A stretch of DNA of 64,000 nt from a virus (taxonomy: Duplodnaviria > Caudoviricetes): positions 32,001 to 96,000 of IMG/VR virus record IMGVR_UViG_3300029967_000162. One strand, given 5' to 3'. Positions within the stretch are counted from its first letter, which is position 1. Each line of letters opens with the position of its first letter. The translations under genes were made by a program, and so were the position numbers. Shown here one piece after another: positions 1-64,000 of the stretch. The notes under the pieces are model-generated. The model did not search any database. It had not been told where the DNA came from and worked only from the letters and a program-made list of their open reading frames with translations.

Positions 1-633
1 ACTAAGCCTGATGATCAAGAGATAGATTCAAGTGCATTGTTGGTGATGGATGGGCCAGTCAATGACCAAAAGTTGATGGGAATGATAAACTACTATGGGT
101 ATTCAAAGATTTGCAAAGATCTAATGTATTTGATATACCAATTATGATCTCCAACAGAAAGAAATGCATATGTTGCAGAATCTATCACAAAGTTGAAGAA
201 TGAAATCAAGTGGGAATACTATTATAACAAAGAACTTTCAGACAATGATTTGTGGAGGTTGTTCAAGACAACAAGCATACATGAGTTCATTGAAAGGTGC
301 AAAGATGCAATCAACAAAATTCCATTCGTATCTAATGAAGAGTTAGCTGCAATGCTGGATTCATGCCACAATCTTAGAAATTATGAAAGATTAAAGCATC
401 ATCCAGATGAGTTCAGAAAAGTGCTTAGAACAAAGAGCTTAGATTATCTTGAGAAATATCAGAAGAAAATGTTACATGTCATGAAACTATGCAGAGAGAT
501 GTGTGAACATTATGCATTGAGACATGCAAAGGGCATTGGGTTAGTTGGCTCAAGGTCTTCAACAAATAGTTCCTTTCTTTTTGAAAGAATTGATGAAGGG
601 ATAGAGAAAGAAAGGATAGAAAACAAAGACTAA
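1..633 (+). CDS. C-terminal part (5'-truncated by window edge) of HExxH-family paralog
   Basis: Frame open from base 1 if TGA145 = Trp; LIYQL*SPTERNAYVAES aligns with LMYQIWSPTERNAYVAES of the next gene; shares KSLDYL.KYQKKMLHVMKLCREM. Confidence 0.85.
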
Positions 634-639
634 GAAGAC

Positions 640-1722
640 ATGGAAATCATAAACGAGAAGAAGTCTGTAGCGGCAACTTTGTTCTGGTCAGATATACAGA
701 GAATCATAGACTACATGCAGGCACATGGAAAGAACAAGCCTGTTGGAACAATCATTAAAGTCCCTGAAGAGATTTGTTTTACTCTGCTTGGGAAGTATTT
801 TGAAAATCTCAAGATAAGCTTAGAGATATCTAAAGAGATTGTATACAATGGAGAAACCTCTCCATTAGATGGCACCCAATATAATTGGGTTTCATATGAG
901 GAAGAAAGAACAAAAGAGCCTGACAAAGCATTAGAGTTTCCAGATAAGCTCAAAGACATATCAATTAAGATAAAAGCTTTCAGAGACCTGAGCCATGATG
1001 GTCTTGAGCTAGTCTTAGTGCATGAAATCAACCATCTGTGAGAGACATACAACAGAGCAAATGTTGAGATGCAGAAGCCAGAAGATGAAGTCGATGAGAC
1101 TTCTATGCTTGTCATGAATGGTCCAATAGACTTGAAGCTACTATTAAATGCACAGCAACTTCCTTGGATTTCAAAGAGATGCAAAGACATGCTAGGCTTG
1201 ATGTATCAGATATGGTCGCCGACAGAAAGGAATGCATATGTTGCAGAGTCTATCTCTATCCTAAGAAGAGAGATACCTTGGCATGAATATGAAAAGAAGA
1301 CTATATCCGATGAAGAGCTACTGAAGATGTTCACTACAACTAGCGTATACAGTTTCATACAAAAATCAAAGACCTTCATAGATGAAGACATTGAGAAACT
1401 CACAGAAAGAGAGCTAGAAGTCATCTTGTCTGTTTGTGTGTGCTTCAAGAATCCAAAGTCATTGCTTAAGTCTCCGGAGAAATTAAAAAAGATTCTAAAG
1501 ACAAAGAGCTTAGACTATCTTGACAAATATCAAAAGAAGATGTTGCATGTTATGAAGCTATGCAGAGAGATGACAGAGAATTTCATGGTCAGGCACTTAA
1601 AAACAAAGGGGTTGCTTGGATTGACACTTGCAACAGAAAGGCACTTCTTGTTTGAGAAGATTGATGAAGAGATAGAGAAAGAAAAGATAAAGATAGAAGA
1701 CAAGAAGGCATGGAGACTATAA
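640..1722 (+). CDS. Putative zincin-like (HExxH) protein, 360 aa
   Basis: ORFs 640..1041 and 1069..1722 are in frame, joined by TGA1039 (VHEINHL*ETY vs IHELNHLWTTY in paralog 15760..16743); downstream ExxA motif. Confidence 0.75.
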
Positions 1723-2903
1723 GTGAAAAGATAAACTGAACATCTCCAGAAGTCACAAGATTAGTTGAAGAGATTAGAGAAGTCTGCTTCAAGGATGATG
1801 TGCACACTGATTGCTCAAAGAACCGAATCAAGCATTTTAAAGTGCATCATCTAAATCTCTATGAGCAAATCAAAAAACAGTTTCCTGAAGTCACAAAGCC
1901 GGCTGAGGTAGTTTGATGGTGAGAGTTCTATGTGAAAGGCTTGCACAAGTGCAGTGCATGTGGAAAGATGCTTGAATACGGCAGAGGGGACCATCACTAC
2001 ACCTGATGTGATGAGTTCAAGTTCACACCATTCTGCTCTATAGAGTGCTCAAGGTCTGAGAAAGGCAATGCTTGTAGGATGGAGAAGACAAACAAGGCTT
2101 TCAAAGAGAAGTATGGCTGCACATTTGGTGGCCAGTATGCTGGAAATGAAGAGTTGAGGAGAAAGCAGAGAGAAAGCTTGAAGAGTCACTTTGGTGAGGA
2201 TGTTGAGAACCCAAGCCAGGCACAAGCAGTGAAAGACAAGAAAGTCAAGACATGCACAGAGCACTATGGTGGATATGGGTATGGAAGTGAAGAGCTGAGG
2301 AGGAGAGCTGAAGCAACATATAAGCAGAAGACTGGGTATAAGAATGCACAGCAAAATCCAGTGGTGAAAGCAAAGACTAAGCAAACAAACATTGAGAGAT
2401 ATGGCACAATCCTTCCAGCAAATGCAAAGCAATGGGACAACTATAGAAAAGAGTGGCTTTGGAAGTCTTGAGATACAAAGAGAGCAAACGGCACATTTGC
2501 ATCATCTAAGATCCAAGATGAAGTTGAGGAGTACTTAAAAGAAAAGTTTGGGAAAGTTGAGCATGAGTGGAATAAAGACAAGAGATATCCATGGCATTGT
2601 GACTTCTATGTTCCGAGCTTAGATCTATTCATAGAAGTGCAAGGGATGTGGACACATGGAAAGCATCCATTTGATATCACTAACAAAGAAGACTTAGCTT
2701 TACTTGAAATGTTGCAGGAGAAATCAAAGACTTCGAAGTTCTATCAAAATGCTGTTGATGTTTGATCTATTCGAGATGTAGAGAAAAGAAAGAAAGCAAT
2801 AGAAGAGAATCTCAACTTCTTTGAGTATTTTGGAAATGATTTTGAAGATTTCAAGTTACTCTTTGAAGACTATCTAAAAAACAAGAAGATGGAAGTGAAA
2901 TAA
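1710..2903 (+). CDS. Intact Zn-ribbon / repeat-array / PD-(D/E)XK endonuclease (free-standing homing endonuclease-like), 397 aa
   Basis: Single frame from ATG1710 to TAA2903 with six TGA read as Trp; CxxC...FCSxEC Zn ribbon, ~5 KxTxxERYG-type repeats, C-terminal YPWHCDFYVPSLDLFIEVQGMWTHGKHP nuclease motif. Confidence 0.8.
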
Positions 2904-2916
2904 CTTCCATCTTCTT
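2884..2916. terminator. Bidirectional intrinsic terminator-like hairpin
   Basis: AAGAAGATGGAAGT-gaaata-ACTTCCATCTTCTT between convergent genes. Confidence 0.7.
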
Positions 2917-2936
2917 TGAAAAGTTCAACCAGGAGA

Positions 2937-3542
2937 TTAAAGGGACACCTCATCTCAAAAATCCGCGCGGTATGTCATCTGAGCCGTCCAAAGATTGTCA
3001 TTGCCATAGTCAAAATCACCAAACCCAATGTTAGTAGTTGGGAATATGTTGTAGAATATCCACTGCATGAATGGGTTGCCTACCCTGTCATGGCGGGTCA
3101 CTGTCATGCTTGGTGCTACATAGTCCTTCTTGAGGCCCATCCTGCCAGTGAGTGGATCATAGATCAAGTCATTCCATGCACGCAAGAAGTTGTATGTGTA
3201 GTTGGATGGTGTGTCAGAAGTGTACCGAAGGTTGAGCTGCCAATTGATTTGGAGATCAACAGTAGTAGATGGCTGCGCACCTGCAAAGCTACGAACTGCA
3301 AACTTGTATTTCTGCTCTTTCACACTTCCAGAGCTCTTTGCGGTGTCAATGCCACTTACACTCTGTGCACCTTCAAGGATGACAAGCACTTCTTCATCAG
3401 AGGAAGACAGCCCAAGGCCAGTTGGAGGGTCCAGCTGGATCGTGAACATGTTTCCATATATAGGCTCATACAAGGATGTAGAGACACGTGAGCTACGGTA
3501 GTTGCTGAGTCCCAACAGTCCTTTTGACTTTTGTTCTGCCAT
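2937..3542 (-). CDS. Tail tube protein (T4 gp19-like)
   Basis: WNDLIYDPLTG...DY...FPT motifs; extends through TGA to YRADF(W)DEVSL-TAA, matching the aromatic/acidic gp19 C-terminus. Confidence 0.85.
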
Positions 3543-3705
3543 ATTTCTAAATAACTAAAATTTCATCTGTATGGTATTTATTTTGTTGTGGCTAGAAATA
3601 TGAAGCAAAAGATCAATGAAAGATTTTTTGAGATTTTTCATCTTCTTCCAAGACTTCTTCCTCTAGGACAATAAAAACTTTGAACATTTCAAAAAATTGA
3701 AGAAG

Positions 3706-4266
3706 ATGAAAGTCATCATTGTAGAAGGTCCTGCTGGACTTGGAAAGAGCTTGACAATAGACAACTTGCTTGACAAGATAGACAAAGAGAGTGATGGGAA
3801 GGCATTTGTGAAGTATGTGCGTTGCCAGCTTCCTGAGCAGAAGTCAGACATCATGACAATCAAGAAACCTTATGTGAGCCTCATAGATGAGCTCAAGGCG
3901 GATGCTGAAGATGAAGAGTTTGACTATGTCATCATTGAAGGATTCATTGAGAATGCAATTGTACATGTGCCTTCTCTGAGGGCTGAGCTCCAAGAGTTCT
4001 CCGACAAAGTTCTTGCAAGAGACTTCATCTCTGCTCTTGGTGAAGACAATGTGCTCTATGTCCAGCTTGCTGCATCTCCTAAGTGGGCTTATTCTACAGA
4101 TGGTTCAATGACGGAAGCAGAGAAGGAAGAAGAGGCAAAGCTCTATGATGAAGCTTTCGAGCAGGCTCCTTACAAGCACAAGAACAAGGTGCATGTAGAG
4201 CAGAACAATGGCTGGAAGGTGAACTTCAGAGTGCTTGATGAAGCTCTTGGAGGATTTGAGCTCTAG
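3706..4266 (+). CDS. P-loop nucleotide kinase-like protein (dNMP/thymidylate kinase-like)
   Basis: N-terminal IIVEGPAGLGKS Walker A; size ~186 aa. Confidence 0.6.
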   Translation: MKVIIVEGPAGLGKSLTIDNLLDKIDKESDGKAFVKYVRCQLPEQKSDIMTIKKPYVSLIDELKADAEDEEFDYVIIEGFIENAIVHVPSLRAELQEFSDKVLARDFISALGEDNVLYVQLAASPKWAYSTDGSMTEAEKEEEAKLYDEAFEQAPYKHKNKVHVEQNNGWKVNFRVLDEALGGFEL

Positions 4267-4383
4267 CTCAAGGCTTCAAGCTTTTTCATATTTTCATTTT
4301 GTGTAGTTTGGTTTTGGCCACACCTGAGAGATAAATCTTCTTGGTGTGGCATTTTTGTGCCATCTAACTTGTCTATCACACAC

Positions 4384-5232
4384 ATGGCTAAGAAGAAGTA
4401 CAATGTAGAGTCAATCCTTGAGGAAGTCTCCTCTGAAGACATACTCCAAGATGGGGAAGTCAACCTCAACTCATTCATATTGAAAGACGAGCTCTGCCCA
4501 GAGATTTGGCATGAAGGAAAGCTTGACAAGAGAATCCTCTCGCAGCTCGAGAAAGTCGCAAATGACTTCTTTGAGAAGCTTGACCTTGGGGACATACTCC
4601 CAGAGCTCTCTGAAGAAGAGATCCAGACTAAGCTCAGAGACATATACTTTATAGGGAGCCTTGCCTCTTACAACTGGTCTAAGTACTCCGACATTGACTT
4701 GCATCTTGTGATGGACTTCACAGAGCTTGCAGATGAGCATGACATGCCTCTCCTCAAGAAGTACTTCACTGCTTGCAAGAATGAGTGGAATCTTGCACAC
4801 CCTGACTTGAAAGTCCTTGGCTATGAAGTTGAAGTCTATGTCCAAGACATCAATGAAGAGAATGCGGCAAATGGCATCTACAGTGTGATGGATGATGAGT
4901 GGGTCAAAGAGCCAGAGACGATGGTCGAAGCAAACCTTGACAAGAGCCTTGTGCTGAAGAAAGTCAAGGACATCATGGTGCAAGTCGACATGCTTGAGAG
5001 ATTGGTAGAAGGTGCCCAGACTAAAGACTCGCTTGCATTGCCTTCTGAGTTTGCAAGCTCACTCTGGTCAAAGATCGTGCTCTCTAGGAGAGAGTCGCTT
5101 GCAGCCGGCCTTGGTGAGATGAACACGGACAACATCATCTTCAAGTGCTTGCGCAGGCTTGGCTACCTTGAGAAGCTCAAGAAGCTCAAGAACAAGATCT
5201 ATGACTTAGAGAACAGCACTGAGAGAGACTAA
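4384..5232 (+). CDS. Pol-beta superfamily nucleotidyltransferase
   Basis: GS...DxD signature (IGSLASYNWSKYSDIDLH) and a later EVEVYVQD acidic strand. Confidence 0.75.
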   Translation: MAKKKYNVESILEEVSSEDILQDGEVNLNSFILKDELCPEIWHEGKLDKRILSQLEKVANDFFEKLDLGDILPELSEEEIQTKLRDIYFIGSLASYNWSKYSDIDLHLVMDFTELADEHDMPLLKKYFTACKNEWNLAHPDLKVLGYEVEVYVQDINEENAANGIYSVMDDEWVKEPETMVEANLDKSLVLKKVKDIMVQVDMLERLVEGAQTKDSLALPSEFASSLWSKIVLSRRESLAAGLGEMNTDNIIFKCLRRLGYLEKLKKLKNKIYDLENSTERD

Positions 5233-5237
5233 GAGCT

Positions 5238-5810
5238 CTACAGCACCCCTAATGAGTGGAGGGTCTTCTCTGTGATGATGACAAACTCACAACCCCTCTC
5301 ATTCACATACTTCTTGGCGGCGTTCCACTTTGCGACATTCACTAAGTAAGTGTTTGCCTCATTGATGTATCTTCGGTGGTCTTTGAGCTTTGCACCTTGC
5401 TGGAGCGGCTTTGGGGCTTGTGTCTGAGCATAAGGCTTCACTTCACCGAACACTTTCTTCACTGTGCCATCTTGCTGCTTCACTTCCCACCAGAAGTCTA
5501 GGTAATATGTAGCTGGTGCAAAGTTGTGTGGGTCATTTGGATCTAAGCCTTGAGCCCTGCACTTAGTGAGGTTCTTGACTGGGTTGAGGTATGGTATGCC
5601 TATAGGCTCTGATGCTCACCGCACTATAGATGGAGACCGGTCAAGCCAAGACATGAAGGCATACTCTCATGATGACCGATACTCATTCACTCTAGAGATG
5701 CACTTCTCTGGATGGAGGGAAGGGATGAAGTACCCTTGCTTGTATCGAGTCTTGGACTCATCTAGTATTGGTGCATTCCTCTTCTTGTATGCAGCTAGGC
5801 TGCTTGCCAT
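5238..5810 (-). CDS. Head completion nuclease (T4 gp4-like, TnsA-like fold)
   Basis: YRSS*EYAFMSWLDRSPSIVR*ASEPIGIPY...YYLDFW...EVKP...NVAKWNAA...IITE; both TGAs fall at the conserved gp4 Trp positions. Confidence 0.9.
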
Positions 5811-5813
5811 GTG

Positions 5814-6248
5814 CTATGAGATTGGGTTCCACTCTGGGATGACAGATGTGTCACCAATGACATCCCAGTCATTGCCGGTAAAGACATACTCTTCATATGT
5901 GCCATCTACCTGCTTTACAAGATAGAATGTGTTTGACTCTGGTGTAGATGGGAGTGCACTCACGACTTCCATCTTCCATGCAGAAGCAGAAGCATTTGCA
6001 ACATACTCTTCAAAAGCCTCTTTGGTGACATATCCAGATCCTTCATCATCACTTCCTGCACTGTACCTATGCACACGGCGGTCATTCTCAAAGATTGAGC
6101 CTAGCACTTCTAAGTTGACTTTAGAAGAGATCTTAGCATATTTAGGGAGAGCCGTACTTGGGTCTGGGATGAGAGCAGCTTTAGAAGTGTCTTCTGGTGT
6201 CACAGTAGTGACATCGTATCTTGGATATGATATGACTTTGACTGACAT
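5814..6248 (-). CDS. Small virion-associated (fibre-like) protein
   Basis: VVSALPSTPESNTFYLV...YEEYVF...WDVIG motif typical of phage fibre/decoration modules. Confidence 0.5.
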   Translation of the reverse strand: MSVKVISYPRYDVTTVTPEDTSKAALIPDPSTALPKYAKISSKVNLEVLGSIFENDRRVHRYSAGSDDEGSGYVTKEAFEEYVANASASAWKMEVVSALPSTPESNTFYLVKQVDGTYEEYVFTGNDWDVIGDTSVIPEWNPIS

Positions 6249-6329
6249 GTCTAGATAAAATCTTTATATCTAAATTTATCTAGAGGAGGCATTTGTGAAA
6301 AAATATTTCACAGTTTCGAAAGTTTGTGT

Positions 6330-6337
6330 TATATTTG
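6330..6337 (+). promoter_or_regulatory. Bacteroidota-type sigma-A -7 box (TAnnTTTG)
   Basis: TATATTTG(CAAC) in AT-rich intergenic DNA; the same motif occurs at 11621-11628 (-, TAAATTTGCAAC) and 60437-60444 (+). Confidence 0.55.
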
Positions 6338-6604
6338 CAACAGAAACTAAAAGACAAGAACATGAAGAGAACCCACAGTATGTGTCATGGCTCTTCACTT
6401 CAGGTGCGGCAAACTTCTCAAAGACTTGCTTGAAAGAGATTGTAGCTGCTGGGCATGAAGACATAGTTGAGATGATCAACAAAGAGAAAGACAAGAAGGC
6501 GCAAGCTCGAAAGCTGAAGAGGGAGAAAGCCTTGAAGACAGAGAAGTTCAACGAGCTTATAAAACAAGGAAACTGGGAAGAAGCCGAGAAGTACATCTAA
6601 GCAG

Positions 6605-7066
6605 ATGGAAGAGCAAGAGACCATAGAGCAGCAGTCACTGGCAGATAGGCTCCAGATGATACAAGAGAGATGGACAAGCAGGGTCACAGCTCTGAATGAG
6701 AAGATGAAGACTCTGTATGACATTGACTCTCTGCTCAATGTTGTGTATGCAGACAGGCAGGATCTTGTCGACTACTACACAAACATCATGTTCACTCTTG
6801 CAAAGCTCACCAAGCAGTACAATGTGAAAGCAGCTGAGTGCTACAACAAGCTCAAAGTTGGTGAGAATGGCATCAGATACACAAATGAGAGTGCAATCAA
6901 CAACCAGATAGAAGCACAGCTCAGTGAGTTCAAGCATCCGATTCAGCTGCTCAGCTCACACATTGAGTATCTCAGGGAGACGATGAAGACCATAGACTCA
7001 CTCATCTTTGGGATCAGCAGCAAGATAAAGGTGTATGAGCTTGTGAATAGCAAGAGCACAAAGTAG
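6605..7066 (+). CDS. uvsY: Recombination mediator UvsY-like protein
   Basis: ~150-aa helical protein with C-terminal IEYLRETMKTIDSLIFGISSKI pattern; lies near gp32 and primase. Confidence 0.55.
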   Translation: MEEQETIEQQSLADRLQMIQERWTSRVTALNEKMKTLYDIDSLLNVVYADRQDLVDYYTNIMFTLAKLTKQYNVKAAECYNKLKVGENGIRYTNESAINNQIEAQLSEFKHPIQLLSSHIEYLRETMKTIDSLIFGISSKIKVYELVNSKSTK

Positions 7067-7107
7067 CAACCCTCAGATAGATAATACATAATTAAGAAAC
7101 AAAGAAG

Positions 7108-7689
7108 ATGGAAGTCAACAACAAATATTCATTCTCTCTTGAGCTTGCTATAGTAGCATTGCTTGCAGCTCAAGGGCTCTCATTCACTTACTATGTCGTA
7201 GGTGAAGCTAAGAAGAGGAAAGTGAAGAAGATCCTGCAAGAAGTTCTTGATGGTGGATCTTGGTCAAATGTGGAGGTTGTCGCACAAGACACTGATCGTG
7301 AAAATGAAGTTTCTGGTGACATTGAGATAGATGGATACCACATTGATATAAAGACAGGCAGTGGCGAGAACACTACCGGCTCGGTGTCTGCATATCTTGA
7401 CAGCCCGATCCACACTGATGTAGACTACTACCTCTCTACAGATGCAGATGGCGGCAATGTGAAAGTCTACTCTGCTATAGATGTGAAGAACTCTATGGTG
7501 AGAGGCACTGAATGGAGAAAAAGCAAAATCAATCCTGGCCAGTCATACATCCCTCTCTGGAAGTTCAATGACATCAGCAGCTCCCTCACAGATGAGACTC
7601 TTCGTGAAGTATATCACACTGTCAGAGATGGCTCTGACTGGATTGCTAAGAATGTCGTGCCAATCCACAACATGCTTTGGAGGCAATAA
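7108..7689 (+). CDS. PD-(D/E)XK nuclease-like protein
   Basis: GDIEIDGYHIDIKT (D...DxK) motif. Confidence 0.5.
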   Translation: MEVNNKYSFSLELAIVALLAAQGLSFTYYVVGEAKKRKVKKILQEVLDGGSWSNVEVVAQDTDRENEVSGDIEIDGYHIDIKTGSGENTTGSVSAYLDSPIHTDVDYYLSTDADGGNVKVYSAIDVKNSMVRGTEWRKSKINPGQSYIPLWKFNDISSSLTDETLREVYHTVRDGSDWIAKNVVPIHNMLWRQ

Positions 7690-7692
7690 GCC

Positions 7693-7863
7693 ATGAAAGA
7701 GAATGAGATGATAGGGACAGAGAACTACAAGGTGAAAGACTGCCCATTCCATGTGCCTAAGCAGAACATGAAGTTCTTCAAGGCAATGCAAGATGCAGTA
7801 GCTGGAAACACACTCTCTTCAGAGTTAGCTGACATGTTTGTGAAGTCACAATCTAAAAGTTAG
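7693..7863 (+). CDS. Small hypothetical protein (56 aa)
   Basis: ATG..TAG, phage-typical codon use, tightly packed in an operon. Confidence 0.55.
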   Translation: MKENEMIGTENYKVKDCPFHVPKQNMKFFKAMQDAVAGNTLSSELADMFVKSQSKS

Positions 7864-7868
7864 ATACT

Positions 7869-8018
7869 ATGGACTACCACTACGCACCACAGCAGGTGAA
7901 AGATGAAGGAGCACTTGCACTCTTAGGAGAGATCAGAGATCTCCTCAAGAAGCTCACAGAGCAGAATGGAGAGATCTTAGAGAAGCTCAGCAAAGGCAGC
8001 AATGCCCTGAATGGATAA
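7869..8018 (+). CDS. Small hypothetical protein (49 aa)
   Basis: ATG..TAA, LLGEIRDLLKKL coiled-coil pattern. Confidence 0.55.
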   Translation: MDYHYAPQQVKDEGALALLGEIRDLLKKLTEQNGEILEKLSKGSNALNG

Positions 8019-8024
8019 GGTGAC

Positions 8025-8690
8025 ATGATACTCAATGGCAAGCATAGTAATGGAATCACAAAGATAGGAAACCTCATTGAGTGGTTCCACCAACTTGCTG
8101 TGTGCTGCCAAGTCTCTGATGAAGAAGCCCAGAGCTGATGCGCTTCAACTGTAGAGGTTGATGGCTTGACTTATGTGAACCTCAACAAGATGAAGTATAG
8201 TCTGTCATTGCCTTCATGGAGTGATTTGTTTGATGTTGCACCAAGTGTGAGGTTTGGCTATGTGCCTTCTGTGAGGTTCTACAGTGTGCCTTCTTCTGAC
8301 AAGCTTGTGCCGATGTGCTGCAACAACATCTTGATAGAAGACAACTTTGTGAAGGACTTAGGTCTTCTCTCAAAGCTCTACATTGCAAAGAATGGAAGCC
8401 CAACACAGTCTGTGCACATCATTGCAAACAAGCTCACAGACTTCTCATTCCTTGGCAGCTTCTTTGCAACATATGAGAGAGATGAAAAGCCAAGGCTCAC
8501 TCTCAAGATCATTGACTATGCAGATGTTCCAGATGAGCAGCTCAGGAAGATCGCACGGTGCACAGCAAAAGTGAACTGCACATTGCTAGTTGCAATGGAA
8601 GACAATGTGTGGTCTAAGCTCCTCAAGCTCTGTGAGGAAGAAGGATGCAACATGAAGTGCATCCACTCAATATCGACAGGCAAAGCCTAA
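8025..8690 (+). CDS. Hypothetical protein
   Basis: ORF 8166..8690 extends upstream through one TGA to ATG8025; contains a short PSVRFxxV tandem duplication. Confidence 0.65.
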
Positions 8691-8782
8691 GACTTTCAAG
8701 TTTCAGTTTGATAAAATCTAAGCTTGGTGAAAGACCAAGCAAAGTTTAAAGTTTTTTATAAAAGTTAAAGTTAGTTAAAGTT

Positions 8783-9817
8783 ATGAGCAACAACCCAATG
8801 GACATCTTCAATGTTGTCCCGACAATCCAAGATGCACAGGTGAACAAAGTCTCTGATGAGTTCCATCCTAGTCCGAAGAACTCTAAGAATGGAGTCTATG
8901 AAGCTGTGGTTAGGTTCCTCCCGAACCCAGATGATCCAGCAAACAAGTCTGTGCTCAGGAAGAATGTAGCATTCTTGACGAATCCAATCACAAATGAGAG
9001 CAAGCTTGTAGACTGCCCTTCGACTGTGGGCAAGCCTGACCCGATAGTGAACACCTTCTTCACATTGAGGAAGTCTAACTCCGCTGTCAAGCAGGAGCAA
9101 AGCAAGATGTTCAGCCGTAGGCAGAGGTATGCAAGCTTGGTCCAGGTGCTGAAGTGCACGACAAATCCAGACCTTGAGAACAGAATCCTCATCTGGAACT
9201 ACGGCATCAAGATCTATCAGAAGCTCCAGAATGAGATGGCACCCGCAATCGGTGATCCTCGCAACCCGTTCGATGTGCTGAATGGCCGTGCATTCCTTGT
9301 TAAAGTGAAGGAAGTAGGCGGGTTCAGCAACTATGATGACTGCCAGTTTGTCGATGTCGACAAGAGTGTGAGTGCATTCAGGATTGAGACTTCTAAGGGA
9401 TTCATCCCTGTGACCCAGGAGCTCATTGCATCAGAGAAGGGCAGGAATGCAATCGTCACATATCTCAAGGAGCACATGCCTGACACGACACCTTATGAGT
9501 ACCATGAATGGGATGAGCAGACTGAGCAGTTTGTGTCTCAGGTCATCAAGATGTACATAGATCCAAACTATGTGCCTAGCTCTGCAACTTCTGCTCCAGC
9601 ACAAGGACCTGCAGCGACTCCGACTATTGGCAGCTTGACACCTAGTGCTGACATAGTGTCAAGCGCTCCTAAGCAGCAGAGCTCTGGCTCTCTTGACCTT
9701 GACAGCCTTGGGATTGGCAATGTCGCAGAAGTAGTCAACCAGAGCAATGTAGCTCCTGCACCTCAGCCGAGCACTGAGATGCCGGATCTGTCTGACATCC
9801 TCTCGAACATCCTCTAA
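8783..9817 (+). CDS. Single-stranded DNA-binding protein (T4 gp32-like)
   Basis: AVVRFLP, DCPSTVG, NPFD..GRAF.VKVK.V.GFSNYDD motifs; acidic low-complexity tail. Confidence 0.9.
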   Translation: MSNNPMDIFNVVPTIQDAQVNKVSDEFHPSPKNSKNGVYEAVVRFLPNPDDPANKSVLRKNVAFLTNPITNESKLVDCPSTVGKPDPIVNTFFTLRKSNSAVKQEQSKMFSRRQRYASLVQVLKCTTNPDLENRILIWNYGIKIYQKLQNEMAPAIGDPRNPFDVLNGRAFLVKVKEVGGFSNYDDCQFVDVDKSVSAFRIETSKGFIPVTQELIASEKGRNAIVTYLKEHMPDTTPYEYHEWDEQTEQFVSQVIKMYIDPNYVPSSATSAPAQGPAATPTIGSLTPSADIVSSAPKQQSSGSLDLDSLGIGNVAEVVNQSNVAPAPQPSTEMPDLSDILSNIL

Positions 9818-9910
9818 GCCTGTTCTTGTTTTTCATACTTACATAACATGCAAGCCTTGTGTCTAGATGATGCAAGACTTGCATCTTTCTTTTGCATACA
9901 ATCTTGTGAG

Positions 9911-11020
9911 ATGGAAGCAACAAATGACATGTTCAATGTGAGCATCAATGCTCTGCAAGACACCAATGTCTCAATAGAAGACACAAAGGAAGAGCTTGCA
10001 GACAGAGTGAGCATGATACTCAAGAGAGAGTTCCCGCACAACATGCAGAAGCAGAGAGTGAAAGTGACTCGAGAGAGCCTCAACTTTGCATGCCCATACT
10101 GTGGAGACTCTGCAATAGATGACTCTCGCAAGCGTGGGTACCTCACATTCGCTGGCAAGTGGGCAGGACACTACAAGTGCTACAACTGTGGCAAGCACAC
10201 ATCAGTGCTTAGGTTCTTCAAAGACTTCAATGAAGAGCCAAGCTTGGCAGCTGTGGCATTGCTTGCAGATGTGTCTTCAAACTCTGCACAGAGGATGCAA
10301 AGCAGTACAAGAGCATTCAATGGATTTGACAGAGAAGAAATCAAGAAGTATGGAGTTGAAAAGATCAAGCTTGCGGCATTGCTGAGGGCATTTCCAATAG
10401 ATGATCCTATCAGTGCGCCATGCAAGGCATATCTCATTAAGAGGAGGCAGCTTGACCTCTCAAAGTTCATGTACATCCCATCACTCAAGTGGCTTGTCAT
10501 CTTGAACTTTGCAGATGACATTGTCATTGGTATGCAGCTCAGAGACTTGACCGGCCAACGACAAGCGCGATACAATACTTTCAATCTGTCAAGAATCCAC
10601 TCAAGCATATTGAGAAATCATGTTGAGGTCCCAACTAAGCTTGATGAGTCATCTCTCATCTACAACTTGTACAGCATTGACTGGAACAAGCCAGTCATCG
10701 TGACTGAAGGGCCGCTCGACTCATTCTTAGTGCCAAATGGCATTGCGACAGCTGGAGCAAACAAGCATGTGAGCTTGCCAATGAAGCTCTGGTGGCTCTT
10801 TGACAATGATGAGACTGGAAGGAAGCATGCAATCGAGAAGCTCAACAACAATGAGCAGGTGTTCATGTGGGACAAGCTCATGAGAGACTTAGGTCTGCCA
10901 CAGCGCAAGAAGTGGGATGTGAATGATGTTGTGATGTGGATGCACCTGAATGGAATCAACAAGAAGGTAGACTGGCTGAGCTACTTCAGTGATGACCCAT
11001 TCGACATGCTCTCTATCTAA
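9911..11020 (+). CDS. DNA primase (T4 gp61-like)
   Basis: Zn finger NFACPYCGDS...YKCYNCG; TOPRIM motifs VTEGPLDSF, FDND, WDVND. Confidence 0.92.
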   Translation: MEATNDMFNVSINALQDTNVSIEDTKEELADRVSMILKREFPHNMQKQRVKVTRESLNFACPYCGDSAIDDSRKRGYLTFAGKWAGHYKCYNCGKHTSVLRFFKDFNEEPSLAAVALLADVSSNSAQRMQSSTRAFNGFDREEIKKYGVEKIKLAALLRAFPIDDPISAPCKAYLIKRRQLDLSKFMYIPSLKWLVILNFADDIVIGMQLRDLTGQRQARYNTFNLSRIHSSILRNHVEVPTKLDESSLIYNLYSIDWNKPVIVTEGPLDSFLVPNGIATAGANKHVSLPMKLWWLFDNDETGRKHAIEKLNNNEQVFMWDKLMRDLGLPQRKKWDVNDVVMWMHLNGINKKVDWLSYFSDDPFDMLSI

Positions 11021-11032
11021 GTCAGGGTGTAG

Positions 11033-11142
11033 GATGCCCTAGGAATGCGACATTTTGCCCTAGTGGGCGGCTAAGCCCAATTCTGAATAACTAATCAAAA
11101 AGTCAAATTTGAAGATTTGCCATCACCAGGCGGCAAACTTTC
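11033..11142 (+). repeat. Partial third copy (distal module) of the dispersed intergenic element
   Basis: ATGCCCTAGGAATGCGACATTT...AGTGGGCGGCTAAGC...TAACTAATCAAAA...TTTGCC matches 60295-60400 and the reverse complement of 27931-28035. Confidence 0.85.
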
Positions 11143-11204
11143 AAATACAAAGAGAGAATATCTTATGACATCCTCTCTTCATTATTAAAAAAACGAGTGC
11201 TTGC

Positions 11205-11597
11205 TTAGTCAGAGTATCCAATTGCAGACAGCGGGCAGTACCAAGCCTCAAAGATCTCTTTCTCATCTGTTCCATTGAGAAGCCTCTCTGGGAAGAACAT
11301 CACAAGCAGCAGGCCAGAGTCTGAAGAGTAGTGTCCTTCAACTTCACTGTCTTGGCATGCAGTCTTGATGAGCTCATTGCACTTATTCACAAGCTCTTCT
11401 TTGATGTCACTTGCTTCTGGGACAGATGTTGGCCTTGTGTCCCCAGCAGAGTTTGCCCAGACATAGCCATGCTCTGCCATCTGCCTTGACATCTCCTCAG
11501 CATCAAATGCCATTAGCAAGCTCGTGATTGCTTTCTGGCATGCAAGCCTATATTCTAAGTTGTCTCTCAACCAGTTGTTGCCTCTTGTCTTTTCCAT
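11205..11597 (-). CDS. Hypothetical protein
   Basis: Clean ORF preceded by a TAAATTTG promoter-like motif. Confidence 0.7.
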   Translation of the reverse strand: MEKTRGNNWLRDNLEYRLACQKAITSLLMAFDAEEMSRQMAEHGYVWANSAGDTRPTSVPEASDIKEELVNKCNELIKTACQDSEVEGHYSSDSGLLLVMFFPERLLNGTDEKEIFEAWYCPLSAIGYSD

Positions 11598-11740
11598 GAG
11601 CCTAAAAGTTTTGTATGTTGCAAATTTAACAAAAAACTTTGAACTTTGTCTTAGTTTCCATGAAAAAGTTAAGGGACAAGCATTCTTGCTTGTCCCTCTT
11701 GGAAATGCTATTTCTCATGGCAAAGTTCTAGCAATCCATC

Positions 11741-13813
11741 TTATTCACTTGGTATCTTCCAGTTGTATGTCGACCCATCTACAGTCAGCCAGCCATCTGC
11801 ATATGTCGCTCATGTCGGTGTAGAGTCTGCACCGACACCAATGTAGAATGTTGATGTGTCTGTCACCTCAGATCATTTGTATCCAGCTCCTCATGCTGCC
11901 CACCACCAGTCTGTCTCTTGTGCATTACCACTCTCATCTACATAGTTTGGATTCAGATACTGGAAGAATGGTGTGCTTCCAGAGTCAAGAATCTCCATCT
12001 TTGAAGAGTCAAGTATGAATGTGATCTCACCAACTGAAGTATCTAAGAGAGTGACTTTAGTTGTCTTCCCACCTTGAGCTGTCAATGGAGCAACTTCAAT
12101 GACTTTGTTTTGACAATACCAATCAATATAGAGCCAAGCAGGAGCAAGAGGCTCTTCAGATGCACGATTGTCTCATGACTCAATGCCTTTCTTGTTGCCA
12201 ATGTAGAAGATGTTCTCTTGCTTGTTCTTGGAGGTAGAGATGTTGATCTTTGCAATGACTTGAGGTGGCTCAACTGCCCACACCGAAACATCATTCGCCC
12301 AGTCATATCTCAAGAACTTGCTCATGTGATAGCTCTGCATTTCTTGGTATCCATCCAAGACATTGATAGTTGTTGATATTTGGTAGAGTGAGCCACAAGT
12401 GAATGTCACTGGCACAATGTCATAAGTGTCATGAGAGTGCATCTTGATTCTGACAATGCAAGCTGGATCTTCTTCTGTGCTGCCAGAATCTGTGAGAGCT
12501 TCACTTATGTCATATGTGATTGACTCTATGCTGACCAAAGTCTCATCAATTGAGACGTCAACTGTCTGCCACTCATTCCACGGCCAGATGTTGAGAGAGA
12601 TCTCAAACTCTTCATCTGCAATGACAGACTTGCCAGTCTCTAAGTTGAATGAAGCAACCCACCAGCTCTCAGCATCTGCCATGTCTTGGAGCGTCCAGCC
12701 TTCTGGCACACCAGAAGCAGAGTTAAGTGGGAACAAGTCTTTTGAAGCAGCTGGCAGCTTGTAGAGTGTGCCAGAAGTCGAGACATCTACAAGCCAAGCA
12801 TTGATGGCAGCATTGCTTTCATCTTGTGTTGGAGCAGTCGTCTGTGTTGTCACGACACGTGAAAGGCTAGTGCAGCCACTGAACATGCTGTTAAATGCAT
12901 GCTCAGCCGGAGCTGAGACATTTAGACGCTGTGTAGCTGTGAGTGAGGTGCAGCCACTGAACATCCTCTCACAGCCATAAGATGCAACTGAAGTCGCAGA
13001 CATTGCTGGCATCGCCCTCAAGCTTGTGCAGCCTTCAAACATGCTGCTATATGCATTCTCTGGAACATCTGTTGCAGAGAGAGACTTTGGTGGTGTTGTG
13101 AGTGAGGTGCAGCCTTCAAACATGCTTTGCATCGAGCCATGTCCGAGTGTTGTTGCAGCAATGCTAGGGCCTTTCACCAAGCTTGTGCAGTCTTTGAACA
13201 TCCCGGCATAAGTGTGCTTTGCAAGAGCAGCATCAGAGAGCTTTGGCACACTTGTGAGTGAAGAGCATCCATCGAACATGTGCCAAAATGCACCAACTGA
13301 AGCATCAGCTGGCACTTCAATCGACAGCTTTGATGCTGATGCCAACCCAGTGTCACCACCAAAGAGCCATGCATAGCGATACTCATCAGTGCTTGACAGC
13401 ACTCCATCTGCATATGCAGCTGACAGAGGTCCAGACACAGAGTGCTTGCTCTTAGAGTTGATCTTCCAAGCCACATTGTCTTTCTGTGTCGTTGCACTTG
13501 TCTTGCTTGTGAACTGCAAGCATGCAGACTTCCCTTCAGCAATAGTGATTGAAGTTGATGTGCTCTCTTCCCATGTCGTGCCACTGTCATAGGACACTTT
13601 GTATGCAAGAGATGGAAGCTGTGCAGGGTCATCTGCAACGCTCACAAAAGACAGAGTCATCTCACCGGTGTCCTCATTAGTGATCTTGAACCATGAGCCT
13701 GTGTCTTCTGGCCAGATTTGCACGTCATTCCAAAAGATTGCCTTCAATGGCAAGCCATTGTATGTGCCAGTTGCTGTGTTGCTGACTTGTATGTCACCTA
13801 TCTTGAGAGCCAT
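11741..13813 (-). CDS. BspA/DUF285-like leucine-rich-repeat surface or virion protein, 690 aa
   Basis: Repeated MF(E/S/D/K)(G/D)C(T/S)SL units of ~24 aa; ORFs 12173..13813 and 11891..12085 join through TGAs and end at TAA11741. Confidence 0.75.
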
Positions 13814-13822
13814 GCCTTCTCT

Positions 13823-15214
13823 TTATGCTTTGATTGTGAGAGTCTCAGTGTCAGCATCATATGTGAACATGCTGCTGATTGCTGACTTGTATGTGTCTGA
13901 CGCATCTGCGCAGCCACCTTCTGCTCCACGTATGCTGAGCCCGGCTATAGTGCAGCTGCCAGTGCCTCATGTGCTAGAGTCACAGAAGACCATGTTGCTT
14001 GTTGGGCACAGCACATCAGCTCCATAGAGTGTGAATGTTGCTGTAGAGTTCTCCATCTTGATGAAAGTCGGCACAAGGCTGCCGTAGTCCCAGGTCTCGC
14101 CGTTCACAAAGAACCTCGCATTCGTGATCATCGTGCCAGGCCCACTGAGCTTGAATCCGGTCTGGTATGTGTCTATGTAGCAGTTCGTTATCATGTCTGC
14201 ACTGCCAACATAGAAGACAGAGCCTTCAACAATCTTGTAGTCCTTGGAGCTCTTGAAGTCATATGTCCATGCATGCACATTCACTATAGAGCAAGAGCCG
14301 CCTGAGTTGATCGCTGTGTGGCAGTTTATCATGTTGACATCTGAGATTGCGCAGTCACCATTCAGTGCGATGCCTGTGCTCCAGAGGCCACCCCATGCAT
14401 GGCTGTCATCATAGTCATTGTCAAGCAGCAAGTGGTGGCAGTTCACCTGGAATGAGAAGTATGCATTCTTGGTCGTGCCATTGTCATCATAAGTGTATGT
14501 GATCGCCGGCTGGTGGATGCCGTAGTTGACGAAGTTGCGAATTGTAATGTGTGAGATGTCAGTGTCCATCTGTGTGCCTACATAGATGCCAGACTTAGCA
14601 CATTGATTGCACTCAATTGTGCCACCACGGCCAGTGATGAAGCTTCCAAATGTCGGCTTGTGGCCATTGATGACATTCATCGAGCCAGAGAACCCATTTT
14701 CACCTAGAGCTGGCTCGCCTGGCAAGTAGCCATTCATCTTGATTGCATATGACACACTGCAGTCTTTCCATGAGAGTGTCGCTCTATCAAGGTAGATGTG
14801 CATGAGCCCAAGAGACACCTCATCCTTCATGACATATGTGCCGGCTGGGAAGTAGAGTGTCTCATAAGGGTGCTCTGCATAGAGATCCATGAGAAGCTGT
14901 GCATTGTCTGTCTCACCATCATTCACAAGCCCATAGTCAAGCACATTCACATATGGTGCAGACATCATCCCTGCGATGATCGGATCTGGATCTGCTTCAG
15001 TGATGTCCTTTGCAACTCTCTTGATTGAGAGCACTTGGCCAAGAGAAGCATCAAGCAGCACACTAGCATCTATGACTTCAGATGTGAAGAGCTCATTGCC
15101 TTTGAAGATTGAGCCGCCTCCATCTGGGCTGTGCTTGAACCCAATCGCATTCTCTGGAAGCTCAACACTGCCAGAGTACACAGAAGATATGTCATAGAAG
15201 AGAACTTTGTCCAT
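13823..15214 (-). CDS. Pectate-lyase-3-like beta-helix protein (tailspike/depolymerase-like), 463 aa
   Basis: VNVLDYGLVNDGETDNA...LYFPAGTY motif; extends through TGA13967 to YDADTETLTIKA-TAA. Confidence 0.75.
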
Positions 15215-15369
15215 ATAAGTGTCTTGTTAAAGATTAAACCAAGATATTTATTCTTAATTGTGAACTAGTGTGTTATTTGAGATCTAGCTGATCACAGAAA
15301 ACACAACTGTTCAACTACTTGACAATGTGAGCATTAATGAGATAAAAACAGAAATGGAAGTTCTAAGTG

Positions 15370-15744
15370 ATGGAAAGTCGATATTTCATAGATCCTGTGG
15401 AAGTGCAGGATGTTGAAGGAAGGATGGTGAACGGCACTTCATACTTTGGTGACACAGTAGAAGCTTCTACTTCTCAGCTCAAGAGCTTGTTCCCAAGGCA
15501 TATAAACAGTGCTGGGTCGGGTGATGGCAAGGTCAAGCATGAGATGGTGTGGGCAATCCATGACATGAAAGAAGGAGATGTCAAGTATGTCACACTCTAT
15601 GACTGGAAAGAAGACTGGGAGAGCTTGACAGAAGATGACAAGATTGAGTTTCATGTAGGCGGCAGAGGCAAGCGCTGGACAGAAGTTGGAGCAAAGCTCA
15701 TTGAAGAAGAGATCAGGAAGGCTTCAGAGCCAGAGATCTTCTAA
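15370..15744 (+). CDS. Hypothetical protein
   Basis: Clean ORF with phage-typical codon use. Confidence 0.7.
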   Translation: MESRYFIDPVEVQDVEGRMVNGTSYFGDTVEASTSQLKSLFPRHINSAGSGDGKVKHEMVWAIHDMKEGDVKYVTLYDWKEDWESLTEDDKIEFHVGGRGKRWTEVGAKLIEEEIRKASEPEIF

Positions 15745-15759
15745 AAAGAAAGCATTGTC

Positions 15760-16743
15760 ATGATAGTGGAGAGCTCCAGTCCATTAGATGAGAAGCAGAG
15801 TGTTGCTGCTTTCATGTTCCTCAAAGGGATAGAGGCTATTACAAAGAAGATACGGAGAGACTGTGCTGGGTTCAGGCCTGGTGAAGTCATCTCATTCCCT
15901 GTCACAAGGAGCCTTGCTCCGGACATCACAAAGTGGTTCTCAAGCTTCTCTGTTGAAGTCTGGATCTCTGATGAGAAGATGGATGGTGGTGAAGTTGGTC
16001 CTGCTTCTGATGCTGGATATGAGTGGATAGACAACTCTGACATGAGAGCAAGCGGGATAGATGCGCCAGACATGATAGATGGCATCTTGCTGAAGATGTG
16101 GGTTGCACCATCTCTAGAGAAAGAGTCAATAGAGATGGTGCTCATCCATGAGCTCAACCATCTCTGGACAACTTATGAGAGGTTCAAGAAGCTTGAAGCT
16201 AAAGATGATCAAACCAAGCAGCTTGCAATGCTCATGAGGATGAATGGAAGTGTAGACAATCAGATGACTACAAGGCTCTTGAAAGCAGCTCAGCCGGGTA
16301 CAGCTTTCAAGACATTGCTCACACTTGTCTACAGGCTCTGGAATCCTGAAGAGAGACATGCATTCACAGCTGAGGCTCTCTCATGGTTCAAAGACTCTGT
16401 TGACTGGTCTGTGAAGAGAAGCAACAGTGAGCTGCAAGACCTTATACATGAATCTCCTACATGGAAGTTCATCAAAGAGACTAAAGATCTCATAGAGAGT
16501 GACTTTGCAAATGTCAGTGAGTCAGACTTCAAGAAAGTGAAAGTCCTTTGCTTCAGAGACAAAAAACTAAAGGCAATGCCGATAGATAAGTTCATCAAGC
16601 TTTTCAAGGAGAGGACTAGAGAGCTCATCACAGACTATGAGAAGAGAGTCTGGAAAGTTGTGGCTCTTGGCAGAGACTTGTCAGAACACTGGGAGATACG
16701 AAACAACAAGAAGATTAGGTTCCAAGACTTTAGGAGGGTCTAG
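15760..16743 (+). CDS. Putative zincin-like (HExxH) paralog
   Basis: LIHELNHLW...LWNPEERHAF...KVVALGRDLSEH is homologous to 640..1722. Confidence 0.75.
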   Translation: MIVESSSPLDEKQSVAAFMFLKGIEAITKKIRRDCAGFRPGEVISFPVTRSLAPDITKWFSSFSVEVWISDEKMDGGEVGPASDAGYEWIDNSDMRASGIDAPDMIDGILLKMWVAPSLEKESIEMVLIHELNHLWTTYERFKKLEAKDDQTKQLAMLMRMNGSVDNQMTTRLLKAAQPGTAFKTLLTLVYRLWNPEERHAFTAEALSWFKDSVDWSVKRSNSELQDLIHESPTWKFIKETKDLIESDFANVSESDFKKVKVLCFRDKKLKAMPIDKFIKLFKERTRELITDYEKRVWKVVALGRDLSEHWEIRNNKKIRFQDFRRV

Positions 16744-16886
16744 AGACTAGAGGGTGTTGGTACGACTTCATGGAAGCTTTCAGAAAGTGGGGAGATAGAC
16801 TTTAGAGAATGGGCTTAAGAGAAGAGAGTTCACAATCTTTAGAGGATGATAGTACTGAGCATTTCGATTGAAGATAATGTCAGTTC

Positions 16887-18176
16887 CTAAGAATTTCCAG
16901 ACCTAGTTTTCTTTGCTTTTTCTTGGAGCTCTCTAGATGCCATTCCTCATCCACCATATCTTTCTTTCATAGTCTTCATAGCCTTCTTCTTGATCTCTTC
17001 AGATTGATTTCAAACTCCACCATGACGCTTGATAGAGGTCTCAATCATCTTTGCTTTGATTACTTCATTTCCAGCCGGGGATGTTGAGCCATATTTCTCA
17101 AGATTGGTCTTCATTCTCTTCTCATGGAACTCTTTTTGTTGAAGTCATTCACTCAACTCCATATTTTTCTTTGTTTGTCTCCTTTGTCTTGTTTTTTATC
17201 ATCTCTATGCAAATCTGGGATTTCTTGCATTCATTTGAACATACCATTGGATATCCTAAAGCAAATCTGGAGAAAGGAAGAAAGTCTCCACACACAGGGC
17301 ATGTTAATGGAGAATTGATTCCATAGATCATCCTATACAAAATCTCTTGTGGCTTCATCCCAGGCTTATCATGATATCTGTTCATCAGATAGTCATAATA
17401 GTCTGGCTCATGAGCTTTGAGCCATTTTGTTCCAATATGAGTATGGTTATACCAGGTTCTTGTTGAAGGATCAATGAAATGGTTTATTATATCTTTCAAG
17501 GCATGTCTCTTTTATCTTCTCTTTAGTCTCTTTCGATTTCAAGACATTGTCTACACCATACCTCTCAATGCAAGTCCTCTTTGCTTTCTCCTGAAACTCT
17601 CTTGACTTCATTGGGTTGTCAACACCATATTTCTCAACAAGTGTTGCTTTTATCTTTTCTTTGACTTGATCTGAGCTCCATGAACATTCAGTGCCATATC
17701 TCTTCAAGCAAGTCTCTTTTGACTTTGCTTTTGCTTCTTTTGTCTTTGCAACATTGTCAACTCCATATCTGTCAAGACAAGTCAATCTAGCTTTCTCTTT
17801 AGTCTGTGCAGTTTTTGCTAGGTTGTCAATACCATATCTTTCTAAAGATGTCTTTAGACTTCTTGACAATAGCTTTCTTTCCTTCGCTTGAGTATTTGCA
17901 CTCTTTAGAGCAGTATGTCTGATATCCTAAAGAGAACCTATGAAATGGTATTTGATTGTTGCACACTAGACATTTTGGCGCTTCATCAACTTTGTTCAAA
18001 ATCCGGTAGATGACTTCTTGAGGGTCCATGTCTTCTTTATCATGATATCTGTTTATCAAGTAGTCATAGTATTGAGGCTCATGGACTTTTAGCCAGGTTG
18101 ACCATAGATGCAAACGGTTATATCATAAACCAGTAGAAGGATTGATGAAGTGATCTATTATGTCTTGGTCTGTCAT
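16887..18176 (-). pseudogene. Decayed tandem remnant of two repeat-array endonuclease genes (no nuclease domain)
   Basis: Two Zn-ribbon N-termini (DIIDHFINPST / DIINHFIDPST) each followed by KTxLERYG repeats; frameshifts near 17853, 17495 and 17145; C-terminal nuclease absent. Confidence 0.75.
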
Positions 18177-18207
18177 TTTCTTGTCATTTTATCTTTATAC
18201 AAACAAA

Positions 18208-18247
18208 AAATTAAAGGTTCATATATTTCTATATGAACCTTTAATTT
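18208..18247. terminator. Hairpin downstream of tail sheath gene
   Basis: AAATTAAAGGTTCATATA-tttc-TATATGAACCTTTAATTT perfect inverted repeat. Confidence 0.7.
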
Positions 18248-18265
18248 AAATAGACTAAGCTAAGT

Positions 18266-21200
18266 TTAAGATTCTGAAGAACTTATGGTCCCTAACTTTT
18301 GCAAAGTGAATGACATCACAATCTTCTCCATGCCTTTGCTCATCTCAAGATCGATATCAACAAGTCCAAAGGAATTTTGGATGACCTCGCTTGTATTGTT
18401 GCTTTCATCGCATACAATCGAGTAGGCTTGGATTGCACCACTGTTACGTGCTGCTTGGAGGATAGGAGTCAGCTTCGTCACAATTGCTGCCCTTGTCGCT
18501 GCAGTGTTATAAAGAAAGTTGAACTGCTTTAGCACTGCCTCACACTCAATCTCAAGAGTGTTGAGGTTCTCACGGACATGCAGCTTGTTGAAGTCTGACT
18601 TCAATGTCTGATAGCAAGTCTGGTTGCCATAGATCATGATCTGCCCATTCCTCTTGATGAGAGTGTTGACACCCATCGGCTCAAGGTAGTCACGGTCCTC
18701 TTGGTCAGCAAGATACTCGATGTCATTGATCTTCGAGTTGGTCAAGATGCCATTGAGGTTTGCTACGATCATCCATGGGTCACCACCTTGGTACTTGTGC
18801 ATGAGAGTGTTGGACACATCAGCTGCAGGTGGCACGCTGAGAGTCTTCGACCCAACCTTGTAAGTGAGGTATGGCCAGAAGGCAGCGGCAAACTTGGCGC
18901 CATCATCTTCAGAAGGCAAGCTGAAGCTCTTAGTTGCATAGAGCTCACGGTTGCCACCTTCAGGGATGTACTTCGTGTTGAATGCTGGCTTCACTTCCAT
19001 TCCTTGCACATAGCTGTCGCAGAAGTATGGGTTCTCACTGCAAGCAAACTCCTTCATAGATGGGAGGTTGAGGAGAGCCGTGCACTTGCCACGTTGCTTA
19101 GCCACACGAGCAAGGTGTGTCTTGCCGCCGAGGCCAGAGTCAAGGCCATAGCCCATAGAGTCGACGATGTACCTGAAGTCAACCATCTCATTGTTGCACA
19201 AGCCACGCAGGATGCCTTCATCCTCAAGCACCGCATAGATCTTCTCGATGCCACCTTCAATGTCGATGTTGCCATCAGCATCATAGCCTGGCTTGTGGCG
19301 AGAAGTGATCTTCAATCCCTTGAGAGGAATCCAACGGAGAGAGGTAGACACAGCGTCATCAGTGATTGGGAGCTGGCGAACTACACTATCTTCGAGAGTG
19401 TTCACGAAGATGCTTGAAGTTGCCTCAGTGCTGCCGACACCACCAATCGATGCGTAGTCGACGCCTGCCGTAGGCCATGTAGTGATCTCAGCAGAAGAAG
19501 AGTCATAGTCGACGCCATACTCATCTTCCCATGTGCTGATCTCCTTGATGTAGCCGTCTTCAACCTCATCCTCATACATGTTGTTGCCATCCTCATCCCA
19601 GATTGCTGGATAGAACTTGATGAAGGTGCCAGTGCTATTTCCGGATGCATCTTTCTGCTCAACCTCAACAAAGTCACGCTCAGTTGCATGCTGCTCAATG
19701 AGCACTGGATCGACAGTGGTGAAGAGGTAGAATCCCTGGGTGCCAAAGTCAGTGTTGACAATCATCTTAGACTGAGTGTAGTCATAGACAGTCGACTTGT
19801 AAGTGAACTGACTAGAAGCATTCACATTGACGAAGATCTTGTCAATCACACGGGTGATGCCTGGGATTGTCTTGTACTTCTGAGCAACACCAACCTCATT
19901 GTTGAAGGCGATGTTGTTGACATAGTCGCCGATCTTGATAGAAGAAGCTGCATCATCATCCATCACGATGAAAGTGGTGTAGTTGTCTTCCTCAACAGGG
20001 GTCTTGCCATCAGAAGTCTTGCCTGCATCATGGAAGTATGCTACAGAAGGCACATAGCTGACGAGCTCGCTTGTCCCAACGCCTGCCTCAGCGGTGTAGT
20101 TGTAAGAGAGGAAGTCAATTCCATATGTCTGGTCTACAGAGCCATACTCAGCAATGACGAGGTTGCCAAGAGAAGCATCTGCCTCAGCTGTGATGGTGTA
20201 GGTGACAGGATTCTTGGAAGTTGGGTAAGTCACCTCATAGCTCTCGACCTCATCCTCATCATTGACGTTGACGTCGACGTTGATGTCAGAAGAAGTCTGC
20301 TCAAAGACATCATAGTAGGTGGTAGTCCCACGCACTGTCTTAGCCTTCTCATAGAGCTTGTAGATGTCAGAGTCGACGACTTCGCCATTCGAGTCAAAGT
20401 CAAGCACGAGGTAGTTGCCATAGTAGGCACCACCAAACGATGCAGACTGAGCGTCATCAGAAGGAGATGTGTAAGTGATCTTCTTGGCAAGGCTGCCATC
20501 GCTGATCGTGAGGATGACCTTGTCATTGCCAGTCACCTGGCTGACAGTGAAAGTGTCATAGAGAGAAGGATCAACCTCGAGCTCTGCTTCTTCAGTGTCA
20601 AGCTGAGTGTAACGGATGATGCTGCCACTCACCTCAACATATCTGTAAGACTCATCAGAAGTGTCTTCTGCATTCACATAGACAGAGATGTCAGAAGTGA
20701 TCTGGCACGTGAGCACATCTTCCTCAGGATCATAAGAGAGCATGTAGCCGTACTTCTCGCCATTGAGGGTGAACTCATCTTCTACAGTGTAAGCTGCGGT
20801 GCCAGTGAGGTCATCATAGCTCTTGAGGTAGTAGTTGGAGCTGTTAGCAAACCTGACCGAGAGGTAGGATGAGTCGATGTCATTGCTGTAGTAAGTAGAG
20901 GCATTCGGCTCAGAGCCACCCCCAGTGAAGCCCTTCTGGAAGTTGTGGCCGACCATGTCGATGAGGTATGCTGTAGAAGAAGCCTCACCCTGAGAAGTCG
21001 TCATCTGGGAGTCACCGTCGATGTCATAGAACCAGCATCCCTTGCCACTCTCAGAGCCTTCATCTGCTGCACCATTGTAGTCATATGCAAGCACCTCTGC
21101 TGCATCTTCATTGAATGTAGCAAGGAGGCCGGTCTTCTCAGTCACAGCATTGATCTTAGCGACCAAGTTTTGCATGTTGCCTTGCTTGTCTTGGAAGTCT

Positions 21201-22120
21201 GGGATGATAGAGCCGGTTCAAGTGCCAAGGAGCGTTATGCCTTCAGCTCCGACAAATGAAGAGACTTTGTCTTTGAGGATGCCCTTGTTGTCGAAGTAGG
21301 AAGCCCAGATTGGGTCTGTAGCAAGGTGCGGATAGTTAGACCAGTTGCCCTTCACACAAATGACAGTCAGGAAGTACTCGGACATGTAGTCTGATGGACG
21401 GATCCAGCCATAAGGGATGTTCTCTGCACCGTTATATCATTCGGCTGCAGTGATGTCGTAGCCAGTCAGCCCTTCAGTCTTGTAGACCAAGATAGAGATC
21501 TCCTCAGTGCCGGTGTTGCCGAAGTTGAGGAAGTTAGAGTGCTCAAAAGAGCCAGAGTCGCCAGTAGAGAGCTTGTTGGCAGCGACTGCCATCAAGTTGT
21601 GGCTTGATGGAATCCAGAACCTAGACCTGTCAAACAGAGAAGAGTAAGGGGTCTTGCCAATGTATGGCACCATGTCACCTTCCTCTGTGCCATAGACCGT
21701 AGCATCTACAGATCCATAGAGGTAGTCATACTCACCATAAGCAGTGCCAGCTGAAGACACCTTTGGATTAGGTGTGCCGGCATCAAGTGAGAGCGCCGCA
21801 AAGTTGACTTGGTCAGGGCCTGACTCAGAGTCATCTACTGCAAGAAGGTTGAGTGCCAAGATCGGAGAGTTAGAGAGCATCGTCTGGGCAAAACGGTTGA
21901 AGAAGCAACCTTTGTGCTCAAGCTTTGTGTTGATCTCACCAAAGATCTGCTGGCGCTCAAGGTCAGAGTCAAGGTACACCGGCCTGTTGAATATACCCTT
22001 GTTAGCAAAGCCGACAAGCAGACGATAAGAGTCTGTAGTTGTGCTTATTGCTTCTTGGGTATTATCAAACTCCAGGGTGTAGACACCCGCACTCTTGAAT
22101 GAATCAAAGTTGATTACCAT
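18266..22120 (-). CDS. Tail sheath protein (T4 gp18-like), 1284 aa
   Basis: N-terminal SAGVYTLEFD...GFANKG..NRPV; C-terminal FWPY, DRDYL...GVN, IYGNQT, LHVRENL, CDESNN motifs; two ORFs joined via two TGAs (21437 and ~21218). Confidence 0.92.
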
Positions 22121-22225
22121 GAATTTGATAATAAATTTTGCAAAATATGTCTTACAACTTTTGCATTGCAGAATTCCAAGTCCTATTAAAGACTTAGATG
22201 CATATTTCACAAATATTTATTAGAT

Positions 22226-23531
22226 TTAGATTGTAGTGATGAATGAGCTGAACTGCTCTTTGAACTCTTCAAGGTCATTTCCAAAGTACTCAAAGAAGTT
22301 GAGGTGCTCTTCTTTAGCTTTGCTTCGCTTCATGACATCTGTGTTTGTCCAGACTTCTAGTGCATTTGCATAGTACTTAGAAGTCTTTGCACAGCTTTCC
22401 CATAAAGTTTTCTTGTTGAAGTCTTCTTGGCATCTCTCATCATATGGGTGATTGCCATGAGTCCATGTGCCTTGGACCTCAATAAACAAGTCAAGCGATA
22501 GCACATAGAAGTCGACATGCCAAGGGTATCTTAGGTCTTTGTTCCAGTTTCTTTCAACTTCACTGAATTGTGCCTGCAGCCAATCATAGATTGCATCTTC
22601 AATCTTAGAAGTGTTGCATGTCTTGTTTCTCTTTCGGGTCTCAAATCCTTTCTTTGCAACTTCAGCTCAAAAAGCACCATCTTTGAGATCTTGGTAATAC
22701 TTGACACCATGCTCTTTCAAATATCTTTCTTGGTATCTTTCTTTGAGCTCTTTTGACTTGAACACATTGTCAACACCATATCTCTCTAAGTTTGTCTTCT
22801 TTATCTTCTCATCTATTTCTCTTGAGTTGAACACACATCTTTCACCATATCTCTCTCTAAACAAGTCTTCTCTATCTTTTCTTGAACTTCTCTTGATTTA
22901 GATGGTGATGTCTCTCCATATCTCTTTAGACTTGTCTTCTTTGCTTTCTCTTTGATGTCTTCAGATTGCATTGGGGTGGAAACCCCATATCGCTCTAAGT
23001 TTGTCTTTTTGGCTTTCTCTTTAAAAGCATCTATAGCAAATGGATTCTCAGCACCGTATCTTTCAATGCAGCTCTTCTTTGACTTCTCTTTGACCTCTTC
23101 AAGTTGCATTGGATACTTCCCATCATACTTTTCAAAGAAATGCCCTTTGTCTTTTCTTTGACTTTCTCCGACTTTGATGGATTGTCAACACCATATCTTT
23201 CAAGAGAAGTCTTCATCATCTTCTCTTTCATGATTAAGTGACCTTCTGGAGATCTCATGCATCTTGCTGAACAAAAGTCTTTGTATCCTCGAGAAAATTT
23301 CAAAAACTCTAGAATTGAGCCGCACACTGGACATCTTGGAACTTCATCAACATGGTTAGCAATCCGATAGATTGGTTCAGCTATCTTGTCAGTTGAGTTG
23401 TCTTTGTATCTCTCTTTCAAATACTTGCATATCTCTGGACATAAAACATCAAGTCTGGTTCACCTTGATCTGACAATCTTCTTCAAGTTCCCATCTGGAA
23501 AGAAATGCTCAATGATGTCTTTGTCTGTCAT
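22226..23531 (-). pseudogene. Repeat-array PD-(D/E)XK endonuclease with two frameshifts
   Basis: Zn ribbon CPVCG..FCSARC, ~8 repeats, YPWHVDFYVLSLDLFIEVQGTWTHG; -1 shift near 23143 and an extra GA in a GA run near 22855. Confidence 0.8.
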
Positions 23532-23647
23532 ATAGTTTTTATCTTCTCCACTTCTGGCTTGTCCAAATTTCAAGCCGCCCACACACAAAAATAAATAGTA
23601 TGCGGTGCAGCATTGTGTGCTGCAACAAGATTACTTTTATTTAGAAG

Positions 23648-24124
23648 ATGAAGAGTTTCAATGAAGCATACAGGCAAGCAAAAGCTGATCGTTCTCTCGC
23701 CCTCAAGCAGGTCTATGAAGAGCAGAAAGTCCAGCTCTGCAATGCACTCAAGATAGAATACATGGTTGAAGGCAAGATATCTGACCTTCCATATAACAAG
23801 CAGCAAGAGATTCTTGCAAAGCTTCTTGAGTATTGGTCACCAAAGACCGGCATCAACAATGCAGGTCTCAGGTTCCTCAATGAGGGTGTCATCAACATCA
23901 CACCAAGCTCTACCGGCCGTGAGATCAAAAGGTACATCACCAATGAGACTAAGAAGAACGCTTCTCAGATTGTTGAAGCTTTCAAGTGTGGGCATGGCAA
24001 TGATGTCATCGAGTCATTCAAGGAAGACCTTGAAGCAAAGTGTGGCAAGCACCTCAATGAGCATGTTGTCCGTGACATTGTCTGGAGCACAATCGAAGAC
24101 AAGATCAAGTTTGGCGACTGCTAG
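23648..24124 (+). CDS. Hypothetical protein (candidate internal head protein)
   Basis: MKSFNE N-terminus typical of T4-like capsid-targeted proteins; ATAAATA upstream. Confidence 0.6.
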   Translation: MKSFNEAYRQAKADRSLALKQVYEEQKVQLCNALKIEYMVEGKISDLPYNKQQEILAKLLEYWSPKTGINNAGLRFLNEGVINITPSSTGREIKRYITNETKKNASQIVEAFKCGHGNDVIESFKEDLEAKCGKHLNEHVVRDIVWSTIEDKIKFGDC

Positions 24125-24250
24125 TCTCCTCTAGATTAGAACACCTCCTTTTTTAGATATCATATTAGTTTGTTGAGTGATGCACGTCGTGAGATGAGCA
24201 TCACTCTTGTTTGTGCAGGTGGCATAAATAGAGGAAAGTAGAAGGCTAAC

Positions 24251-24928
24251 TTGTTCTTCGACTACTCTATAGACAACAAAGGCAAAGTCAGCGACCCATC
24301 TGGGAACCAGCTCGTCAACTTGGCATCTAGCATGTTCCAAGCTGGAGCTCTTGGCGTCTCTGGCTCTTATGTTAGGATAGGAGAAGCATTCCAGATGAGA
24401 CCAGACTTAGTCTCTATCATGGAGTATAGAGATGATGGCAAAGGCACAGAGATGATCCTCAAGTTCTCTGGCATCTCTAATCCATTCTCTCTTGCAAAGG
24501 ATGATGTCCTTCGAGTGCCAGACTATTCAGCAGCTGCTGCAAATGCAAAAGACAAGGCAGAGTCACTCTCATCTTCTGACACCTCGACTTCTTCCATGCA
24601 TGAGCAGCTCATCAAGAACTACTACAAGTTTGCTGTCACTGACTATGATGGATCTCCATCAAAGAGCTTGAAGGCTCTCATGGACACAAAGATTGCTTCA
24701 GGGAATGTCAACAAAGAAGCTGTGACATCAGGCTCTACACCTTACATCAACACAGCAGGCGGCACAGCAGTGACCATCAAGAATGGGAAGATCTACTTTG
24801 GTGATGGGCAGACTATAAGTGCTGAGACAATCGTCAATGCTGCTACAACGACAGAAGGGCTTGATGAGCAGATCTCAGCGATGGTCTCTGCTACAGCAAG
24901 CCTCTTCTCTAAGTCTTCTTCTGACTAA
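24251..24928 (+). CDS. Baseplate wedge protein (T4 gp53-like, LysM-like)
   Basis: MRPDLVS..EY...ILKFSGISNPFSL...LRVP motif. Confidence 0.75.
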   Translation: MFFDYSIDNKGKVSDPSGNQLVNLASSMFQAGALGVSGSYVRIGEAFQMRPDLVSIMEYRDDGKGTEMILKFSGISNPFSLAKDDVLRVPDYSAAAANAKDKAESLSSSDTSTSSMHEQLIKNYYKFAVTDYDGSPSKSLKALMDTKIASGNVNKEAVTSGSTPYINTAGGTAVTIKNGKIYFGDGQTISAETIVNAATTTEGLDEQISAMVSATASLFSKSSSD

Positions 24929-26883
24929 GTCCTGTCAGCTCTGTCATCCCTCTCTAGCTCTTCCTGCATTGCAATGACTTGCTCCTTGCTCACTAAGTTA
25001 GCAGGGTTGTAGTTCCAGTTCTGTGTGTCAACTCTGCCTTTCATCTGGTCATTCTTTGTTGCATTGAGCATGTAGATCTGTGTGTCTTCACTTGCAACTA
25101 TGTTCTTCCTGATCTGCTCGATGTCATCATCAGTGAACTGCATAGAGTCATAGATCTCTTGTATCCTCACCATCTTCCGGCACTCATTGTCACGATTCAG
25201 TGATATGATAGTGTAGCCAACCTCAACAGCATAAGTCTGCTCAAGCTTCTGCCCATCTGCATCATTGATGTTCTTTGTCGTGATGAAGAGCTTGTGCATG
25301 AGCTTGTCTCTCCAGTCTTGGTCTTCATCTACGATGTCTTTCTTCATCTCATAGTCAAGGCCAAGTGACTTGAAGTGCTCTGCATAGTCAACACCAATTG
25401 TGAGATACCTTGAGAAGATGCAAGAAGAGATAGCGACGTCATCGATGATTCCTTTCTCATTGATTCCTTTGGGCACCCACTTCTGGTCTACAGTCACAAG
25501 CACATCTTTCCAGTTGAGGAGCAGCGAGGTGCCAGAGAGGTAGAGCCGATGGAATGTCCACCAAGCAGAAAAGAGAGCTCCAGCATAGTTGACTCTCTCA
25601 TTGTCTAAGCAGCCAATGAACCTGTCAAGTGCCCTGAAGTTGCACCAAGTAGAAGAGTTCATCCTAAGCACATACTCATACTTCCTTCCTTGCTTCACAA
25701 TGAAGTTGATGACTTCTTGCCACTTGTTGAATGTGAGCTGGAGCTTATCCGAGCAAGTCGTCCAGATCATGTGATGCTCTTCATCTATCTCAGTCTCTGT
25801 GATGCCATCCTTGTGCTTGTAGAAGTAGAAGTCGACATTTGGATACTTCCCGTCTATGATGTCCTTTGCCCAAGTCTGCTTGATAGTCTCTTCATAGCTC
25901 TTGAATGGCTCGACATCACAAGAGAGGACAAGCACAAGAGTCTTCTTCGCTTGGTAGCACTCTCTGAGCCTTGTCTTTATGTCTACAGCAGGGTGTATGT
26001 ACTGCTTAGGGAACTTCTCAATCTCTACCTTGTGTCCTGGTGTGTTGAAGAGCAGCTCAGCTGGCTCTTGCATGTTCTCGTCAGAGAACCTGTCATATCG
26101 ATGCACCGACTTGTCTATGAGCTCCTCAAAGCCTTCAAAGCACTTCTTTGAGCTCCAGTCGTTGAGCTTCTTCCTGATGTTTGCACGGATCCAAGAGAGA
26201 TGATGCATCTTTATCTCATTCCATTGGAACACATGCGGCTGCAGGTCATAGACTGTCACTTTCTTCACAGATCCATCTGCCTGTGGCTGGTCAACTTCAT
26301 GCTTAGGCAAGACATAGCGCCTAGTCGGATCAGAAGGCAGCTTGAAGTCATGGCTCTCAAAAGAGAACCTGAACTCTGTGCGAGTGACTCATGGCACATA
26401 CATTCCTTCCTGGAATGGATACACCAAGTAGTGCTCATAGTCATGCCAATAGTTGATGTACTGGCAATATGTCACTGGCCAGTTGCTCTCGTCTATGCTG
26501 TACAAGCAGCGCTCAAATGCCTTGTGAGTGTAGTACTCATCAGAGTCGATGATGAGTGCATGTGAGCATCCATGGTCTTGGATGTGCTGGATGAGCATGT
26601 TGCGCTTGTCAGTCTCTTGCTCACGAGGTGCCTTTGCAGGATCGAGCTCAACTTCTACTATCTCATCAACCAGGTGGTCCTCATCTCTGAGCCTGATCAC
26701 TTCATTGTAGTCAACTTGTGAGATTGGGTCTCCATGGTATGAGACTTTCTGCAAGCCAACGACTACATATGGCACTAAGTCTCGAATCTCTGATATGGTG
26801 TTGTAGAGGAGCTCAGTGCCTTCAAATGCTACAATCCCAAGTCCAACTCCCTTGATGTTCTTGTAAAGATGCTGATCAGCCAT
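24925..26883 (-). CDS. Two-domain glycosyltransferase-like protein, 652 aa
   Basis: ORFs 26389..26883 and 24925..26310 are in frame via TGA26389; IIDSDEYY (DxD, GT-A) N-terminal domain; galactosyltransferase-like YLSG...DDVAI C-terminal domain. Confidence 0.65.
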
Positions 26884-26934
26884 CTAGAATGAAAAGTACT
26901 TTTGAAGTTTATAGCATGCTGGTGCTGTGTTTGT

Positions 26935-27881
26935 CTAGAGCCATTTCATTGGCAGTCTAGGTGAGCTGCAAAGCCCAACAAACCTTCTCTTTGCATCTTC
27001 ATGCATTGCTCTCAAGTGCCCAAGGTCAGTCTTGAGCATTGACTTCACATTTTTCTCATACTTTGCCAGCAGCTTCAATGTTGTCTTCACAAAATATCTC
27101 TTGAATGCTTCAGGGCTCTTCAACCACCACTTAGTCTGTCTTGCTTTCATAGTGAAGCAGGTTTCAATCACTTCACTAAGCTCTTCTAGTGATACATTAG
27201 AAAATTCATTGTTGATGAATCGCCTTGTTCCTTCAATTTTCTTTAAAGCCTCAGTGTCATAATATGTTGGATTGATTTCATCATCTAAGACTAGCTCTAT
27301 CTCTTCTGATGTGAATGCCTTTATCTCAGACCAATCTCACAAAGTGTAGAGAATTGCACATTTTTCTGCACATAGTAGTCTCTTGTGTTAGACTCAAGTT
27401 CTAGAGTAGCACCAGTGTCAAGCACATCTCTCATCTTGTTGCACCCTTCTATATAGCCACCAATGCTGTAGTCTCTAGAGTTGCAAACTAAGTTGTACTT
27501 CTCTATGAGGTAGTTCATCTCATGTATGATAGTTTTCTTCACTTCATAAGGATTTGGTATCATGCATGGAATCTTCAGCTCTATCATTGCTCCATATATT
27601 CTTACTAATGGTGTGGATGCTTCAACTTCATATGAATCATAGAATCCAGATCTCCCATCACAATGCCTAGCAGTTGCATCCACAACCAACTCTATTGATA
27701 TGTCTGGAAAGATTCTCTTTATCTTGAATGGGAAGTCTAAAGACATCATTTGTCTAGCTCCATCAATGCCATTTCTCCAGACTCGTTCAATTCACCATGA
27801 AATTTCTTTCACATCACTCCAATACTCATATGCTGCAGCATGAGCTTTCTCTAATATTGGGTGTTGCTTTTGACAGATCAT
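26935..27881 (-). pseudogene. Degenerate HExxH-family paralog
   Basis: IIHEMNY (second His lost); frameshift in an A-run near 27362; after the shift ILYTL*DWSEIKAFTSE aligns with LVYRLWNPEERHAFTAE. Confidence 0.65.
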
Positions 27882-27930
27882 CTTAAGATTTGTACTTTTT
27901 ATTTTTATCAAAATGGTTTGTTTCTTCTTA

Positions 27931-28400
27931 AATTTATGCCAGGGGGCGGCAAATCTTCAAAATCCAACTTTTGATTAGTTAATCATCTTTGAACTTCTCC
28001 GCCCACTAGGGTAAACCTACACAATCCTAGGGCATTTCATGAAAGAACTTGAAGATTTAAGTTGAATTAGAAAAGCTAAGGACCTTTGAAATAGTTTTGT
28101 AACAAAATTGAAATATCTTTGAAACAAAACTTTAACAAAAATTTAACAAAATTTTGTAGACATTCCGCCCTGAAGTCGATACAATTCTTGTCTGGGACAA
28201 GGTCGGTGAAGGATCTAGTTAAAGTCTTAACTAGACTAGATCTAGTTAAGACTTTAACTTTAGTTAAAGAACTTTAACTAAAGTTAAAGACTTTAACTAA
28301 ACTAGACAGATCTAGTAGGCTTAGCAGAGAGAGTATGAGAGAGACTTCTTTCTGATGCTGAATCTCTACAGGAGACTGACAGGCCCTCCCGAAAAAATTC
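27931..28400 (-). repeat. Dispersed palindromic/iteron-like intergenic element, copy A
   Basis: Reverse complement of 59930-60400; ~120-bp core identical; four AGTTAA-n4-6-TTAACT palindromes with CTAGATCTAG spacers; TTTAACAAAA repeats. Confidence 0.92.
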
Positions 28401-28410
28401 CTTGGATTCT

Positions 28411-30333
28411 CTAAGTCAGTGCGACTGCATTCTCGACACTCAGCTTGCTGCTTGAGCTATAGCCAGTCACCTTGAGGTTGAACCCGCTCAAGTTGTCCAT
28501 CTGCTGGTCATCGACATAATTCACTCCATTCACAGAAGTGAAGTCTCCACGGAACATTGGGTAGATGTCTCTCACAGTATATGAAGCGCCAGTCGTGTCA
28601 TTCAATGTCCTAGTGAGCATGACATCCCCATACTCATCTAGCCCATAGTAGTTGTCAATCCCATAGATTGCACTATTCTCCTTGTCTGGGTCAAACGAGA
28701 CTTTCACAGAGTCAATCCCATCTACAGCCTCAAAGAGTGCGACGATGTCAGACACCGGCACGATGTCTCTCCTATTCAGTGAGATCAAGTAGTCAGAGAG
28801 TGCATCTACACAGCTGTTGTAGACATCTTCCTTGTTGTAGTTCTCCCAGAGCTTGACTTGGGCATTGATCGCAAACCGAGGGGTCTTTGGGTTGATGATC
28901 TTGTTCTCTATGGTGATCACGCGCTGGCCAGAAGACTCAATCAAGTCGATGATTCCTTGCTGCTCGTCTGTAGAGAGCAAGAACAAGTCTTCATCACATG
29001 TGAAGTAGTTAGAGCCAGAAGATGTCCTCTTCTTCAAGTCGGGCACAAGCATCAAGTACACTGTGTTGTCATCAAGCTCGCTGTCAGCAATCCGAGACTC
29101 GGCTTCTCTCACAGCATCAAGCTTCTCTTGGAGCGCCTCATAGAGCTCTGTAGCTTGTGAAGATGACTCACCATACAAGCTCACCGCATTGAGGTAGTCT
29201 TTAGATGCAAGCTCGTATGCATTGTAAGCTGTTGTCCAGCTTGCTTGTGCTTGTATGTCAGAGAATGTGTTGTAGCCAGAGATGACTTCTATCACAGAGA
29301 ACATGTTCATCCTCTTGAAGAAGTACTTGTAGTTGGTCTCATTTGCAAGGACCATTGACCGTGAGGCATGTGGAGCGATCTCTTGGGTGAGAGTGATGTT
29401 CTCTGCATCTGTGCCGAAGATGATGTCAGACGTGGAGCGGATCTTGAAGTATGAGTTGAGGTCAAGCGTAGTCCCATCTACAAGGTACCCATCTGAAGTG
29501 AACTCCCAGTACTCATCAGAGTTCATTGTCTCCATTGGGATGTTGCCGGCGAAGCCATCAGACACGATGTACTCTACCATGATCGTAGAGCCTTTTGCCG
29601 GCATTGCTCCCATGTTGCCATTGCCAAAGAAGACATCGACACCACCAGTCATGCCAGTCTTGACTACAGCAGCATGTTGATCATATCCTAAGTCTAGCAA
29701 TGAAGAGACAATCTCCCATCGCTCATTGTTGACATAGAGGTTGATGAACAGCTCATCTACTTCCCCATAGTTGCGCTCTGTGAAAGAGAATGACTGGAGT
29801 GGGGTCCCAAGGCCTGTGGCAGTCTGGTATGCAAGACGGCCTTGCACAACACCTGCTTCTACAAAGTTAGAGCCTGTCATGGTTATTCTAGCGCGATCAG
29901 CAGAAAATAAAACAATATAACTGAAACCATTAATTTTATTATTGATTGAAATTTTATTTGGAATATAGCAAACCTGCCCATCATATTCTTGGTTCCCAGT
30001 GTTGTAGTATGAAATCTTGACAGATCCTCGTGAAGATATGCATCGAGAAGGTACATGCCCCGTCAAAGTTGCAAGGCCGCGAATCTGCTCCGGCCGATAA
30101 CTGCTTTTTATGTTCGTGGATCCTATCGCATCCTCGATGTAATAAAAGATCATTCTTCCAAGATGGAGCAACACTGTCATGAGCTGCGCAAATGGCGAAG
30201 AAGAGTTGAAGTATTGCTTTGCTTCTCTATAAGACTGCTTGATGTAGTCCATGGCATCAGCATAGAGCTCTTCGAACTTTATGCGATTCAGCTTGAAAAT
30301 CTTTATGTTGTAGAATGAGTTGTCTGTTGCCAT
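28411..30333 (-). CDS. Baseplate wedge subunit (T4 gp6-like)
   Basis: FEEL...F..SSPF.QL, LA..GHVPSR, FGNGNMGAMP..G..I.VEY..SDG, R.V....Y motifs. Confidence 0.88.
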   Translation of the reverse strand: MATDNSFYNIKIFKLNRIKFEELYADAMDYIKQSYREAKQYFNSSSPFAQLMTVLLHLGRMIFYYIEDAIGSTNIKSSYRPEQIRGLATLTGHVPSRCISSRGSVKISYYNTGNQEYDGQVCYIPNKISINNKINGFSYIVLFSADRARITMTGSNFVEAGVVQGRLAYQTATGLGTPLQSFSFTERNYGEVDELFINLYVNNERWEIVSSLLDLGYDQHAAVVKTGMTGGVDVFFGNGNMGAMPAKGSTIMVEYIVSDGFAGNIPMETMNSDEYWEFTSDGYLVDGTTLDLNSYFKIRSTSDIIFGTDAENITLTQEIAPHASRSMVLANETNYKYFFKRMNMFSVIEVISGYNTFSDIQAQASWTTAYNAYELASKDYLNAVSLYGESSSQATELYEALQEKLDAVREAESRIADSELDDNTVYLMLVPDLKKRTSSGSNYFTCDEDLFLLSTDEQQGIIDLIESSGQRVITIENKIINPKTPRFAINAQVKLWENYNKEDVYNSCVDALSDYLISLNRRDIVPVSDIVALFEAVDGIDSVKVSFDPDKENSAIYGIDNYYGLDEYGDVMLTRTLNDTTGASYTVRDIYPMFRGDFTSVNGVNYVDDQQMDNLSGFNLKVTGYSSSSKLSVENAVALT

Positions 30334-30481
30334 GCTATATTTCTAGAATATAAATTTGCCAAAATTCGCCTTTAAATATTATATTGCTTCTATATAAACC
30401 AATATAATATTATTCTTAAAATTACTTATTTTTTAATACTTTCAATTTCAAAATAAATAATTTAAAGAACATTATATTTAT

Positions 30482-31102
30482 ATGAAAGCTAAGGAGGTGA
30501 TGAAAGTCTTAGGCATTTCAAGACAAACTCTTTTCAACTATCTCAAGCAAGGCAAGATTACACTCAATGCAAAGTTGAACAAGAACTTCTATGACTATAA
30601 TGAAGACTCAGTTTATGCATTGATTTGCAACAAGAAGAACAAGCATAATAGACAGGTTGTATCATATGCAAGAGTTTCTTCTCAAAACCAAAAAGAACAG
30701 CTCAAGACACAAAACCAAAGAATTTATGAGTCATGCATATCTAGAGGACTTAATCTTGACTTGCAACTAGATGACATCAAGTCAGGCATGTCTGCTGATC
30801 GCAAAGGATTTCAAAAGCTTCTTAATATGGTACTACAAAATGAAGTAGAGGTAGTTGTCATTGAAAATAAAGATCGGCTCATCAGATTTGGATATGAAAT
30901 CATTGAATATGTCTTTAAATGTTTTGGAACTAAAATCTTAGTACTCAATGATGTACTAGAGAATAAGTCTTATGAGCAAGAATTGACTGAAGACTTGATA
31001 AGTATAATTCACTACTTCACTATGAAAAACTACTCACATAGAAGAAAGTTGAATAGATTGAGGAAAGAGCTTGAAGAAAGTGAAAAGTATCAAGATAAAT
31101 AA
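30482..31102 (+). CDS. tnpA: IS607 serine transposase
   Basis: N-terminal MerR-type HTH, YARVSS, DIKSG, ENKDRLIRFG, ELTEDLISII..F..K.YS.R. Confidence 0.93.
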   Translation: MKAKEVMKVLGISRQTLFNYLKQGKITLNAKLNKNFYDYNEDSVYALICNKKNKHNRQVVSYARVSSQNQKEQLKTQNQRIYESCISRGLNLDLQLDDIKSGMSADRKGFQKLLNMVLQNEVEVVVIENKDRLIRFGYEIIEYVFKCFGTKILVLNDVLENKSYEQELTEDLISIIHYFTMKNYSHRRKLNRLRKELEESEKYQDK

Positions 31103-31126
31103 ACTGTAACAAATCTATATTGCTTG

Positions 31127-32410
31127 ATGAAGACAATTAAGCTTGACATAAAGAAGTCTTGTACTTTAGACATCCAAGACTTGACAAGTACCTACAACTC
31201 AATTGTCAGGTTCAGCTTCAATCGTTTTCAAGAAGGATATAGATTTCCAGAAGTTAGGAACTTAGCCAACCAAACTTTTAAAGAGAAGAATGACTTGAAC
31301 TGTTGGATCATTCAGTGTGCGATCAAAGAAGGGTTCGAGCTAGTCAAGAAGGTTGGCAATAAGCACATCTTGTTTGGCGGAAAAGCTTTGTGAAAGAAGT
31401 ACTTAAAGAAGGAGATCACAAAGAAAGAGTTCAAATATGCTAGGATGAGGCCGGTCTGTATTGTTGGTGAAGCTCAATATCACGGCAACAGATTGATAGA
31501 CTTTGACTTAGTGAATGACAAGCTGACTTTGAAGCTTTCAAGGAAAGATCATCAGCTGATTGAGCTTGAGCAGCCACACAAAAAAGTCCAAGCAGAGCTC
31601 AACAGAGTCCAAGAGCTTGCAGAGAACAAGCTCATGCCAGTCACAGTCATGCTCACAAGCGAGTATGTCTGGTTGACTTATGATGAAAGTCTTCTCAAGA
31701 TCCACCAGCTCTGCAACTTGAAGGCTAACAGAGTACTAGGCATTGACTTGAATCCAAATGCACTAGGCATCTCTATTCTTGAGTTTGAGGAGCAAGACAA
31801 CTTCAAAGTCTTGCACAAAGAAGTAATAGACACATTCAAGCTCAACCAAGACAAAGTCTCAACAAACAAGAGGAAGTTTGAGTTGATCCAAATCTGCTAT
31901 CATGTCAAGAACCTAGTTGACTGTTGGAAGTGCGGCAAAGTTGCCATAGAAGAGCTCAATATCAAGCCAGGTGACAAAGGCAAAGGTCGGTGGTTCAACA
32001 AGATGTGCAACAACAGGTGGGACAGAAGCTTAGTAGCCAACAAGTTGAAGATGCTAGGCAATGAGTGAGGATTTGAAGTCATAGAAGTCAATCCTGCCTA
32101 TTCAAGCTTTGTTGGCAACATCCTCTATGGTGATGGAAACACACCAGACATGGTTGCTAGTTCGATTGAAATAGGCAGAAGGTCATACAAGAAATATTCT
32201 AAAGACTGGTTCTGACCTGCTTACAACATAGAAGGCATAGATGAGCAATGGAAGCAAACAGCTGCTGGAGTTGGAAGTTGGAAAGAGTTCTACAGTCAAG
32301 TGAAAGAACTTAAACTGAAATATAGGTTCCTGCTAGCTGACTTAGTCGGCAATGCAGTCTTCAGCAAATTCTATAGAAGAAGCAAGACAAGTTTATATAG
32401 TTTTGCTTAA
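31127..32410 (+). CDS. tnpB: TnpB-related RuvC nuclease, 427 aa
   Basis: Fragments joined by three TGAs (31391, 32066, ~32213); GIDLNP, AIEEL, VNPAYSSFVG, PDMVASSIEIGRR. Confidence 0.85.
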
Positions 32411-32430
32411 AATATTATAGATTTTGTATT

Positions 32431-33779
32431 TTTTGTTCTGATTGCTGTAGATGTTCTGATGAAGGAAAAAGATATACAAGAAAAAAGACAAAGCAGACAT
32501 GCCTTGAAAGATATGGTGTAGAAAGCCAAACACAACTGAAAGAAACACAAGAAAAAATCAAACAGACCTGCTTAGAAAAATACGGGGTCACTAATGCATT
32601 GAGATCTAAAGGCTCACAAGAGAAATCAAAGCGAACTTGCTTAGAGCGGTATGGCTCAGAGGTCCCAATGAAATCAAATGTGATTAAAGAAAAATCAAAG
32701 CGAACTTGCTTAGAGAAGTATGGTGTTGAATATTCATTAAAAGCTGAAAAAGTGAAGAAAAAATAAAGCAGACTTGCCTAAAAAAATATGGAACAGACAA
32801 TCCAGCCAAAGCTGAAGAAGTCAAAGAAAAATCAAAGCGAACTTGCTTAGAGAAGTATGGTGTTGGCAATACAAGAAAAGCAAAACAAGTTAAAGAAAAA
32901 ATCAAGCAGACTTGCTTAGAGCGATATGGAGCTGATGCCCCACTTAAGTCAAAAGAGGTACAAGAAAAAATCAAGCAGACTTGACTTGACAAATATGGTG
33001 TTGACAATCCAGCTAAAGCTGAAGAAGTCAAAGAAAAAGAAAGACAGACCTGCTTAGAGCGATATGGTGTTGACAATGCTTTGAAGTCTGAAGCAATCCA
33101 AGAAAAAAGAAAGGAAACACTTCTAAATAACTATGGTGTAGATGTTCCATTCAAGTCAGAAGAAATTAAAGAAAAGAAAAGACAGGTTTTCTTGAAGAAA
33201 TATGGTTCAACAAGTCCATTTGGTTCAAAAGAAATCCAAGAGAAAATAAAGCAAACACTCATAAAAAGATATGGAGTTCCTGCTGCAATGCAGTCTGAAG
33301 AAATCAAGATGAAGATAGATTACACTGAAATTTCAAAGAAAGGATTTGAAACCCGTCGTGAACATGGAACTCTCAGTACCTCTAAGATTGAAGATGAAGC
33401 ATTTGCTTGGCTTTTTGACAATTTCACTGATGTGAAAAGAAACTGAAACAATGATCCAAGGTATCCTTGGCATGCTGACTTCTATGTCCCATCACTTGAC
33501 TTGTTCATAGAGATACAAGGCAGCTGGACTCATGGCAAGCACCCATATGATATGACTTCACAAGATGACCTCACAAAGAAAGCTTTATGAGAGAGCAAAG
33601 CTGCTACTTCAGGGTACTATGCAAATGCTCTTGAAGTCTGGACTATCAGAGATGTTGAGAAACGCAAAGCTGCAGCTGCCAACAACCTCAGGTTCTTTGA
33701 GTACTTTGGCAACTCCTTAGAAGACTTCAAGGCTCAGCTCTCAGCTTTCATAGAACAAAAGTGCCAAGACAAAGCATAG
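32431..33779 (+). pseudogene. 5'-truncated repeat-array endonuclease with 12 repeats of 23 aa
   Basis: Begins mid Zn-ribbon (FCSDCCRCSDEG); frameshift in an A-run near 32760; C-terminal YPWHADFYVPSLDLFIEIQGSWTHGKHP intact when TGA = Trp. Confidence 0.82.
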
Positions 33780-33813
33780 CTTCATCTTGGCATCTCCGTC
33801 TTCTTCCTTTCTC

Positions 33814-34578
33814 TTACACGCTTGCAAGGGCCTTCCTGTCCATGAGCTGAGGCATCACCTCTGACATTATCTCTCGCTTAGGCACACCAATGCTCTGCAG
33901 AGTCTTGACTAAGATGTCAAAGTCATCTTTATCTATGCATATGACATAGTAGCCTTGCTTCCTGTCTTTGCCATAGAGAAGCCCAGACTCCTTGAAGAGC
34001 CTGTTGAAAGCTGCCATGTTGTTCACGACTTCTGAGTAAGGCCCATCTTTATACAAGATGTTCTTGAGGAATATCTTGTTATTGTTCAATGTTGACTCAG
34101 ATATGTTGTGCATCTTCTCAGGCAACACAGCCTTTGCCTCAGTCACAGCTGCAAGAGTTTTCTTCCTTGCAAGGAGTTGCTGGTTTAGAGAGAACAGCTG
34201 GTCTTGGTAAGTCTTCTCAGAAGTGAGCTTCTGGCTCTCTATAGAGAGTACATTCTGGTCAACTTCAGCCGGGTCGTATGCTGAAGTGTACTGGCTAGCT
34301 TCATTCCCATCAAGAGCAGTCTGCACTGCTTGCTTGGCAGCATTGAGCTGCTGGTCTAGTGAAGCCACTTCACGTGAGTGCCTTGCATTGAGGTCTGTGA
34401 TCTTGGCTTTCAAGCTAGAGACTGCGTCATCTTGGTCTATGCCTCTGAATGTCTTTGCCTCTGCTGTAGAAGAGTCAGTCGATGCATCAGTTGTTGCACC
34501 AGTCGTGGCACCTGTAGAAGAGTCATCTTCATTCAGCTTGATGTAGTGGCCTATGTTCAAGTCAAACTTGTATCTCAT
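33814..34578 (-). CDS. Hypothetical coiled-coil protein (candidate internal head protein)
   Basis: IKLNEDD motif near the N-terminus; downstream of the prohead protease. Confidence 0.6.
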   Translation of the reverse strand: MRYKFDLNIGHYIKLNEDDSSTGATTGATTDASTDSSTAEAKTFRGIDQDDAVSSLKAKITDLNARHSREVASLDQQLNAAKQAVQTALDGNEASQYTSAYDPAEVDQNVLSIESQKLTSEKTYQDQLFSLNQQLLARKKTLAAVTEAKAVLPEKMHNISESTLNNNKIFLKNILYKDGPYSEVVNNMAAFNRLFKESGLLYGKDRKQGYYVICIDKDDFDILVKTLQSIGVPKREIMSEVMPQLMDRKALASV

Positions 34579-34582
34579 CTCT

Positions 34583-35074
34583 CTAGATCCAGTTGTCTTT
34601 GATTGTCTGGGTGACAGCATGCTCAAAGAGCTTGTTGTTGAGAATTCTCTTGAAGTCTACAGACTCAGACTGTGCTTGTTGCTGAGTAGGTTGTTGAGTA
34701 GCCTGAGCTTGAGCTTGTTGTTGAGCATTTGCACTAGTATCTTGTGCAGTGCTTGCATCTTTTGCTTGGCCAATACTTGCATCATAAGCTGCAGCAAACT
34801 CTCCAACTGCCTTGTATACATTGCCAAGAGCGACATTCATTGTGGAAGCATCTTTAGCTTGCTTGAGCGTCTCCCATGCAGCATTGATTCCTTTCTTCTG
34901 CTCATCAGTTGCGCTCTTGAACTCTGGCATGTTCTTCTCTATGTTGGCTTTCAAGAACTCTAAGTATCCATCCTTGATTGCTTTCTGCGCTGCATCCCAA
35001 TGCTGTGCTGCTTGTCCTAGCTGCTGCCCAGCACTTGCATCTTCATTGAGCTTCTTGTGTATGTAGAACTTCAT
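34583..35074 (-). CDS. Hypothetical Ala/Gln-rich protein (candidate internal head protein)
   Basis: KKLNEDA motif; ATAAATA upstream at 35101-35107. Confidence 0.6.
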   Translation of the reverse strand: MKFYIHKKLNEDASAGQQLGQAAQHWDAAQKAIKDGYLEFLKANIEKNMPEFKSATDEQKKGINAAWETLKQAKDASTMNVALGNVYKAVGEFAAAYDASIGQAKDASTAQDTSANAQQQAQAQATQQPTQQQAQSESVDFKRILNNKLFEHAVTQTIKDNWI

Positions 35075-35179
35075 TGTGGTCCCTCTCCAACAATTTTGAA
35101 TATTTATCAACTTGTCTCTAGAGCCCACAAAGGAGAGCACTCAGCTCTCCTTCATGTCATTCATGTGTACAGCAGCAGT

Positions 35180-36922
35180 CTATCCTCTGTATGCTGCATC
35201 AGACTTCAAGATAGCTTCCTGCATGAGTTCAGGCAAGCTCTTTGAATATCCTAGCTCGTTGTCAAAGTCCTCACCACTGTACATCTTCTTGTATCTCTCT
35301 TGGAGCTGTGCTTGCTCAAGCATCATCTGCTTGCGCTGGCGAAGCCCAGTCCTTGCCCAGAATGCATCTACATCAGCCTTAGTCTCAAGCACCAAGAACT
35401 TAGCGCTCTCTTCGATTGCATCTTGCACCTCAACAGGTGCATCTACATAGAGCTTGCGATCTTCATCACTTGCAAGCCTGAGCCATGCTTTCTGCATCTT
35501 CTTCTCTTCTTTCAAGCCATCTTCCCAAGACTCGTTGATTGCAGCTACATCCATGATGCCATTGTCAACAATGTACTTCTCACAAATGTCACGGTCACTC
35601 TCAGAGAGTGCAACGAATTTGCCAAAGTTAGAAGGAGAGAGGCTTACAGAGAATGGCCACCTAGAGATGATGCTCTCTTTAGCTTCCTTCTTCTTGGAGA
35701 GCTTTGCAAGGAGGTCATCTACACTGCTGAGATCTTTTTCAGCTTTCTCTACTGCATCATCAACTTTCTTGGAGACTTCCTCTTCTTTATGTTCCTCTTC
35801 CTTTGGCTCTTCATCTTTAGCTTCTTTGACATCTTCATCCTCTTCAGGAGCTTCATCTTCCTTCTTCTCTTCTGAATCCTCTTCTGTTTTTTCTTCTTCC
35901 TCATCACCCTTGTGCTTGCCAACAATGCTTATGATCTCAGCGCGCTTAGCTTTCTTCTCATCATCCTCTTCAGGAGATTCGTCTTCCTTCTCAACAGAAG
36001 TGACATCTACAATGTCATCCCTCTTCTCTTCTTTCTCCTCATCAGGCCCTTCATTGAGGTGCTCATCAGGCTTTGCATCTGTCTCAAAGCTTGCGCTTGC
36101 ACCTTTAGCAGGCACAAGACCCATGTCACGAATCTCAACACCTGCTTCCTTTGGATCATCAATCTGAGAAGGCTTGCGCTCCTGTGGGATCTTGTCCTCT
36201 TCATTGAGAGGAGTGACTATATCTTTCATGCTGTATGTCTTGTTACTCATGTCTGTGTCAGCCTTGTATTCTTCATCCATCTTTGTGAGAGTAGTCTGTG
36301 CATCAAGCTTAGTGTGCTTAGGATCTACTTTAGTTGAAGCGCCAGCAGCTTCAGCAAGGAGCTTCTGCACCGCAGGGCGATAGCTCTCAGCTATACGGTT
36401 GAGGCGTGCCTCTTCAAATCCGGGTGTGCAGACTATGTCATAGGTGAATATGTTAGCTATCTCAACTTCATGAGTGTGCTCATCAACTTCACCTGCTGCA
36501 CGGCTTGATACGAAGATAGGGTATCCAGCCTTTACAAGACTCCGAGCAATCTGCCCATTTGGAGTGTCAAGCAACTCAATCTTGCCCATCACATTGTGGT
36601 TCTTTTGGTCATACCAAAGGTCTGTGATTTTGTGGGAAGCTTCCTTGAGAGACACATCAAACCTACCTTCTGGATGGTCAAGCTCGCCAAGTATGCAACC
36701 ATCAGCTTTGATCTTGTCGCGAAGATAGCCAATGTGTTTCAACATTTCCTTTTCTTGGTAAATTCTACCATTTCTGTTTATGATGGTCCTTCCTGGACAA
36801 CTGCATGCCGTGAACACTCCTTGGAAGATGAATTTCTCAGGAGCGGCAGTTCCTTCAGATTCATTAATCCTATGAAGCTGATTTCCACTATTGTTTCGTA
36901 TAAGATAGTTTAACTTATTCAT
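35180..36922 (-). CDS. Prohead protease (T4 gp21-like) with long acidic scaffold-like extension
   Basis: NRNGRIY, LGELDHP, SHKI, LDTPNG, VSSRAAG, TYDIV..PG motifs; E/K-rich C-terminal region. Confidence 0.92.
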   Translation of the reverse strand: MNKLNYLIRNNSGNQLHRINESEGTAAPEKFIFQGVFTACSCPGRTIINRNGRIYQEKEMLKHIGYLRDKIKADGCILGELDHPEGRFDVSLKEASHKITDLWYDQKNHNVMGKIELLDTPNGQIARSLVKAGYPIFVSSRAAGEVDEHTHEVEIANIFTYDIVCTPGFEEARLNRIAESYRPAVQKLLAEAAGASTKVDPKHTKLDAQTTLTKMDEEYKADTDMSNKTYSMKDIVTPLNEEDKIPQERKPSQIDDPKEAGVEIRDMGLVPAKGASASFETDAKPDEHLNEGPDEEKEEKRDDIVDVTSVEKEDESPEEDDEKKAKRAEIISIVGKHKGDEEEEKTEEDSEEKKEDEAPEEDEDVKEAKDEEPKEEEHKEEEVSKKVDDAVEKAEKDLSSVDDLLAKLSKKKEAKESIISRWPFSVSLSPSNFGKFVALSESDRDICEKYIVDNGIMDVAAINESWEDGLKEEKKMQKAWLRLASDEDRKLYVDAPVEVQDAIEESAKFLVLETKADVDAFWARTGLRQRKQMMLEQAQLQERYKKMYSGEDFDNELGYSKSLPELMQEAILKSDAAYRG

Positions 36923-37016
36923 AATGTCTATAAAATAGTCATGGCATAATGCATAGCACACACTGCCACAACTATTTATTTTTCATCATATGAAGCTATG
37001 ATTTTAGCTCTTTATC

Positions 37017-38363
37017 CTACAAAGGCTTGTAGCTTGCAACATAGTCTTCAGAAAACTTTGGATACACATTGTTGCCCATGACTTGCACCCTTGCTGGATC
37101 TAGCAAAACCAAGAATGGGTCTTCACATTTTGCAATGTCATGAGATGATGCATGGATTGAAGCCTGTGGCCATGACATCACACACTTCCTGAATGCCTTC
37201 TCAATCCACTCTTGCACATAGAGAGAGCTGCTATTGATCTCATTGACAAAGAGCAGCCAAGTGCACCCACATGGATCTTGCAACTTCTCTTTAGTTATCA
37301 ATGCCTCGTCTCCTCTGTTGCACTGCCCAAAGCACTTGAGGTTGCTCAATTGCACACCGGCTCTCATCGCTGCTGTCTCTACCATAGCTTTTGTGCAATT
37401 GTATGCTGCATCCCCTTCACCATAGTAGTGCTTAGGGACATAGTACCCTATCTTCTGGCAATTAAAGTCAATGTGCTGCTTAGTGTACCATACATCTTCT
37501 CTTGGCGAGACATCTCTTCCACACTCATCATATCTCATCTCTACCAATGGCTTTGGGAGCCTAGAGATATAGAATCGAGAGTTGCCAAGCACACCTGGCA
37601 TGAATCAGTCTACATATGGACTTGTCTTCCCGAACCGTGCATACTCCTCAACCTTTAGCTCTGTCGACACTTTGTCTTTCTGAGGAGCATTCACAATCTT
37701 GTTGCTTAGGCTTGACCTGACAAATGCAAAGTGGTGGCACATCGGCTTCTTGAACTCATAGATGCTCTCTGTGTCAAGCTGCCGCATGAAGTCAATCTCA
37801 TAAGTGAGCTTAGGGTTCACGACAAACTTCTTGAACTTGAATGGCACGCTTGCCTTGCAAATGAAGTTGAACCCAACCTCTGGGTTTGATATGATATGTG
37901 TGAAGTCTTTGTAGTAGTGATATCCAGTGCAGTATGTAGCTTCTATCTCTGGATGCTCCTCACACCATTTCACAGACTCTCTGATGTCTTCTGGCTCATA
38001 GAGCTCATCTGAGTCGATGATGAGCACTCTAGAGCAGCCTTGCTCCCAGAGGAGCAGTCGAGCCATGTTTCTCTTGTTGACTTCTCTTGCTGTGCTCTCA
38101 TTCCATCCATTCTGGTAGTCACAGTTGACAGCTGGGTCCAAGATTGACCAACTGTCAATGAAGCTTTCCTCTTTCAGCTTCTCCAAGTATGGCTTCACCT
38201 TGCTTGGGATCTCACTCTGCAAATCATAAGACTTGTCTTGCACATAGACCGCAAGATACTTCACTCCGGCTTCTCTCATTCGAGAGCAGATGTCTTTCAA
38301 GAACTCTACATTCTCAAATGCAATGATGCCTACACCAAGGTCTAAGTCTCTCTTTGTTCTCAT
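37017..38363 (-). CDS. Glycosyltransferase-like protein (paralog of N-domain of 24925..26883), 448 aa
   Basis: GVGIIAFE...REVNKRN...IIDSDELY...MCHHFAFVR; joined to 37017..37601 via TGA37605. Confidence 0.65.
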
Positions 38364-38372
38364 ATGCTTGTC

Positions 38373-39473
38373 TTAGTCTTTTTCTTTCAAGCCAATGATC
38401 TCAAGCAGCTTCCATGTCCTGAGCTTTGTGTGGTCAAAGTGGTACTTCACAATTAGTGGCAACTTCTTGTCCACATTATCTTGCATCTGTGGGAATGCAC
38501 AATAGTAGTTGCGGGCATACCAAGTGTGGTACAGCCATCTCTTGTATACTCCTGGCTTGTCAACCTCGCTCAACAAGCTAGTTGCAAGGAAGTGCTTCTG
38601 CTCATCTATGAAGTCTTGTGAGTTGAGATACCAGAATGGCTTCTTTGTGTTGATGCCAAGCCACCACCACAAGTTGTAGTAAGACTCAAATGCTTCTTCT
38701 GTGACATTCATGTCTTTCCAAGTCTCTCTAGTGATTTCATAGAAGTAGAAGTCTTCATGCTGCTCTACTTGCCTGATTGCTTCAATCCTCTCATCGAAGT
38801 CTCTGAATGGAGATGTCTTTGCATAGAGCGACCTTGCAAGCACAGACCTCCTGTTGTCTTCTTGGAGAACTTCTCCTGGGATGCTAGATGTGAACTCTGA
38901 CCACTTGATCTGCTTGGCTGTCTCAGCAAACTCAAGCACCTTCTCTGATGTGATGCCTGCCTGCTCTATCACCTCAATGTTCCAGAAAGAGAGGAATGGG
39001 TTGATTGCAATTGGGTTCTGTGACCTGACCAAGCAGCAACCTCCATCTGGTATGCCTGCTACTGGAGACCCAGATTCCAAGAACTTCTCAAGCTCATTGA
39101 GCATGAGCTCTGCACATGAGATATCAAGGAATGCATCTTCATCAAAGTAGATGACTGCTCTCACCTTTGAGCCACTATATCCAAGAAGCCGCTCATTGTC
39201 ATAGAGGACATTGTAAAGCATATACTCAAATGCATCTCTGCCATATCTGTAGCAAGTATCTACATCATCTTGATTGTAGATACAGAAGTGCTGCTTGGAG
39301 TCAAACTTGGAAGCTTTAGAGAAAGTCGATGGCAAGAACATCAAGTTGTCTTCAAAGAGAGGAGCAAATGACTTGATAGCATATCCACCAACAGAGTTCC
39401 ACTGGTAGAAGCCATTTGTTGTGAACAAGACTCTTAAATCTTTGAGCCTCTTCTTTATGTCTCTAATCTCCAT
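38373..39473 (-). CDS. Glycosyltransferase-like protein
   Basis: YFDEDAF (DxD), NPF..FWN and YHTWYAR motifs. Confidence 0.5.
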   Translation of the reverse strand: MEIRDIKKRLKDLRVLFTTNGFYQWNSVGGYAIKSFAPLFEDNLMFLPSTFSKASKFDSKQHFCIYNQDDVDTCYRYGRDAFEYMLYNVLYDNERLLGYSGSKVRAVIYFDEDAFLDISCAELMLNELEKFLESGSPVAGIPDGGCCLVRSQNPIAINPFLSFWNIEVIEQAGITSEKVLEFAETAKQIKWSEFTSSIPGEVLQEDNRRSVLARSLYAKTSPFRDFDERIEAIRQVEQHEDFYFYEITRETWKDMNVTEEAFESYYNLWWWLGINTKKPFWYLNSQDFIDEQKHFLATSLLSEVDKPGVYKRWLYHTWYARNYYCAFPQMQDNVDKKLPLIVKYHFDHTKLRTWKLLEIIGLKEKD

Positions 39474-39542
39474 CTTCTTACAAATAGTTCCCAAGAAAGG
39501 TGGTTGGTCTTCAGCCAAGCACATGAATTGGGAACTTAAAGT

Positions 39543-39995
39543 TTATACTAAATTTTCAAAATCTGTCTTGCCTTGGTTCTGTATGTACTTCTTGACAATG
39601 TCTTCATTGTTTATGCCAACTGTTGCAACAAAATAACCTCCTGTCCAAAGCTTCTTTTTCTTTCAGAAGTACCTATTCAAGAACAGCCTTGCATTTCAGT
39701 TCTTGTAGATGTAGTCTGTAGACATCTGCTTCATCCTCCTGACCATTGAAGCAATGCTATAAGTTGGTGAGATCTCAAGCAAGAAGTGAATGTGGTCTTT
39801 GTCTATGCCCATCTCGTGTATCTTGAAGTCTGACATAGACTCTGCATACCTGAAAGCTTCAAATACAAGATCTTTGATTGGCTCTAGCACGGGTTTCCTA
39901 TATTTTGTTGAGAACACAACATGATATCTGATGTGTGTCCTAGCATGTGAATAAGTCTTGTAATAGAACTCTATATTATTTTTTTCTTGTTGCAA
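39543..39995 (-). CDS. tnpA: HUH Y1 transposase
   Basis: YHVVFSTKYR, DHIHFL (HUH), LWTGGYFVATVG, KYIQNQ; the catalytic C-terminal part is reached only through two TGAs. Confidence 0.92.
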
Positions 39996-40031
39996 GATAA
40001 ATAAAGTAAGTTTAGTATATATATTTGTACT

Positions 40032-41345
40032 TTGGAAAGACTTGCCAAAAATAAATCAATTGCTGACTCTTACAGGCAGACTATGCAGAAGAGGCAGGGG
40101 CAAGTCTGCAAAGTGTACACAGTCAAAGTCCAGAAGAACAGGCTCAACAAAGTCCAAGCAGAGACTTTGAAGATGCAATTTGTTGAGGCTAAGTGGCTCT
40201 ACAACTATATTCTCAACAAGTCAATGGAAGGTGATATTAACATCTTTAAAGCTGACTATAAAGACTTCAAGAAGATAACACATCTTGATAAAGACCACAA
40301 TGAAGTAGAGGTTGACATATCATTTCTTGATTGTCAAGGCATGCAGAGCTTGATAACTTCTATCCAGTCTTCTATCAAGACTTTGCACAAGCTGAAGGCA
40401 TCTGGAAGCAAAGTTGGCAAGTTGAAGTTCAAGACTGACTGGACATCATTGAACATCAAGCAGTTTGGTGAAGACAAGATTAGGTCAAAGAACAAAGTCA
40501 AAGTTCCTGGCATTCGCAAAGAGCTAAAAGTGAATGGTTTAGACCAGATTTTGAATTCAAGGTATGGAAAGCTTGACATAGCAAATGCAAAGCTTATCAA
40601 GAAGAATGATGACTACTATGTTGCTATCACCTGCTTCATCGACAAAGACGTGTATGAAAGACTAAATGACAAATCTAGAACACTTTATAAAGAAATAGTT
40701 GGCATAGACTTTGGTTGTCAGTCCTCATTGACCTTTTCTGATGGAAGGAAAGTCAACTTGTCTGTTGAAGAAACTGAGCACATAAAGAGACTGCAGAGGA
40801 AACTTTGTAGGCAGCAGAAAGGCTCAAGCAACAGACAAAGGACAATCATGAAGATCAGGAAAGAGTACGAGAAGATCGACAACAAGAAGAAAGACTTAGC
40901 CAACAAGACAGTGCATGGCATCTTTGAAGGATACGGCCAAGTGTGCATCCAAGATGAGCAGCTGAACAAATGGAAGAGCCAACATGGCAAGAAAGTCCAG
41001 CACTCTTGCCTGGGGCTTGTCAAGCAAAGGCTAATCAACAATGGTGCATTTGTCATTCATAAATATGTGCCTACTACAAAGATATGTCTTGAGTGCGGTC
41101 ATGTTGTTGAAGACATGAAGCTCTTTGATAGGACTTTTAAGTGTCCCGTCTGTGGAAGCACATTAGATAGAGATGTCCATGCAGCACAGAACATGGTTTG
41201 GTATCACCAACACAAAGAGACCATAGGTGTGGAGCGCACCAAATTCAAGCGACTGGACTTCAAGTCACAGATGGCTAATCTGTTTGGCCATGATGTGTAT
41301 GAAGGATTTAAGGTCGAAGATGCTCGGTCTTCAGCCGAGCATTAG
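40032..41345 (+). CDS. tnpB: RNA-guided endonuclease TnpB
   Basis: GIDFG, IQDE, PTTKICLECG...CPVCG..LDRDVHAAQN. Confidence 0.92.
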   Translation: MERLAKNKSIADSYRQTMQKRQGQVCKVYTVKVQKNRLNKVQAETLKMQFVEAKWLYNYILNKSMEGDINIFKADYKDFKKITHLDKDHNEVEVDISFLDCQGMQSLITSIQSSIKTLHKLKASGSKVGKLKFKTDWTSLNIKQFGEDKIRSKNKVKVPGIRKELKVNGLDQILNSRYGKLDIANAKLIKKNDDYYVAITCFIDKDVYERLNDKSRTLYKEIVGIDFGCQSSLTFSDGRKVNLSVEETEHIKRLQRKLCRQQKGSSNRQRTIMKIRKEYEKIDNKKKDLANKTVHGIFEGYGQVCIQDEQLNKWKSQHGKKVQHSCLGLVKQRLINNGAFVIHKYVPTTKICLECGHVVEDMKLFDRTFKCPVCGSTLDRDVHAAQNMVWYHQHKETIGVERTKFKRLDFKSQMANLFGHDVYEGFKVEDARSSAEH

Positions 41346-41413
41346 TTCACGAAAAGAAATCTTCGAAAATTCTATCTAGGAAGCTTGAGCTTGTCTAGAG
41401 ATTTTCAAAGAAA

Positions 41414-42130
41414 TTACTCTTTTGAAGAGAGAGCATCATAGAATGCTACATACTCCTCAAGCTCAGTGACTTTGAGCTCAAGCTTGAACCCGCTCTCAGC
41501 CATAGCAGCTTTCTGTTGCAAGATTGCTCCCTTCTTGTTGAGAGCATTGATGTACTTGATGTGCTTTCCAAGAGTCTCAAGCACCTTGCTGAATGAAGCT
41601 TCACTCTTCTGGTCACCATCAAGTTCTTTCATCACTCGAGCGGACTCAAGACCTATGCCTACAGGATGCTTGGCAGACTCAAAGATGTAAATGAGTGCAA
41701 AGATGTCAAGGTCGAACTTCTCGGTCTTCCCAGTCTCAAGGTCTTCAATCACTTTAGTGATAACCTCATCAAAGTGGAGAGCACCTACCCATCCCTTGTT
41801 CTCCCAAGAGCCAAGCTTCTCATTGTATGTCTTGAGAGCCTTTGCAGCCTTGAGCGCATCTTCTTTGTTCCCGTCTATGATGTTGAAAGAGCTAGTGTTG
41901 AACTCTTTGTTGAATGCCTCAAATGCTTCATTGCACTCTTTCTTGTAGTCATCAGTCACACCATCTTGAGAGATTGTAGCATACTTTTCAAACCTCTCAT
42001 TGAAGGCTTTGACCATCTCTTCAGGTGTCCCTTCAGGATTTGCTTGGACATTTTCTTGAGCTGTTGCCTCAGCCTTCTCTTTGAGAGCCTCTGCAACATT
42101 TGTGCTCTCAGCCTTCTTTGTCTTTGCCAT
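41414..42130 (-). CDS. Hypothetical protein
   Basis: Clean 238-aa ORF with strong codon bias. Confidence 0.75.
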   Translation of the reverse strand: MAKTKKAESTNVAEALKEKAEATAQENVQANPEGTPEEMVKAFNERFEKYATISQDGVTDDYKKECNEAFEAFNKEFNTSSFNIIDGNKEDALKAAKALKTYNEKLGSWENKGWVGALHFDEVITKVIEDLETGKTEKFDLDIFALIYIFESAKHPVGIGLESARVMKELDGDQKSEASFSKVLETLGKHIKYINALNKKGAILQQKAAMAESGFKLELKVTELEEYVAFYDALSSKE

Positions 42131-42176
42131 TTGCTGGTACTAATTTTTAATTTTATTGGACTATGCGCATGTTTGT

Positions 42177-42467
42177 CTAGAAAGATGAAGTGTAGCCAAG
42201 CTTTGCAAGCTTCCTGACAAGTGGCACAATGACCTTGTCTCGAGACACATTGCCGGTGAAGCAGTCTATCTCTTTAGTTCCGTCTACAAGCAAGAGCTTG
42301 CCAGATCCGATCTCTTTGTCAGCCTCTATGTCATCTTCCATCACAGTCGCATACACGACATATTCAAGCTCATCTTCTCTAGGTGTGCTGTACACTTTCC
42401 CATGCAGTGTCTGTGCATTAGAGTTGAACTTGACATCTGCAACAAGGTTGCTTTCTTTCTTTTCCAT
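42177..42467 (-). CDS. Hypothetical protein
   Basis: Clean ORF co-oriented with its neighbour. Confidence 0.65.
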   Translation of the reverse strand: MEKKESNLVADVKFNSNAQTLHGKVYSTPREDELEYVVYATVMEDDIEADKEIGSGKLLLVDGTKEIDCFTGNVSRDKVIVPLVRKLAKLGYTSSF

Positions 42468-42589
42468 CTTCAAGTTGTCTTAGAAAAAACTACATGTGTT
42501 TGTATCATTGGATGCAAGGAATGTCTCACATTTTGAGAGGACAAAGCCACTATCCCACTTTAAAAACTTTGACAAAAGAATTTTTGACA

Positions 42590-44251
42590 ATGGCAAAGAA
42601 GACAGCAACTGGAGACCCTGGGCAGATGAGTTCTGTGTTTGATCTCATAAAGAGCTTTGATGACTCAGCAGAGATCATCGCAGACAGTGCATACTCTAAC
42701 ATCAAAGAGTGGATTCCATCAGGCAACTACATATTGAATGCATGCATGTCTGGTGACTTGTTCAAGGGACTTCCTTCCGGCAGGACAATATCTTTGATTG
42801 GCGAAGAAGGGACTGGCAAGTCATATTTGCAAGTATCATTTTGTCGTGAAGCACAGAAACTTGGATGGGTCCCCGTGATATTGGATAGTGAGGGTGCGAT
42901 TGACTCTACATTTGTTGAACGGCTTGGTGTAGATCCCAAGAACTGCATCATCAAGCAGGTGAACACAATCTTTGAGACAAACAACTTCATATCTAACTTG
43001 GCCAAGTCTCTGCAAGAGCAGCAAGACAAGTATGGTGAGCACCAGAAAGTGATACTTGTGCTTGACTCTCTTGGCAACTTGACTTCAAGCAAAGAGCGTG
43101 ATGACACAATGGCTGGTGAGCAGAAGCGAGACATGACGAAGGCACAAGAGATTCGTGCACTGTTCAGGGTAAACCAAGTAGCATTGTCTAAGCTGCAGAT
43201 CCCATGGATTGTAATTGGGCATGTTTATGCATGCCTATCTAAAGATGCTGAAGTGCTTATGGCTGACAACTCAACAAAGAACATCAATGAGGTATCTATT
43301 GGTGAGAAAGTCATGACTCTTGCTGGTCCTAGAAAAGTTGAGTCACTTCATGAATATGAAGTGAAGAATTGCATACATTTTGTGTTTGAAGATAGTACTT
43401 CTCTCACTTGCACACCAAACCATATGTTTGCCCAATCTGTAGAAGATGGTGGATATATATGGGTAGAAGCAGCAAATTTGATTGAATGCGACACAGTAGT
43501 GCTCAAAGATTCTCATGAGCTTAGAATCACATCAAAGACAATCATAGAAGAACAAACAAAAGTCTATGACTTGACTGTGAGTGGTGAGCACACATATTTC
43601 TTGAAGAATGGAATCATATCACACAACAGCAATGACATGTTCCATCCAGGCCCTCAGCAGTCAGGTGGAGGTGGCATCAAGTACAACTCTTCTATCACAT
43701 TGCTCCTCTCTACTAGGAAGCTTGAAGACAAAGAGAATGATGCAGCGGCTGGCAAGAACATAGGCAACACCCAGACTAAGAATGGCATACTTGTCAGTGT
43801 GACACCTAAGAAGTCTAGGTTCTGTGTGCCTAACAAAGTCTCATTCCAGATTCCATTCTTCAAGGCACCTAATCCATATGTTGGGCTCGAGCAATACTTG
43901 AACTGGGAGAATGCAGGTGTATGTCGTGGCAATGTCCTTGATGAGAAGGCATATGCCAAGCTGAATGCAGCTGAGCAGGCTAAGTGCCATGAGTTTGAGC
44001 ATGATGGGCAAAAGCTCTGGTGCCAGCCTAAGGACAATGCACGTGGCATGGCGGTGAAGCATCTTGGACGGCAAGTCTCATTCATTGAGTTCTTCTCAGA
44101 TGTCGTGTTCACAGATGACTACTTGCATGAGATCAATGAGAGAGTGATCAAGCCAATATTCCAGCTGCCTTCACGAGATGCATTTGATGACATCAAAGAT
44201 GTTGAGGAGACACTTGGGATCGACCAAGAAGATGAAGAGACAACAGAGTAG
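42590..44251 (+). CDS. uvsX: RecA/UvsX recombinase containing an intein
   Basis: GEEGTGKS Walker A, LDSEGA, LDSLGNL, DMTKAQ, SGGGGIKYNSS, KSRF. Confidence 0.93.
   Translation: MAKKTATGDPGQMSSVFDLIKSFDDSAEIIADSAYSNIKEWIPSGNYILNACMSGDLFKGLPSGRTISLIGEEGTGKSYLQVSFCREAQKLGWVPVILDSEGAIDSTFVERLGVDPKNCIIKQVNTIFETNNFISNLAKSLQEQQDKYGEHQKVILVLDSLGNLTSSKERDDTMAGEQKRDMTKAQEIRALFRVNQVALSKLQIPWIVIGHVYACLSKDAEVLMADNSTKNINEVSIGEKVMTLAGPRKVESLHEYEVKNCIHFVFEDSTSLTCTPNHMFAQSVEDGGYIWVEAANLIECDTVVLKDSHELRITSKTIIEEQTKVYDLTVSGEHTYFLKNGIISHNSNDMFHPGPQQSGGGGIKYNSSITLLLSTRKLEDKENDAAAGKNIGNTQTKNGILVSVTPKKSRFCVPNKVSFQIPFFKAPNPYVGLEQYLNWENAGVCRGNVLDEKAYAKLNAAEQAKCHEFEHDGQKLWCQPKDNARGMAVKHLGRQVSFIEFFSDVVFTDDYLHEINERVIKPIFQLPSRDAFDDIKDVEETLGIDQEDEETTE
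43232..43627 (+). mobile_element. Mini-intein (132 aa, no homing endonuclease)
   Basis: Block A CLSKDAEVLMAD, block B CTPNH, block F VYDLTV..EHTY, block G NGIISHN followed by Ser+1. Confidence 0.93.
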
Positions 44252-44315
44252 GCAAGCTACTTTTGGATGACGGTTGTTTTGAGAGCTCAGTGGAGATGCT
44301 GAGCTCTCTTTGTGT

Positions 44316-44999
44316 CTAGAGGCCTATGGCATCTCTTGCTTGGAGAGGAAGTGAAGAGATGAAAGTCTCAAATTCTTGTGATCCTTCATAGTAGTGCACA
44401 TTGTCTGAAGTGACCACAAATGACCTCAACACATCAACTAAGATGCAGACTTTGTGGAATGGGCTAGAGGTAGACGCAGACAAGTCTTGGAAGACATAGA
44501 TGTCATAGAGCTTGGCATAGTTCTCATACTCTAGAGAATCAAGAGCAATGCACCACTTTGTGGAGTTCCCTTGCTCTTCTATCTCTTCAAATGATGAGAT
44601 GTGCCAGAGCCTGGATGTGCTGTCTGAATAGATCAAGCCAGAAGCTTTCAAAAGCTTGTGAGCTTGTGACTTCGACATGTGCTTCTTGAGCTCTGCTTGC
44701 TTGACATCATCTATGAGATCTTGCCAGGTCTTCTTTGTCAGGTCTGGGCTGTCAATCTAAGGAGTGAGCTCATGCCACTTGTTCACTACTGAAGCAACTG
44801 AGAGATAGTTGTGCCCTTGTGTGGTGAGCTCACACATCTTCTTCACAAGCTTCTTTGTTGGTGTCTTGTCTGAAGCTATGAGAGCATCAAGCATGAACTT
44901 TGGCATCAAGTTGCCATAGAGCTGCCTTGCAAGCTTGAGTGATTCAGAGAGTTGTTCCATAAGTCTATCTATTGATTTCCTGTCAAGCTCTTTGAGCAT
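44316..44999 (-). pseudogene. Hypothetical phage protein interrupted by one in-frame TAG
   Basis: ORFs 44757..44999 and 44316..44678 are in frame across TAG44757; contains G..TKWCI motif. Confidence 0.55.
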
Positions 45000-45032
45000 A
45001 AATACTTAAATGTCAAAATTTTAGTTTAGCCT

Positions 45033-45383
45033 ATGGATTTCATCTCTTTGATAATAAGCATATTAGCACTCATAATCTCAGCTCTTGCATTGATTGCAAA
45101 GCTTGGCAAGGCAGAGAAAGGCGACAAGGGAGACAAAGGTGACCAAGGACCGATGGGTCCTCAAGGTCCTAGAGGTGCTGATGGTGAAGCCGGTGCTCAA
45201 GGCCCACAAGGAGCTCAAGGCGCAGTCGGCCCACAAGGACCCCAAGGTGCTGCAGGTGAAAGTGCAATCAAGGTTGAAGGATCACTCACCCATGATGACA
45301 TCATCAAGCTCCTCAATGAGTCTGATGTAGAGATAGAGAGCAATGTGAAGGCAAAGGCCTTCTATGCCAATGAGAAGAAGTAA
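45033..45383 (+). CDS. Membrane-anchored collagen-like protein
   Basis: Hydrophobic N-terminal helix followed by ~16 Gly-X-Y triplets. Confidence 0.8.
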
Positions 45384-45476
45384 TCTAGAGAGACACCGCA
45401 CAGAAGAAGAGCTCTAGACTTGAGCTCTTCTTTTTGCTTATAAATCTTAAGCATGCAAAATCATTTCAAAGGTTAG

Positions 45477-47522
45477 ATGCCATTCAATGAGAATGAGAAG
45501 AGATACAACAAGCTAGACAAGCTTGCGGAAGGTGAGAAGCTGCAGACTGTGTACTCAACTGAGAAAGTTGAGAAGATACTCAAAGACATGGGCAAAGGCT
45601 TGCAAGTTGACATGTCGCCTTTCTTCCATGGAGACACTAGATATAAAGATGCCGGATTGCTCTACAACTACACAGAGCATGAGATTGAAGAGCTGCAGAA
45701 GTGTGCTGATGACTGCTTGTACTATGTGAAGAACTATTGCAAGTTCTTGAATGACAAAGGCCGCACACTAGTCCAGCTGCGCGACTACCAAGAGCAATAC
45801 ATACAGATGCTTGGAGAGCAAGAGTATGATGAAGACATTGGAGAGTCGATACCTAAGAACAGGAGAATCATAACAATGATGGCTAGGCAATCATCCAAGA
45901 CCACATCCACAGCAGCTTACATGTCATGGTACATGACATTCCATACAGACAAGAACTTGGCCATTGTGGCGAACAAAGGCAAGACTTCACAGGAGATTGT
46001 CTCTAAAGTCAAGGAAGTATTTGAAGGTCTTCCATTCTTCATGAAGCCTGGCATCATCCGTGCACAGATGCAGTCTATCACACTTGAGAACGGATGCTAC
46101 TTGATGTGTGCGACTACTAACCCAACTTCCATCACTGGCCAGTCTAACAATGTGCTCTACATAGACGAGGCAGCCCACATACCCCAGAACATCATGGATG
46201 CATTCTGGAAGTCAGTGTATCCCACTCTGTCTTCATTCAAGAACCAGCAGCTCATCATATCTTCTACACCTAAAGGCAAGCAGAACTTGTTCTATCGCAT
46301 ATGAGATGGCTCTATGAAAGGAGAGAACAACTTCAAGAACTTCAGAGTGGACTGGTGGCAGGTGCCTGGACATGATGATGCTTGGGCAGCAGAGCAGATC
46401 AAAGACTTTGGTGCTGACAACTTTGCACAAGAGTTTGGGCTCAGGTTTGAGTCAGACTCATCAAAGCTCATACGAGGCGAAGACTTCAAGCTCATGGACA
46501 GGTGGAAGTCCAAGTACAAGGTTAGGTCATTCGATGGCGTTGACAAAAGGATCTCTGACAAGATCTTCTGAGACCCAAGATTCACAATAGACACAAACAA
46601 CTTGCAAGAGCTCCAGAGAAGGCACTTCTTGATAAGCATAGACACAGCAGAAGGCAAGCAAGCTGGTGTGAAAGGCAAGCAGGACTCTGACTACAACATT
46701 GGCAACATATTTGAGGTAGAGCTCATGTCGCCAGCTAGGGTGCGGAGGAACAAGAGAAGCACGATGAAGAAGCAAGTGGCATATGCGGACTGCATCAGGT
46801 ACAGGCAGGTTGGCATATACATTGACAACGACAGAGATGAGGAAGAGCTTGCTGAAGCGATGAAGGTTGTGACCTTCAATGTGCTGAAGTGTGGTGTTGG
46901 TGATGTGGATAATGTGAGGCTCCTCATAGAGATGAACTTCAATGGCAAGAACTTCGTGAACAAGTTCAAGGCACATGACAACTTCTATGACAGTGTAATA
47001 ATCAAGACATACCACAACAAGCCGGTGCCAGGGCAGCAGCACACAAGGCAGTTTGGCTATAAGACAGTAGGTGGCGAGAGAGGCAAGGGATACTGATGTG
47101 AGCTAGGTGCAAAGATGGTCGCAGATGGGCGAATCATCATAAGCCACTATGATGATGACTGGAACAAGTCATCTATTGGAGAGCTTGAGAACTTTGGCAA
47201 GAACAACAGAGGAGTGTATGAAGGCTGCTGCGTGCATGATGACATAGCGATGACTGTGCTCTCTGTGAGCCACACACTAGATGACTCTCTTGAAGACTAT
47301 ACAGCTTGGCTTGAAGAGTATGTAGACAGGCTGCCGAAGGATGACAAGCATGCTGAAGATGTGAAGAAGCTGATGAAGATATACTCAGAGAGTGAGAGTG
47401 ACTGGTCTGACAGCGACTTCAATGCAATGTATGGAATTGACAATGGAGCACACAACAACATGCCATACCAGAGCATGGTGCAGAATGTGCAGTGGGCTAT
47501 TGCACAGAAGTGAAGGCACTAA
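45477..47522 (+). CDS. terL: Terminase large subunit (T4 gp17-like), 681 aa
   Basis: LRDYQ, ARQSSKTT, YIDEAAHI, ISSTPKG, FAQEF, IDTAEG, DY, HDD motifs; fragments joined by TGAs at 46302, 46569, 47094 and 47511. Confidence 0.94.
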
Positions 47523-48346
47523 TGCTTGTTGTCATCTAGCAGGTAGTTCAAGAACTTAGCAGATGCATTGATGTCAAACTTCAAGAACTCTGGCCTAATG
47601 TTCTCTTTTGTATAATAAGACCTTCCCATCATTGGATCTTTATAGAACCTCATGTCTTTAGGAAGGTTCTTTGTCTCTATCATGAAGATTGCTGGATATA
47701 TTGTTGTTCTGTTCAAGATTTTCTTGAATCTATCAAGCTTAGAATACCAAACATCTGCAAGCAACTCAAATGTTGCATTTAAGTCTGATGAAGGCTCTAT
47801 GAAATAGATTCTATCAGAATAGCCAAAGTCTTTGTTCTTTCCAGAAGGCATAAGCCCAATAGTTTCAATCTTCTTTTGTCAAACACTTGCTGTCATATGA
47901 AACAATGTTGAACACTTCTTAGAAAACTTTGAGACCGGCTGTACCCAATCTGCTTCATATTGATAGTGATGGATTGTTGCACCTTTATATGTTCTTACGC
48001 TATATGTAGCAGGGCTATATCCACATGCTTTGAAAATCTTGTCAGCTTTGCTTACTATGTCTTCATGAACTTTGTCATCAACATCAACAGGTATAGTAAG
48101 ATGAAGGATAGTAGGCACATTGTTTATGTCTTTTGTATATGACATGATTTCATCTAAGTCTAAGTCATCATAGTCAAGCATAGACTTCAAATACCTAATT
48201 GCAGCCTTAGGCGAGTAAGTTCGTATCAATCCTTCTTCTATCATGACTTCAGCCGCTATTTGAGAGATTCCACGCATCTTTATTTCTTGCTTGCCATTCA
48301 ATCTTTCTGATATGTCTCTTGCCCAAGCTTGGTTGATTCTCTTCAT
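47519..48346 (-). CDS. ADP-ribosyltransferase/KptA(Tpt1)-like fold protein
   Basis: Joined via TGA47879: LFHMT...KI..IGLMP...RIYF...FYKDP...YTKENIRP. Confidence 0.55.
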
Positions 48347-48389
48347 GGCATTCAAAATAATTAAAATTATTAAAAATAATTAAATTATT

Positions 48390-49601
48390 TTAATTTGTGA
48401 GGGCAATCCTCACTGGCCTAGCCACAAGGCCTCTACTCCCTAGCAATGCATCAGGAGATGCTTTTCAAAACTTTCTTGCAATGTTGAGCGAACCATTCAC
48501 ATCAGCATTCAAGAGTCCAGTTGGGTCTTTGAACAATCCACGCTTGATCCTCTTCCCAGTTGGCTTGAAGAGTTCATCATCAACTTTCCAAGTTGGCAGA
48601 TAGTCATTGTTGAAGAAACTGCACTTTGATGTATAGCTTTCTTCTTGCAACACCACATTAATTCCTAACAACTTAGCCTTATATTCAATCATCTTCACAA
48701 ACTGTCAGAATGGTATCTGCACAAAATTCTGGTTTGACTTCTTTGACATGCTTGTGTCTTGTTTCCATCCTTTGTTGTAACCAACAATGATTGTTGTCAA
48801 GGAATGTTCAACGGCTTGATTCACAATCACTCTAGAAGCCTTGTGGAGATAGTCTTTGACTTTGTTGTTTCTTTTCAGGCTCAATGCTTTGACTTTGTTG
48901 CTTGATTTTTGCTTGTTTTGCTCTAACTTTGACTTATAATGTGCTAACTGTTTGTTATAGAATTGGTTGATTGACTTCAAAGGTTTCCCATCAATAATGA
49001 ATGCATTCACTCTATTAGAAGTACATGTTGCTAAGTTGTTTACCCCTAAGTCTATAGAAAGCCAATTCCCGTTCTGTTCTTTGAGTTCTTGTTCTTCTAC
49101 TTCATAGACAACTTCTATGATAAGATAATCACCTTTTGGTATTACTCTAACTTGCTTTAAATCATTAGTATGCTTTGAATTAAATTCTAAATTTGTCTTT
49201 GGTAATCTGATAATACCAATTTTCAAAAAGTTCTTGCTTAAAGTCATTGAATTATAAGTCAAGACAAATCTTCCTTTCTCTTTATCTAAATAACTAGGTA
49301 TCCTAACTTTTTTTCCTGATTTCTTCTTGAGCGACTGAAAAAATGACTTATAATTGTAATAGACTAACTTAAGTACTTCTTGTGATGTATTTGAAGGCAA
49401 TGCAAAGTAGTTCTCATCATGTCTGTCATGCAAGAGTCTGTTGAGGCCATAGTAGTCAAGAAAAGTCTTGTCTTTGAAGAACTGCTGCCTGACTTCATAG
49501 AGAGCAGCATTATAGAGGTTCTTAGACAAGAAGCACAAATGATCAAGCTCTTTGTAGAGCTTGTCTGCCTTCTTGACTATATGTTGCTCAACTAATTTCA
49601 T
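48390..49601 (-). CDS. tnpB: RNA-guided endonuclease TnpB, 403 aa
   Basis: SKNLYN, IDLGVNN, LHKAS, EESYTSKCS, RIKRGLF, NADVNGSLNI; two internal TGAs (48705, 48465). Confidence 0.9.
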
Positions 49602-49623
49602 TATTTAATAATCTCAATCATAT

Positions 49624-50226
49624 TTATTTATCTTCAAGCTTCAAATCTTTTTCAATGAGCTGCAACTTCTCTTTTCTTCTTGATGAGTACATCTTCATAG
49701 AGAAACAATGAATCAAAGAGATGATTTCTTCAAAGATTTCTTTCTCAATCTCTCTAGGATTGTCTATCTCATTGAGCACTACTATGTCTACTCCATACTT
49801 TTCAAACAAAGACTTGAAAGTCTGAAATGAGATTCTTGAAAGTCTGTCTTTGTAAGTTATGAAGATCTTGTTGATCTTGTATGATGTGACATCATCTAGA
49901 AGCTCTTGGAACCCGTCTCTATCAAGTGACATCCCTGAAGCAATGTCTTTGTAAATCTTTGAGACCTTTACACCATTCTTGAAGCAGAACTGCTCTAATG
50001 TAGAGATTTGATTCTCAAGGTCTTTCTTCTGGCAGGTTGAAGAAACTCTAGCATAGATTACATTGATTTGCTCTACATTCTTGTTAAGTAGTTTATAGAC
50101 ATCATTCTTGTTGTAGTCATATTGGCCGTTTGGTAAGGTCTTTGTTGATATTCAGCCTCTAGAGACATAATGACAAAGAGTAGGTCTTGTAATTTTTAAC
50201 AAAGACAATACTTCTTTAGCTTTCAT
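49624..50226 (-). CDS. tnpA: IS607 serine transposase
   Basis: MKAKEV HTH, IYARVSS, DIASG, YKDRLSR; one TGA in the HTH region. Confidence 0.9.
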
Positions 50227-50348
50227 ATAATAAATAGTTAAGATTTTGTTATTTATTATAATAGAAGAAAATAATTTTAACAAAATCTATGTATAAAAAA
50301 GAAGTGGAGATAGACAATCTTTAAAATTTAAGATATAATTTAAAAATT

Positions 50349-50432
50349 GCCAATATGGGACAGTGGTCAACTCCACCTGCCTTGTAAGCAGGCTCTGTAT
50401 AAGATGCGCAAGTTCGAATCTTGCTATTGGCT
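50349..50432 (+). tRNA. tRNA-Thr(UGU) with long variable region
   Basis: Acceptor GCCAATA/TATTGGC; anticodon arm CCTGC-CTTGTAA-GCAGG; T arm GCAAG-TTCGAAT-CTTGC; 15-nt variable region. Confidence 0.8.
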
Positions 50433-50452
50433 CAAGATAAATTATCTTGACA

Positions 50453-50525
50453 TGTGGGATAGAGCAGTTGGCAGCTCATCAGGCTCATAACCTGAAGGTC
50501 GCAGGTTCAAGTCCTGCTCCCGCAA
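50453..50525 (+). tRNA. tRNA-Met(CAU), initiator-like
   Basis: TCAGG-CTCATAA-CCTGA anticodon arm; GCAGG-TTCAAGT-CCTGC T arm; resembles bacterial tRNA-fMet. Confidence 0.92.
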
Positions 50526-50529
50526 CCGA

Positions 50530-50832
50530 AGTGCATGATGGGCACCGGCGCCCTACAGATGCACAACTCTCAAGGCATAGCCGGCGATGGGGCTACATGC
50601 ATCCATTGCAACCTGTGGAGAGTGGCGCAAGATACAAGGGAAACTTGCAACAGAAGAGTGCCAGAATTGGCATTAGCAGATGCCTAGGATCATGTGGTGA
50701 CACATGATGAAAAGCTTCAAATCTCTTCTAAATGGTGTACCTGTGATGGAGTTCACCTCATCAGAGATGATCACATGCACAGCTTGCTAAATACATGATA
50801 GGTTCGCTGCCTTTGTACACCACTGTTTGCAT
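50530..50832 (+). ncRNA. Candidate structured non-coding RNA of unknown family
   Basis: Non-coding, GC-richer than flanks, many nested stems, located between tRNAs and a terminator. Confidence 0.55.
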
Positions 50833-50835
50833 CAA

Positions 50836-50870
50836 GAAGACAACTGGCCCTAACAAGTTGGTTGTCTTTT
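50836..50870 (+). terminator. Intrinsic terminator
   Basis: AAGACAACT...GGTTGTCTTTT hairpin followed by a U tract. Confidence 0.65.
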
Positions 50871-50924
50871 GGGGCACCATGCAACATAAATAAAAAGACG
50901 AATAGAAGACTTGGAGATGGAGAC

Positions 50925-51896
50925 ATGAGGAGAACTATTTGGCATATCTTTATAGTTGCTGCACTTGCACTTCTAGCAAGCTGCCAACGTAGGCCTATTG
51001 AGCAGACAATGTCACTAGTGCATATCACAGTTGTAGAGCAAGACTCTATCATGAATGTGACATATGGCTTGCCAACTAAAGCTGTAGATCCACCTGAGAT
51101 CACAGCAGATGGCTTCCTCCTCTACTGCTACAAGGATGATGAGAATGGCAGGCAGACCGGGCCTTATGTGATGGCAGTGCGAGGCACGGACATGAGCTAT
51201 GATGGATGGCTCAGCCTTGAGAGTGGTGAGTGGACTGTCATGGCAGCCACATTTGACGGCACTGACATACAGACATCAATCACAGACATATTTGAAGATG
51301 GCTATGCATGAGTGTCACACCAGGTGAACGGCACTCTGCAACAGCCAGACCACTTCTTTGTTGGATCAGAGAGGCAGATAGAAATTGTGCCACAAGTTGC
51401 AGCTGACTTTGACACTGTGCAAGTGGCAATCAATGCTGAGACCATCACGAAGACTTGGTATGTGCAAGTTGGCGTGGCAGAAGAGAGTGATGAGATGCCA
51501 AGTGCACTCTCTGCTTGTGTGACAGGCCTTGCAGACAATGTGAAGCTCATCACAAAGAGCATAGATGGGCAAGATCAGTCACAGCTGAAGCTTGAGCTTG
51601 TGGATGATCCATTCAGCTCAGGCAAGAAAGTGTATGCTGGGGTGTTCTCAACATTCGGGTTCAACAGCAAAGCACCAGAGATTGTGCTATCGCCTCAAAC
51701 AAAGTCAATCACAAAGACATTGAGCTTGAGCGATGCTCTTGTGACTGAAGATGCGACTGAGAGGCAATGGATCATCTTGGATGATGCAGTGGGGCCAGAC
51801 GACTTCAAGAGAGACACCACCCAGGCTAGCTCAGGCAGCATGTGGCAGCCATATGTCGAAGACTGGGAACATGAGACAATAAAATTTTACATATAA
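50925..51896 (+). CDS. DUF5119/FimB-Mfa2-like lipoprotein (type V pilus anchor-like), 323 aa
   Basis: Lipobox LLASC followed by QRRP; C-terminal PYVEDWE..I; two ORFs joined by TGA51309. Confidence 0.7.
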
Positions 51897-51901
51897 TAAA
51901 C

Positions 51902-52912
51902 ATGAAAATGAAGTTCATTCTAGGTGCTGCTGTTGCAGCATTCATGGTGGCAGTTGGATGCACTAAAGAGAATGTCCAGCTTGCTCCTGCACAGGAGATA
52001 ACAATGTCTCCTTACTACACTACAAGTGTTGCTACAAAGGCAGATGATAACGAGCATTCGTTTGCAACTACTGAGACCTTTGTCACTAAAGTGTACTATG
52101 ATGACAGCAAAGATGAAAATGGTGTCTATGTGCCAGAGTCTGTAGTGAAGTACACAGATCAATGGAGAGCTTATAATAATGAAGATGTTATGATGCACTA
52201 CTATTGGCCAGTTGATGGAAAGAAGCTGACTTTCTACTCTTACTACCCAGCAAGCTTGAAGTCTCAAGAGAATGCTCCTAAAGCTTGGATTACTAGCGTT
52301 GGTGTCAATGCAGAGTTCACTTCTCGTCCAGAAGTAGACTTCATGGTTGCTGACACGCAATGTGGCCAGACTGCTAATAGTTCTAATGACAACTACACAG
52401 GTGTTCCAACGATCTTCCGGCATGCTCTTGCTAAGATTGAGACTGTGCATTTGAAGTTGCAGGGTGCGCCATATAATAGTTTGTCATACAAAGTCATGTA
52501 TGTGAAGTTGACAGGCTTGAAGAATGGCACTTATACACAATCTGGTGAATCACATTGGAAATTGTCTGAAAATGATGAATATTCTGAAAATGATGGATAT
52601 AGTGAATTTCTTTATAATAATAAAGATGGCTTAGAGATCAACAAAAAGGATGGCGGTAGCTTCAATGTTAATAAGTTCTTCATACCTGGAAACAACTTCA
52701 ACATCACAGTTGGCTTCGAAGTTACTGGCTCTAACAACATAGTGCAAAAATTTGAGAAGACAGCAAGTGTTGAAAACCTTAGTATGCAAGAGAACTACAA
52801 CTACACCTTGAACATCACTAGAGGAAGTGATAACGACAAGCCGGTGAATGAGATCCTCTGGGCACCTTCTGTGAAAGATTGGATTGATGATACAATCAGT
52901 GTCACACTTTAG
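51902..52912 (+). CDS. Fimbrillin-like (type V pilin) lipoprotein
   Basis: Lipobox AVGC, TKA processing motif, YYWP..LTFYSYYP, FRHALAKI, C-terminal strand SVKDW. Confidence 0.82.
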   Translation: MKMKFILGAAVAAFMVAVGCTKENVQLAPAQEITMSPYYTTSVATKADDNEHSFATTETFVTKVYYDDSKDENGVYVPESVVKYTDQWRAYNNEDVMMHYYWPVDGKKLTFYSYYPASLKSQENAPKAWITSVGVNAEFTSRPEVDFMVADTQCGQTANSSNDNYTGVPTIFRHALAKIETVHLKLQGAPYNSLSYKVMYVKLTGLKNGTYTQSGESHWKLSENDEYSENDGYSEFLYNNKDGLEINKKDGGSFNVNKFFIPGNNFNITVGFEVTGSNNIVQKFEKTASVENLSMQENYNYTLNITRGSDNDKPVNEILWAPSVKDWIDDTISVTL

Positions 52913-52916
52913 ATTC

Positions 52917-54416
52917 ATGTCTCTCAAGTGGGTCGCCGCACTAGCAGTGACCCTTGTTGTCTTTGGGTGCTCTAAAGATGATGGCACTGCATATGATGCT
53001 CCCACACAACCATCTACATTGCCATTGCTCAGCTCATGGCAGGCCTCAACAAAAGCTGACAACGCACAAGATGAGCAAGCTTCTGCAGACACAGTTGCCC
53101 TTGATCACTCAAAGGCCTTCTACATGACCGCTCTGACAACTGATGATAGGAAACTCTGGTCATCATCAGATGCACAAGTCAGCTACGCAGAAGGCATTGG
53201 GTGGCATTCAGGATGATATTGGCCAGCAGAGCTAGACAGAGAGCTTGAGATTTGGACATATCCAACAAAGATGTGGACAGCTATAGACACAACTGCAAAG
53301 ACAGTCTCTGTCGCTCTAGATGGCAAAGATGACTTGATCTTCACAGCCACCCCATCTTATAGCAAAGGTCCAAACCCAGTGAATGTGAAGTTCATCCACT
53401 CTCTTGCAGGTGTGACTGTAAGCAGCAACATCAAGAACCCAAACACAAAGCAGAAGATGGCATGGGCAGAGCAGATCACTGCAAGCTACATGAACACTTC
53501 TGGCATCTGGGACTTCACCAACCAAAGATGGACTTCTCTGGATGGAAAGCAAGCAGAGGATGCAAAAGTAGGCTCTGTCTTCTATGTCACTCCTGGGCAG
53601 ACTATTAGCTTGCACCTTGAGAAGCTGCATGTCATCAACAACAATGATGAAGATGCTGCACAGATCCTTGACTATGACCTCAAGACACCTGTAGAAGTCA
53701 AAGAAGGTATGATGCATGAAGTTGTCATCAACATGAGTGAAGCTGAAGAGTGGGTTGACTTAGGCCTGCCTTCTGGCACGCTCTGGGGTACAAAGAACAT
53801 CGGTGCATGCAAGCCAGAGATGTATGGCAACTTCTACAGGTGGGCAAACTTGAAACAGCGAATGAAAGGAGACTCAAACACTTCAGACCCAGAAGCAAGC
53901 CAACGGCAGAGCAATGGAGAGATGCAAGACACCTATGACATTGCATACCAGATTCTAAAAGGTGAAGGAGAGACCCCAACTTACACTCAAGTTGAAGAGC
54001 TCAAGAAGTGGTGCAAGTGGGAGTGGATGGAAGAAGGCAACACTGAGTTCAGCGGAGTGCCAGGATTCAAGATCTATGCTTCTGGCTACTATAACACAGA
54101 CAGCAAGAGCACTTTCATCTTCATTCCTGCAAATGGCTACTATGATGACAATGGCTGGATGATAGACTACAACACTTATCAATACAAAGGCAGCACTTCA
54201 GAGCAAGGAGTGAAGTCTACAAGGAAGGGATCATACTGGACTTCTACCTACAACAATGGCACTCCACACACTCTCAACTTTGGTGCAGGATGGGAGACAA
54301 TGCCAGACAATGAATACCAGACTGGGCAGACCCCACATGCTCTTGGCATCAGGCCGGTGAAAGTACAGAAGATCTCTGGCCGTAACCCTAACCCAACCAG
54401 GAGCAACCAATGGTAG
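52917..54416 (+). CDS. Fimbrillin-like lipoprotein with C-terminal adhesin domain (tip pilin-like), 499 aa
   Basis: Lipobox VFGC, TKA, *YWP, FIHSLA; C-terminal WVDLGLPSGTLWGTKNIGA...YWTS...IRPV domain; joined via TGA53214. Confidence 0.78.
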
Positions 54417-54599
54417 CTCTCTAACTGCTTAGTATCCACCAGGACATCTTTTCCTGGCATAAACATGTCCCAACAAGAAAAGGTTTCTCATGGAAAATTG
54501 TCCTAAGAAACCTTTTTAATTGTCTCATATTCATTTGCTTAAACCGATTAAAATCAGAGTTGCCTCTATATAAATCATGTAAACAAACACAGAGACAAC

Positions 54600-54995
54600 A
54601 TGAGACACACATTCACTTCTATCATCGCTGCGATCGCAATTGCATTCTCTACCATCAGCTGCTCTGCTGAGAGATATGACATCGAACCAATGCCTGCAGA
54701 AGAAAGCCCTGCTTATGTGATGTACAAAGCAGTGTCTGCAGACTCTACCGACATCATGGAGATCTCAACTCTCACTTCTGTAGGTGTAGCAGACTTCAAG
54801 AGCACTGCCGAGTTTGAAGCAATCATAGGACCAGTGGATGCAAACACATTTGAGCCTTCAATCGAAGCAGTCTCTCAGAAAGATGCGGAGATCAAGATCT
54901 CTATCTACATCAGTGAGGACCTTGAGAGCTGGAAGCATGTCGGTGGCACGACAGGAGAAGCATATGCTGAAGTAGTGACAAAGATCTCTGAATAG
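54600..54995 (+). CDS. Small lipoprotein
   Basis: Signal peptide ending TISC. Confidence 0.65.
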   Translation: MRHTFTSIIAAIAIAFSTISCSAERYDIEPMPAEESPAYVMYKAVSADSTDIMEISTLTSVGVADFKSTAEFEAIIGPVDANTFEPSIEAVSQKDAEIKISIYISEDLESWKHVGGTTGEAYAEVVTKISE

Positions 54996-55183
54996 AAGGA
55001 AGACAATCTCATGTTGCCTAGATATGATTGATGTTAGGCATTGAGGTGTCGTATAAAGCTCAATACACAAGATTTTGGTTCTTGCAATCAGGGTTGGATT
55101 CCCTGCACCTCAACCAAGCATTGATCAAAGTTTTTTCCTATGCACTTGCTACATTAGCAGGTGCATTTTTAGCAAAGAAAGCC

Positions 55184-55414
55184 ATGTGCTTCAAGAAGAA
55201 AGACAAGACATATGTTGAAGTTGTAGGAGAGCATTGGCTAGATGAGACAAAGATGCTCTCATACAAAGAGTTCATTGCATGCAAGCACCCTTCTGAGATA
55301 AAGCTTTGCAAGCTCTATGAAAGTTTTGACGAGCTTGAGAAGACAAAGCAAGACCACAAGCATAGAATCTTTGATTTGATTCAGAAGTTCATTGATAAAG
55401 ATTACGGGATGTAG
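55184..55414 (+). CDS. Small hypothetical protein
   Basis: ORF whose stop codon overlaps the 5' end of tRNA-Pro. Confidence 0.45.
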   Translation: MCFKKKDKTYVEVVGEHWLDETKMLSYKEFIACKHPSEIKLCKLYESFDELEKTKQDHKHRIFDLIQKFIDKDYGM

Positions 55415-55555
55415 TTCAGTTGGCCAGAACGCTGGTTTTGGGATACAGAATGATTTACTGTGACAAATCAACATTGTAGTCAAGACGTGAGGTTGAAGAT
55501 CGAATCTTCCTACAATGTCAACCAGAGGTCGCGCGTTCGAGTCGCGCCATCCCGA
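55405..55555 (+). tRNA. tRNA-Pro(UGG) interrupted by a 77-nt insertion after position 37
   Basis: CGGGATG/CATCCCG acceptor; CTGGT-TTTGGG[77 nt]A-ACCAG anticodon arm; GCGCG-TTCGAGT-CGCGC T arm. Confidence 0.88.
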
Positions 55556-55590
55556 CAATTTAAGTTCAACATTTTAGACTTTCATATATC

Positions 55591-55845
55591 ATGCCAATTG
55601 GTCTCACACTCTTGATTGTGTTCTTGCTTGGTGGCTTGCTAGGCTACTCACTTCCATTCATGAAGCTCTACATTGACTTGAAGAATGACCCTGAGCTTCG
55701 GCAGAGGACTTATGATGAGATGGCAGATTGGTTCATCAAGCAGAATGACTGGGAATCTCTCAGAGAGCTGAACTGGTCAGAAGTATACAGAGGATGCAAG
55801 AAGAGGATGACTGACATGACTGGCAACATCGATGATGAGAGCTAA
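55591..55845 (+). CDS. Small membrane protein
   Basis: N-terminal hydrophobic helix. Confidence 0.65.
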   Translation: MPIGLTLLIVFLLGGLLGYSLPFMKLYIDLKNDPELRQRTYDEMADWFIKQNDWESLRELNWSEVYRGCKKRMTDMTGNIDDES

Positions 55846-55866
55846 AGACTAAAGCTTGGCACATAC

Positions 55867-55901
55867 AAAAAATCTCAGAGCTTTCACTCTGAGATTTTTT
55901 T
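55867..55901. terminator. Bidirectional terminator
   Basis: AAAAAATCTCAGAG-ctttca-CTCTGAGATTTTTT between convergent genes. Confidence 0.8.
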
Positions 55902-55904
55902 CTT

Positions 55905-58466
55905 CTATTCAGTGTTCTTTGGTATGTAGTTCGTATGGAACACTATGTCCTCAAGCATCTTCCACATTGTCGTGAGAGAAGCATCTATCCTGTCAGTCAA
56001 GCCCTCAAGTGAGTTGATTGATATGTTCATCACTTTTATAGAGCTGTCAGTTGCATCAGCAAAGTCAAACAGAGTGCTCAAGTTCTTTGAGTGCGTGGCA
56101 ACCTTTGTGCTCAAGTCTTTGAATGAGTCTGAGCCCATGATTGCATTCTCAAGGTTCACGACAAAGTTCTGTATGTAAGCGATGATGTAAGGAATCAGCT
56201 TCTCATAGTTGATGTTAGCAGTCTTGATGTCTGACCCATAGAGCACGCTTGTGTCTTGGCTCTCTACCAAGTATGTCAAGTCAACGCCATTTCATGAGCT
56301 GTCACCACCCCATGAAGAGCTGTTCAACGCTGGGCTGTCTGGGTCGACATAGAACTCAAGGATCCTGTCAGAAGAGTTCTGCACAGTGCCATCTTCAGCG
56401 ATGTACTTGTACTCAACATTCTTGGTTGACATCAGTATGTTGATGCCCGCATAGTAGAGTGGTGTCTGGCTTGCCTCAGTAGTCTGCCCACTTGGGTCTG
56501 ACACACTCACCATGTGCTCTTGCACGTCAAATATGGTTGAGAGGATTCTGCCAGCTTCTTCAGTCAAGGCACCTTCTTCATTCAAGAGAGTAGAGAATGC
56601 AGAAGCATCATCATAGTACTTGGTGACCTTGACATATGAGTCTATCTTGTTGAGAGTCGACACATCAAGATGGTCAATGTGCACCCCACTTGAGTCAAAG
56701 ATTGCCACTGTCTTGTACTCTACATCTTTGTATGCATATGCTTCAGTGTCATAAGTGTCAACTGCATCTGGCACCTGTATCAGCAAGACAGAGTCATCTA
56801 GTGTCTTGCCTGGCCTGATTGTAGAAGCATTCAGCACAGCTGTCGTGAGCACTGCTGCACGATCACCTGCCACATAAGATGCAAGAGCTGTGCTCAAGTC
56901 CTTCACCTGTGTAGCATAAGTGTCATATGCATTCACTACCTGTGCATAAGAGCTCTGGATGTTCTTTGTCGTGACGACATTGGTGTTCATCGCATCCACT
57001 GCTTGGCTCAAGCTGCTCAAGATGCCAGCGAAGTCAGAAGTGAGGAGTGAAGTCGTAGTCGTGTTGTCATTGACTTCAGAGTCGGTGTCGTCATAGACAG
57101 AGTTCGTCTTCACGTTCACACGGAATGCATAGCCAGTGCCAAACCCATTTGCATTGCTCATCTTCTTGGTGAGTGGTGGGATGCAGAATGAAGTCTGCTC
57201 TCCAGTCTCATCTCCAGACATGTCTTCAGGGGCATCCAAGAAGAGCACGCCAAACAAGTTGGTAGCTACAGGCACCTTAGTCGAGTTGGTCGTGTCATAG
57301 ACAGAGTAGTAGAGCAAGATGGCATTGAAGTCGAACTGGTCATCAGGAGCGAATGCATCTGGGGCCTTCACGTTCACGTCATCATAGCTGTTCACAATGT
57401 GCGTCACACCAGGCTCAAGCTTGTCCCAGATTGCAGCGATGTCGTTCACATCCTTCACAATCTCTACCCCATCAAGGTTAGATCTCCTGAAAGTGAATGT
57501 GCTGTCACCCTTGTATGTGATGTCATAGTTGATTGGGTCACTCTTGTCCCACTTCTGAGTTATGTATGCTCCACCAGTCTTCACATAGCTGAGCATGCTG
57601 CTCCACCAGAAAGCGTCATCGTCACCAGACCCATCGCTTGCACTCCATGAAGGAGTGTACTCGTCAAACGTGTCGGCGTAGTCAGACCATGGCACGTTGA
57701 CTGTGTATGTGTTCACGACATTCTCTGCTTCAGACTCACGGCCTTGCAGAGTAGAAGGGTTGTCATAGATGTATGCCTTGCCAAGCACATAGTTAGTCTC
57801 ACCATCGTCATCTTTCACCCTGAAGTAGACTTTGCCACCACCATAAGAAGTCGGCACAGCGACATAAGTCTCATTGAACATGCCAAACTCTGTAGACCGA
57901 GAGTTCCCAGCATCTATGGCCCCAAAGCACCTCACGACTTTCTGGTAGCCTGTGCGGTTGCCTACAGCCTCTATGCTGGTAGAGACATCCTGATCCTCCT
58001 CAAAGATCTCTCCACACCTTGTCGTCTTGATGTTGTCATCCTTCCACCTGATGGCACCAGTCTCCTTGAGTCACTTCCAGAAGACACGCTCAGACACAGT
58101 CTGCAAGTCTTGGTAGTTGTACTCATCTTGGTTCATCAAGAGGGTCTCAAAGTTCATCGCATAGTTCTGGAGAGATGCAGCGATGTGCCATGATGGAGAG
58201 TAGTCCAAGCCACCTTGCCCAGCTACATATGCAAACTCACCTGGTATGAGAGTTGGGTTGAAGAAGTTGACTGCCAAGTTCTTCTTGGTTGCAAGCTCTG
58301 TGTTGCTCTCTGGTATGTTGAGGAGAGCATAGTGTGAGAGGCACACTGTGTTGGCTCTTGCATTGAGGTTGAGCCCTATGTCTTCAGAAGCCGATGGGAA
58401 CACATAGAGGGTCCCACCTTGGCTCCTTGGTTGGTTGATGATTGGTGTCTTGTTCTGACTAGCCAT
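55905..58466 (-). CDS. Large virion structural (tail/baseplate-like) protein, 853 aa
   Basis: Three ORFs in frame via TGA58071 and TGA56292; late INYEKLIPYIIAYIQ resembles the intramolecular-chaperone helix of fibre proteins; ATAAATA upstream. Confidence 0.65.
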
Positions 58467-58561
58467 ATGACAAAATTCAAAAATACACCATATTTATGCT
58501 CAAAAGCCAAGCCGGCCACAAAAGCGGCATAAATATCAAAATCAAAAGGTTGGAACGGCAC

Positions 58562-59911
58562 ATGCCTACAAAAGTCATAGACAAGAAGCTATTTGAAGAG
58601 CGCAATATTGACAACAACTTCCCAAGAGAGGTGATACTCGGCCTCTTGAGGATCCTCAACCAGCAGATATCATATGAGCAGATTTGGGAAGACACTTCTG
58701 TTGGCAGAGAGAGGATCAATGTGCCATTCTTGTTTGACTTTGGTGAGGCATACAACTCCGAGAAGTTCATCCAAGACAACTACATCTTCTTTGGAAGCGA
58801 CTGCACTACTGCTGGGCTCACCAAGATGCCTGGCAACTTTGACTTCTACCCTAGAGGAGTAGTGTCCCTCAAGTCGATTGCCATAGACTCTGGATCTATC
58901 ACAAACAGGTATGTCATGGGCAGGTTCCAAAAGAAGATAGGGCCTCAGGTCAAGTCATATGTCTCTTGGCTCTACTCTCTGCCACTCAACATGTCATTCA
59001 GCCTTGAAGTTCGTGCAGACACTTTCAACACAGCACTCAAGATAGACTCTGCATTCAGAGAGTTCTTCTACAAGAACAAGACATACTACATCAACTACCA
59101 TGGGTCTAGAGTGCCATGCCGATGTGGCTTTGCAGAGCAGCTTGCACTTGACAAAGGCTCAACATACACAATGGGCACTTATGACTCTGACAGATACTTC
59201 AAGCTCACTATGGACTTGAGTGTAGAGACATACCAGCCAGTGTATGACCCGACTGCAGAGATGCCAGCTGATGCATCTGCAAGATGGGGCCTCTCTCTGA
59301 ACGTCAATCCAGGCACTCAGCATGAGAAGAAGATCTGGTTCACAAATGACTTGACAAACACCCTCATCACAGCTGGTGAAGACACAGTGATAGAGTGAGA
59401 CTGAGACTTCAACCGGTCAGACATGCTCCATGTGCAGCTCTCTTACATAGATGCTTCATCTGGTGATGAAGTAGAGATCGCTGCAGTGCAGAACCACAAC
59501 TTCTATGACTGGGCAGTGCCTGAAGAGCTCTCAGCAATGGAGAAGCTAGAAGTGGTCGTGCCAAACACAGATGAGCTCAGCGTCTATGAGCAACCTCAGC
59601 TCAGGATTGTCCCAGACTTGTCCACGATGGTCGTGAGGCCATCAGATGTAGTTGTGCTCAACAAAGGATACTTTGTCACAAAGCAGAGCAAAGTCGATGG
59701 TTGGATTGACTACACTAGAGACAAAGATGGAGGATTAGAAGAGATTCCGGTCAAGTTGAACTTGGCAAATGGGCAGATTGACTTGAGCAATCCAATAGAG
59801 TTTGAGCCATTTGTGTACTTGAACAAAGTCAAGAAGAAAGAGATCACAGTCAAGCTTGTCGATGTCACGAATGGAAAGGAATACACGATGAGCCCTGTCT
59901 ATGTCGTGTAG
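58562..59911 (+). CDS. Tail terminator/sheath stabiliser (T4 gp15-like) with C-terminal extension, 449 aa
   Basis: INVPF, YPRG, SLPLNMSFSL motifs; joined through IE*D*DF. Confidence 0.65.
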
Positions 59912-59929
59912 ACTTAGAAACTTCGAAAA

Positions 59930-60400
59930 AAATTTTCGGGAGGGCCTGTCAGTCTCTAGAAGAAAAGAAGAGTCTTCCAGTCAGTCTCTCTCATACTCTC
60001 TCTGCTAAGCCTACTAGATCTGTCTAGTTTAGTTAAAGTTTTAACTAGATCTAGTTAAAACTTTAGCTAAAGTTAAAGTCTTAACTAGATCTAGTCTAGT
60101 TAAGACTTTAACTAGATCCTTCACCGACCTTGTCCCAGACAAGAATTGTATCGACTTCAGGGCGGAATGTCTACAAAATTTTGTTAAAGTTTTGTTAAAG
60201 TTTTGTTAAATTTTTGTTTCAATTTTGTTACAAAATTATTTCAAAGATATTCAGCACTTCTAATCCAACTTAAACCTTCAAGCTCTTTCATGAAATGCCC
60301 TAGGAATGCGACATTTAGTCCAAGTGGGCGGCTAAGCACAAGGATGATTAACTAATCAAAAGTTTGATTTTGATGGTTTGCCGCTTCCTGGCACAAACTT
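59930..60400 (+). repeat. Dispersed palindromic/iteron-like intergenic element, copy B
   Basis: Inverted copy of 27931-28400. Confidence 0.92.
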
Positions 60401-60458
60401 CTATTTGGACAACTTCATCTTTTTGTGATACAAATCTAGATTTGAAAGCAAAGACAAG

Positions 60459-61370
60459 ATGAAAAGAGAGAAAGAGACCTATAGCCCAGATGAGAAGCTC
60501 TTTGGATACACAATCCAAGATGTCATAGACATATGCTGGGGTGCACCATTCCCTGGATCTAAGGCATGGGTGCCAGAGCATCCTATCTGGGACTGCTGGG
60601 TGCCAGGCATGCCAAGCCCAAAGCAAGCATGGGCAGACTATGCCTTGATAGAGCGGGCTGTGAAGAACATGTTCTGGATATTGTGGAAAGACATGGGGAA
60701 TGGCCATGAGCCGGACTTTGTAGCTAGGCACAGAGAGGCATTCAATGCTGCACAGAATGGAGAGACTGAGACGTTGAAGCGGCTTGTGCTTGTGAGGTTC
60801 ACTGTTGGCAAGTTTGCACCTAAGGTGACTGCCATCCGCCCATCTGAGGTGCTGAAAGCTGTGAAGCAGAGTGGGCTTGACTTGTCTTCTGGCGTGTACT
60901 GCCCGATGGCGGGGTTTGGTGGCATCATAGAAGCAGGGAAGAAGTGGCTTGCTGCACACAACATAGACTGGCATGGCAAGATAGAGGCATATGACATAAA
61001 CCCACGGTTTGTAGAGTGGTATCATTATGATGGGGTGAGAGACATGCTTGCACAAGTGGTAGAGACTGACAAGACTGTGGTGGTGTGCCCTCCATTTGGA
61101 AAGACTTATGAGCATTGGGATGGGACTCCTGATGAGATGGCAGACATATCATTCTTGGATTGGTACAGGCTCATCCATGAGCATGTGAAAGCTCCAGGAT
61201 ATGTCATCATTGGGCCAGAGCTGAGAGTGAACTCAAAGACGGTGTCTGTGAATGGAGTAGAGTTCAATGGCTTGTTCAAGCGCAAAGCCGGTGTGCAGTA
61301 CTGGAGTGAAGAGCTGTACCAAGGAGCGTTGGCTGGGACTGTAGAGCCAGAGAACAAAGCATTCAGATAA
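60459..61370 (+). CDS. Putative SAM-dependent DNA methyltransferase-like protein
   Basis: YCPMAGFGG (motif I-like), AYDIN, CPPF (motif IV-like). Confidence 0.55.
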   Translation: MKREKETYSPDEKLFGYTIQDVIDICWGAPFPGSKAWVPEHPIWDCWVPGMPSPKQAWADYALIERAVKNMFWILWKDMGNGHEPDFVARHREAFNAAQNGETETLKRLVLVRFTVGKFAPKVTAIRPSEVLKAVKQSGLDLSSGVYCPMAGFGGIIEAGKKWLAAHNIDWHGKIEAYDINPRFVEWYHYDGVRDMLAQVVETDKTVVVCPPFGKTYEHWDGTPDEMADISFLDWYRLIHEHVKAPGYVIIGPELRVNSKTVSVNGVEFNGLFKRKAGVQYWSEELYQGALAGTVEPENKAFR

Positions 61371-61476
61371 GAAGGCATCTATCAACTTCATGATATTGAG
61401 AGACACTCTTTGTAGGGTGTCTCTCTTTGGATTTGCCAGGAGCTCACAGATTGATAAATACCTAAATTGGTAAAAT

Positions 61477-61746
61477 ATGCAACTTAGTATGCCAAAGATC
61501 CATAGCATGAACCATCTTGATGAGCTAGAGCGGCACTGCCATGACTACTACCCAAACCTTGGATATGACTATGAGAAGAATGGCATACTCAAGAATGTCG
61601 TGTCACAAGAGCTGTTTGGCAACCCACTCAATGACTCTGCAATGCACCAGATTGAGCGGCTTGTCACATTCTTGGTGAACCAAGTCAAGAGGATAAAGCT
61701 GCAGTTCACATTTGCTCTTGACAAAGACTCAAAGCTGCTCAACTAG
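61477..61746 (+). CDS. Hypothetical (probably baseplate-associated) protein
   Basis: ATAAATA upstream; first gene of a putative late operon. Confidence 0.6.
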   Translation: MQLSMPKIHSMNHLDELERHCHDYYPNLGYDYEKNGILKNVVSQELFGNPLNDSAMHQIERLVTFLVNQVKRIKLQFTFALDKDSKLLN

Positions 61747-61753
61747 TTCAGAG

Positions 61754-64000
61754 ATGGAGATCAACAACACATTCATAGACTCATCTGTGCTGTTTGCAGA
61801 CTACTCAAAGCTGAGGTTCTTCAATGACTTTGGCTATGAGGTGTATGTGCAGACAGTGTATGACTTGACTTGGAGCATAACCACAAAAGCAAGGCACCCG
61901 TTCAACATATCTTCACTTCCATCTGGATACATCATCAGCGACATAAGCTGCACCAACTATGAGATGTTCTCTGGCATGATAGACATGGGAGCTCTCACTG
62001 TGAAAGTCGCGACATTCCCCGGAAGCATATCAGTCTCTGATGTGGCAAAGTACATAGACACAGATGCATCAGTCGGCTCTACATATGAAGATACAGATGA
62101 TGCAGGCAGGCTTGCAATCAGAGAGGCATATGTCACGAAGTACTTCAACCGTGCAATCAGCAAGCTTGAGGTGTCATACACTGGTGAGCATGCAAAAGCT
62201 AGGACATACAAGCTAGACATCTGGCCATATGTGAAGGGCCACCTCACTCTCAGGATGAAGGAGAAGTCATTCAACACAGAGAGTTTCAATGACCCATCTG
62301 CAGGCTATACAGTGCCAGACTGGCAAGAGTACACATTCTCACATGCAGAGTGTGACAGCTCATTCTATGAGACCCTCAACGCTGTGCTTGGCTCATTCCT
62401 CTATGGGAATGTCGACAGCAGTGTGCTTGACACTTCATTTGGTACACCAGTCGTGAAGCTAGAGAGAGCTGCTAGCTTGTGGCCATACTTCTCATTGAAT
62501 GGTGTCTTCAACCAAGAGAAAGTGTCTGCTGGCCTTGTGGCCGCCAACACAATCTATGCGCTCTATGATGACTTCGGCTCTGCCCCAGACTGAGGCAAGC
62601 ATAGCTTCAGCACACCATGGACAGAGTCAGGCTGCTCACTCATGCTTGGCACGACAGAAGACCATGAGCTCAGGTATGTGTCGAATGCACATGACGTAGA
62701 TGCTGTGACATGGTCAGACACCTACATGATAGGGCTCAGTGAGAGAGTCGACAACTCTGATGACCCTGACAAGGAAGACAAGCCGATCTCATTCTCTATA
62801 GGCGTCCTTGCTGATGAGGAGGGAGTGTACCAGAACCACATAGTGCTGTATGTAGTTGGGCCGACTGATGACCTCTACATCATCGGCACGATAGCTGTCA
62901 ACACAGAGGTGGTAGGAGAAGATGAGCGCTACAGGACGGTGTTCACCAACTTCGGGGTGCCAGACCCAGTCACATATCCATTCCTCTTCAAGGAGCATGA
63001 CCCAGACCAAGAGTCAGTAGACTGACAACTTGTGAATGAGAAGAGCAAGCAGCTCTTCTTGAGCTATGACCAGATCTTCCCATATGCTGGCACTTACAAG
63101 GCACTGATGAACGCTGTAGAGTGGCTTGGCTACACTGACATCTACTTCAAGGAATGGTACAAGGTCATAGACCCAGACAAGAGCTCTAGAGTCGTGCTTT
63201 GGCAGTCAGTCGACCTAGAGAACAAGAAGACCATAGAGAGCAAGCTCAAGAGGGTGAACGTGAGCATTGATGACTTCATCAACTACAAGAAGCTCAACAA
63301 GCTCTCAATGATATACCTCATCAACTCTGAGAGTGAAGGCTATGACACACAGCCGACTTACACCTATGACAGCTGTGAGTATGTAGGGAAAGGTCCGACC
63401 AAGGTGTTTGACATACCTTACACAGACCCTAACTATGACTACAACTCAGATGCTCTGCTTGCCAAGCTCTGGTCACTGAAGAGGTGGCTTGAAAAGCACA
63501 TCCTTGGCGTGAGCTGCCACATAGTCGACGTGACTGGTGAGGGTGTCTACTTCTACAGAGACAAGAGCGTAGCATACCAGACTGGAGACTACTTGCTTGA
63601 CTACAGCAAAGCTGCTCCACTCACACCATTCAATGCACGAGTGTCAGTGTCTGACAACCAGATGGTAGAGAGCTCTGCGCTTGTCAGGTGCTCAATGCAC
63701 GAGTTTGAGGAGCTCAGGTTCAGAGACTACAAGGAGAATGCAATATCAGAGTTCAATGACAAGATCTATGACTCTTCCAATGCAGTGACTTGGACAGACC
63801 CAGACACCCTTGCCAAGTATGATGCATCTACATATGCCATGAGTGTGCTCAGTGAGGATGGCAACTACGACTTCAAGAAGCTCGATGAGGCAATAGATGC
63901 ATCAGTGATGGTGAGCAACCCACTTGCTGCTCCAGTCTTGATGCAAGAGTTCTCCTACAACTTGGAGCTCGACACATCATGCGGCACTCTCTATGAGGCT
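61754..64000 (+). CDS. Large baseplate-like structural protein (3'-truncated by window edge)
   Basis: Frame open to the window end via TGA62591 and TGA63023; GTYKALMNAVEWLGY resembles wedge-protein motifs. Confidence 0.65.

Follow-up and report, generated by a model that had tools for sequence, protein, structure and literature searches.

Reading of UGA as tryptophan (genetic code 4) is a cellular change in the native code-4 bacteria (Mycoplasma, Spiroplasma and some insect endosymbionts), which have lost RF2 and carry tRNA-Trp(UCA), and code-4 phages were reportedly noted by Ivanova et al. in 2014. Gut phages that use code 4 in standard-code hosts have since been published (the Jade, Sapphire and Agate clades and some crAss-like phages; Borges et al., 2022, preprint 10.1101/2021.08.26.457843), and code 4 has been assigned to 32 of 7,295 huge-phage genomes (10.1101/2025.02.27.640493). 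The Lak megaphages ('Grandevirales') of Prevotella (PMC6784885, PMC8346664, PMC11165621), with genomes of about 476-660 kb, recode a different stop codon: TAG is read as Gln in all described members. Lak phages carry tRNA(CUA) and RF2, and the main clades have a GC content of about 26% (PMC8346664).

The stretch of DNA analysed here (the window, 64,000 nucleotides) is part of one 134-kb contig (G000) from a large tailed phage whose assembly is incomplete (24% completeness by CheckV). Together with two sister contigs from the same sample (G006 and G008) about 226 kb has been recovered; a complete related record is 164 kb. Judged from its sequence, the window comes from a very large phage of gut type, distantly related to the Lak megaphages of Prevotella. 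These are the best named relatives of its large terminase (TerL), at 43-44% identity (E about 1e-146), the next phage group reaching 27%. In a quick TerL tree the window clusters with P0001, P0002, P0003 and P0005 (support 95). A separate clade (support 99) consists of Lak A, B and C with the other TAG-recoded contigs, and a larger clade with support 100 unites the two groups, so the window TerL is outside the Lak clade, in a sister branch. The lineages related to the window phage are standard-coded or TAG-recoded, and the one close TerL neighbour examined apparently uses the standard code. The reading that we consider very probable is that of a Lak-related tailed phage in which UGA encodes Trp and only TAA and TAG terminate; the host would probably use the standard code, and suppression would be supplied by the phage.

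Coding density and terminators under alternative codes

Coding density was obtained with a crude codon-model gene caller, not with Prodigal. For the contig, code 11 gives 80.0% and code 4 gives 87.1%, as compared with 76.5% for code 15 and 79.3% when TAA is sense, so the comparison of codes suggested in an earlier sequence-only reading gives a gain when TGA is sense and a reduction when TAG or TAA is. In the window density rises from 78.6 to 87.2% between codes 11 and 4, and the sister contigs behave in the same way. The code-4 gain is at least 5%, the rule used in 10.1101/2025.02.27.640493, and genes on the contig become longer, with a mean of 322 instead of 229 aa. Once TGA is taken as sense, each of the 121 genes of the contig is terminated by TAA (69 genes) or TAG (52 genes), which extends to the contig what had been claimed for the traced genes, and no gene needs TGA as its stop. 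In-frame stops were found at 103 sites and every one is TGA, with TAA or TAG at none; the TAG to Gln recoding of Lak phages (code 15), under which density falls, is thus not encountered. The gene parts that precede the first TGA and those that follow the last one have in-frame-like coding scores (about 0.15-0.25, as against -0.21 off-frame); the scores upstream and downstream of the TGAs are 0.25 and 0.31 in the tail sheath gene and 0.23 and 0.25 in the gene for the 853-aa protein.

In-frame TGA codons fall on tryptophan or aromatic positions

The TGA-containing genes include several with recognizable functions (Table 1). TerL and the tail sheath reach the length of their homologs only with TGA read-through, as had been claimed for both; TerL is then 94-98% covered by homologs of 690-700 aa. 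Its first TGA lies inside the Pfam Terminase_6N and PHROG TerL matches. TerL homologs have W opposite TGA365 in 120 of 120 cases, Y, W or V opposite TGA276 and Y, F or W opposite TGA540; TGA679, two codons before the TAA, is ambiguous. At the two tail sheath sites W is found in 52/52 and 50/50 related loci, and at the two sites of the gp4-like protein in 100 and 130 of 150 library representatives, which bears out the earlier view that these are conserved Trp sites. The single TGA of the tail-tube-like gene, only five codons before its TAA, is opposite W in 19/19 related loci and F in two others. A gp15-like gene, also named among the genes completed by read-through, gave no PHROG or Pfam match of that kind. 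In further genes, W is opposite TGA132 of the 853-aa protein in one relative, relatives of the 471-aa protein carry W and Y at its TGA sites, F or G is opposite the TGA of the 652-aa protein, and relatives of the 1737-aa protein have W at TGA424 and F or Y at TGA1195 and TGA1606.

Table 1. Features of the window discussed in the text (positions in window numbering)
Feature	Position	Strand	Length, in-frame TGA and matches
Paralogous gene pair (1-633, 640-1722)	1-1722	+	Paralog alignment: TGA 145-147 in the first opposite TGG 1213-1215 in the second
Third paralog	15760-16743		TGG 16165-16167 opposite TGA 1039-1041
DUF7487 repeat-nuclease family member	1560-2903	+	Pfam DUF7487; 9 TGA vs 8 TGG
DUF7487 paralog	32706-33779		5 TGA, 5 TGG
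DUF7487 paralog	22226-22834		1 TGA
DUF7487 paralog	16933-17202		6 TGA, 6 TGG
Tail-tube-like protein	2937-3515	-	192 aa; TGA 2955-2957; PHROG 32623 and 45 'tail tube'
gp4-like head-closure protein	5238-5810	-	190 aa; TGA 5667-5669, 5616-5618 (codons 48, 65); PHROG 218 'head closure'
gp32-like SSB (8783-9817) and DNA primase (9911-11020)	8783-11020	+	Both without TGA
Tail sheath	18266-22210	-	About 1284-1314 aa (code 4), 257 + 969 aa (code 11); TGA 21437-21439, 21218-21220 (codons 228, 301); PHROG 34521, PHROG 23, Pfam Phage_sheath_1C
652-aa protein	24925-26883	-	1 TGA; 164 + 461 aa (code 11)
Baseplate wedge subunit	28411-30333	-	640 aa; PHROG 219; late gene without TGA
Prohead protease	35180-36922		Peptidase_S77; no TGA
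UvsX/RecA-like recombinase with intein	42590-44251	+	No TGA
Large terminase TerL	45477-47522	+	681 aa (code 4), 275 aa (code 11); TGA 46302-46304, 46569-46571, 47094-47096, 47511-47513
IS607-like element	48390-50226	-	Serine-recombinase transposase, then TnpB
TnpB	48390-49601	-	2 TGA; OrfB_IS605 and Cas12f1-like_TNB (Pfam) and PHROG 506 span TGA299
Serine-recombinase transposase	49624-50226	-	1 TGA; PHROG 6620
tRNA-Thr(UGU) and tRNA-Met(CAU)	50349-50527	+	tRNA-Thr of 85 nt with long variable arm; neither reads UGA
Mfa-like fimbrillin	51908-52912	+	Pfam PF13149, E 2.6e-14; host hint
tRNA-Gln(UUG)	55042-55116	+	Does not read UGA
tRNA-Pro(UGG)-like gene	55405-55555	+	77-80 nt insert in anticodon loop; does not read UGA
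Function-unassigned protein	55905-58466	-	853 aa; 2 TGA; single frame under code 4
Function-unassigned protein	58496-59911	+	471 aa; TGA at codons 301, 303; 300 + 162 aa (code 11)
1737-aa gene, start only in window	61754-64000	+	4 TGA, two in window

When the 45 TGA sites with homolog cover are taken together, the majority residue is W at 17, F at 7 and Y at 4, i.e. aromatic at 28; since Trp makes up only about 1.5% of residues, the match to W is far beyond chance. The spectrum matches that of 272 TGG sites (W 119, Y 58, F 29), and the non-aromatic residues opposite about 17 of the 45 TGA sites occur at a similar rate at TGG sites. The use of TGA as a tryptophan codon in this phage, as read from these alignments, is in our judgement real and well supported. 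Within the window, paralogs give the same answer: all ten motifs quoted in the sequence-only reading were located, the six asterisks being TGA and the four paralog partners TGG, and TGA is opposite TGG in alignments of the DUF7487 family, the one in which TGA makes up the largest part of the Trp codons. The two codons also behave as a synonymous pair with respect to context. The next base is G after 54% of TGA and 23% of TGG codons, compared with 73% and 13% for TTA and TTG and 49% and 15% for all NNA and NNG codons; the TGA/TGG pair obeys the codon-pair rule of other NNA/NNG synonymous pairs.

These data also bear on two readings in which TGA would not be Trp. The first is that it encodes Gly (code 25, with an Absconditabacteria or Gracilibacteria host) or another residue such as Cys or Sec. 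Code-25 phages do exist (10.1101/2021.08.26.457843) and codes 4 and 25 open identical frames, but the weighted Gly count in the TGA columns is 0.3 of 45, a BLOSUM likelihood over these sites is highest for W, with Y lower by 23 ln units, C by 60 and G by 70, and the paralog partners of in-frame TGA are TGG, not GGN, so that we give this reading a negligible probability. The second, which we regard as equally negligible, is that the in-frame TGAs arose as errors in sequencing or assembly, or that the genes concerned are decaying pseudogenes. The data do come from a metagenomic assembly, but the sites all carry the same stop codon, fall on W columns with the frame kept, and affect essential genes (TerL, sheath); moreover, all 19 TGA sites of the sister contig G008 recur in a contig of 99.87% identity that comes from another sample, which disfavours assembly error. 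Column statistics, coding density, coding potential across the TGAs and codon pairs therefore all uphold the earlier assignment of TGA to Trp, rather than to Gly, random residues or error.

Distribution of TGA among genes

TGA accounts for about 12-15% of Trp codons, or roughly one per 380 codons, and is scattered over structural, nucleotide-metabolism, mobile-element and function-unassigned genes. The IS607-like mobile element itself requires TGA read-through. Genes free of TGA (67 of 121) are as numerous as is consistent with a uniform model (P = 0.23). Enrichment of a recoded stop in structural and lysis genes is a proposed regulatory pattern, a tendency and not a defining feature of code-4 phages; such enrichment, with absence from early genes, was not seen among the 121 contig genes. 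Nor do the data support a sharp division into early genes in standard code and late genes with recoding, and TGA is not restricted to late genes. The anaerobic NrdD, a nucleotide-metabolism gene, carries TGA383 with W aligned there in homologs, and several late genes carry none. TGA is absent from the major capsid protein, and its absence from the baseplate wedge and prohead protease indicates that late genes can lack it. The gp32-like SSB and primase have only 11 TGG codons jointly, so their lack of TGA is not significant alone. None of the 113 Trp codons in a 27-kb block that includes the major capsid gene is TGA.

This wholly TGA-free block is one of the observations that would suit a dual meaning, in which TGA is Trp inside most genes and a stop in some, depending on timing or context. 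The other is that in a few genes a TGA stands 0-8 codons from the TAA or TAG, or the stretch behind the last TGA scores low. Up to about eight genes have an ambiguous TGA very near their end or a weakly coding stretch behind it; among them are TerL (codon 679), TnpB (its tail) and a gene (79775-80131 in window numbering) in which TGA is followed immediately by TAG. Some residual use of TGA as a stop may occur. As a general account, however, a dual meaning is very improbable, as most post-TGA tails score as coding, TGA is required as a stop by no gene, and even the near-terminal TGA of the tail-tube-like gene is on a conserved W.

Decoding machinery and host

No tRNA(UCA) or release factor had been noticed in the window, and none is present in the whole 134-kb contig either. 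Searches with ARAGORN, including a low threshold, and the Rfam tRNA model detected neither tRNA(UCA) nor tRNA-Trp in the contig and its two sisters (about 226 kb of an incomplete genome). The release-factor domains PF00472 and PF03462 and the TrpRS domain PF00579 are absent from G000, and PF00472 and PF00579 from G006 and G008, so that the proposed search beyond the window for tRNA-Trp(UCA), RF1 and TrpRS came back empty over this length. In published code-4 genomes a UGA suppressor tRNA is detectable in only 35% (10.1101/2021.08.26.457843), and RF1 and TrpRS are not universal among code-4 phages. As the host probably uses the standard code, phage-borne UGA suppression would be needed. During infection UGA would then be read by a suppressor from the phage, most likely a tRNA-Trp with anticodon UCA encoded in the unrecovered part of the genome, which might get help from RF1 or TrpRS as in the 'Jade' phages. 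We think it unlikely that this Lak-sister lineage recoded TGA to Trp independently, next to relatives that changed TAG to Gln, and decodes it without phage-borne suppressor tRNA, RF1 or TrpRS; routes to such decoding might be, for example, an altered host tRNA-Trp or RF2, or unusual phage tRNA-like genes.

We infer that the host is a standard-code anaerobe, probably of the Bacteroidota. The hints are the kinship of TerL with Prevotella Lak phages, the Mfa-like fimbrillin gene (nearest Atlas clusters Bacteroidota fimbrillins, score 0.98), the anaerobic NrdD and the fact that phage genes do not use Shine-Dalgarno motifs; the Bacteroidota promoter motif TAnnTTTG was not enriched. If instead the host itself used code 4 (Mollicutes-type or other), the phage would share the host code and need no suppression. 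The absence of suppressor tRNA, release factor and TrpRS from the recovered sequence, a distribution of TGA close to the prediction of a uniform model, its occurrence in NrdD, the unused Shine-Dalgarno motifs and a weak DUF285 'Mycoplasma' match below the Pfam cut-off could all be read in this way. Nevertheless, a phage genome of at least 226 kb is large for a Mollicutes host, TGA is a minority Trp codon and missing from the 27-kb block, the fimbrillin-like gene is of Bacteroidota type, the related lineages have other codes, and the nearest named relatives infect Prevotella (PMC8346664). A code-4 host is on this evidence decidedly improbable.

Comparison with known recoded systems

Native code-4 bacteria share with the window phage the reading of UGA as Trp, but in the phage the recoding appears to belong to the virus, within a host of standard code, and only a minority of Trp codons are UGA. 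Lak megaphages resemble it in being T4-like and of myovirus type, in having a recoded stop codon and in their gut-type setting, and differ in that the window phage recodes TGA and not TAG, which ends 52 of its 121 genes, and has a GC content of 43.6%. The likeness to the code-4 gut phages is closer: TGA occupies Trp positions in TerL and in structural genes, only code 4 raises density, termination is by TAA and TAG, and the host is presumed to use the standard code. As in Agate phages, homing-endonuclease-like genes are especially TGA-rich (10.1101/2021.08.26.457843), and 65% of the published genomes are, like the recovered sequence, without a detectable suppressor tRNA. In contrast to those phages, it has no RF1, TrpRS or tRNA(UCA) operon in about 226 kb, its TGA codons are not concentrated in structural or lysis modules, and it belongs to another lineage, adjoining the Lak megaphages. 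Recoding of TGA to Trp is itself already described in gut phages, to which the window phage adds another member.

Coding potential under alternative genetic codes

Raw ORF coverage goes up with the removal of any stop codon and cannot discriminate between codes, so a codon-model gene caller was used instead, in which a codon log-odds model trained on table-11 ORFs of at least 300 aa was applied and non-overlapping genes were chosen by dynamic programming under each code. This was run on the whole linear IMG/VR virus record (G000, 134,147 bp, of which the window is bases 32001–96000; 24% complete according to CheckV). Among the stop reassignments compared, coding density rose under code 4 (TGA sense) only, from 80.0% with code 11 (standard) to 87.1% on the contig and from 78.6% to 87.2% in the window; the corresponding values were 76.5% and 75.1% for code 15 (TAG sense) and 79.3% and 78.3% with TAA as sense. 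The sister contigs G006 and G008 also gained under code 4 only. Between code 11 and code 4 the number of genes on the contig fell from 156 to 121 and their mean length rose from 229 to 322 aa, with TAA (69) or TAG (52) as the terminator of every one of the 121. TGA accounts for 15% of Trp codons on the contig (103 TGA vs 566 TGG) and occurs in 29 of the 60 genes in the window (64 TGA vs 327 TGG). On either side, ahead of a gene's first TGA and beyond its last, the sequence scores like in-frame coding sequence (in-frame mean 0.19 ± 0.10 vs −0.21 off-frame). In the JGI gene calls about a quarter of genes are split or truncated under code 11, including those for terminase, sheath, tail tube and head closure, and code 4 is needed for annotating the contig and its sisters.

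TGA corresponds to tryptophan in paralogues and homologues

The sequence-only reading had proposed that TGA is recoded to tryptophan, partly on the strength of short peptide motifs in paralogous genes and at conserved Trp sites of gp4. All of these motifs were found where it had placed them, the stop symbol being TGA in six out of six and the codon in the paralogous partner TGG in four out of four. When all of the contig's own proteins were compared with each other with TGA written as X, TGA stood opposite W 18 times, another TGA 12 times, C six times and F five times, and never opposite G (repeated HSPs inflate these counts). For a gene described there as ‘gp15-like’, PHROG and Pfam searches gave no supporting family match.

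With TGA read through, the large terminase (TerL) has 681 aa, and proteins of 690–700 aa match 94–98% of its length at up to 56% identity. All 120 aligned homologues have W at TGA365, the TGA276 column contains Y/W/V and the TGA540 column Y/F/W; TGA679 lies two codons ahead of the TAA, where the tail does not align. Among 80 related IMG/VR loci W stands at sheath codon TGA228 in 52/52 and at TGA301 in 50/50, and at tail-tube codon TGA187 in 19/19. A phmmer search of the full library with the gp4-like protein gave 1,536 matches, and in columns drawn from the best 150 representatives TGA48 is W in 100 and TGA65 in 130. Once tblastn alignments to related loci and to five related IMG/VR records were combined, 45 TGA sites had homologue cover, and the majority residue at them was W in 17, F in seven and Y in four; at 272 TGG control sites it was W in 119, Y in 58 and F in 29, so that the residue spectrum is alike at the two codons. 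By BLOSUM62 likelihood Trp is the best-fitting residue at the 45 sites, as the sequence-only reading would have it, ahead of Tyr by 23 ln units, of Cys by 60 and of Gly by 70, and given this last margin code 25 (TGA as Gly) is rejected.

The base following TGA is G in 54% of cases and that following TGG in 23%. A special TGA-G context was considered as a mechanism and dropped, as the same rule holds genome-wide for codon pairs: G follows 49% of NNA and 15% of NNG codons, and 73% of TTA and 13% of TTG. Because this rule covers TGA and TGG, TGA acts like a synonym of TGG that ends in A, and the codon-pair pattern is evidence for TGA as a sense codon. Across G000, G006 and G008 together, G follows 49% of A-ending, 64% of T-ending, 15% of G-ending and 7% of C-ending codons, and the synonymous choices TTA/TTG and AAA/AAG depend on the next base.

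Sister contigs and assembly

A 39-bp inverted-repeat site at the left end of the contig (coordinates of this and other features are in the table below) led to G006 (48.7 kb) and G008 (43.8 kb), both from JGI sample 3300017492, and the same site and contig-end patterns led to G007, from another sample. The left end of G000 and G006 share a 240-bp overlap at 99% identity, and G008 has a repeat element of about 250 bp in common with G000, from which we infer that both derive from the same phage. The assembly breaks at the 39-bp site, through which G006 is joined, and the arrangement of the copies is consistent with invertible segments. At its right end the contig stops inside a tandem repeat, which is probably why assembly ended there. 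Two repeat-element patterns used as queries for further pieces of the genome gave nothing new, and a scan of metagenome contigs gave no match. For the sheath region the listing of public sequencing runs had no entry, RNA runs included. G007 and G008 are 99.87% identical across 18.6 kb and in-frame TGA is kept at 19/19 positions; the in-frame TGA codons are not an assembly artefact.

Features of the window and associated contigs (window coordinates unless a contig is named)
Feature	Position	Strand	Remarks
DUF7487 family	1560-2903; 16933-17202; 22226-22834; 32706-33779		~23-aa tandem repeat arrays
IS607/IS605-type elements	48390-50226	-	
IS607/IS605-type elements	30482-31102; 40083-41345	+	
UvsX/RecA-like recombinase	42590-44251	+	Intein inside; Hint and intein-splicing domain matches
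tRNA with Thr anticodon (UGU)	50349-50433	+	85 nt; long variable arm, 3-bp D stem; ARAGORN and Rfam (55.8 bits)
Same-strand gene run with fimbrillin-like gene (Pfam Mfa_like_1)	51018-54995	+	One neighbouring gene requires TGA read-through
tRNA-Pro(UGG)-like gene	55405-55555	+	Rfam tRNA 53.4 bits; 77-80 nt insert in anticodon loop
Non-coding repeat, ~230-250 bp	28118-28346; 59983-60208; G000 12109-12359; G008 32777-33026		Internal short direct and inverted repeats; copies 94-99% identical; 3 on G000, 1 on G008
Identical 39-bp site, G000 (left of window)	G000 9-47; 156-194; 4609-4647; 8493-8531	alternating	Four copies
39-bp site, G006 (IMGVR_UViG_3300017492_000126)	G006 69-107; 216-254		
TGA-free block, 27 kb	G008 16600-43776		
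Right-end tandem repeat (outside window)	G000 ~133,950-134,147	-	Collagen-like (Gly-X-Y), by eye

Gene content and distribution of TGA

The window (43.6% GC) carries a T4-like myovirus gene set according to Pfam and PHROG matches, with structural and packaging genes (large terminase, tail sheath, tail-tube-like protein, gp4-like head closure, baseplate wedge, S77 prohead protease), replication and recombination genes (gp32-like SSB, primase, UvsX-like recombinase with intein), and TnpB/IS607 elements, DUF7487 nucleases and an Mfa-like fimbrillin, the last an uncommon cargo in phage. Both genes of one TnpA (serine recombinase) and TnpB pair contain in-frame TGA; it is missing from a second serine-recombinase TnpA and from a second TnpB, and in the JGI calls a Y1 transposase adjoins the second TnpB.

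An early/late split of the recoded codon has been proposed as a reason for recoding. On the contig 67 of 121 genes are free of TGA, close to the mean of 63 simulated under a uniform binomial model (P = 0.23). There is mild heterogeneity in TGA use (P = 0.03), which arises because the DUF7487 and HNH-type nucleases have about half of their Trp codons as TGA, the DUF7487 share (about 50%) being the highest in the genome. A homing endonuclease of Agate phages is reported to be similarly rich in TGA (10.1101/2021.08.26.457843), and the nucleases here show the same tendency. The SSB, primase and UvsX genes have no TGA, but contain few Trp codons; in NrdD, the anaerobic ribonucleotide reductase, a single TGA falls in a W column; and the baseplate wedge and prohead protease genes are without TGA. 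The 27-kb block of G008 has no TGA among 113 Trp codons and holds a gp23-like major capsid protein, two Eco57I-type methylases, a Mom-like protein and a 978-aa lysozyme-domain protein. With TGA in NrdD and TGA-free structural genes, the major capsid gene among them, the pattern is not one of early vs late, and such a partition has no support on G000. Some highly expressed genes may possibly avoid TGA.

Decoding machinery

Five ordinary tRNAs were called on the contig (Thr-UGU, Met-CAU, Gln-UUG, Ala-UGC and Leu-UAA) together with an interrupted tRNA-Pro-like gene. UGA is read by none of them, and no UCA anticodon came up with ARAGORN even when its threshold was set very low; tRNA genes of any kind are missing from G006 and G008. 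G000 contains neither an RF-1 nor a PCRF domain, RF-1 is likewise missing from G006 and G008, and no class-Ib synthetase domain (TrpRS) was found in any of the three. Related records carry 16–38 tRNAs clustered in one region and the genome is incomplete, so tRNA(UCA) most likely lies in the unrecovered part. The insert of the tRNA-Pro-like gene forms a stem and a T-arm-like hairpin, and a group I intron would need more length. It was considered as a hidden UCA suppressor and rejected, the anticodon loop giving UCA in no reading. In a 2026 survey, tRNA ‘introns’ of recoded jumbo phages are described as possibly coding for a further tRNA (PMC13037316). The class-II-like shape of the tRNA with UGU anticodon is unexpected for a putative tRNA-Thr.

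Lineage and host

The best named relatives by TerL are the Prevotella Lak megaphages (43–44% identity, E about 1e-146), the next phage group being at 27%. All described Lak members recode TAG to Gln (PMC8346664, PMC11165621), and by tblastn their TerL genes contain 14–16 in-frame stops. A peptide-pattern search of viral contigs found no relatives with TerL alone as query and did find them when based on the homologue alignment. Among the IMG/VR relatives examined G003, G005 and L009 have in-frame TAG, with ORF coverage going up in G003 and G005 when TAG is sense, G001, G002 and G004 have a standard-looking code, and none has in-frame TGA. A quick maximum-likelihood tree of TerL places the window in a group with four unnamed proteins (support 95) and all TAG-recoded sequences in a separate clade (support 99), and a larger clade contains both (support 100). 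The one neighbourhood examined of the four (P0001) has long uninterrupted table-11 genes and looks standard. This placement and the codes of the relatives therefore indicate a separate event of TGA recoding beside the TAG-recoded lineage.

A Bacteroidota host, which the sequence-only reading had favoured, draws support from the kinship with Lak phages and from the Mfa-like fimbrillin, to which Bacteroidota clusters are the closest in the Atlas; NrdD points to an anaerobic host. Shine–Dalgarno motifs are not in use, the core motif occurring in 9/121 genes, the random expectation, and the Bacteroidota promoter motif TAnnTTTG is not enriched upstream of genes (seven seen vs 6.4 expected). A TnpB search of prokaryote genomes gave a sole match, in Spirochaetaceae at 27% identity, which says nothing on the host. 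Strictly speaking, a host that itself uses code 4 is still conceivable.

Comparison with known recoded phages

TGA-to-Trp recoding here is an already described phenomenon found in a further phage, and reportedly Ivanova described it in 2014 in gut phages of standard-code hosts. It is established in such phages (Borges 2022, preprint 10.1101/2021.08.26.457843), a suppressor tRNA being visible in only 35% of these code-4 genomes (10.1101/2021.08.26.457843), and among 7,295 huge-phage genomes code 4 was assigned to 32 and code 15 to 155 (10.1101/2025.02.27.640493). TGA use does not follow an early/late split, and in the 226 kb of the three contigs no decoding machinery was found; both details are noteworthy and neither overturns current understanding, and these and the place beside the TAG-recoded Lak phages are points of modest interest. 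Whereas the Lak megaphages are uniformly TAG-recoded, the present phage represents a TGA-recoded lineage adjoining them. In the published view the meaning of stop codons flips repeatedly between related phages, and a TGA lineage beside the Lak phages fits that view.

Follow-up and report, generated by a model that had tools for sequence, protein, structure and literature searches.

Four probable copies of a Hef-like, repeat-armed homing endonuclease gene in a TGA-recoded, Lak-type gut megaphage

To judge by sequence likeness, the proteins described here belong to a family that is already known, the "Hef-like" homing endonucleases, annotated since 2012 and including Hef of phage U5 and F-LimIII, VII, VIII and X of Dickeya phage LIMEstone1; F-LimVIII is the member on which that likeness was judged. 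F-LimVIII is free-standing and lies between the tube gene gp19 and the sheath gene gp18 (PMC3296691). In I-Bth0305I, prototype of the EDxHD enzymes (PDB 3R3P), the catalytic domains read the central 14 bp of the target, contacts made by the N-terminal region are mostly non-specific, and the footprint extends over ~60 bp (PMC3239194). Vsr-like homing endonucleases have been described by Dassa et al. as carrying an extra invariant Glu (PMC2677866; PMC3239194). Repeated modules are known from the T5orf172 homing endonucleases, in which recombination between CapR/DUF723/DUF4397 zinc-finger repeats leads to in-frame deletions, and nucleases derived from homing endonuclease genes (HEGs) with repeated DNA-binding modules have been repurposed in phage-satellite conflict (Barth et al. 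2023, PMC10448857).

The window, a 64-kb stretch (64,000 nt) of a 134-kb virus record, comes from a Lak-type gut megaphage fragment recoded to read TGA as Trp. Four of its loci (Table 1) are probably copies, at various stages of decay, of a Hef-like free-standing HEG of the EDxHD (Vsr-like) type, armed with a repeat array. In its full form the protein consists of an N-terminal Cys4 zinc ribbon of the FCS/YacG-like kind, the array of 23-residue helical units and a C-terminal Vsr-like nuclease. A strict motif searched in all six frames of the window (TGA as Trp) finds 23 repeat units, every one within the four loci, at a spacing of 69 nt, and the same 69-nt period is detected by Tandem Repeats Finder at 32685-33077. 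The Pfam family DUF7487 (PF24308; curated cut-off 27 bits) exceeds its cut-off at four of four loci in a six-frame search of the 134-kb record, and nothing else in that record does so. The repeat numbers given in the earlier note hold: about five degenerate units at locus 1, 5 + 4 at locus 2, eight at locus 3 and 4 + 8 at locus 4. Its proposal that all four share a ribbon and a 23-aa array stands for the array, while at locus 4 just the final, "FCSxxC" half of the ribbon remains; its three conserved nuclease domains were found as well, with the block DFYV..LDLFIE.QG.WTHG.HP invariant.

Table 1. Features of the window, numbered from its first nucleotide; DUF7487 segments are those above cut-off in the six-frame search of the 134-kb record
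Feature	Position	Strand	Matches and remarks
Locus 1, 397 aa under TGA=W (P0114)	1710..2903	+	DUF7487 40.8 bits, segment 2070-2567; phrog_3339 "homing endonuclease"
Locus 1, Cys4 ribbon	~1950-2048
Locus 1, ~5 degenerate units	~2073-2495
Locus 2, two truncated tandem copies without nuclease domain	16887..18176	-	Frameshifts and copy junction; DUF7487 segment 16905-17863
Locus 2, frameshifts	about 17850-17867 and 17144-17172
Locus 2, copy-to-copy junction	17481-17497		8-nt microhomology
Tail sheath gene, 1314 aa, 2 TGA read through	18266..22210	-	phrog_34521, 3.6e-81
Locus 3, ribbon + 8 units + nuclease, two frameshifts	22226..23531	-	DUF7487 42.8 bits (C-terminal piece), segment 22694-23231
Locus 3, 1-nt frameshift	about 23137-23156
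Locus 3, frameshift by additional GA within (GA)n run	22845-22860
Baseplate wedge gene, gp6-like, near locus 4	28411..30333	-	phrog_219, 5.4e-17
IS607-like element abutting locus 4	30482..32410	+	TnpA + TnpB-like ORF; phrog_6620; NF033518, 163 bits (cut-off 110); TIGR01766, 24 bits, below its own cut-off
Serine-recombinase TnpA of the element	30482-31102	+	phrog_6620; NF033518, 163 bits (cut-off 110)
TnpB-like ORF of the element, 3 TGA codons	31124-32410	+	TIGR01766, 24 bits, below its own cut-off
Locus 4, 3' half of ribbon (FCSDCC) + 4+8 units + nuclease	32431..33779	+	DUF7487 178.7 bits, segment 32485-33368
Locus 4, 1-nt deletion (frameshift) in A-rich run	32752-32771
Locus 4, distal ORF, 357 aa (P0113)	32706-33779		Still open
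Nuclease domains of loci 4, 3 and 1 (Vsr-like)	33348-33776; 22229-22642 (-); 2472-2900		55-64% identical

Locus 1 is the sole intact copy of the four, and is intact only with TGA as Trp: from the ATG at 1710 it holds six TGA codons and no internal TAA or TAG, and its reading frame is open under this code alone. Where the gene has a TGA at residue 352, 63 of 64 aligned homologs have W. At 15 TGA per 1000 codons, where long genes have 3.3, the gene is so rich in this codon that it can be translated only with TGA as Trp. Its product presumably has nuclease activity. The array is the shortest and most degenerate of the four, only two units passing the unit HMM. The gene shares 13 nt with the end of the ORF upstream, and its stop is followed after 13 nt by the start of another ORF. 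The frameshifts in loci 2 to 4 were read from a single assembly; one further contig was found, and it is 100% identical. At locus 2, copy A retains an N-terminal ribbon and five units and copy B an N-terminal ribbon and four, and the two meet inside a shared AAAGATAT. Locus 4 has had its 5' end cut off by the adjoining IS607-like element.

The genomic setting agrees with the view, taken in the earlier note, that these are free-standing genes of homing-endonuclease type beside virion genes: the sheath gene has locus 2 downstream and locus 3 upstream, and a gp6-like baseplate wedge gene lies near locus 4. A tail-tube gene had also been placed beside locus 1, and for this neither PHROGs nor Pfam searches gave support. 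The four loci are foreign in composition, with a GC content of 37-40%, whereas the record has 43% and the sheath gene 48.5%. In Lak-A2, two 403-aa relatives occupy segments of 1234 nt and about 1165 nt that are precisely missing from Lak-A1, Lak-B3 or Lak-C1, in flanks that are 98.9% identical between Lak-A2 and Lak-A1. Such clean presence and absence among Lak phages supports mobility of the relatives; since no HEG-less relative of the present phage was found, mobility is seen for those relatives and not for these four copies.

For the nuclease, residues 224-357 in the AF2 model of P0113 (pLDDT 91.5) match E. coli Vsr best (1cw0; Z 9.8, rmsd 3.0, 111 aligned residues), followed by the catalytic domain of I-Bth0305I (3r3p; Z 9.1, rmsd 2.8, 94 of 98 residues), and the top Foldseek match is likewise Vsr (probability 0.99, E = 0.086). 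Across homologs D258, E269 and D316 are invariant, and E229 and H276 are kept in at least 90% of sequences; the five are spaced like E25, D51, position 62, H69 and D97 of Vsr, the intervals of 11 (D to E) and 18 (D to H) being those of Vsr D51, F62 and H69. Judged by spacing and modeled fold, E269 is the extra invariant Glu of Vsr-like homing endonucleases. On these models the fold belongs to the PD-(D/E)XK superfamily and, within it, is Vsr-like (EDxHD type). The PD-(D/E)XK domain of the earlier note is thus upheld as a superfamily fold but not in its canonical D...(D/E)-x-K motif, which reads D...E-V/I-Q here, with Gln at the Lys position in all three copies; in a weak sequence match, I-D-T-K of 3k93 is aligned with I-E-V-Q of the nuclease. 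Vsr has a similar G-x-W/F-x-H-G-x-H block and is a single-domain repair nickase, unlike these multi-part proteins, which moreover have Q at Vsr H64 and the invariant Glu at Vsr F62.

Comparison with the multi-part enzymes is closest for F-LimVIII, which presents the same C-x2-C...FCS-x2-C ribbon, DUF7487 "KYGV" units (90.7 bits) and Vsr-like nuclease in the same order, with a similar nuclease motif (D-x-Y-x-P...IE..G..WH). BLASTP aligns it with P0113 at 8e-26, the alignment continuing into the nuclease motif, although the two arrays are at best 38% identical. The nuclease of F-LimVIII is of the DUF559/MTES_1575 kind, whereas those of the present loci are recognized by neither model, and the genes here are written in the TGA=Trp code. 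I-Bth0305I shares an N-terminal DNA-binding region followed by a C-terminal Vsr-like nuclease, and the same E, D, H and D positions with the extra invariant Glu; it differs in being intron-encoded, with two NUMOD2-like helix-turn-helix (HTH) motifs and neither zinc ribbon nor DUF7487 array. No NUMOD family matches the present proteins at E up to 10; the NUMOD2-like HTH is a trait of the prototype and not of the whole EDxHD family. Family proteins have an N-terminal flank (median 97 aa), the array and a C-terminal flank (median 155 aa) that holds the nuclease, and ESM Atlas clusters bearing the name "Homing endonuclease" were matched.

The array is the less familiar component. DUF7487 appears never to have been characterized, no mention of it or of PF24308 being found in the literature searched, yet it is carried by at least 4749 proteins, where its partners include Vsr, TnsA_N, DUF1064, DUF559/MTES_1575 and Mom/GNAT domains and a methyltransferase-like region, with DUF723 alongside in some homologs. 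Each 23-aa unit is modeled by AF2 as one long helix and a turn. The array-only model is confident (pLDDT 92.2), and no solved structure matches it (best Z 3.7, TM at most 0.17). Some proteins, otherwise about 100% identical, differ by indels of exactly 23 or 46 aa, which bears out the earlier idea of the array as a separable module, although some whole-unit indels in metagenome proteins may be assembly shortcuts via shared 30-nt stretches. Together, the unit-wise indels, the helical model without solved counterpart and the fusions with nucleases of several kinds and with Mom/GNAT-like domains make a DNA-targeting role likely, and the array presumably binds DNA. With a net charge of about +1 per unit and numerous Glu residues, the consensus offers no obviously basic DNA-binding surface.

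TALE units are 33-35 aa long, have two helices and are near-identical save for two residues. TAL effectors and TALENs resemble the present proteins in their tandem helical array and variable unit number, and the nuclease here is joined naturally. At the level of the repeat, the TALEN-like architecture proposed earlier does not hold: the units are shorter, with one helix and a turn, non-corresponding units are mutually 28-57% identical, variation is spread over at least 8 of 23 positions of high entropy, and a two-residue hypervariable site is lacking. The related claim that variation is concentrated after the YG also fails, positions 2, 4, 19 and 20 on the helix being as variable as 13-16. The T5orf172 enzymes share the concept of repeated DNA-binding modules in a phage homing endonuclease, but theirs are zinc fingers that each fold on their own ("beads on a string"), attached to a GIY-YIG-like nuclease, and the units here have no metal site.

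How such an array might engage DNA invites more than one answer. It could be a length-tolerant, largely non-specific affinity arm or ruler, specificity coming mainly from a possibly dimeric nuclease as in I-Bth0305I, whose catalytic domains provide the precedent (PMC3239194). We regard this as a real possibility without favoring it. Otherwise unchanged alleles occur side by side with 7, 8 or 9 units, which suggests that array length is tolerated, and the best-conserved positions (K1, K3, T5 and K9) do not differ from unit to unit, as would be expected of backbone contacts. Against it, units keep their own identity between orthologs, the positions that vary between units being 77% identical in corresponding units and 28% in non-corresponding ones, and position 14 draws on a small set of polar residues, with N, Y, H, S or C occupying it in 87% of 1383 unique units. 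That restricted alphabet, at a loop position, would instead suit units that each read one or a few bases through their variable residues, a natural programmable code and analogue of the TALEN; the modular build with exact unit indels, the many fused effector domains and the confident, structurally unmatched helical-repeat model point the same way. Units that differ at so many positions are far from near-identical, though, and the one intact copy in the window has a degenerate array, so that a base code of this sort seems unlikely. The fuller proposal is equally a long shot: DUF7487 would be a new class of modular double-stranded-DNA reader, one unit per fixed DNA step, with base preference set by position 14 and neighboring variable residues, and shuffling of the units would let phages redirect nucleases and DNA-modifying enzymes.

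Other alternatives concern the use of the protein rather than its arm. The intact copy might be a domesticated nuclease, turned against competing phages or satellites or serving host DNA degradation. Barth et al. 2023 supply a precedent (PMC10448857), and the TGA-rich, code-dependent reading frame of locus 1 would fit; the multi-copy, decaying, intergenic pattern and the presence/absence among Lak phages are the signature of a selfish element, and domestication is accordingly quite unlikely. FASTK/RAP proteins, in which helical repeats accompany a Vsr-like RAP domain, suggest by analogy that RNA is what the protein binds and cleaves, but this is highly improbable. RAP-domain proteins do occur among the C-terminal structural matches (9g6k_Li, Z 8.0; FASTKD4, 9gek, Z 7.8), but Vsr and I-Bth0305I score above them, the conserved residues are spaced as in the active sites of those two, and the genomic behavior is like that of DNA homing elements.

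For a homing endonuclease gene, the reading we prefer, the ribbon and array would align the protein with an extended DNA segment adjoining a conserved gene, and the nuclease would cut there, presumably through both strands at target sites of its own. Repair off the HEG-bearing genome would then copy the HEG into the cut one. Recombination between units could gain or lose whole units and so change the reach of the arm, perhaps also its preference. The copies in the window probably represent the usual life cycle of such an element, with locus 1 intact, loci 3 and 4 recently broken and locus 2 a remnant of two successive insertions.

As genes, the loci are ordinary: selfish homing endonucleases of a named group, ranging from intact to decayed, in a recoded megaphage. 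The DNA-binding arm is the noteworthy part, since DUF7487 is found in thousands of phage proteins and is modeled with confidence as a helical repeat that no solved structure matches. Reading of DNA unit by unit, if true, would yield a new and compact platform for directing enzymes to DNA; a non-specific arm, if that is the answer, would explain how a large group of homing endonucleases keeps its grip on long target sites.

All four repeat-bearing loci of the window are additional members of a homing endonuclease family that is already known, the Hef-like/EDxHD group. As the earlier note had proposed from the repeats themselves, the loci are real: a strict unit pattern searched in six frames of the window gave 23 matches, all of them within the four loci, with units spaced at 69 nt (also the period returned by Tandem Repeats Finder), and in a Pfam search of the whole record DUF7487 rose above cut-off solely at these four places. 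The proposed unit numbers were borne out, and the three nuclease domains are present, with a mutual identity of 55-64%. At 37-40% GC, these homing endonuclease gene (HEG) loci are AT-richer than the record (43%).

Family membership can be read from the relatives. When the array alone was used in tblastn, 84 phage records were matched, several of them annotated as homing endonuclease, including F-LimVIII of Dickeya phage LIMEstone1, which has been placed in the Hef-like class (PMC3296691). F-LimVIII shares the three-part build of the present loci (zinc ribbon, DUF7487 array, and nuclease), and its gene sits between those for tail tube gp19 and sheath gp18. The name "homing endonuclease" is likewise attached to PHROG 3339 and to ESM Atlas clusters, the latter reached with the database homolog P0013 as query.

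HEG loci and neighboring features
Feature	Position	Strand	Details
Locus 1	1710-2903	+	
BspA-type LRR/DUF285 region ORF	within 11741-15214	-	690 aa, 4 TGA
Pectate-lyase-like domain ORF	within 11741-15214	-	463 aa
Locus 2	16887-18176	-	
Tail sheath gene	18266-22210	-	1314 aa; open only by reading through 2 TGA
Locus 3	22226-23531	-	
IS607-like element	30482-32410		between baseplate wedge gene and locus 4, within phage structural region
Serine-recombinase TnpA	30482-31102		NF033518, 163 bits
TnpB-like ORF	31124-32410		428 aa, RuvC-like motifs, 3 in-frame TGA
Locus 4	32431-33779	+	
Y1 transposase	in ~39696-41345 (1-638 of the identical JGI contig L001)		99 aa; PF01797
OrfB_IS605/Cas12f-like TnpB	40032-41345		437 aa; adjoins Y1 transposase

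The nuclease assignment draws on both structure and conservation. AF2 models are confident (pLDDT 91.5 for the distal ORF of locus 4 and 92.2 for the array alone). In the former, the last 135 residues resemble Vsr (Z 9.8) and the catalytic domain of I-Bth0305I (Z 9.1, 94/98 residues), an order with which the Foldseek ranking agrees. Among 66 homologs, D258, E269, and D316 never vary and E229 and H276 hardly ever do (numbering of the 357-aa distal ORF of locus 4), at a spacing that reproduces Vsr E25, D51, position 62, H69, and D97. Dassa et al. (PMC2677866) had drawn attention to a Glu in place of Vsr F62 as the mark of Vsr-like homing endonucleases, and the EDxHD family, "Hef type" endonucleases included, was named by Taylor et al. 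(PMC3239194). The PD-(D/E)XK label originally given to these domains needs qualification: nuclease domains they are, but the strict motif fails, with Gln in place of Lys. Sequence profile searches of solved structures gave weak matches only (YacG/FCS fingers at E about 0.14-0.2, 3k93 at E 0.006); the ribbon at the N terminus, C-x2-C…FCS-x2-C, bears a weak resemblance to YacG and FCS zinc fingers.

How these genes are read depends on the genetic code. With TGA as sense (code 4), coding density is 0.925 rather than 0.862, ORFs average 314 aa instead of 218, and fragments fuse into long genes such as that of the tail sheath, in which the best profile match and two other sheath profiles all fall in the C-terminal third (residues 992-1306). 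The TnpB-like ORF, because of its in-frame TGA codons, is likewise open only under this reading. The standard code is ruled out; from its ATG at 1710, locus 1 has six in-frame TGA codons and no internal TAA or TAG. Reading TGA as Gly (code 25) is ruled out by the homolog columns at TGA sites: TGA codons in HEG genes align to columns of W (63/64, 46/64), Y (61/64), or F/Y/I, and TGA is therefore taken as Trp. A search of the record with ARAGORN found no tRNA with a UCA anticodon. Locus 1 uses TGA at 6 of its 398 codons, or 15 per 1000; for the long genes of the record the figure is 3.3 per 1000. In a small sample (locus 1 and two copies from Lak-A2), the recoded stop appears to be used heavily in HEG genes. 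CheckV rates the 134,147-bp IMG/VR record, of which the window covers bases 32001-96000, as 24% complete, and since the closest HEG relatives lie in ~540-kb Lak megaphages, the full genome may reach several hundred kb, although the stop that Lak recodes is TAG and here it is TGA.

Most of the four loci are decaying. Locus 1 is open when TGA is read as Trp and keeps all conserved catalytic residues; its array has five irregular units, of which two alone pass the unit HMM. Locus 2 is made up of two successive N-terminal halves: unit five of copy 1 (…CLERY) continues directly as …KDIINHF of copy 2 at a common AAAGATAT. No nuclease domain was found in this locus. Locus 3 is shifted by 1 nt at about 23137-23156 and has an additional GA within a (GA)n run (22845-22860); in locus 4 a base is missing from an A-rich run (32752-32771). 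That stretches as long as 357 and 212 codons are still open indicates recent breakage of loci 3 and 4. These frameshifts are known from a single assembly; exact-protein look-up with the baseplate gene matched one 100%-identical contig alone. Locus 4 begins in the middle of its zinc ribbon (FCSDCC), directly after the IS607-like element, and no 5' part of the gene was found upstream of that element. A second insertion-sequence-like pair, Y1 transposase with TnpB, was seen in precomputed Pfam matches of the identical JGI contig. Near the tail genes, the two large ORFs of 11741-15214 possibly encode receptor-binding or depolymerase proteins.

Evidence of mobility comes from Lak megaphages, which have 5-8 nuclease-bearing copies each. 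Two 403-aa genes of Lak-A2 (268-1479 and 2932-4143 of the stretch L002) have 5 and 8 recoded TAG codons. The segments that carry them, 1234 and about 1165 nt long, are cleanly missing in Lak-A1, Lak-B3, or Lak-C1, and the flanks are 98.9% identical between Lak-A2 and Lak-A1. For the Lak-A2 copy at 438802-440013 of MK250019, the empty site in Lak-A1 falls at about position 2919 of the stretch L003. Such presence and absence is the behavior expected of free-standing homing endonuclease genes. For the present phage, no HEG-less relative was found around the sheath gene in viral_contigs or metagenome_contigs.

The array itself is built, in the AF2 models, of units in which a helix of 15 residues is followed by a G-V-(D/E)-x loop and then by a single turn, P-x-x; positions K1, K3, T5, L7, K9, Y10, and G11 are conserved, and 2, 4, 13-16, 19, and 20 are variable. 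A fold search of the array alone against solved structures gave no match (best Z 3.7, TM at most 0.17), and neither NUMOD nor other known homing-endonuclease DNA-binding modules were found in it at E up to 10. It occurs in at least 4749 proteins, with up to 18 units and a dominant spacing of exactly 23 residues, joined to domains as varied as EDxHD-like nuclease, true Vsr, TnsA_N, DUF1064, DUF559/MTES_1575, Mom/GNAT, and a methyltransferase-like region, which points to a putative DNA-targeting role. Among control genomes, DUF7487 was also above cut-off in Corynebacterium glutamicum, where the protein may be the same as one in Taylor et al. (PMC3239194).

Both the number and the content of units vary. 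The homologs P0022, P0038, and P0015 are ~100% identical, yet have 7, 8, and 9 units, and a difference of one unit separates P0009 from P0005, which are 95% identical. Of 1383 unique units, 87% have N, Y, H, S, or C at position 14. At the variable positions, orthologs share 77% identity in corresponding units versus 28% in non-corresponding ones, and the evolutionary rate at these positions is ~1.5x that of the remaining ones. This ortholog versus paralog comparison, with only 11 independent pairs, speaks neither for nor against unit-specific constraint. Repeated, recombining DNA-binding modules are also found in another homing endonuclease class (Barth et al. 2023, PMC10448857). The likeness to TALENs drawn in the earlier note survives as a loose architectural analogy, and nothing beyond that. 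It is the repeat arm that is the part of this system deserving experiment.

Follow-up and report, generated by a model that had tools for sequence, protein, structure and literature searches.

The window analysed here, a 64,000-nucleotide stretch of viral DNA, carries three insertion sequences, two of the IS607 family (elements A and B) and one of the IS200/IS605 family, which on the evidence of their sequences are genuine and structurally intact. Their six genes contain eight in-frame TGA codons. The reading we consider probable is that these are intact residents of a Lak-related megaphage that decodes TGA as Trp, that the TGAs reflect passive drift towards the code of the carrier, and that a barrier to escape arose as a by-product. 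The finding is an expected consequence of recoding and not a new mechanism.

Genetic code of the carrier phage

The window is part of a 134-kb piece, roughly 24% complete, of a carrier predicted to be a Lak-related megaphage in which TGA is a sense codon genome-wide. With TGA read as sense, the coding density rises to 0.919 (from 0.857) and the average ORF lengthens from 222 to 319 aa, and the opened frames, the restored coding density and the alignment of TGA with Trp are those of a TGA-to-Trp (code 4) recoded phage. At three TGA sites in the large terminase (TerL), Lak phages have W, W and F in the alignment, and a fourth TnpB-like gene of this genome uses TGA where its family has an invariant Trp. 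Code 25 was tried and excluded, since the alignments place Trp and aromatic residues, and not Gly, opposite TGA. The phage genes contain 85 TGA in 30173 codons (2.8 per 1000), spread over 43 of 67 genes and absent from the other 24, and TGA makes up 16% of their Trp codons. TerL identity to Lak phages is 43%, a distant kinship, and we infer the host and its code from this kinship and from how seldom Trp is encoded by TGA. Searches for tRNA(UCA), a release factor or TrpRS in the 134 kb (~24% of the genome) returned none.

Three insertion sequences and their upstream motif

In element A, tnpA1 (30482-31102, plus strand) encodes a 206-aa serine transposase and contains neither TGA nor any Trp codon. 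Its product scores 163 bits against the NCBIfam IS607 transposase model (NF033518, cut-off 110) and, over 83 aa, shares 58% identity with what remains of the ISCaje4 TnpA in Campylobacter phage CP220. The adjoining tnpB1 (31124-32410, plus strand; 428 codons, probable start ATG at 31127) has in-frame TGA at codons 90, 315 and 364 (31391-93, 32066-68 and 32213-15) and encodes a zinc-finger-less TnpB-like RuvC protein, 32-35% identical to ISCaje4 TnpB and the Lak phage copies and 51-57% identical to a 432-aa family of huge-phage contigs. The structure model of TnpB1 (pLDDT 59, poor after residue 275) finds its best Foldseek matches in Cas12f, TnpB and RuvC (E down to 3e-9), and D208, E276 and D342 are invariant within the family; the putative RuvC D-E-D assignment is supported by two things, this fold and these invariant residues. 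Of 173 columns highly conserved in its family, the protein differs at 37. The outer ends of element A fall within about 30334-30481 and 32411-32450.

Element B (48343-50297, minus strand; about 1955 bp) had its ends placed by homology, both aligning with the ends of a 2001-bp IS (L001 4563-6563, L002 3663-5663) that is 99.9% identical between two different phage-like contexts. Its tnpA2 (49624-50226, minus strand; 200 codons) has one TGA, at codon 25 (50154-52), in the N-terminal DNA-binding domain; the product scores 178 bits against NF033518 (cut-off 110) and is 75% identical to the TnpA of the 2001-bp IS, where codon 25 is Leu TTA. The products of tnpA1 and tnpA2 both match Pfam Resolvase, with weak HTH/MerR matches, and the YARVSS catalytic-serine motif of IS607 transposases is readable in each. 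In both elements tnpB lies downstream of tnpA on the same strand, as in IS607, after gaps of 21 nt (A) and 22 nt (B). The tnpB2 gene (48390-49601, minus strand; 403 codons) has TGA at codons 299 and 379 (48707-05 and 48467-65), and its product scores 199.5 bits against NCBIfam guided_TnpB (cut-off 100), with 62-64% identity to TGA-free relatives. The L001/L002 IS is the nearest relative of element B with checkable ends and mobility, the copy in a metagenome-assembled genome (L010) being marginally closer at 64%. The zinc finger typical of TnpB is absent in TnpB1 and degenerate in TnpB2, as across their whole families.

The IS200/IS605 element lies immediately 3' of a TTAC target (39478-39481, plus strand) and has a left-end subterminal hairpin (39486-39536, plus strand; predicted fold energy -24.8 kcal/mol) and a right-end hairpin (41321-41341) that overlaps the tnpB 3' end and has the loop TCTTCAG in common with the inner left-end hairpin. 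Its right end falls between 41346 and 41413, and the combination of subterminal hairpins at both ends, insertion 3' of a short target and lack of inverted repeats is that of IS200/IS605 elements. The tnpA (39543-39995, minus strand; 150 codons, TTG start) has TGA at codons 100 and 111 (39698-96 and 39665-63), both before the catalytic Tyr137, and its product scores 108.9 bits against the NCBIfam IS200/IS605 transposase model (NF033573, cut-off 55). If the TGAs are read through, the protein aligns to IS608 TnpA structures with matching HUH motif and catalytic Tyr, so that its place among the Y1 HUH transposases of the IS200/IS605 family is conditional on read-through. The tnpB (40032-41345, plus strand; 437 codons) lacks TGA; its product scores 110.9 bits against guided_TnpB (NF040570, cut-off 100), matches Pfam OrfB_IS605 and a TNB domain, and carries the zinc-finger (CxxC...CxxC) insertion in RuvC. 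For this TnpB and for TnpB2, the RuvC assignment comes from scores above the NF040570 cut-off. The left end recurs at G000 24725-24912 (188 bp, 100% identity) and 118338-118456 (119 bp, 97.5%), both copies being reduced to left-end stubs, and TTAC immediately precedes all three left ends. The 188-bp remnant includes TGA codon 111, and its complete identity to the full copy points to recent activity.

Taken over the six genes, 1824 codons contain no internal TAA, TAG or frameshift, and the chance that all eight stops would be TGA, were they random nonsense mutations, is about 1.5e-4. Five of the six proteins score above family-model cut-offs, the sixth (TnpB1) having a Cas12f/TnpB/RuvC fold, and catalytic residues are kept in all six. 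The original prediction, made from the letters of the window, had placed the genes correctly, counted their TGAs exactly (three in tnpB1, two before the Tyr in the IS200 tnpA, one in tnpA2, two in tnpB2) and rightly described the catalytic motifs as otherwise intact. Its expectation that standard gene calling would miss the TnpBs is borne out by the public record of the same phage, in which tnpB2 appears as 298-aa and 75-aa pieces and tnpA2 as a 102-aa piece, and its description of the transposons as phage-resident agrees with the nearest relatives, all of which are in phage records or phage-like contigs. Relative to those nearest relatives dN is 0.19-0.30, with dS saturated. A search of this genome revealed neither an empty site nor a further copy for either IS607 element, and no second strain turned up with which polymorphism could be compared. 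In the search for a guide (omega/re) RNA, which TnpB systems encode at the 3' end, no Rfam family, RAGATH types included, matched at E up to 1.

The heptamer ATAAATA lies, as originally reported, upstream of tnpA1 (30453-30459, plus strand), before the IS605-element tnpB (39997-40003, plus strand) and before tnpA2 (50250-50256, minus strand). Its frequency in the window exceeds what AT-richness would give (21 copies versus 4.3 expected, with 0 of 100 shuffles reaching 21). Over the 134 kb, 20 of 32 copies are followed within 5-50 nt by the ATG of an ORF of at least 100 codons, and by this measure ATAAATA scores better than every other one of the 21 permutations of its letters. The motif also stands 10-56 nt upstream of tnpA or tnpB starts in relatives from Lak-B7, Lak-A1, a TAG-recoded contig and standard-code contigs. 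The IS genes are probably transcribed from this phage-type upstream motif and their proteins may be made and active during infection, the TnpBs probably ensuring, as RNA-guided homing nucleases, that the elements persist in the phage population.

Origin and consequences of the in-frame TGA codons

The IS genes carry 4.4 TGA per 1000 codons, against the phage background of 2.8, and the eight observed compare with 5.1 expected (Poisson p=0.15). TGA accounts for 33% of their Trp codons against 16% in the phage genes, a nominally higher share (Fisher p=0.046, uncorrected and resting on 24 codons) that leaves some room for selection. Since the TGA load of the elements matches that of phage genes, their confinement is to be regarded as a by-product of the recoded genome and not as a demonstrated adaptation.

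Only one of the eight TGAs stands at a family Trp, codon 111 of the IS200 tnpA, which is Trp in 12 of 17 relatives. The other seven occupy positions at which relatives have residues other than Trp, either replacing Tyr, Phe or Leu or falling at variable sites. Codon 100 of the IS200 tnpA and codon 299 of tnpB2 (D/Q/E/N) are variable; codons 315 and 364 of tnpB1 are Tyr or Phe in relatives; and codon 25 of tnpA2 and codon 379 of tnpB2 are one-step TTA-to-TGA changes, the latter reading CTA in L010 and L172 and Leu TTA in the remaining four of six relatives read, among them the L001/L002 IS. Two of the replaced residues are strongly conserved: Tyr364 of TnpB1 is found in 118 of 120 relatives, and 119 of 119 near relatives have Leu379 of TnpB2. 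Function might be impaired by TGA at these positions. Under the drift reading, in-frame TGAs would accumulate as in any gene evolving within a TGA-reading genome, one of them by an apparently silent TGG-to-TGA change and most by missense changes at Tyr, Phe or Leu codons or by changes at variable sites; under other codes the same changes would introduce nonsense codons and be eliminated.

Comparison with relatives suggests that the IS607 families track the code of their carrier, with 3-13 in-frame TAG in copies from TAG-recoded Lak-type phages, TGA here and neither in standard-code huge-phage contigs. In Lak copies of the element A family, tnpA contains 5 TAG and the alignable stretch of tnpB 5-8; the 13 and 11 TAG of two TAG-recoded TnpB2 relatives all fall where the family has Gln, and seven more metagenome relatives have 1-7 TAG. 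All five TAG-bearing loci for which context was checked are TAG-recoded, and standard-code copies in huge-phage contigs have no in-frame TAG or TGA. Among about 360 relatives of TnpB2 from genomes, viral contigs and metagenomes, none bears TGA.

By their sequences, TnpB1, the IS200 TnpA, TnpA2 and TnpB2 can be completed only where UGA is decoded; the standard code ends each before its catalytic residues, and these copies are thus tied to TGA-reading carriers. The name code-locked given to the elements originally is borne out in part, their TGA load being that of the phage background. The stronger claim, that all three are fully active only when UGA is suppressed, goes too far: tnpA1 and the IS605-element tnpB are free of TGA and could be expressed in the standard code, which leaves element A and the IS605 element each only half dependent on the code.

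Selection of the TGAs as a gate, holding back transposase and TnpB until late UGA read-through, would spare early replication self-inflicted cutting and leave the elements inoperative in the host chromosome. The Agate-phage group I intron homing endonuclease, which prefers TGA and for which the same timing effect was proposed (Borges et al., bioRxiv 10.1101/2021.08.26.457843), agrees with this view, as do the nominally higher TGA share of Trp codons, the rise of seven of the eight TGAs at non-Trp sites and the presence of the phage's own ATAAATA motif before IS genes. We nevertheless regard it as unlikely, given that TGA density does not significantly exceed background, that two of the six genes, one a transposase gene, are free of TGA, and that most phage genes also carry TGA, some at non-Trp sites. 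Equally doubtful is its extension to giant gut phage transposons as specialised residents that share the promoter motif and stop reassignment of their carrier and use the reassigned codons as a selected late timing or containment switch. Decay offers another account, in which the elements are non-functional and Trp at conserved Tyr or Leu is damage that a recoded genome does not expose as stops. The original prediction had itself named TGAs at non-Trp residues under relaxed selection as the mark of ordinary pseudogenes, and seven of the eight do lie at such residues, but there is no sign of decay. The loss of near-invariant Tyr364 and Leu379, the many off-family columns of TnpB1, the TTG start of the IS605-element tnpA and the two left-end stubs speak for decaying relics; the freedom from TAA, TAG and frameshifts, the retention of every catalytic residue, the conserved columns of TnpB2 (deviating at 11 of 148, mostly by Val/Ile/Leu swaps, where full-length relatives deviate at 0-17) and the fully identical 188-bp remnant make this account quite improbable.

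A host whose own code (4 or 25) assigns TGA to an amino acid, letting the elements move freely between host and phage, would fit the want of a suppressor tRNA or code-change gene in the 134-kb fragment. Native code-4 organisms use TGA as their main Trp codon; here its share of Trp codons is low and 24 of 67 genes lack it, code 25 is out, TerL points to the Lak megaphages of Prevotella as the closest phages, and the roughly 360 TnpB2 relatives compared are free of TGA, all of which renders such a host very improbable. An identical TGA-bearing copy in a standard-code chromosome, named at the outset as evidence against confinement, was likewise sought, and no such copy was found anywhere else. 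Passive drift to the code of the carrier accordingly remains the reading that we favour.

Related elements and wider significance

Standard gene callers split or truncate transposases and TnpB nucleases in recoded phages, and phage-borne TnpB and Cas12-like nucleases are consequently undercounted in surveys. Huge phages with the standard code, with TAG recoding and with TGA recoding all harbour the same IS607 lineages, every copy having the codon of its carrier, and in-frame reassigned codons may provide a natural read-out of the residence time of a mobile element under a given code. The elements also illustrate, in nature, how a mismatch of codes can restrict the settings in which a mobile element functions. 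In synthetically recoded bacteria, genetic-code firewalls block the expression of transferred mobile DNA; here the situation is natural, the stranded party is the mobile element itself, and the putative effect is partial, two genes being free of TGA.

Like the IS genes described here, the Agate endonuclease is a selfish-element gene with the recoded codon in a TGA-recoded phage, but it belongs to an intron and shows a significant TGA preference, whereas the present genes belong to transposons and carry TGA at background level. Borges et al. (bioRxiv 10.1101/2021.08.26.457843) proposed delayed synthesis for the endonuclease and make no mention of transposons.

Among IS607 elements, ISCaje4 (CP220, NC_027997) and unannotated Prevotella Lak copies have the same pairing of serine TnpA and zinc-finger-less TnpB-like protein as element A, and all are phage-borne. 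The CP220 copy differs in using the standard code and in having a TnpA reduced to a stub, and the Lak copies differ in carrying in-frame TAG in both tnpB and tnpA, where element A has three TGA in tnpB only. Element B resembles the L001/L002 IS in its TnpA (75% identity), its TnpB (62%), its homologous ends and the ATAAATA upstream of tnpA; the latter IS follows the standard code with no in-frame stop and has Leu TTA at the sites of the TGAs at tnpA codon 25 and tnpB codon 379. The IS605 element shares its HUH-Tyr TnpA with IS608/ISHp608 of Helicobacter pylori (2A6M, 2VHG; E 5e-14), and both insert 3' of TTAC and have subterminal hairpins at both ends. Its opposed tnpA and tnpB match the arrangement of IS605, and it differs from IS608 in being phage-borne, in a TnpA identity of about 30% and in its two TGAs before the catalytic Tyr.

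In-frame TGA codons in the carrier phage and in its insertion sequences

The carrier is a single linear IMG/VR virus record of 134,147 bp, of which the window covers bases 32001-96000; CheckV puts the record at about 24% complete, with about 550 kb expected for the full genome. Among its genes are those for a tail sheath, for a prohead protease and a large terminase, both of T4 type, and for an intein-containing RecA/UvsX-like protein. Its terminase is nearest to those of Prevotella Lak megaphages, at 43% identity; searches with the terminase revealed no close phage relatives in IMG/VR, and the sole other contig with the same locus is 100% identical. With TGA read as sense, the coding density of greedy ORFs increases from 0.857 to 0.919 and the mean ORF length from 222 to 319 aa, and no comparable gain in either is obtained with TAG or TAA. 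The terminase contains four TGA codons, three of which fall within the part aligned to Lak, opposite Trp, Trp and Phe. The phage background was taken from 67 confidently called non-IS genes, each 200 codons or longer; they contain 85 TGA codons against 438 TGG (2.8 TGA per 1000 codons, 16% of Trp codons), and 43 of them have at least one TGA. In the phage genes that align to Lak, TGA falls at Trp in 6 of 16 cases and at Tyr or Phe in 7 of 16. A host using code 25, in which TGA encodes Gly, was rejected because TGA aligns with Trp and aromatic residues, not with Gly. No tRNA(UCA), release factor or TrpRS was detected in the 134-kb fragment, which represents about 24% of the genome, and a permissive ARAGORN run for tRNAs returned only noise. 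The RecA/UvsX-like gene, split by the intein (Hint domains; 42494-44251 of the window, plus strand), contains no TGA.

The coordinates and TGA counts given for the three ISs by the original prediction were all correct. In element A, of the IS607 family, tnpA1 (30482-31102, plus strand) has no in-frame TGA and tnpB1 (31124-32410, plus) has TGA at codons 90, 315 and 364. The IS200/IS605 element combines an IS200 tnpA (39543-39995, minus) with TGA at codons 100 and 111, both upstream of Tyr137, and an IS605 tnpB (40032-41345, plus) with none. In element B, also of the IS607 family, tnpB2 (48390-49601, minus) has TGA at codons 299 and 379, and tnpA2 (49624-50226, minus) at codon 25. The resulting eight TGAs in 1824 codons (4.4 per 1000) compare with 5.1 predicted from the phage rate (Poisson p=0.15), and TGA is carried by four of the six IS genes versus 43 of the 67 phage genes. 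TGA accounts for 33% of Trp codons in IS genes versus 16% in phage genes, a nominal difference (Fisher p=0.046) based on 24 codons only. The TGA load of the IS genes is thus not special relative to the phage background.

Alignment with relatives revealed a heterogeneous set of residues at the TGA sites. Codon 111 of the IS200 tnpA corresponds to Trp in 12 of 17 relatives, and codon 100 to a variable position (His, Tyr, Cys, Lys, Glu and others). In TnpB1, codon 90 is Leu, Met or Tyr in near relatives and Phe or Tyr in distant ones, codon 315 is Tyr or Phe, and codon 364 is Tyr in 118 of 120 relatives. Codon 299 of TnpB2 is variable (Asp, Gln, Glu, Asn), and codon 379 is Leu in all 119 near relatives, encoded by TTA in four of the six that were read; codon 25 of TnpA2 is Leu (TTA) in the nearest relative and Lys or Glu in farther ones. 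TGG is used at each of the seven Trp sites conserved in the TnpB1 family, at the one conserved Trp in TnpB2 and at Trp117 of the IS200 TnpA, which is invariant. Together the sites fit a reading of TGA as Trp. Silent TGG-to-TGA changes account for one or two of them, and in the remainder Trp replaces an aromatic residue or Leu or falls at a variable site; two or more are single-step TTA-to-TGA changes, which would be nonsense under the standard code. The statement that TGA never occupies a Trp site in the IS genes was dropped, codon 111 of the IS200 tnpA being a family Trp site. The mix of TGA sites is similar in phage and IS genes, the difference being not significant.

Protein families and element boundaries

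Five of the six proteins pass the cut-offs of their NCBIfam models: the two serine TnpAs that for IS607, the IS200 TnpA its own, and the IS605 TnpB and TnpB2 that for guided_TnpB. TnpB1 (P0002), a TnpB-like RuvC protein lacking the zinc finger, yielded nothing above threshold against Pfam. It shares 32-35% identity with Lak copies and with the TnpB annotated for ISCaje4 in Campylobacter phage CP220, and 51-57% with a large 432-aa family. The best matches in a fold search were Cas12f, TnpB, Cas12k and RuvC (from a model of moderate confidence, pLDDT 59, poor in the C-terminal third), and D208, E276 and D342 are invariant across the family. Homology, fold matches and these invariant residues place TnpB1 with TnpB; unlike the fold search, a PDB sequence search gave no TnpB match, and a profile-versus-profile comparison of the two TnpB families was not significant. 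Outside the window, the same record carries a fourth TnpB1-like gene that stands solo (G000 20321-21862, minus). It is 513 codons long, 31% identical to tnpB1, and includes two TGAs, one of which occupies a Trp that is invariant in the family. No guide-RNA or ribozyme families were detected near the ISs with Rfam.

The layout of the IS200/IS605 element is textbook, with TTAC, a left-end hairpin (39486-39536), the inverted tnpA, tnpB and a right-end hairpin (41321-41341) following each other on the plus strand, and with an identical loop in the right-end and inner left-end hairpins. TTAC would also be the probable target-adjacent motif of the IS605 TnpB. Two further copies of its left end (source copy, window 39478-39665), both preceded by TTAC, occur elsewhere in the record: a 188-bp stub at 100% identity (G000 24725-24912) and a 119-bp stub at 97.5% identity (G000 118338-118456). 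The 188-bp stub contains TGA codon 111, indicating that the source copy already had this TGA when the stub was formed. Element B ends at about 48343 and 50297, and both ends align with those of a 2001-bp IS that is 99.9% identical between two different phage-like contexts. In the gene lying 3' of element B (ORF 47519-48355), the in-frame ATG (48346-48344, minus) spans the inferred right end, and element B may abut or supply the start of this ORF. A tRNA called as Thr(UGU) (50349-50433, plus) lies some 50 nt beyond the left end of element B and is followed by tRNA-Met; its length of 85 nt with a long variable arm is unusual for a tRNA-Thr.

Relatives under other genetic codes

The most informative result came from relatives residing under other codes. 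In Lak phages, which are TAG-recoded, members of the element-A family have five and eight TAG codons in the aligned part of tnpB, five in tnpA, and no TGA. Other members of the family occur in Campylobacter phages that use the standard code and on contigs of 350-380 kb, one of which (378 kb) was examined and carries phage-like genes and an element-A relative without in-frame stops. In the element-B family, the two closest IMG/VR relatives (TnpB2 relatives on the TAG-recoded contigs L090 and L091) contain 13 and 11 in-frame TAG codons. All 24 fall where the family has Gln, a clean code-15 pattern, unlike the TGAs of the ISs studied here, most of which lie at non-Trp sites. Seven more metagenome relatives contain one to seven TAG codons each. 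All five TAG-bearing loci checked for context lie in TAG-recoded DNA, where coding density rises from 0.45-0.71 to 0.77-0.93 with TAG as sense, and all three stop-free loci checked lie in standard-code DNA.

Among about 360 TnpB2 homologues examined, only the copy in the present phage has in-frame TGA. On a tree inferred with MAFFT and FastTree from 68 sequences, after removal of near-duplicates at about 90% identity, TnpB2 falls inside an 11-leaf clade (support 0.99) that comprises standard-code contigs, TAG-recoded phage contigs and the present copy, and is distinct from cyanobacterial and Chloroflexota chromosomal copies. Clade members with examined context all lie on phage-like contigs. 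A further member, L010, is the closest genome-borne relative of TnpB2 (64% identity); it is filed under the GTDB genome 'Bacilli bacterium fecal_MAG_225', on a 360-kb contig that may be a misbinned jumbo phage. Searches of 5.8 billion protein clusters, GTDB genomes, IMG/VR and JGI metagenomes yielded no copy above 64% identity. These IS lineages are therefore shared among huge phages and have passed from one genetic code to another, each copy acquiring the codon of its carrier.

Consequences of the carrier code and phage-type signals

Ordinary pseudogenes were rejected as a source of the TGAs, since none of the six IS genes contains an internal TAA, TAG or frameshift; random nonsense damage would give eight stops that are all TGA with a probability of about 1.5e-4. 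For these genes dN/dS was uninformative, dS being saturated relative to the nearest relatives. The original prediction regarded all three ISs as locked to the phage by its code, and this holds in part. Under the standard code TnpB1 would end at residue 89, the IS200 TnpA at residue 99, short of Tyr137, TnpA2 at residue 24, and TnpB2 at residue 298, short of RuvC-II and RuvC-III, but TnpA1 and the IS605 TnpB would be complete. TGA-bearing copies in standard-code chromosomes, which the prediction had considered, were not found among the homologues searched. A late-infection gate has been proposed for a homing endonuclease in Agate phages (Borges et al., bioRxiv 10.1101/2021.08.26.457843); the present numbers do not demand a selected gate of this kind in these ISs. 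We favor passive drift to the carrier's code, in which the TGA content would be the usual mark of living in a TGA-reading genome and the code mismatch a real but partial by-product. The ISs are structurally intact transposons, probably adapted to phages. The searchable literature on recoded phages and Lak phages makes no mention of transposons, and a megaphage paper discussing TnpB does not mention recoding.

The window contains 21 copies of the heptamer ATAAATA, where 4.3 are expected. Over the 134 kb, 20 of its 32 copies lie 5-50 nt before the ATG of a long ORF, the best result among 21 heptamers of the same composition, and ATAAATA is a real upstream signal of the present phage. It is also found upstream of tnpA or tnpB in relatives on Lak-B7, Lak-A1, one TAG-recoded contig and standard-code contigs. 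The ISs may be wired to phage-type transcription. We take the motif to resemble the T4 late promoter TATAAATA. Copies no more than 50 nt before the start codons of phage genes are seen, for instance, at 15245, 24224, 36973, 44998 and 58491 of the window.

Follow-up and report, generated by a model that had tools for sequence, protein, structure and literature searches.

Does a phage carry the genes for an adhesive pilus of its own? The question is raised by four co-directional open reading frames (table 4) at positions 50925-54995 of the window, i.e., the whole stretch of 64,000 nucleotides analyzed here, which comes from a large gut phage whose code assigns TGA to tryptophan. The frames lie behind an ATAAATA promoter-like motif and are separated by gaps of 5 nt (Lp1/Lp2), 4 nt (Lp2/Lp3), and 183 nt (Lp3/Lp4). 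An earlier note on this DNA had described anchor-like, pilin, and tip-like lipoprotein genes followed by a fourth small lipoprotein, and indeed, all four products have a signal peptide and a lipobox cysteine, assigned by eye as a hydrophobic N terminus closed by [ASG]-C between residues 18 and 21 (LLAS-C20 in Lp1, AVG-C20 in Lp2, VFG-C18 in Lp3, and TIS-C21 in Lp4). Our data support an anchor-like, shaft-like, and tip-like series formed by Lp1, Lp2, and Lp3, and we give an even chance to the locus being a minimal but intact type V pilus-like operon that is of Bacteroidales descent and resides in the phage.

The first gene, Lp1 (50925-51896, plus strand), encodes a 323-aa lipoprotein with a predicted Mfa2-like, anchor-class fold. 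Its proposed assignment to DUF5119 stood in part: the Pfam model itself (PF17145) gave no direct match, whereas an HMM built from the relatives of Lp1, with Lp1 left out, scored it with an E value of 1.3e-44 over residues 1-319, the full length. All 50 of its 50 homologues are DUF5119 (PF17145) proteins, and in the DUF5119 membership test of Lp1, 5cag was matched by the A1 profile at 1.4e-28. By transitive homology, Lp1 is a divergent DUF5119 member; it keeps 23 of 41 conserved family columns and has the C-terminal motif P309-x-V-x-D-W314...I-x-F-x-I, of which P-x-V-x-D-W is common to Lp2. The AF2 model (pLDDT 86.2) aligned with 5cag over 234 residues (VIA Z 16.4, rmsd 3.7 Å), with 3gf8 at VIA Z 14.6, and with the Mfa2 anchor 5nfi over 237 residues (VIA Z 13.6, rmsd 4.5 Å). 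Against shaft and tip pilins the Z values were 9-11.8, the modeled fold being closest to Mfa2-type anchors (Z 13.6-16.4). A T[KR][AGS] motif is present within the first 80 residues of only 3 of the 50 DUF5119 homologues; residues 51-53 of Lp1 form such a T-K-A, which is not conserved and belongs to the loop in which cleavage of shaft pilins takes place. If this site were cut, Lp1 would be no anchor, a point that we count against the pilus reading.

Lp2 (51902-52912, plus strand) is a 336-aa lipoprotein and an Mfa_like_1 fimbrillin of the shaft type. In the PF13149 HMM search that had been named as a check, it passed the gathering cut-off of 27 bits with 54.3 bits (55.1 bits in a six-frame search). 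It retains 15 of 15 invariant columns in an alignment of 36 family sequences, together with 36 of the 44 columns with a conservation of 80% or more, and T45, K46, and W102 are invariant throughout the family. Its features comprise the T45-K46/A47 maturation-site motif, a groove strand (G167-V-P-T-I-F-R-H174), and a C-terminal donor region (residues 317-336). The AF2 model (pLDDT 72.6) aligned with the fimbrial protein 4qb7 (VIA Z 19.0, rmsd 3.0 Å, 267 residues aligned), with FimA prepilins (Z 10.4-10.9), and with anchors (Z 7.7-9.3); the models of both Lp1 and Lp2 have the FimA-superfamily fold with two beta-sandwich domains. Prediction of a donor-strand complex, also suggested in the earlier note, joined two copies of Lp2 (47-336) through the C-terminal strand with an ipSAE of 0.53 (0.56, 0.48, and 0.53 in the runs; 0.00 for the best of three controls), a score that may stem from the predictor having seen the solved FimA polymer (6kmf) and that speaks for likeness and is not proof of binding. 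The partner had a pLDDT of at least 76, and at least 70% of the contacts agreed between runs; in the calibration, 21 of 30 proteins with a solved structure of two identical chains reached the dimer mark, as opposed to 0 of 23 solved single chains. Residues 317-336 of one copy meet 165-174, 99-113, and 286-308 of the other, giving a predicted homodimer that is head to tail via the C-terminal strand.

Lp3 (52917-54416, plus strand) is a 499-aa lipoprotein with a probable divergent fimbrillin-like domain at its N terminus (aa 1-275, 52917-53741) and an Lcl_C/DUF1566/FISUMP-like lectin-type domain at its C terminus (aa ~276-499, 53742-54416), both on the plus strand. The N-terminal part contains the lipobox, an LES-like C-S-K-D-D, T45-K46-A47, W-Y-W102-P103, and FIHSLAG. 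Lp2 and Lp3 agree in the positions of T45-K46-A47 and Y/W-W102-P103, and FIHSL of Lp3 has its counterpart in FRHAL of Lp2; the TKA, YWP, and FxHxL signatures described for both pilin-like genes are, hence, present in both. A six-frame search matched residues 94-275 (window 53196-53741) to Mfa_like_1 along model positions 45-233 of 246; the score of 21.2 bits (E 1.4e-5 per genome) falls short of the 27 bits required, and the match stops directly ahead of the expected donor-strand region. The N-terminal part gave no Mfa_like_1 match in hmmscan at E values up to 0.1, its hhalign comparison with the Lp2 family was not significant after removal of the signal peptide, and several invariant groove-strand residues of that family (G167, P169, T170, and R173) are missing from Lp3. 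We regard this part as probably fimbrillin-like by its sequence but leave it outside Mfa_like_1. The C-terminal part (WVDLGLPSGTLW...) stands where a fimbrillin would have its donor strand. It has 645 homologues (best E 3.6e-32), most with PF07603; Pfam scans of them returned Lcl_C and Fib_succ_major, those at E 1e-32 to 1e-14 giving PF07603 and, weakly, PF09603, and Lp3 itself had no direct Pfam match to Lcl_C/DUF1566 (PF07603). A similar layout is seen in BACOVA_04982 (PDB 4eps), a fimbrial tip protein of Bacteroides ovatus with 497 residues, in which residues about 32-283 align with fimbrillin models and are followed by another domain of about 210 residues at the C terminus; a search of PDB chains with the table-11 fragment of Lp3 found no sequence similarity. 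The sub-threshold Pfam match, the shared motifs, and the domain order make Lp3 a putative tip subunit.

The small 131-aa lipoprotein Lp4 (54600-54995, plus strand) has no match in Pfam, NCBIfam, or PHROG; in the Atlas, its neighbors are small lipoproteins of Bacteroidota (feature score 0.93, TM about 0.65), no more than a lead. Downstream of it, the same-strand unit continues (55042-55900) with tRNA-Gln (55042-55116; ARAGORN/Rfam), a tRNA with a long insert (55405-55555), and the gene of an 84-aa membrane protein (55591-55845), all on the plus strand, and is closed by a bidirectional terminator-like hairpin (55867-55900). Upstream are the minus-strand IS607 genes tnpB (48390-49601; NCBIfam guided_TnpB, 9.9e-59) and tnpA (49624-50226; NCBIfam transpos_IS607, 1.2e-52), followed on the plus strand by tRNA-Thr (50349-50433) and tRNA-Met (50453-50527; both ARAGORN and Rfam). 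The locus is thus part of an accessory island, with IS607 directly upstream and tRNAs on both sides, and lies between the packaging genes and the structural genes of the phage. The ATAAATA motif (50886-50892, plus strand) is located 32 nt 5' of the Lp1 ATG. There are 21 copies in the window, compared to 4.3 expected and a shuffle maximum of 10, and most are found 16-35 nt 5' of same-strand ORF starts. As claimed before, the motif stands ahead of the operon as it does ahead of virion genes (those for the sheath, the protease, and an 853-aa product); it precedes the IS607 transposase genes, too. At another place in the genome, its flank, caacATAAATAaaaag, precedes an ORF of 343 aa.

Are these genes really those of the phage? 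The surrounding genes include terminase, UvsX, protease, and sheath, and the terminase large subunit (TerL) is 43% identical to that of Prevotella Lak megaphages, with its TGA codons aligned to W, W, and F of the Lak protein. A second contig (JGI 3300017492), of 101,651 bp, shares 21,011 bp at 100% identity; this segment includes the terminase, the IS607 genes, the locus, and genes for structural proteins, and the island junctions are the same in both contigs. From the phage genes on its flanks and this second contig, we conclude that the pilus-like locus is phage resident. One phage genotype is known. The contigs differ in length and may come from the same sample; such a common origin is what could be said for host DNA having been misjoined into a phage contig. 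Such a chimera or contamination is extremely improbable, given the identical junctions in two contigs of differing length, the phage-type promoter motifs and tRNAs within the island, the GC content and codon usage of the phage (RSCU r 0.91 against phage genes and 0.22 against cellular fimbrial loci), and the in-frame TGA codons, which in a host with the standard code would end Lp1 and Lp3 prematurely and are likewise found in the adjoining IS607 genes. One in-frame TGA each had been reported for the anchor and tip genes, and they are at 51309-51311 (Lp1, aa 129) and 53214-53216 (Lp3, aa 100, SG[W]YWP), both on the plus strand and read as Trp. The further statement that the operon depends on the recoded code is correct for Lp1 and Lp3 but not for Lp2 and Lp4, which have no in-frame TGA. 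The family column at the TGA of Lp1 is aromatic (Y in 31 and F in 3 of 50), and homologues align through the site; the TGA codons of Lp1 and Lp3 are at aromatic positions and not random. All four frames are open under the phage code, without frameshifts. That the genes were assimilated and not freshly captured, as had been suggested, fits with the identity of Lp1 and Lp2 to cellular homologues (25-30%; best cellular, 30%) and the terminal branch of Lp2, which at 1.71 is five times the median of 0.34.

Like the Mfa and Fim pili of Porphyromonas gingivalis (Mfa1-5 and FimA-E), the phage system consists of lipoprotein precursors, shares the FimA-superfamily fold (in the models of Lp1 and Lp2), and has putative anchor, shaft, and tip subunits. 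Lp2 and Lp3 have a basic residue near position 46, where FimA (R46) and Mfa1 (R49) are cut, and the filling of a neighbor's groove by a C-terminal strand, known from P. gingivalis pili, is predicted for Lp2. The phage system differs in that the anchor gene is first, whereas the shaft gene leads in fim and mfa, in that the maturation site is Lys instead of Arg, and in its single tip-like subunit with a lectin-type domain in place of a three-protein tip complex or the T9SS-dependent Mfa5; identity to P. gingivalis pilins in structural alignments is negligible (7-12%). More similar are uncharacterized cellular operons of the type DUF3575 - DUF5119 - n x Mfa_like_1 in Alistipes, Cryptobacteroides, Muribaculaceae, and rumen Bacteroidales, with which the phage shares the lipobox, the T-K-A site, the GVPTxFRH strand, and the C-terminal P-x-V-x-D-W motif. 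DUF5119 is directly 5' of the fimbrillin run in 51 of 72 cellular loci, and Lp1 and Lp2 have the same order on the same strand. However, a DUF3575/OmpA-like outer membrane gene heads 39 of the 72 operons, and DUF3575 (PF12099) had no match at E values up to 10 in the 134-kb phage contig, estimated to be 24% of the genome. The cellular operons have a median of four fimbrillin paralogues compared to one in the phage; this and the lack of DUF3575 weigh against the pilus reading. They also have distal proteins of ~530 aa and 830-1100 aa that are lacking from the phage locus; conversely, the Lcl_C-type domain of Lp3 is found in none of the 72.

Read against the assembly rules of type V pili (PMC8512630), a pilus could come about as follows. 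The locus would descend from the class DUF3575 - DUF5119 - n x Mfa_like_1 of Bacteroidales, with one anchor, one shaft, and one lectin tip kept in addition to Lp4. Transcription would start from the ATAAATA element common to virion genes, and full-length Lp1 and Lp3 would be made only with TGA read as Trp, as the frames show, and presumably after the code switch. The lipoboxes suggest export, lipidation, and outer membrane sorting of the proteins by the host. A Lys/Arg-specific protease of the host may then cut Lp2 and Lp3 after K46, with loss of the N-terminal strand and opening of the groove; we infer this cleavage because the T-K site is invariant and placed like R46 of FimA and R49 of Mfa1. 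By the model, strand 317-336 of Lp2 would enter the preceding subunit's groove next to the G167-H174 strand and so build a head-to-tail fiber. Lp3, without a donor strand, would be at the distal end and display its Lcl_C-like binding domain, and Lp1, which has no conserved cleavage site and a shaft-like C-terminal motif, would, judging from fold and motif, cap the base and hold the fiber by its lipid. The outcome would be a short adhesive fiber: since an intact anchor, shaft, and lectin-tip set is on the phage, the infected cell may carry a fiber of the phage's own. If so, over the long course of an infection of the megaphage type, this fiber could attach the cell to mucus, to particles, or to hosts not yet infected. 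An adhesive fiber shortly before lysis has no obvious payoff, and we count this against a pilus.

It is also imaginable, although rather doubtful, that the surface lipoproteins act on the host envelope and build no autonomous pilus. Receptor-blocking outer membrane lipoproteins are known from phages (Llp of T5 and Cor), and a receptor might be masked here. Alternatively, type V pili of the host could be capped or retargeted, Lp1 serving to terminate them and Lp3 providing a foreign tip. Either route would lead to superinfection exclusion or altered surface behavior of the infected cell. The cellular family has the identical T-K-A motif, and therefore, host machinery and subunits could interact with the phage proteins; furthermore, the locus, unlike cellular operons, has one shaft gene and no DUF3575 gene, and the anchor proteins of P. 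gingivalis terminate elongation (PMC8512630). However, an identity of 25-30% to cellular homologues argues against a precise fit of Lp1 and Lp2 into host pili, Lp2 alone is predicted to self-associate head to tail, and a set of anchor, shaft, and tip exceeds the needs of exclusion.

That the locus is a passenger, a fragment of a host fimbrial operon that came to lie in a variable region next to IS607 and tRNA genes and is now neutral or decaying, seems unlikely to us. The setting in an accessory island with IS607 directly upstream and tRNAs on either side would suit it, as would the truncation relative to cellular operons (no DUF3575 gene, one shaft gene), the absence of the locus from Lak-A1, Lak-B5, and Lak-C1, the very long branch of Lp2 (1.71 versus 0.34), and the retention of just 23 of 41 conserved columns by Lp1. 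Decay is, however, difficult to reconcile with four frames open under the phage code without frameshifts, 15 of 15 invariant residues in Lp2, fully phage-like codon usage, tight packing, with 4-5 nt between genes, downstream of a promoter-like motif of the phage, and TGA codons at aromatic, not random, positions. Very unlikely, finally, are virion parts, i.e., adhesins of fimbrillin or lectin fold on tail or head. They would have a precedent in the 'Bacuni' phages of Bacteroides uniformis, whose DGR-diversified proteins were modeled on BACOVA_04982 (PMC8143477), and would agree with the location between packaging and structural genes and with the upstream motif in common. But the Bacuni proteins are taken as virion receptor-binding proteins, whereas the Lp proteins are predicted exported lipoproteins, and a signal peptide on four of four directs them out of the cytoplasm, the site of virion assembly, and therefore argues against virion parts. 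Neither a PHROG match nor, in the 134-kb contig, a DGR template, variable repeat, or paralogue was found.

Among the phages searched, the type V pilus gene set is, at the level of sequence, found in no other: GenBank phages, IMG/VR, and three Lak genomes yielded no relatives of the locus, the complete genomes of Lak-A1, Lak-B5, and Lak-C1 had no match to DUF5119 or the fimbrillin families, and fimbriae, pilins, lipoproteins, and adhesins are not mentioned in the Lak paper, nor are lipoprotein or pilus genes in that on recoded phages (10.1101/2021.08.26.457843). The Lak megaphages are TAG recoded, whereas the phage described here is TGA recoded. In this it resembles the TGA-recoded gut phages Jade, Sapphire, and some Agate. 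In the recoded phages of both kinds, in-frame recoded stops are likewise mostly in late genes, with none in replication genes, and the predicted host is likewise a standard-code member of the Bacteroidota (10.1101/2021.08.26.457843).

The most likely account, with about an even chance of being right, is that the lipoprotein genes Lp1 to Lp3 encode a minimal fibre resembling a type V pilus, which would be assembled by the host on the infected cell and whose completion would be tied to the switch to reading TGA as tryptophan. Three contiguous lipoprotein genes and a fourth small one had been described in the earlier note, and they were indeed seen as co-directional table-4 ORFs on the plus strand: Lp1 (50925-51896; 323 aa), Lp2 (51902-52912; 336 aa), Lp3 (52917-54416; 499 aa), and Lp4 (54600-54995; 131 aa), separated by gaps of 5, 4, and 183 nt, respectively, and each starting with a hydrophobic leader that ends in a lipobox cysteine. 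The in-frame TGA codons ascribed to the anchor and tip genes are present as well, one at aa 129 of Lp1 (51309-51311) and one at aa 100 of Lp3 (53214-53216), and there are none in Lp2 and Lp4. The proposed series of anchor, shaft, and tip is supported for Lp1 and Lp2, for which profiles and model rankings speak, and is no more than plausible for Lp3, with a sub-threshold match and motifs.

Lp1 is the candidate for the anchor. It has no direct match in Pfam, NCBIfam, or PHROGs, and exhaustive HMMER searches yielded 62 distant homologues of equal length with 22 to 30% identity (two table-11 halves of Lp1 not counted), many of which align over the TGA site. Pfam DUF5119 was found in all 50 homologues of an alignment of this family (A1), and an HMM built from these 50 without Lp1 recognizes residues 1 to 319 of Lp1 with an E value of 1.3e-44; the column of the TGA is occupied by Tyr in 31 of the 50. 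The AlphaFold model of Lp1 (mean pLDDT of 86.2, tail disordered from residue 300) has 5cag (Z 16.4), 3gf8 (Z 14.6), 3pay (Z 14.0), and 4qdg (Z 13.6) as best structural matches. It aligns with the Porphyromonas gingivalis anchor Mfa2 (5nfi) over 237 residues (Z 13.6, rmsd 4.5 Å), and with shaft and tip pilins at Z 9 to 11.8 (FimA, 10.5; Mfa3, 10.4; Mfa4, 10.0; Mfa1, 9.1). Type V anchors are defined by the absence of an N-terminal cleavage site and by a retained lipid (PMC8512630), and the rarity of T[KR][AGS] within the first 80 residues of the DUF5119 homologues (3 of 50) agrees with this definition. Lp1 itself has a nonconserved T-K-A at aa 51 to 53 (51075-51083), located in the loop after the first strand and identical to the tripeptide at which Lp2 and Lp3 would be matured; the motif may have arisen by chance, or processing in the present phage may extend to the "anchor".

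Lp2 is a fimbrillin of the Pfam family Mfa_like_1 (54.3 bits, cut-off of 27). Its 35 homologues are 24 to 30% identical. All 15 invariant columns of the family are kept (lipobox Cys20, T45-K46, F60, W88, W102, F111, G167-V-P-T170, F172, P262, I318, and W327), as are 36 of the 44 columns conserved at ≥80%. FimA and Mfa1 of P. gingivalis are cut at R46 and R49 to open the acceptor groove (PMC8512630), and the T-K site of Lp2 lies at the corresponding place. With a pLDDT of 72.6, the model of Lp2 is of low confidence at its two ends, where the pro-strand and the donor strand would make this likely. It is most similar to the fimbrial protein BVU_2522 (4qb7; Z 19.0, rmsd 3.0 Å, 267 residues aligned), followed by other Bacteroides fimbrial subunits (Z 13.6 to 14.4), FimA prepilins (Z 10.4 to 10.9), and anchors (Z 7.7 to 9.3). 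Hence, the structural ranking is inverted between the two models, with Lp1 nearest to anchors and Lp2 nearest to fimbrial subunits.

Prediction of a donor-strand complex, which had been put forward as a check, covered the homodimer of Lp2. Two copies of mature Lp2 (residues 47 to 336, table-11 protein), folded without an alignment, gave a homodimer with an ipSAE of 0.53 (0.56, 0.48, and 0.53 in the runs; best control, 0.00), a partner pLDDT of at least 76, and at least 70% contact agreement among the runs; in the calibration of the tool, 21 of 30 proteins with a solved structure of a one-chain pair passed the mark, and none of 23 solved single chains did. In the model, the C-terminal strand of one copy (residues 317 to 336) is placed against residues 165 to 174 of the other (the invariant GVPTIFRH strand), 99 to 113, and 286 to 308. 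The predicted geometry is that of type V donor-strand exchange, but this shows likeness and not binding, and the pass may be a memory of the solved FimA polymer (6kmf).

Lp3 has no direct match in Pfam. From about residue 276 (WVDLGLPSGTLW...), its C-terminal part has 645 homologues (best E value, 3.6e-32), most of which contain Pfam Lcl_C/DUF1566 and, weakly, Fib_succ_major; in these proteins, the domain is often repeated and joined to Big_2 or dockerin modules. For the N-terminal part, a fimbrillin-like nature is plausible from sequence comparison, with weaker support than for the C-terminal part. The TKA and YWP...FxHxL motifs that the earlier note had attributed to both pilin-like genes were found: T45-K46-A47 and W102-P103 are at identical positions in Lp3 and Lp2, and further on, FIHSLAG of Lp3 corresponds to FRHALAK of Lp2. 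Furthermore, a six-frame genome search with Mfa_like_1 gave a second match besides Lp2, at 53196-53741 (Lp3 residues 94 to 275), with 21.2 bits (under the cut-off) and an E value of 1.4e-5 per genome; it covers positions 45 to 233 of the 246 model positions and ends just ahead of the model's donor-strand region, where the lectin-type domain starts. Comparison of Lp3 residues 19 to 275 with the Lp2 family by hhalign gave a score of 17.0 versus 14.0 ± 2.6 for shuffles, 21 of 150 of which were as good; the N-terminal part reached 35% probability if the signal peptide was kept, and the "global" mode produced a trivial end-overlap alignment. An HMM from 363 operon paralogues gave only an E value of 4 with this part, and several invariant groove residues are substituted in it. 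The layout of Lp3 parallels that of the Bacteroides ovatus tip protein BACOVA_04982 (4eps, 497 residues), a protein of nearly equal length in which a fimbrillin-like body is likewise followed by a domain for binding at the C terminus, and whose N-terminal ~280 residues align with the models of both Lp1 and Lp2. Lipoproteins of Bacteroidota have an acidic signal for surface export, to which the S-K-D-D after the lipid cysteine of Lp3 is presumably similar. As to BACOVA_04982, proteins of B. uniformis phages were likened to it (PMC8143477). Lp4 has no family match, and its placement by the protein atlas near small Bacteroidota lipoproteins (feature score of 0.93) is a lead only.

A cellular counterpart of the locus exists. 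On contigs that carry homologues of Lp1 and Lp2, an operon recurs in which genes for a DUF3575/OmpA-like outer-membrane protein and a DUF5119 protein are followed by several Mfa_like_1 paralogues, one gene for ~530 aa, and genes for 830 to 1,100 aa. Scanning one genome per species gave 72 such loci, mostly in Bacteroidales MAGs (Alistipes, Cryptobacteroides, Muribaculaceae, and rumen lineages), with a few bins labelled as other phyla. Identity to Lp2 reaches 30% at best in these loci. DUF5119 is immediately 5′ of the fimbrillin run in 51 of the 72 loci, and the DUF3575-like gene is present as well in 39 of the 72. From this comparison, the phage keeps the core of an anchor followed by a fimbrillin. 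In contrast to the cellular operons with their DUF3575 gene and a median of four fimbrillin paralogues, it has one shaft gene and a distal subunit of its own kind, and DUF3575 gave no match across the 134-kb contig. An Lcl_C-like domain similar to that of Lp3 was found in none of the cellular loci, and a search of 77 cellular loci revealed no significant homologue of Lp3 or Lp4, the sole weak hit being a fimbrillin paralogue to Lp3 (E = 0.0015).

The window covers bases 32001-96000 of a single IMG/VR virus record of 134,147 bp, which is classed as linear and for which CheckV estimates a completeness of 24%. If TGA is taken as a sense codon, the sequence in long ORFs about doubles. PHROG profiles identify the large terminase (45477-47522, four in-frame TGA codons), a UvsX-like recombinase, a head maturation protease, and a tail sheath of 1,314 aa. 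The terminase is 43 to 44% identical to those of the Prevotella Lak megaphages (540 to 550 kb), and every other GenBank phage is below 60%. In alignment with the Lak terminases, W, W, and F are found opposite three of its TGA codons, which justifies the reading as tryptophan. Lak megaphages recode TAG, whereas the present phage recodes TGA despite having its nearest terminase relatives (43%) there, and the contig may belong to a TGA-recoded relative of Lak-sized phages. In TGA-recoded gut phages, the recoded stops are located in late genes, and the code usage of the present phage agrees with these descriptions (10.1101/2021.08.26.457843). No TGA-suppressor tRNA was found in the 134-kb contig, whose five tRNAs are those for Thr, Met, Gln, Ala, and Leu. 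The UvsX/RecA-like gene (42494-44251, plus strand) encodes 585 aa, of which the PHROG recombinase profiles reach only residues 34 to 250; precomputed JGI matches to Hint/intein families are weak or faint, and the product may be an intein-containing recombinase.

The locus is part of an accessory island, with the packaging genes on one side and, on the other, a gene for 853 aa that is encoded on the opposite strand. The 5′ neighbours of the locus are tRNA-Thr and tRNA-Met as well as an IS607 element (TnpA plus TnpB) in divergent orientation. The tRNA-Thr (UGU; 50349-50433, plus strand) has 85 nt and is thus unusually long for a Thr tRNA. Between tRNA-Met and the promoter of the locus, a GC-rich noncoding spacer (50528-50730, plus strand) folds with −72.7 kcal/mol (z of −3.27, equalled by 0 of 200 shuffles); it has no match in Rfam and may be a structured RNA. 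On the 3′ side of Lp4, the same strand carries tRNA-Gln, a 151-nt tRNA match, and, as the last gene of the unit, one for an 84-aa membrane protein with one N-terminal transmembrane helix (55591-55845), before a 14-bp hairpin with T-runs on either side (55867-55900) that is shared with the convergent 853-aa gene. The tRNA match (55405-55555, plus strand) follows the Rfam model end to end with 53.4 bits over 151 nt, so the tRNA carries an insert of ~77 nt; ARAGORN makes no call.

The motif ATAAATA, claimed to precede both the operon and virion genes, is indeed present before Lp1, sheath, and protease; it also heads the gene ahead of the terminase, the 853-aa gene, and both IS607 genes. It occurs 21 times in the window versus 4.3 expected (0 of 100 shuffles get to 21), and genome-wide, most copies are 16 to 35 nt 5′ of the start of an ORF on the same strand. 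We take the motif to be similar to the T4 late promoter TATAAATA, and late expression of the locus may reasonably be inferred. Genes for virion parts are headed by the same motif, and the possibility that Lp1 to Lp4 are themselves virion parts is among the less likely ones. In the IS607-type element (48390-50226, minus strand), the motif is 19 to 23 nt ahead of both genes; TnpA (200 aa) has one in-frame TGA and TnpB (403 aa) has two. These genes need the phage code, which suggests that the element was kept within the present phage lineage. A second TnpB-like gene (40032-41345, plus strand) is without TGA.

Several observations point to a locus that is resident in the phage, as had been claimed when it was described as assimilated and not freshly captured. 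In a quick tree with one best match of 300 to 420 aa per locus (3 of the 72 loci left out), the terminal branch of Lp2 measures 1.71 substitutions per site versus a median of 0.34. Its neighbour is another long branch, from a horse-gut Bacteroidaceae MAG; this placement may be explained by long-branch attraction, and therefore, no donor is named. In relative synonymous codon usage, the locus is close to 16 trusted phage genes (r = 0.91) and far from four cellular fimbrial loci (r = 0.22), and two of its genes have acquired TGA, making up 2 of 36 Trp codons in the locus and 21 of 173 in the trusted phage genes. That the locus is passenger DNA is less likely; even if the set were inert, host surface-organelle genes would have moved into a recoded phage and then resided there for long. 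An assembly chimera is also less likely: a second contig (JGI metagenome 3300017492; 101,651 bp) shares an identical stretch of 21,011 bp that runs from the recombinase and the terminase over IS607 and the locus to structural genes, which argues against a one-off misassembly, but both contigs may share the same reads.

Single surface-modifying "moron" genes are known in phages. Full-text searches revealed no paper on phage-encoded fimbrillins and no report of a phage with a coherent set of pilus subunits, and the Lak host-range paper does not mention fimbriae, pilins, lipoproteins, or adhesins. Within the sensitivity of the method, tblastn with Lp2 gave no match in 50,697 GenBank phages. Pattern scans of IMG/VR with Lp2, the alignment of its family (A2), and the neighbouring 853-aa protein found no relative either, a weak result from short exact patterns and with records at or near the present genome excluded; A1 is nowhere conserved enough to supply such a pattern. 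Lak-A1, Lak-B5, and Lak-C1 have no match to PF13149, PF17145, A1, or A2, which carries little weight, as the Pfam DUF5119 model misses Lp1 too and the A1 and A2 searches had no positive-control genome. Organelles of this kind are known as such, and the novelty lies in a version of three genes on the DNA of a recoded phage with megaphage relatives.

In our model, the host machinery would assemble the fibre of Lp1 to Lp3 on the surface of the infected cell, and the anchor (Lp1) and the tip (Lp3) would be completed only once the phage has switched to TGA as tryptophan. More tentatively, a virulent megaphage-related phage might build its own adhesive type V pilus in this way, so that the virocell sticks to a chosen glycan on uninfected hosts, particles, or mucus, thereby steering the release of progeny. 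The set would then be a phage-encoded multi-subunit surface organelle. The main rival, in which the locus would interfere with pili or receptors that belong to the host, is less likely than the pilus-like fibre. If the set works, large gut phages can furnish Bacteroidales cells with surface adhesins designed by the phage, and non-virion genes depend for their completion on the phage's genetic-code switch. It would also represent a minimal type V pilus found in nature, with three genes and without a DUF3575 partner, from which the assembly needs outside P. gingivalis could be learned, among them the protease for maturation at Lys to which the invariant T-K site points. For a phage-encoded maturation protease, Peptidase_C25 gave no match, but it gave none in the control genomes either, so this negative carries no information.

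A diversity-generating retroelement (DGR), a repeat of the locus, or a paralogue was not found within the 134-kb contig. At 27930-28395 and 59933-60400, there are two copies of a repeat of ~470 bp that are inverted relative to each other and 87% identical, and the repeat appears again in the comparison of the second contig with the window.

What the first reader, a model, noticed from the sequence alone, without database searches (positions are those of the whole stretch)
55405..55555. tRNA-Pro(UGG) with a 77-nt structured intron-like insertion at the 37/38 position
Seen: both halves are canonical and pair perfectly. The insert (55443-55519) is too short for a group I intron. It contains ACAG/CTGT and a 9-bp ACATTGTAG/CTACAATGT stem enclosing a T-arm-like GAAG-ATCGAAT-CTTC, i.e. 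a tRNA-minihelix-like fold. Established: 37/38 is the canonical archaeal/eukaryotic intron site, and bacteria lack the splicing endonuclease. Inference: a phage-encoded splicing route, a decoy for anticodon nucleases, or a nested tRNA remnant.
Basis: partly seen in the sequence, partly recalled or inferred. Interest (0 to 1): 0.75.

Follow-up and report, generated by a model that had tools for sequence, protein, structure and literature searches.

The report
tRNA-shaped intron in phage tRNA-Pro
A proline tRNA gene of a very large gut-type phage is split in its anticodon loop by a 77-base insert made of a small RNA knot plus a miniature tRNA; this is the unexplained intron type first seen in Lak megaphages, and nobody has yet shown how it is removed.

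Summary
Rfam and ARAGORN (intron mode) both call a canonical tRNA-Pro(UGG) at 55405-55555, split by 77 nt (55443-55519) between G37 and A38.

The window is part of a 134-kb fragment of a huge myovirus (about 550 kb by CheckV's estimate). It is probably TGA-recoded and distantly related to Lak megaphages.

The insert is too small for a group I intron, has no bulge-helix-bulge motif and matches no Rfam ribozyme. It has the architecture of the 'enigmatic' Lak tRNA introns (Devoto 2019):
- a 5' hairpin starting UACAG, here extended to an H-type pseudoknot;
- an A-rich linker;
- a tRNA top half (acceptor-like helix plus T arm);
- one unpaired C just before exon 2.

A 12-member structural alignment (Lak, two other huge phages, this one) keeps all three helices, with compensatory changes in 17 of 18 pairs.

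Two related phages carry the same tRNA-Pro without the insert; a 99%-identical strain carries it unchanged.

Removal is not shown. My preferred, inferred route is cutting by tRNA end-processing enzymes (RNase Z-type cut after the C, RNase P at the minihelix) followed by an ATP-dependent RNA ligase.

This scan has already reported the same class on other DNA at least eight times. Verdict: real, a new member of a known but unexplained kind.

The parts
55405..55442 (+). tRNA-Pro(UGG) exon 1: positions 1-37, with the anticodon at 55439-55441 and G37 at 55442
   Evidence: Rfam RF00005, 53.4 bits; ARAGORN -i; sequence
55443..55519 (+). 77-nt intervening sequence of the Lak-type 'tRNA-shaped' class; equivalently 55444-55520, because an A flanks both ends
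   Evidence: ARAGORN intron call. It is the best match in the window to a model built from Lak introns only, with ends at 55442-55520. It scores 60.2 bits with model R3, which includes it. It is absent from the orthologous genes L043:4990-5066 and L047:1233-1307.
55444..55462 (+). 5' hairpin (pseudoknot stem 1): 55444-55448 pairs with 55458-55462, with a 9-nt loop
   Evidence: Sequence. The helix is kept, with compensatory changes in all of its pairs, across 12 family members.
55451..55470 (+). Pseudoknot stem 2: loop bases 55451-55456 pair with linker bases 55465-55470 (6 bp). The linker carries the family's A-rich motif.
   Evidence: The RNAfold MFE of the insert alone forms this helix. The closest relative (L096:1637-1716 = L106:852-) has a 5-bp equivalent in the same register, with three pairs changed on both sides.
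55471..55518 (+). tRNA top-half minihelix. The acceptor-like helix is 55471-55479 with 55510-55518. Inside it are a 15-nt connector (55480-55494) and the T arm: stem 55495-55498 with 55506-55509, and 7-nt loop 55499-55505.
   Evidence: Sequence. CM alignments. Covariation: 8 of 8 acceptor-like pairs and 4 of 5 T-stem pairs have compensatory changes. RNAalifold recovers both helices.
55519..55519 (+). Single unpaired C in the discriminator position of the minihelix, directly before exon 2
   Evidence: In 10 of 12 family members the insert ends with the helix plus one C, followed by the exon purine(s); two tRNA-Tyr members end in CU.
55520..55555 (+). tRNA-Pro(UGG) exon 2: A38 to discriminator A73. 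No CCA is encoded.
   Evidence: Rfam; ARAGORN; sequence

Best explanation
This is a real tRNA-Pro(UGG) gene of a huge phage, interrupted between G37 and A38 by a 77-nt member of the 'tRNA-shaped' intron family first noticed in Lak megaphages.

The insert has four parts: a 5' pseudoknot (a hairpin starting UACAG whose loop pairs with the A-rich linker), a tRNA top half (9-bp acceptor-like helix stacked on a 4-bp T arm), and one discriminator-like C.

Shown here:
- the anatomy;
- the family resemblance, including covariation in all three shared helices;
- patchy presence among close relatives;
- the lack of any self-splicing or archaeal-type signal.

Inferred:
- The primary transcript is cut by ordinary tRNA end-processing enzymes that read the embedded minihelix.
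- An RNase Z-type cut after C55519 would leave exon 2 starting exactly at A38 with a 5' phosphate.
- RNase P would cut at the 5' end of the minihelix, near 55470/55471.
- The remaining pseudoknot tail on exon 1 would be removed back to G37 by an enzyme not yet identified, possibly guided by the conserved knot.
- The two halves, held together by the outer tRNA's own stems, would be sealed by an ATP-dependent RNA ligase of the kind these phages encode in several copies.

My confidence is about 0.9 that it belongs to this family, about 0.55 that a functional tRNA-Pro is made from it, and about 0.3 for the specific RNase P/Z plus ligase route. The single figure given for this explanation (0.45) is for the statement as a whole.
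For: The tRNA and insert are confirmed.

Family resemblance:
- The four Lak introns of Devoto 2019, Table S6, fetched by reference, share the same order of parts.
- A covariance model built from three Lak introns only gives, as its best match in the 64-kb window, 55442-55520, full length, at 21.3 bits. The fourth known Lak intron scores 21.8.
- A descriptor of the shared parts hits the window and the 134-kb record once each, at the insert, and 0 of 100 shuffles.
- An IMG/VR scan plus model R3 found further members in a 235-kb phage (four), a 249-kb phage, and Lak-type contigs, including another tRNA-Pro(UGG).
- In the 12-member alignment 97.6% of cells are paired, 17 of 18 pairs have changes on both sides, 0 of 500 shuffles reach this, and slid controls give 30-45% paired. 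RNAalifold finds the same three helices.

Exons look functional:
- Against the insert-free orthologues L043 and L047, the D stem, anticodon stem and T stem differ by paired changes and remain fully complementary.
- In the 235-kb phage the Tyr(GUA), Lys(UUU) and Thr(UGU) genes exist only in interrupted form within the record.

End chemistry:
- Complete Lak genomes and the other intron-bearing records have no EndA-type endonuclease and no RtcB.
- They do have several PF09414 ATP-dependent RNA ligases, one sitting inside the tRNA array of the 235-kb phage. Lak-A1 is annotated with T4 Rnl2 and a CCA-adding enzyme. Ligases of this kind join 3'-OH to 5'-phosphate, the ends that RNase P and RNase Z leave (established enzymology).

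3' junction rule: helix plus C, then the exon, in 10 of 12 members.
Against: - No RNA data: no sequencing run could be listed, so neither splicing nor expression is shown.
- The Lak-only model's E-value is weak (0.32 over 160 kb). Membership rests on architecture, exact boundaries and covariation, and the alignments were fitted by the model.
- The insert alone is no more stable than shuffles (z = -0.88).
- RNase P at the minihelix would leave about 28 nt on exon 1, and I have no enzyme for the precise 5' cut.
- Only two bases separate the proposed RNase Z site from the anticodon stem.
- The T loop starts with A instead of the usual U.
- PF09414 ligases also occur in relatives where the model found no such introns, so the ligase link is not specific.
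- No ligase, CCA enzyme or RtcB lies in the 134 kb held, though that is only about 24% of the genome.
- Pseudoknot stem 2 is supported by only two sequences.
- Lak-A1 has an intact tRNA-Tyr beside the interrupted one, so interrupted copies need not be essential.
Confidence: 0.45

Rival explanations
1. Selfish insertion with no splicing. A mobile tRNA-like element landed in the anticodon loop and killed the tRNA-Pro gene. RNase P and RNase Z release only the inner tRNA-like RNA (the element's own product, or junk), and the outer halves are degraded. Phage tRNAs are dispensable, so the broken gene persists.
For: - Presence/absence among close relatives: L043 and L047 lack it.
- Homology with L047 breaks across 55275-55525, so the insert sits in a swapped cassette.
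- Family members sit in at least seven different tRNA species, which implies mobility.
- Lak-A1 keeps an intact tRNA-Tyr next to the interrupted one.
- One Lak intron is itself a complete tRNA.
Against: - All stems of the outer tRNA remain perfectly paired despite many paired differences from the insert-free orthologues.
- In the 235-kb phage three isoacceptors exist only in interrupted form.
- The insert always ends so that removal after the C restores a 7-nt anticodon loop.
- Devoto 2019 reports the intron sequences as typically identical between Lak genomes from different cohorts that differ elsewhere (A1 against A2 and C1: 0.95 and 0.88 ANI over the aligned region).
Confidence: 0.25
2. A new small self-cleaving or self-splicing RNA. 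[quoted passage not shown]
For: - Sequence, not only pairing, is conserved in the 5' hairpin and linker across distant phages.
- Small HDV-like theta ribozymes already process tRNA 3' ends in recoded gut phages (PMC10879173).
- Bacteroides thetaiotaomicron, the control genome of the phylum I infer as host, does have RtcB (control line).
Against: - No match to any Rfam ribozyme family at E up to 10 in 55380-55600.
- The 5' module is only about 27 nt.
- The hairpin loop and linker vary in length and sequence between subfamilies.
- The phages carry ATP-dependent ligases rather than RtcB.
Confidence: 0.08
3. Archaeal/eukaryal-type protein splicing: a splicing endonuclease recognises a bulge-helix-bulge at the 37/38 site.
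For: The position one base 3' of the anticodon is the canonical site of that system (established knowledge).
Against: - The bases that would have to form the central 4-bp helix and the two 3-nt bulges are not complementary in either junction register (read).
- Most family members sit at 36/37.
- There is no PF01974 endonuclease in this record or in complete Lak genomes.
- The phage is a tailed virus with a Bacteroidota-type fimbrillin gene.
Confidence: 0.02
4. DNA-level miniature transposon (IS200/IS605-type PATE or other MITE) mobilised by the TnpB/IS607-like genes in the window, with no RNA-level role.
For: TnpB-like genes lie at 40032-41345 and 48705-49601, the latter next to a resolvase gene. 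A TnpB gene also sits in the tRNA array of the 235-kb phage.
Against: - There is a single copy in 134 kb, with no second copy even at low stringency.
- The conserved T-loop motif and helix covariation indicate selection on an RNA fold.
- It is found only in tRNA anticodon loops, always in the sense orientation.
Confidence: 0.04

Closest known systems
'Enigmatic' tRNA introns of Lak megaphages (Devoto et al. [quoted passage not shown] 4, Table S6)
   Same: Both are 77-114-nt inserts in the anticodon loop of otherwise canonical huge-phage tRNA genes. The order of parts is the same: 5' hairpin, A-rich linker, acceptor-like helix, T arm, one C. Both are patchily present between related genomes, have no Rfam match, and have no known way of removal.
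   Different: - The host tRNA here is Pro(UGG), which is not in the paper's list, although I found a Lak-type contig with an interrupted tRNA-Pro (L073).
- The position is 37/38 rather than 36/37.
- The hairpin loop is 9 nt and forms a 6-bp pseudoknot with the linker.
- The T loop starts with A.
- The central connector is reduced to 15 nt.
- The phage is a distant relative: about 37% identity in a shared structural protein, 43% against 26% G+C, and TGA rather than TAG apparently recoded.
Archaeal and eukaryal tRNA introns cut at a bulge-helix-bulge motif by the EndA/Sen endonuclease
   Same: Both are short, non-catalytic and lie next to the anticodon; exon ligation by a protein is needed.
   Different: There is no bulge-helix-bulge and no EndA homologue. 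The host is bacterial. The insert carries its own tRNA-like fold instead.
Bacterial group I introns in tRNA anticodon loops (e.g. cyanobacterial tRNA-Leu(UAA), Azoarcus tRNA-Ile)
   Same: These are the only established intron type of bacterial and phage tRNA genes, and they also sit in the anticodon loop.
   Different: Group I introns are at least about 200 nt with a P3-P9 catalytic core. This insert is 77 nt and gives no RF00028 match.
mascRNA/MALAT1-type processing, and permuted or nested tRNA precursors cut by RNase P and RNase Z
   Same: An embedded tRNA-like fold is used as a cutting signal for RNase P (5') and RNase Z (3'). This is the working model proposed here.
   Different: In those systems the flanks are not rejoined. 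Here both flanks would have to be religated to make a tRNA.
Theta (minimal HDV-like) ribozymes next to tRNAs of recoded gut phages (Kienbeck et al. 2024, PMC10879173)
   Same: They occur in the same kind of phages (gut, Bacteroidota-linked, stop-codon recoded) and are small RNA devices that shape phage tRNA maturation. The phages carrying them are enriched in RNA ligase and CCA-adding genes.
   Different: Theta ribozymes lie after the tRNA 3' end and self-cleave. This element lies inside the anticodon loop and shows no HDV-like fold.

Membership tests
Lak-type tRNA-shaped tRNA introns | Insert inside the anticodon loop, 3' of the anticodon, of an otherwise canonical phage tRNA gene | tested here: met
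   RF00005 at 53.4 bits with an 80-nt loop insertion; ARAGORN intron call
Lak-type tRNA-shaped tRNA introns | Embedded tRNA top half: acceptor-like helix directly continuous with a T arm whose 7-nt loop resembles UUCGAAU | tested here: met
   55471-55518. It aligns column for column with the Lak introns. 12 of 13 pairs in these two helices have compensatory changes. One deviation: the first loop base is A.
Lak-type tRNA-shaped tRNA introns | 5' hairpin beginning W-U-A-(A)-C, followed by an A-rich linker with an AAAUYAA-like motif | tested here: met
   55443-55470. The same motif occurs in the Lak Phe intron and in the 235-kb phage members.
Lak-type tRNA-shaped tRNA introns | Insert ends with one unpaired C, then the exon purine(s), so that removal restores a 7-nt loop | tested here: met
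   C55519 then A55520; 10 of 12 members follow this rule
Lak-type tRNA-shaped tRNA introns | Recovered by a covariance model trained on Lak introns alone | tested here: inconclusive
   It is the best match in the window with exactly matching ends, but only 21.3 bits and E = 0.32. The held-out fourth Lak intron scores the same.
Lak-type tRNA-shaped tRNA introns | Present or absent between closely related phages, unchanged where present | tested here: met
   Absent in L043 and L047. Identical in L044 and in L048, which has 15 differences in 1325 nt and none in the insert.
Lak-type tRNA-shaped tRNA introns | Removed from the RNA to give a working tRNA | not testable with these tools
   No sequencing run could be listed. 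This has not been shown for any member in the literature I searched.
Archaeal/eukaryal BHB introns | Bulge-helix-bulge (3-nt bulge, 4-bp helix, 3-nt bulge) spanning both splice sites | tested here: not met
   In both possible registers, loop bases 32-35 or 33-36 are not complementary to the four insert bases that precede the last two (read).
Archaeal/eukaryal BHB introns | EndA/Sen-type splicing endonuclease available | tested here: not met
   PF01974 is absent from this record, two complete Lak genomes and two other intron-bearing records, while the archaeal controls ring. The host was not tested.
Group I introns | Catalytic core (P3-P9), length of about 200 nt or more | tested here: not met
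   77 nt; no Rfam match other than tRNA at E up to 10
Known small self-cleaving ribozymes (HDV-like/theta, hammerhead, twister, pistol, hatchet) | Match to the family's covariance model | tested here: not met
   cmscan of 55380-55600 at E up to 10 returns only tRNA. The 9-nt loop cannot hold the P2/P3 strands of an HDV-like fold.
IS200/IS605-derived miniature elements (PATE/MITE) | Several dispersed copies, in either orientation, not tied to one gene type | tested here: not met
   One copy in 134 kb. All family members lie in tRNA anticodon loops in the sense orientation.

The most novel reading that the evidence does not exclude
These tRNA-shaped inserts define a third way of splicing tRNA, found in bacteria and their viruses. 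The intron marks its own cut sites by imitating a tRNA. The cell's ordinary RNase P and RNase Z (plus a knot-guided 5' cut) excise it, and a phage ATP-dependent RNA ligase reseals the anticodon loop. That could make supply of the tRNA depend on a phage-timed enzyme, in a phage that also switches genetic code during infection.
Probability: 0.28. Interest if true: 0.85.

Novelty: new member of a known kind. Interest (0 to 1): 0.55.

Why it matters
Bacteria and their viruses are thought to have only self-splicing introns in tRNA genes. A conserved, mobile, 77-114-nt insert that cannot splice itself, yet sits in intact tRNA genes, implies either a protein-based tRNA splicing route not yet described for bacteria or a new kind of selfish element that targets anticodon loops. 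In one phage these interrupted genes are the only copies for three isoacceptors.

This example is useful for experiments. It is the shortest member I saw, it has a clean pseudoknot, its predicted cut sites are precise to the base, and natural insert-free alleles exist for comparison.

It also shows that the family reaches beyond Lak, into a phage with 43% G+C and apparent TGA recoding. The class itself was published in 2019 and has been reported repeatedly by this scan, so the gain here is in breadth and detail, not in discovery.

Tried and rejected
- Sequencing runs: none was listed for 53500-57500, so no reads could be laid.
- GenBank phage collection, distant mode, 1 kb around the gene: no match.
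- Exact exon-gap-exon pattern in IMG/VR: none.
- Protein 53271-54416 as a bait for related loci: none.
- Bait 56292-57935 gave only 35-41% relatives with no tRNA nearby.
- ARAGORN intron calls in those relatives (Glu i71, Asn i26, Ile i15, Thr i143, Leu i85) look like other things or false calls. Model R3 finds no family member in G001-G004.
- MAFFT alignments of the Lak introns put the 5' hairpins out of register, so I seeded a model from one intron and re-aligned by structure.
- The single-sequence model R1 gave E = 1.3 for this insert.
- Folding energy of the insert alone is not unusual.
- The hairpin-linker is not a general leader of stand-alone tRNA genes in this phage or in Lak-A1. An apparent extra hit in Lak-A2 was two adjacent tRNAs.
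- RNA ligase presence does not separate phages with and without these introns.
- A second IMG/VR pattern for the pseudoknot subfamily found only the already known relative plus chance hits.
- A loop-linker pseudoknot in the 6-nt-loop members is not consistent in position.
- Literature searches found no paper explaining removal.

Full report
**1. What is there**

Rfam's tRNA model matches 55405-55555 on the + strand at 53.4 bits (cut-off 29). It covers all 71 model positions, with 80 extra bases in the anticodon loop. ARAGORN misses the gene by default. With introns allowed it calls tRNA-Pro(tgg) with a 77-nt intron.

From the sequence:
- Exon 1 is 55405-55442, with the anticodon at 55439-55441 and G37 at 55442.
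- The insert is 55443-55519.
- Exon 2 is 55520-55555. No CCA is encoded.
- An A flanks both ends, so the junction is ambiguous by one base.

In addition, loop bases 55451-55456 of the 5' hairpin are fully complementary to linker bases 55465-55470. RNAfold forms this helix when the insert is folded alone. Together with the hairpin (55444-55448 with 55458-55462) it gives a compact H-type pseudoknot.

**2. Context**

The window is bases 32001-96000 of a 134-kb IMG/VR virus record that CheckV rates 24% complete, which implies roughly 550 kb.
- It encodes a tail sheath, baseplate wedge, T4-type prohead protease, a UvsX-like recombinase with an intein, and a Bacteroidota-type fimbrillin-like protein.
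- Long genes close only when TGA is read through. For example, 55905-58466(-) gives 853 aa with two TGA. This agrees with earlier notes of this scan.
- The neighbouring structural protein has about 37% identical relatives on 540-555-kb contigs, the size of Lak megaphages.

**3. What it is not**

- 77 nt is too short for a group I intron.
- A permissive Rfam scan of 55380-55600 finds nothing but the tRNA.
- The bases that would need to pair for a bulge-helix-bulge do not pair, in either register.
- No EndA-type endonuclease is found in this record, in two complete Lak genomes or in two other intron-bearing records.
- The insert occurs once in the 134 kb, so it does not behave like a miniature transposon.
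- It stands in three independent assemblies, so it is not an assembly error.

**4. What it is**

Devoto et al. 2019 (PMC6784885) reported that Lak megaphages have tRNAs with 'enigmatic' introns, one of which may itself encode a tRNA. They found these introns present or absent between related genomes and typically identical where present. Table S6 gives four: Tyr, Phe, Thr and Gly.

I fetched them by reference from Lak-A1 and Lak-A2. All show the same order of parts as our insert:
- one or two bases;
- a hairpin beginning UAC or UAAC;
- an A-rich linker;
- a 7-9-bp acceptor-like helix that runs straight into a T arm;
- one C, then the exon.

A covariance model made from three Lak introns only returns, as its best match in the whole window, 55442-55520 over its full length. 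The score is 21.3 bits and E = 0.32. The held-out fourth Lak intron scores 21.8. So the model is weak, but it treats our insert like a known member and finds its ends independently of the tRNA call.

A plain descriptor of the shared parts hits the window and the 134-kb record once each, at the insert, and none of 100 shuffled windows. I relaxed two features of that descriptor, the loop length and the first T-loop base, to admit our insert.

**5. The family is wider than Lak**

A pattern scan of IMG/VR followed by model R3 found further members:
- four in a 235-kb phage (two Tyr, Lys UUU, Thr UGU);
- one in a 249-kb phage (Phe);
- Lak-type contigs with the Gly intron;
- notably, another interrupted tRNA-Pro(UGG), at L073:4169-4260.

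In the 12-member structural alignment, 97.6% of pair cells are standard pairs and 17 of 18 pairs have changes on both sides. No shuffle of 500 reaches this, and sliding the partners by 1-3 columns drops pairing to 30-45%. RNAalifold predicts the same three helices on its own. One caveat applies: the alignment was fitted by the model.

A fifth interrupted tRNA in the 235-kb phage (L096:1637-1716) is the closest relative of our insert. It has an identical stem 1 and a 9-nt loop, and its stem 2 sits in the same register with three compensatory pairs. That supports the pseudoknot, on two sequences only.

**6. Evolution at this locus**

- A strain 98.9% identical over 1325 nt carries the insert unchanged. 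It shows 15 differences in total: two in the D loop and none in the insert. With so few differences this is not significant on its own.
- Two relatives have an uninterrupted tRNA-Pro(UGG) at the same place. One is L047, whose downstream protein is 89% identical. The other is L043.
- Compared with them, our gene differs in the D stem, the whole anticodon stem and the T stem, always by paired changes, and every stem stays perfect.
- Homology with L047 breaks between 55275 and 55525. The insert therefore lies in an exchanged block whose right edge is inside the tRNA gene.
- This fits spread by recombination between phages, and selection for a foldable outer tRNA.
- In the 235-kb phage, Tyr(GUA), Lys(UUU) and Thr(UGU) are present only as interrupted genes, which argues that interrupted genes are used.

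**7. How it may work (inferred)**

The embedded minihelix is the minimal kind of substrate that RNase P and RNase Z accept (established knowledge).
- A cut after the discriminator-like C55519 would produce exon 2 starting exactly at A38. The same rule restores a 7-nt loop in 10 of 12 members.
- Both enzymes leave 3'-OH and 5'-phosphate, the ends joined by ATP-dependent RNA ligases.
- Intron-bearing phages carry several PF09414 ligases and no RtcB. One ligase gene lies inside the tRNA array of the 235-kb phage. Lak-A1 is annotated with Rnl2 and a CCA-adding enzyme.

The weak points are:
- The exact 5' cut has no enzyme. RNase P would leave the pseudoknot on exon 1.
- The ligases also occur in relatives without detectable introns.
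- There is no RNA evidence at all.

**8. Standing**

The kind is published but unexplained. I found no later paper that explains removal. This scan has already reported the same class on other DNA at least eight times, with the same proposed route. Those are unchecked AI notes and are not independent support. One of them led me to test the pseudoknot. I class this finding as a new member of a known kind.

Noticed in passing
window 50349-50433 (+): tRNA-Thr(UGU) of 85 nt with about 12 extra bases at the variable-arm position, which is unusual for a threonine tRNA. tRNA-Met follows 19 nt later, after a small hairpin.
   Followed up: no
window 48705-49932 (-) and 40032-41345 (+): An IS607-like pair (resolvase plus TnpB/OrfB_IS605 with a TNB domain) lies beside the tRNA-Thr/Met cluster, and a second TnpB-like gene lies 8 kb upstream. 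A TnpB gene also sits next to the RNA ligase inside the tRNA array of the 235-kb phage (L080:2110-3342).
   Followed up: partly
window 42494-44251 (+): A UvsX/RecA-like recombinase gene is interrupted by an intein (Hint and intein-splicing domain matches).
   Followed up: no
window 52752-54416 (+), 55905-58466 (-): Long genes become whole only if TGA is read as a residue (4 and 2 in-frame TGA). This is consistent with TGA-to-Trp recoding. No UCA-anticodon tRNA lies in the 134 kb held.
   Followed up: partly
window 55275-55525 against L047:874-1276: Homology with a roughly 91%-identical relative is lost over a block that covers the end of the upstream small ORF, exon 1, the insert and the anticodon stem. 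It resumes inside the tRNA gene.
   Followed up: partly
window 55412-55414: The stop codon TAG of the small upstream ORF (55028-55414 as listed; its true start is later, since it overlaps tRNA-Gln) lies inside the acceptor stem of tRNA-Pro.
   Followed up: no
L096:1597-1749 (= L106:817-969; IMGVR_UViG_3300021431_004524): The fifth interrupted tRNA of the 235-kb phage has a 5-nt direct repeat at both junctions, so its anticodon is ambiguous. One reading gives CUA (amber suppressor); others give CUU, CCU or UCU.
   Followed up: partly
L046:2243-2347 and 2357-2477 (Lak-A2); the same pair in L014 and L073: Two adjacent over-long (104-120 nt) tRNA-like genes are conserved in Lak-type phages. They carry internal extra segments that do not belong to the family described here.
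   Followed up: no
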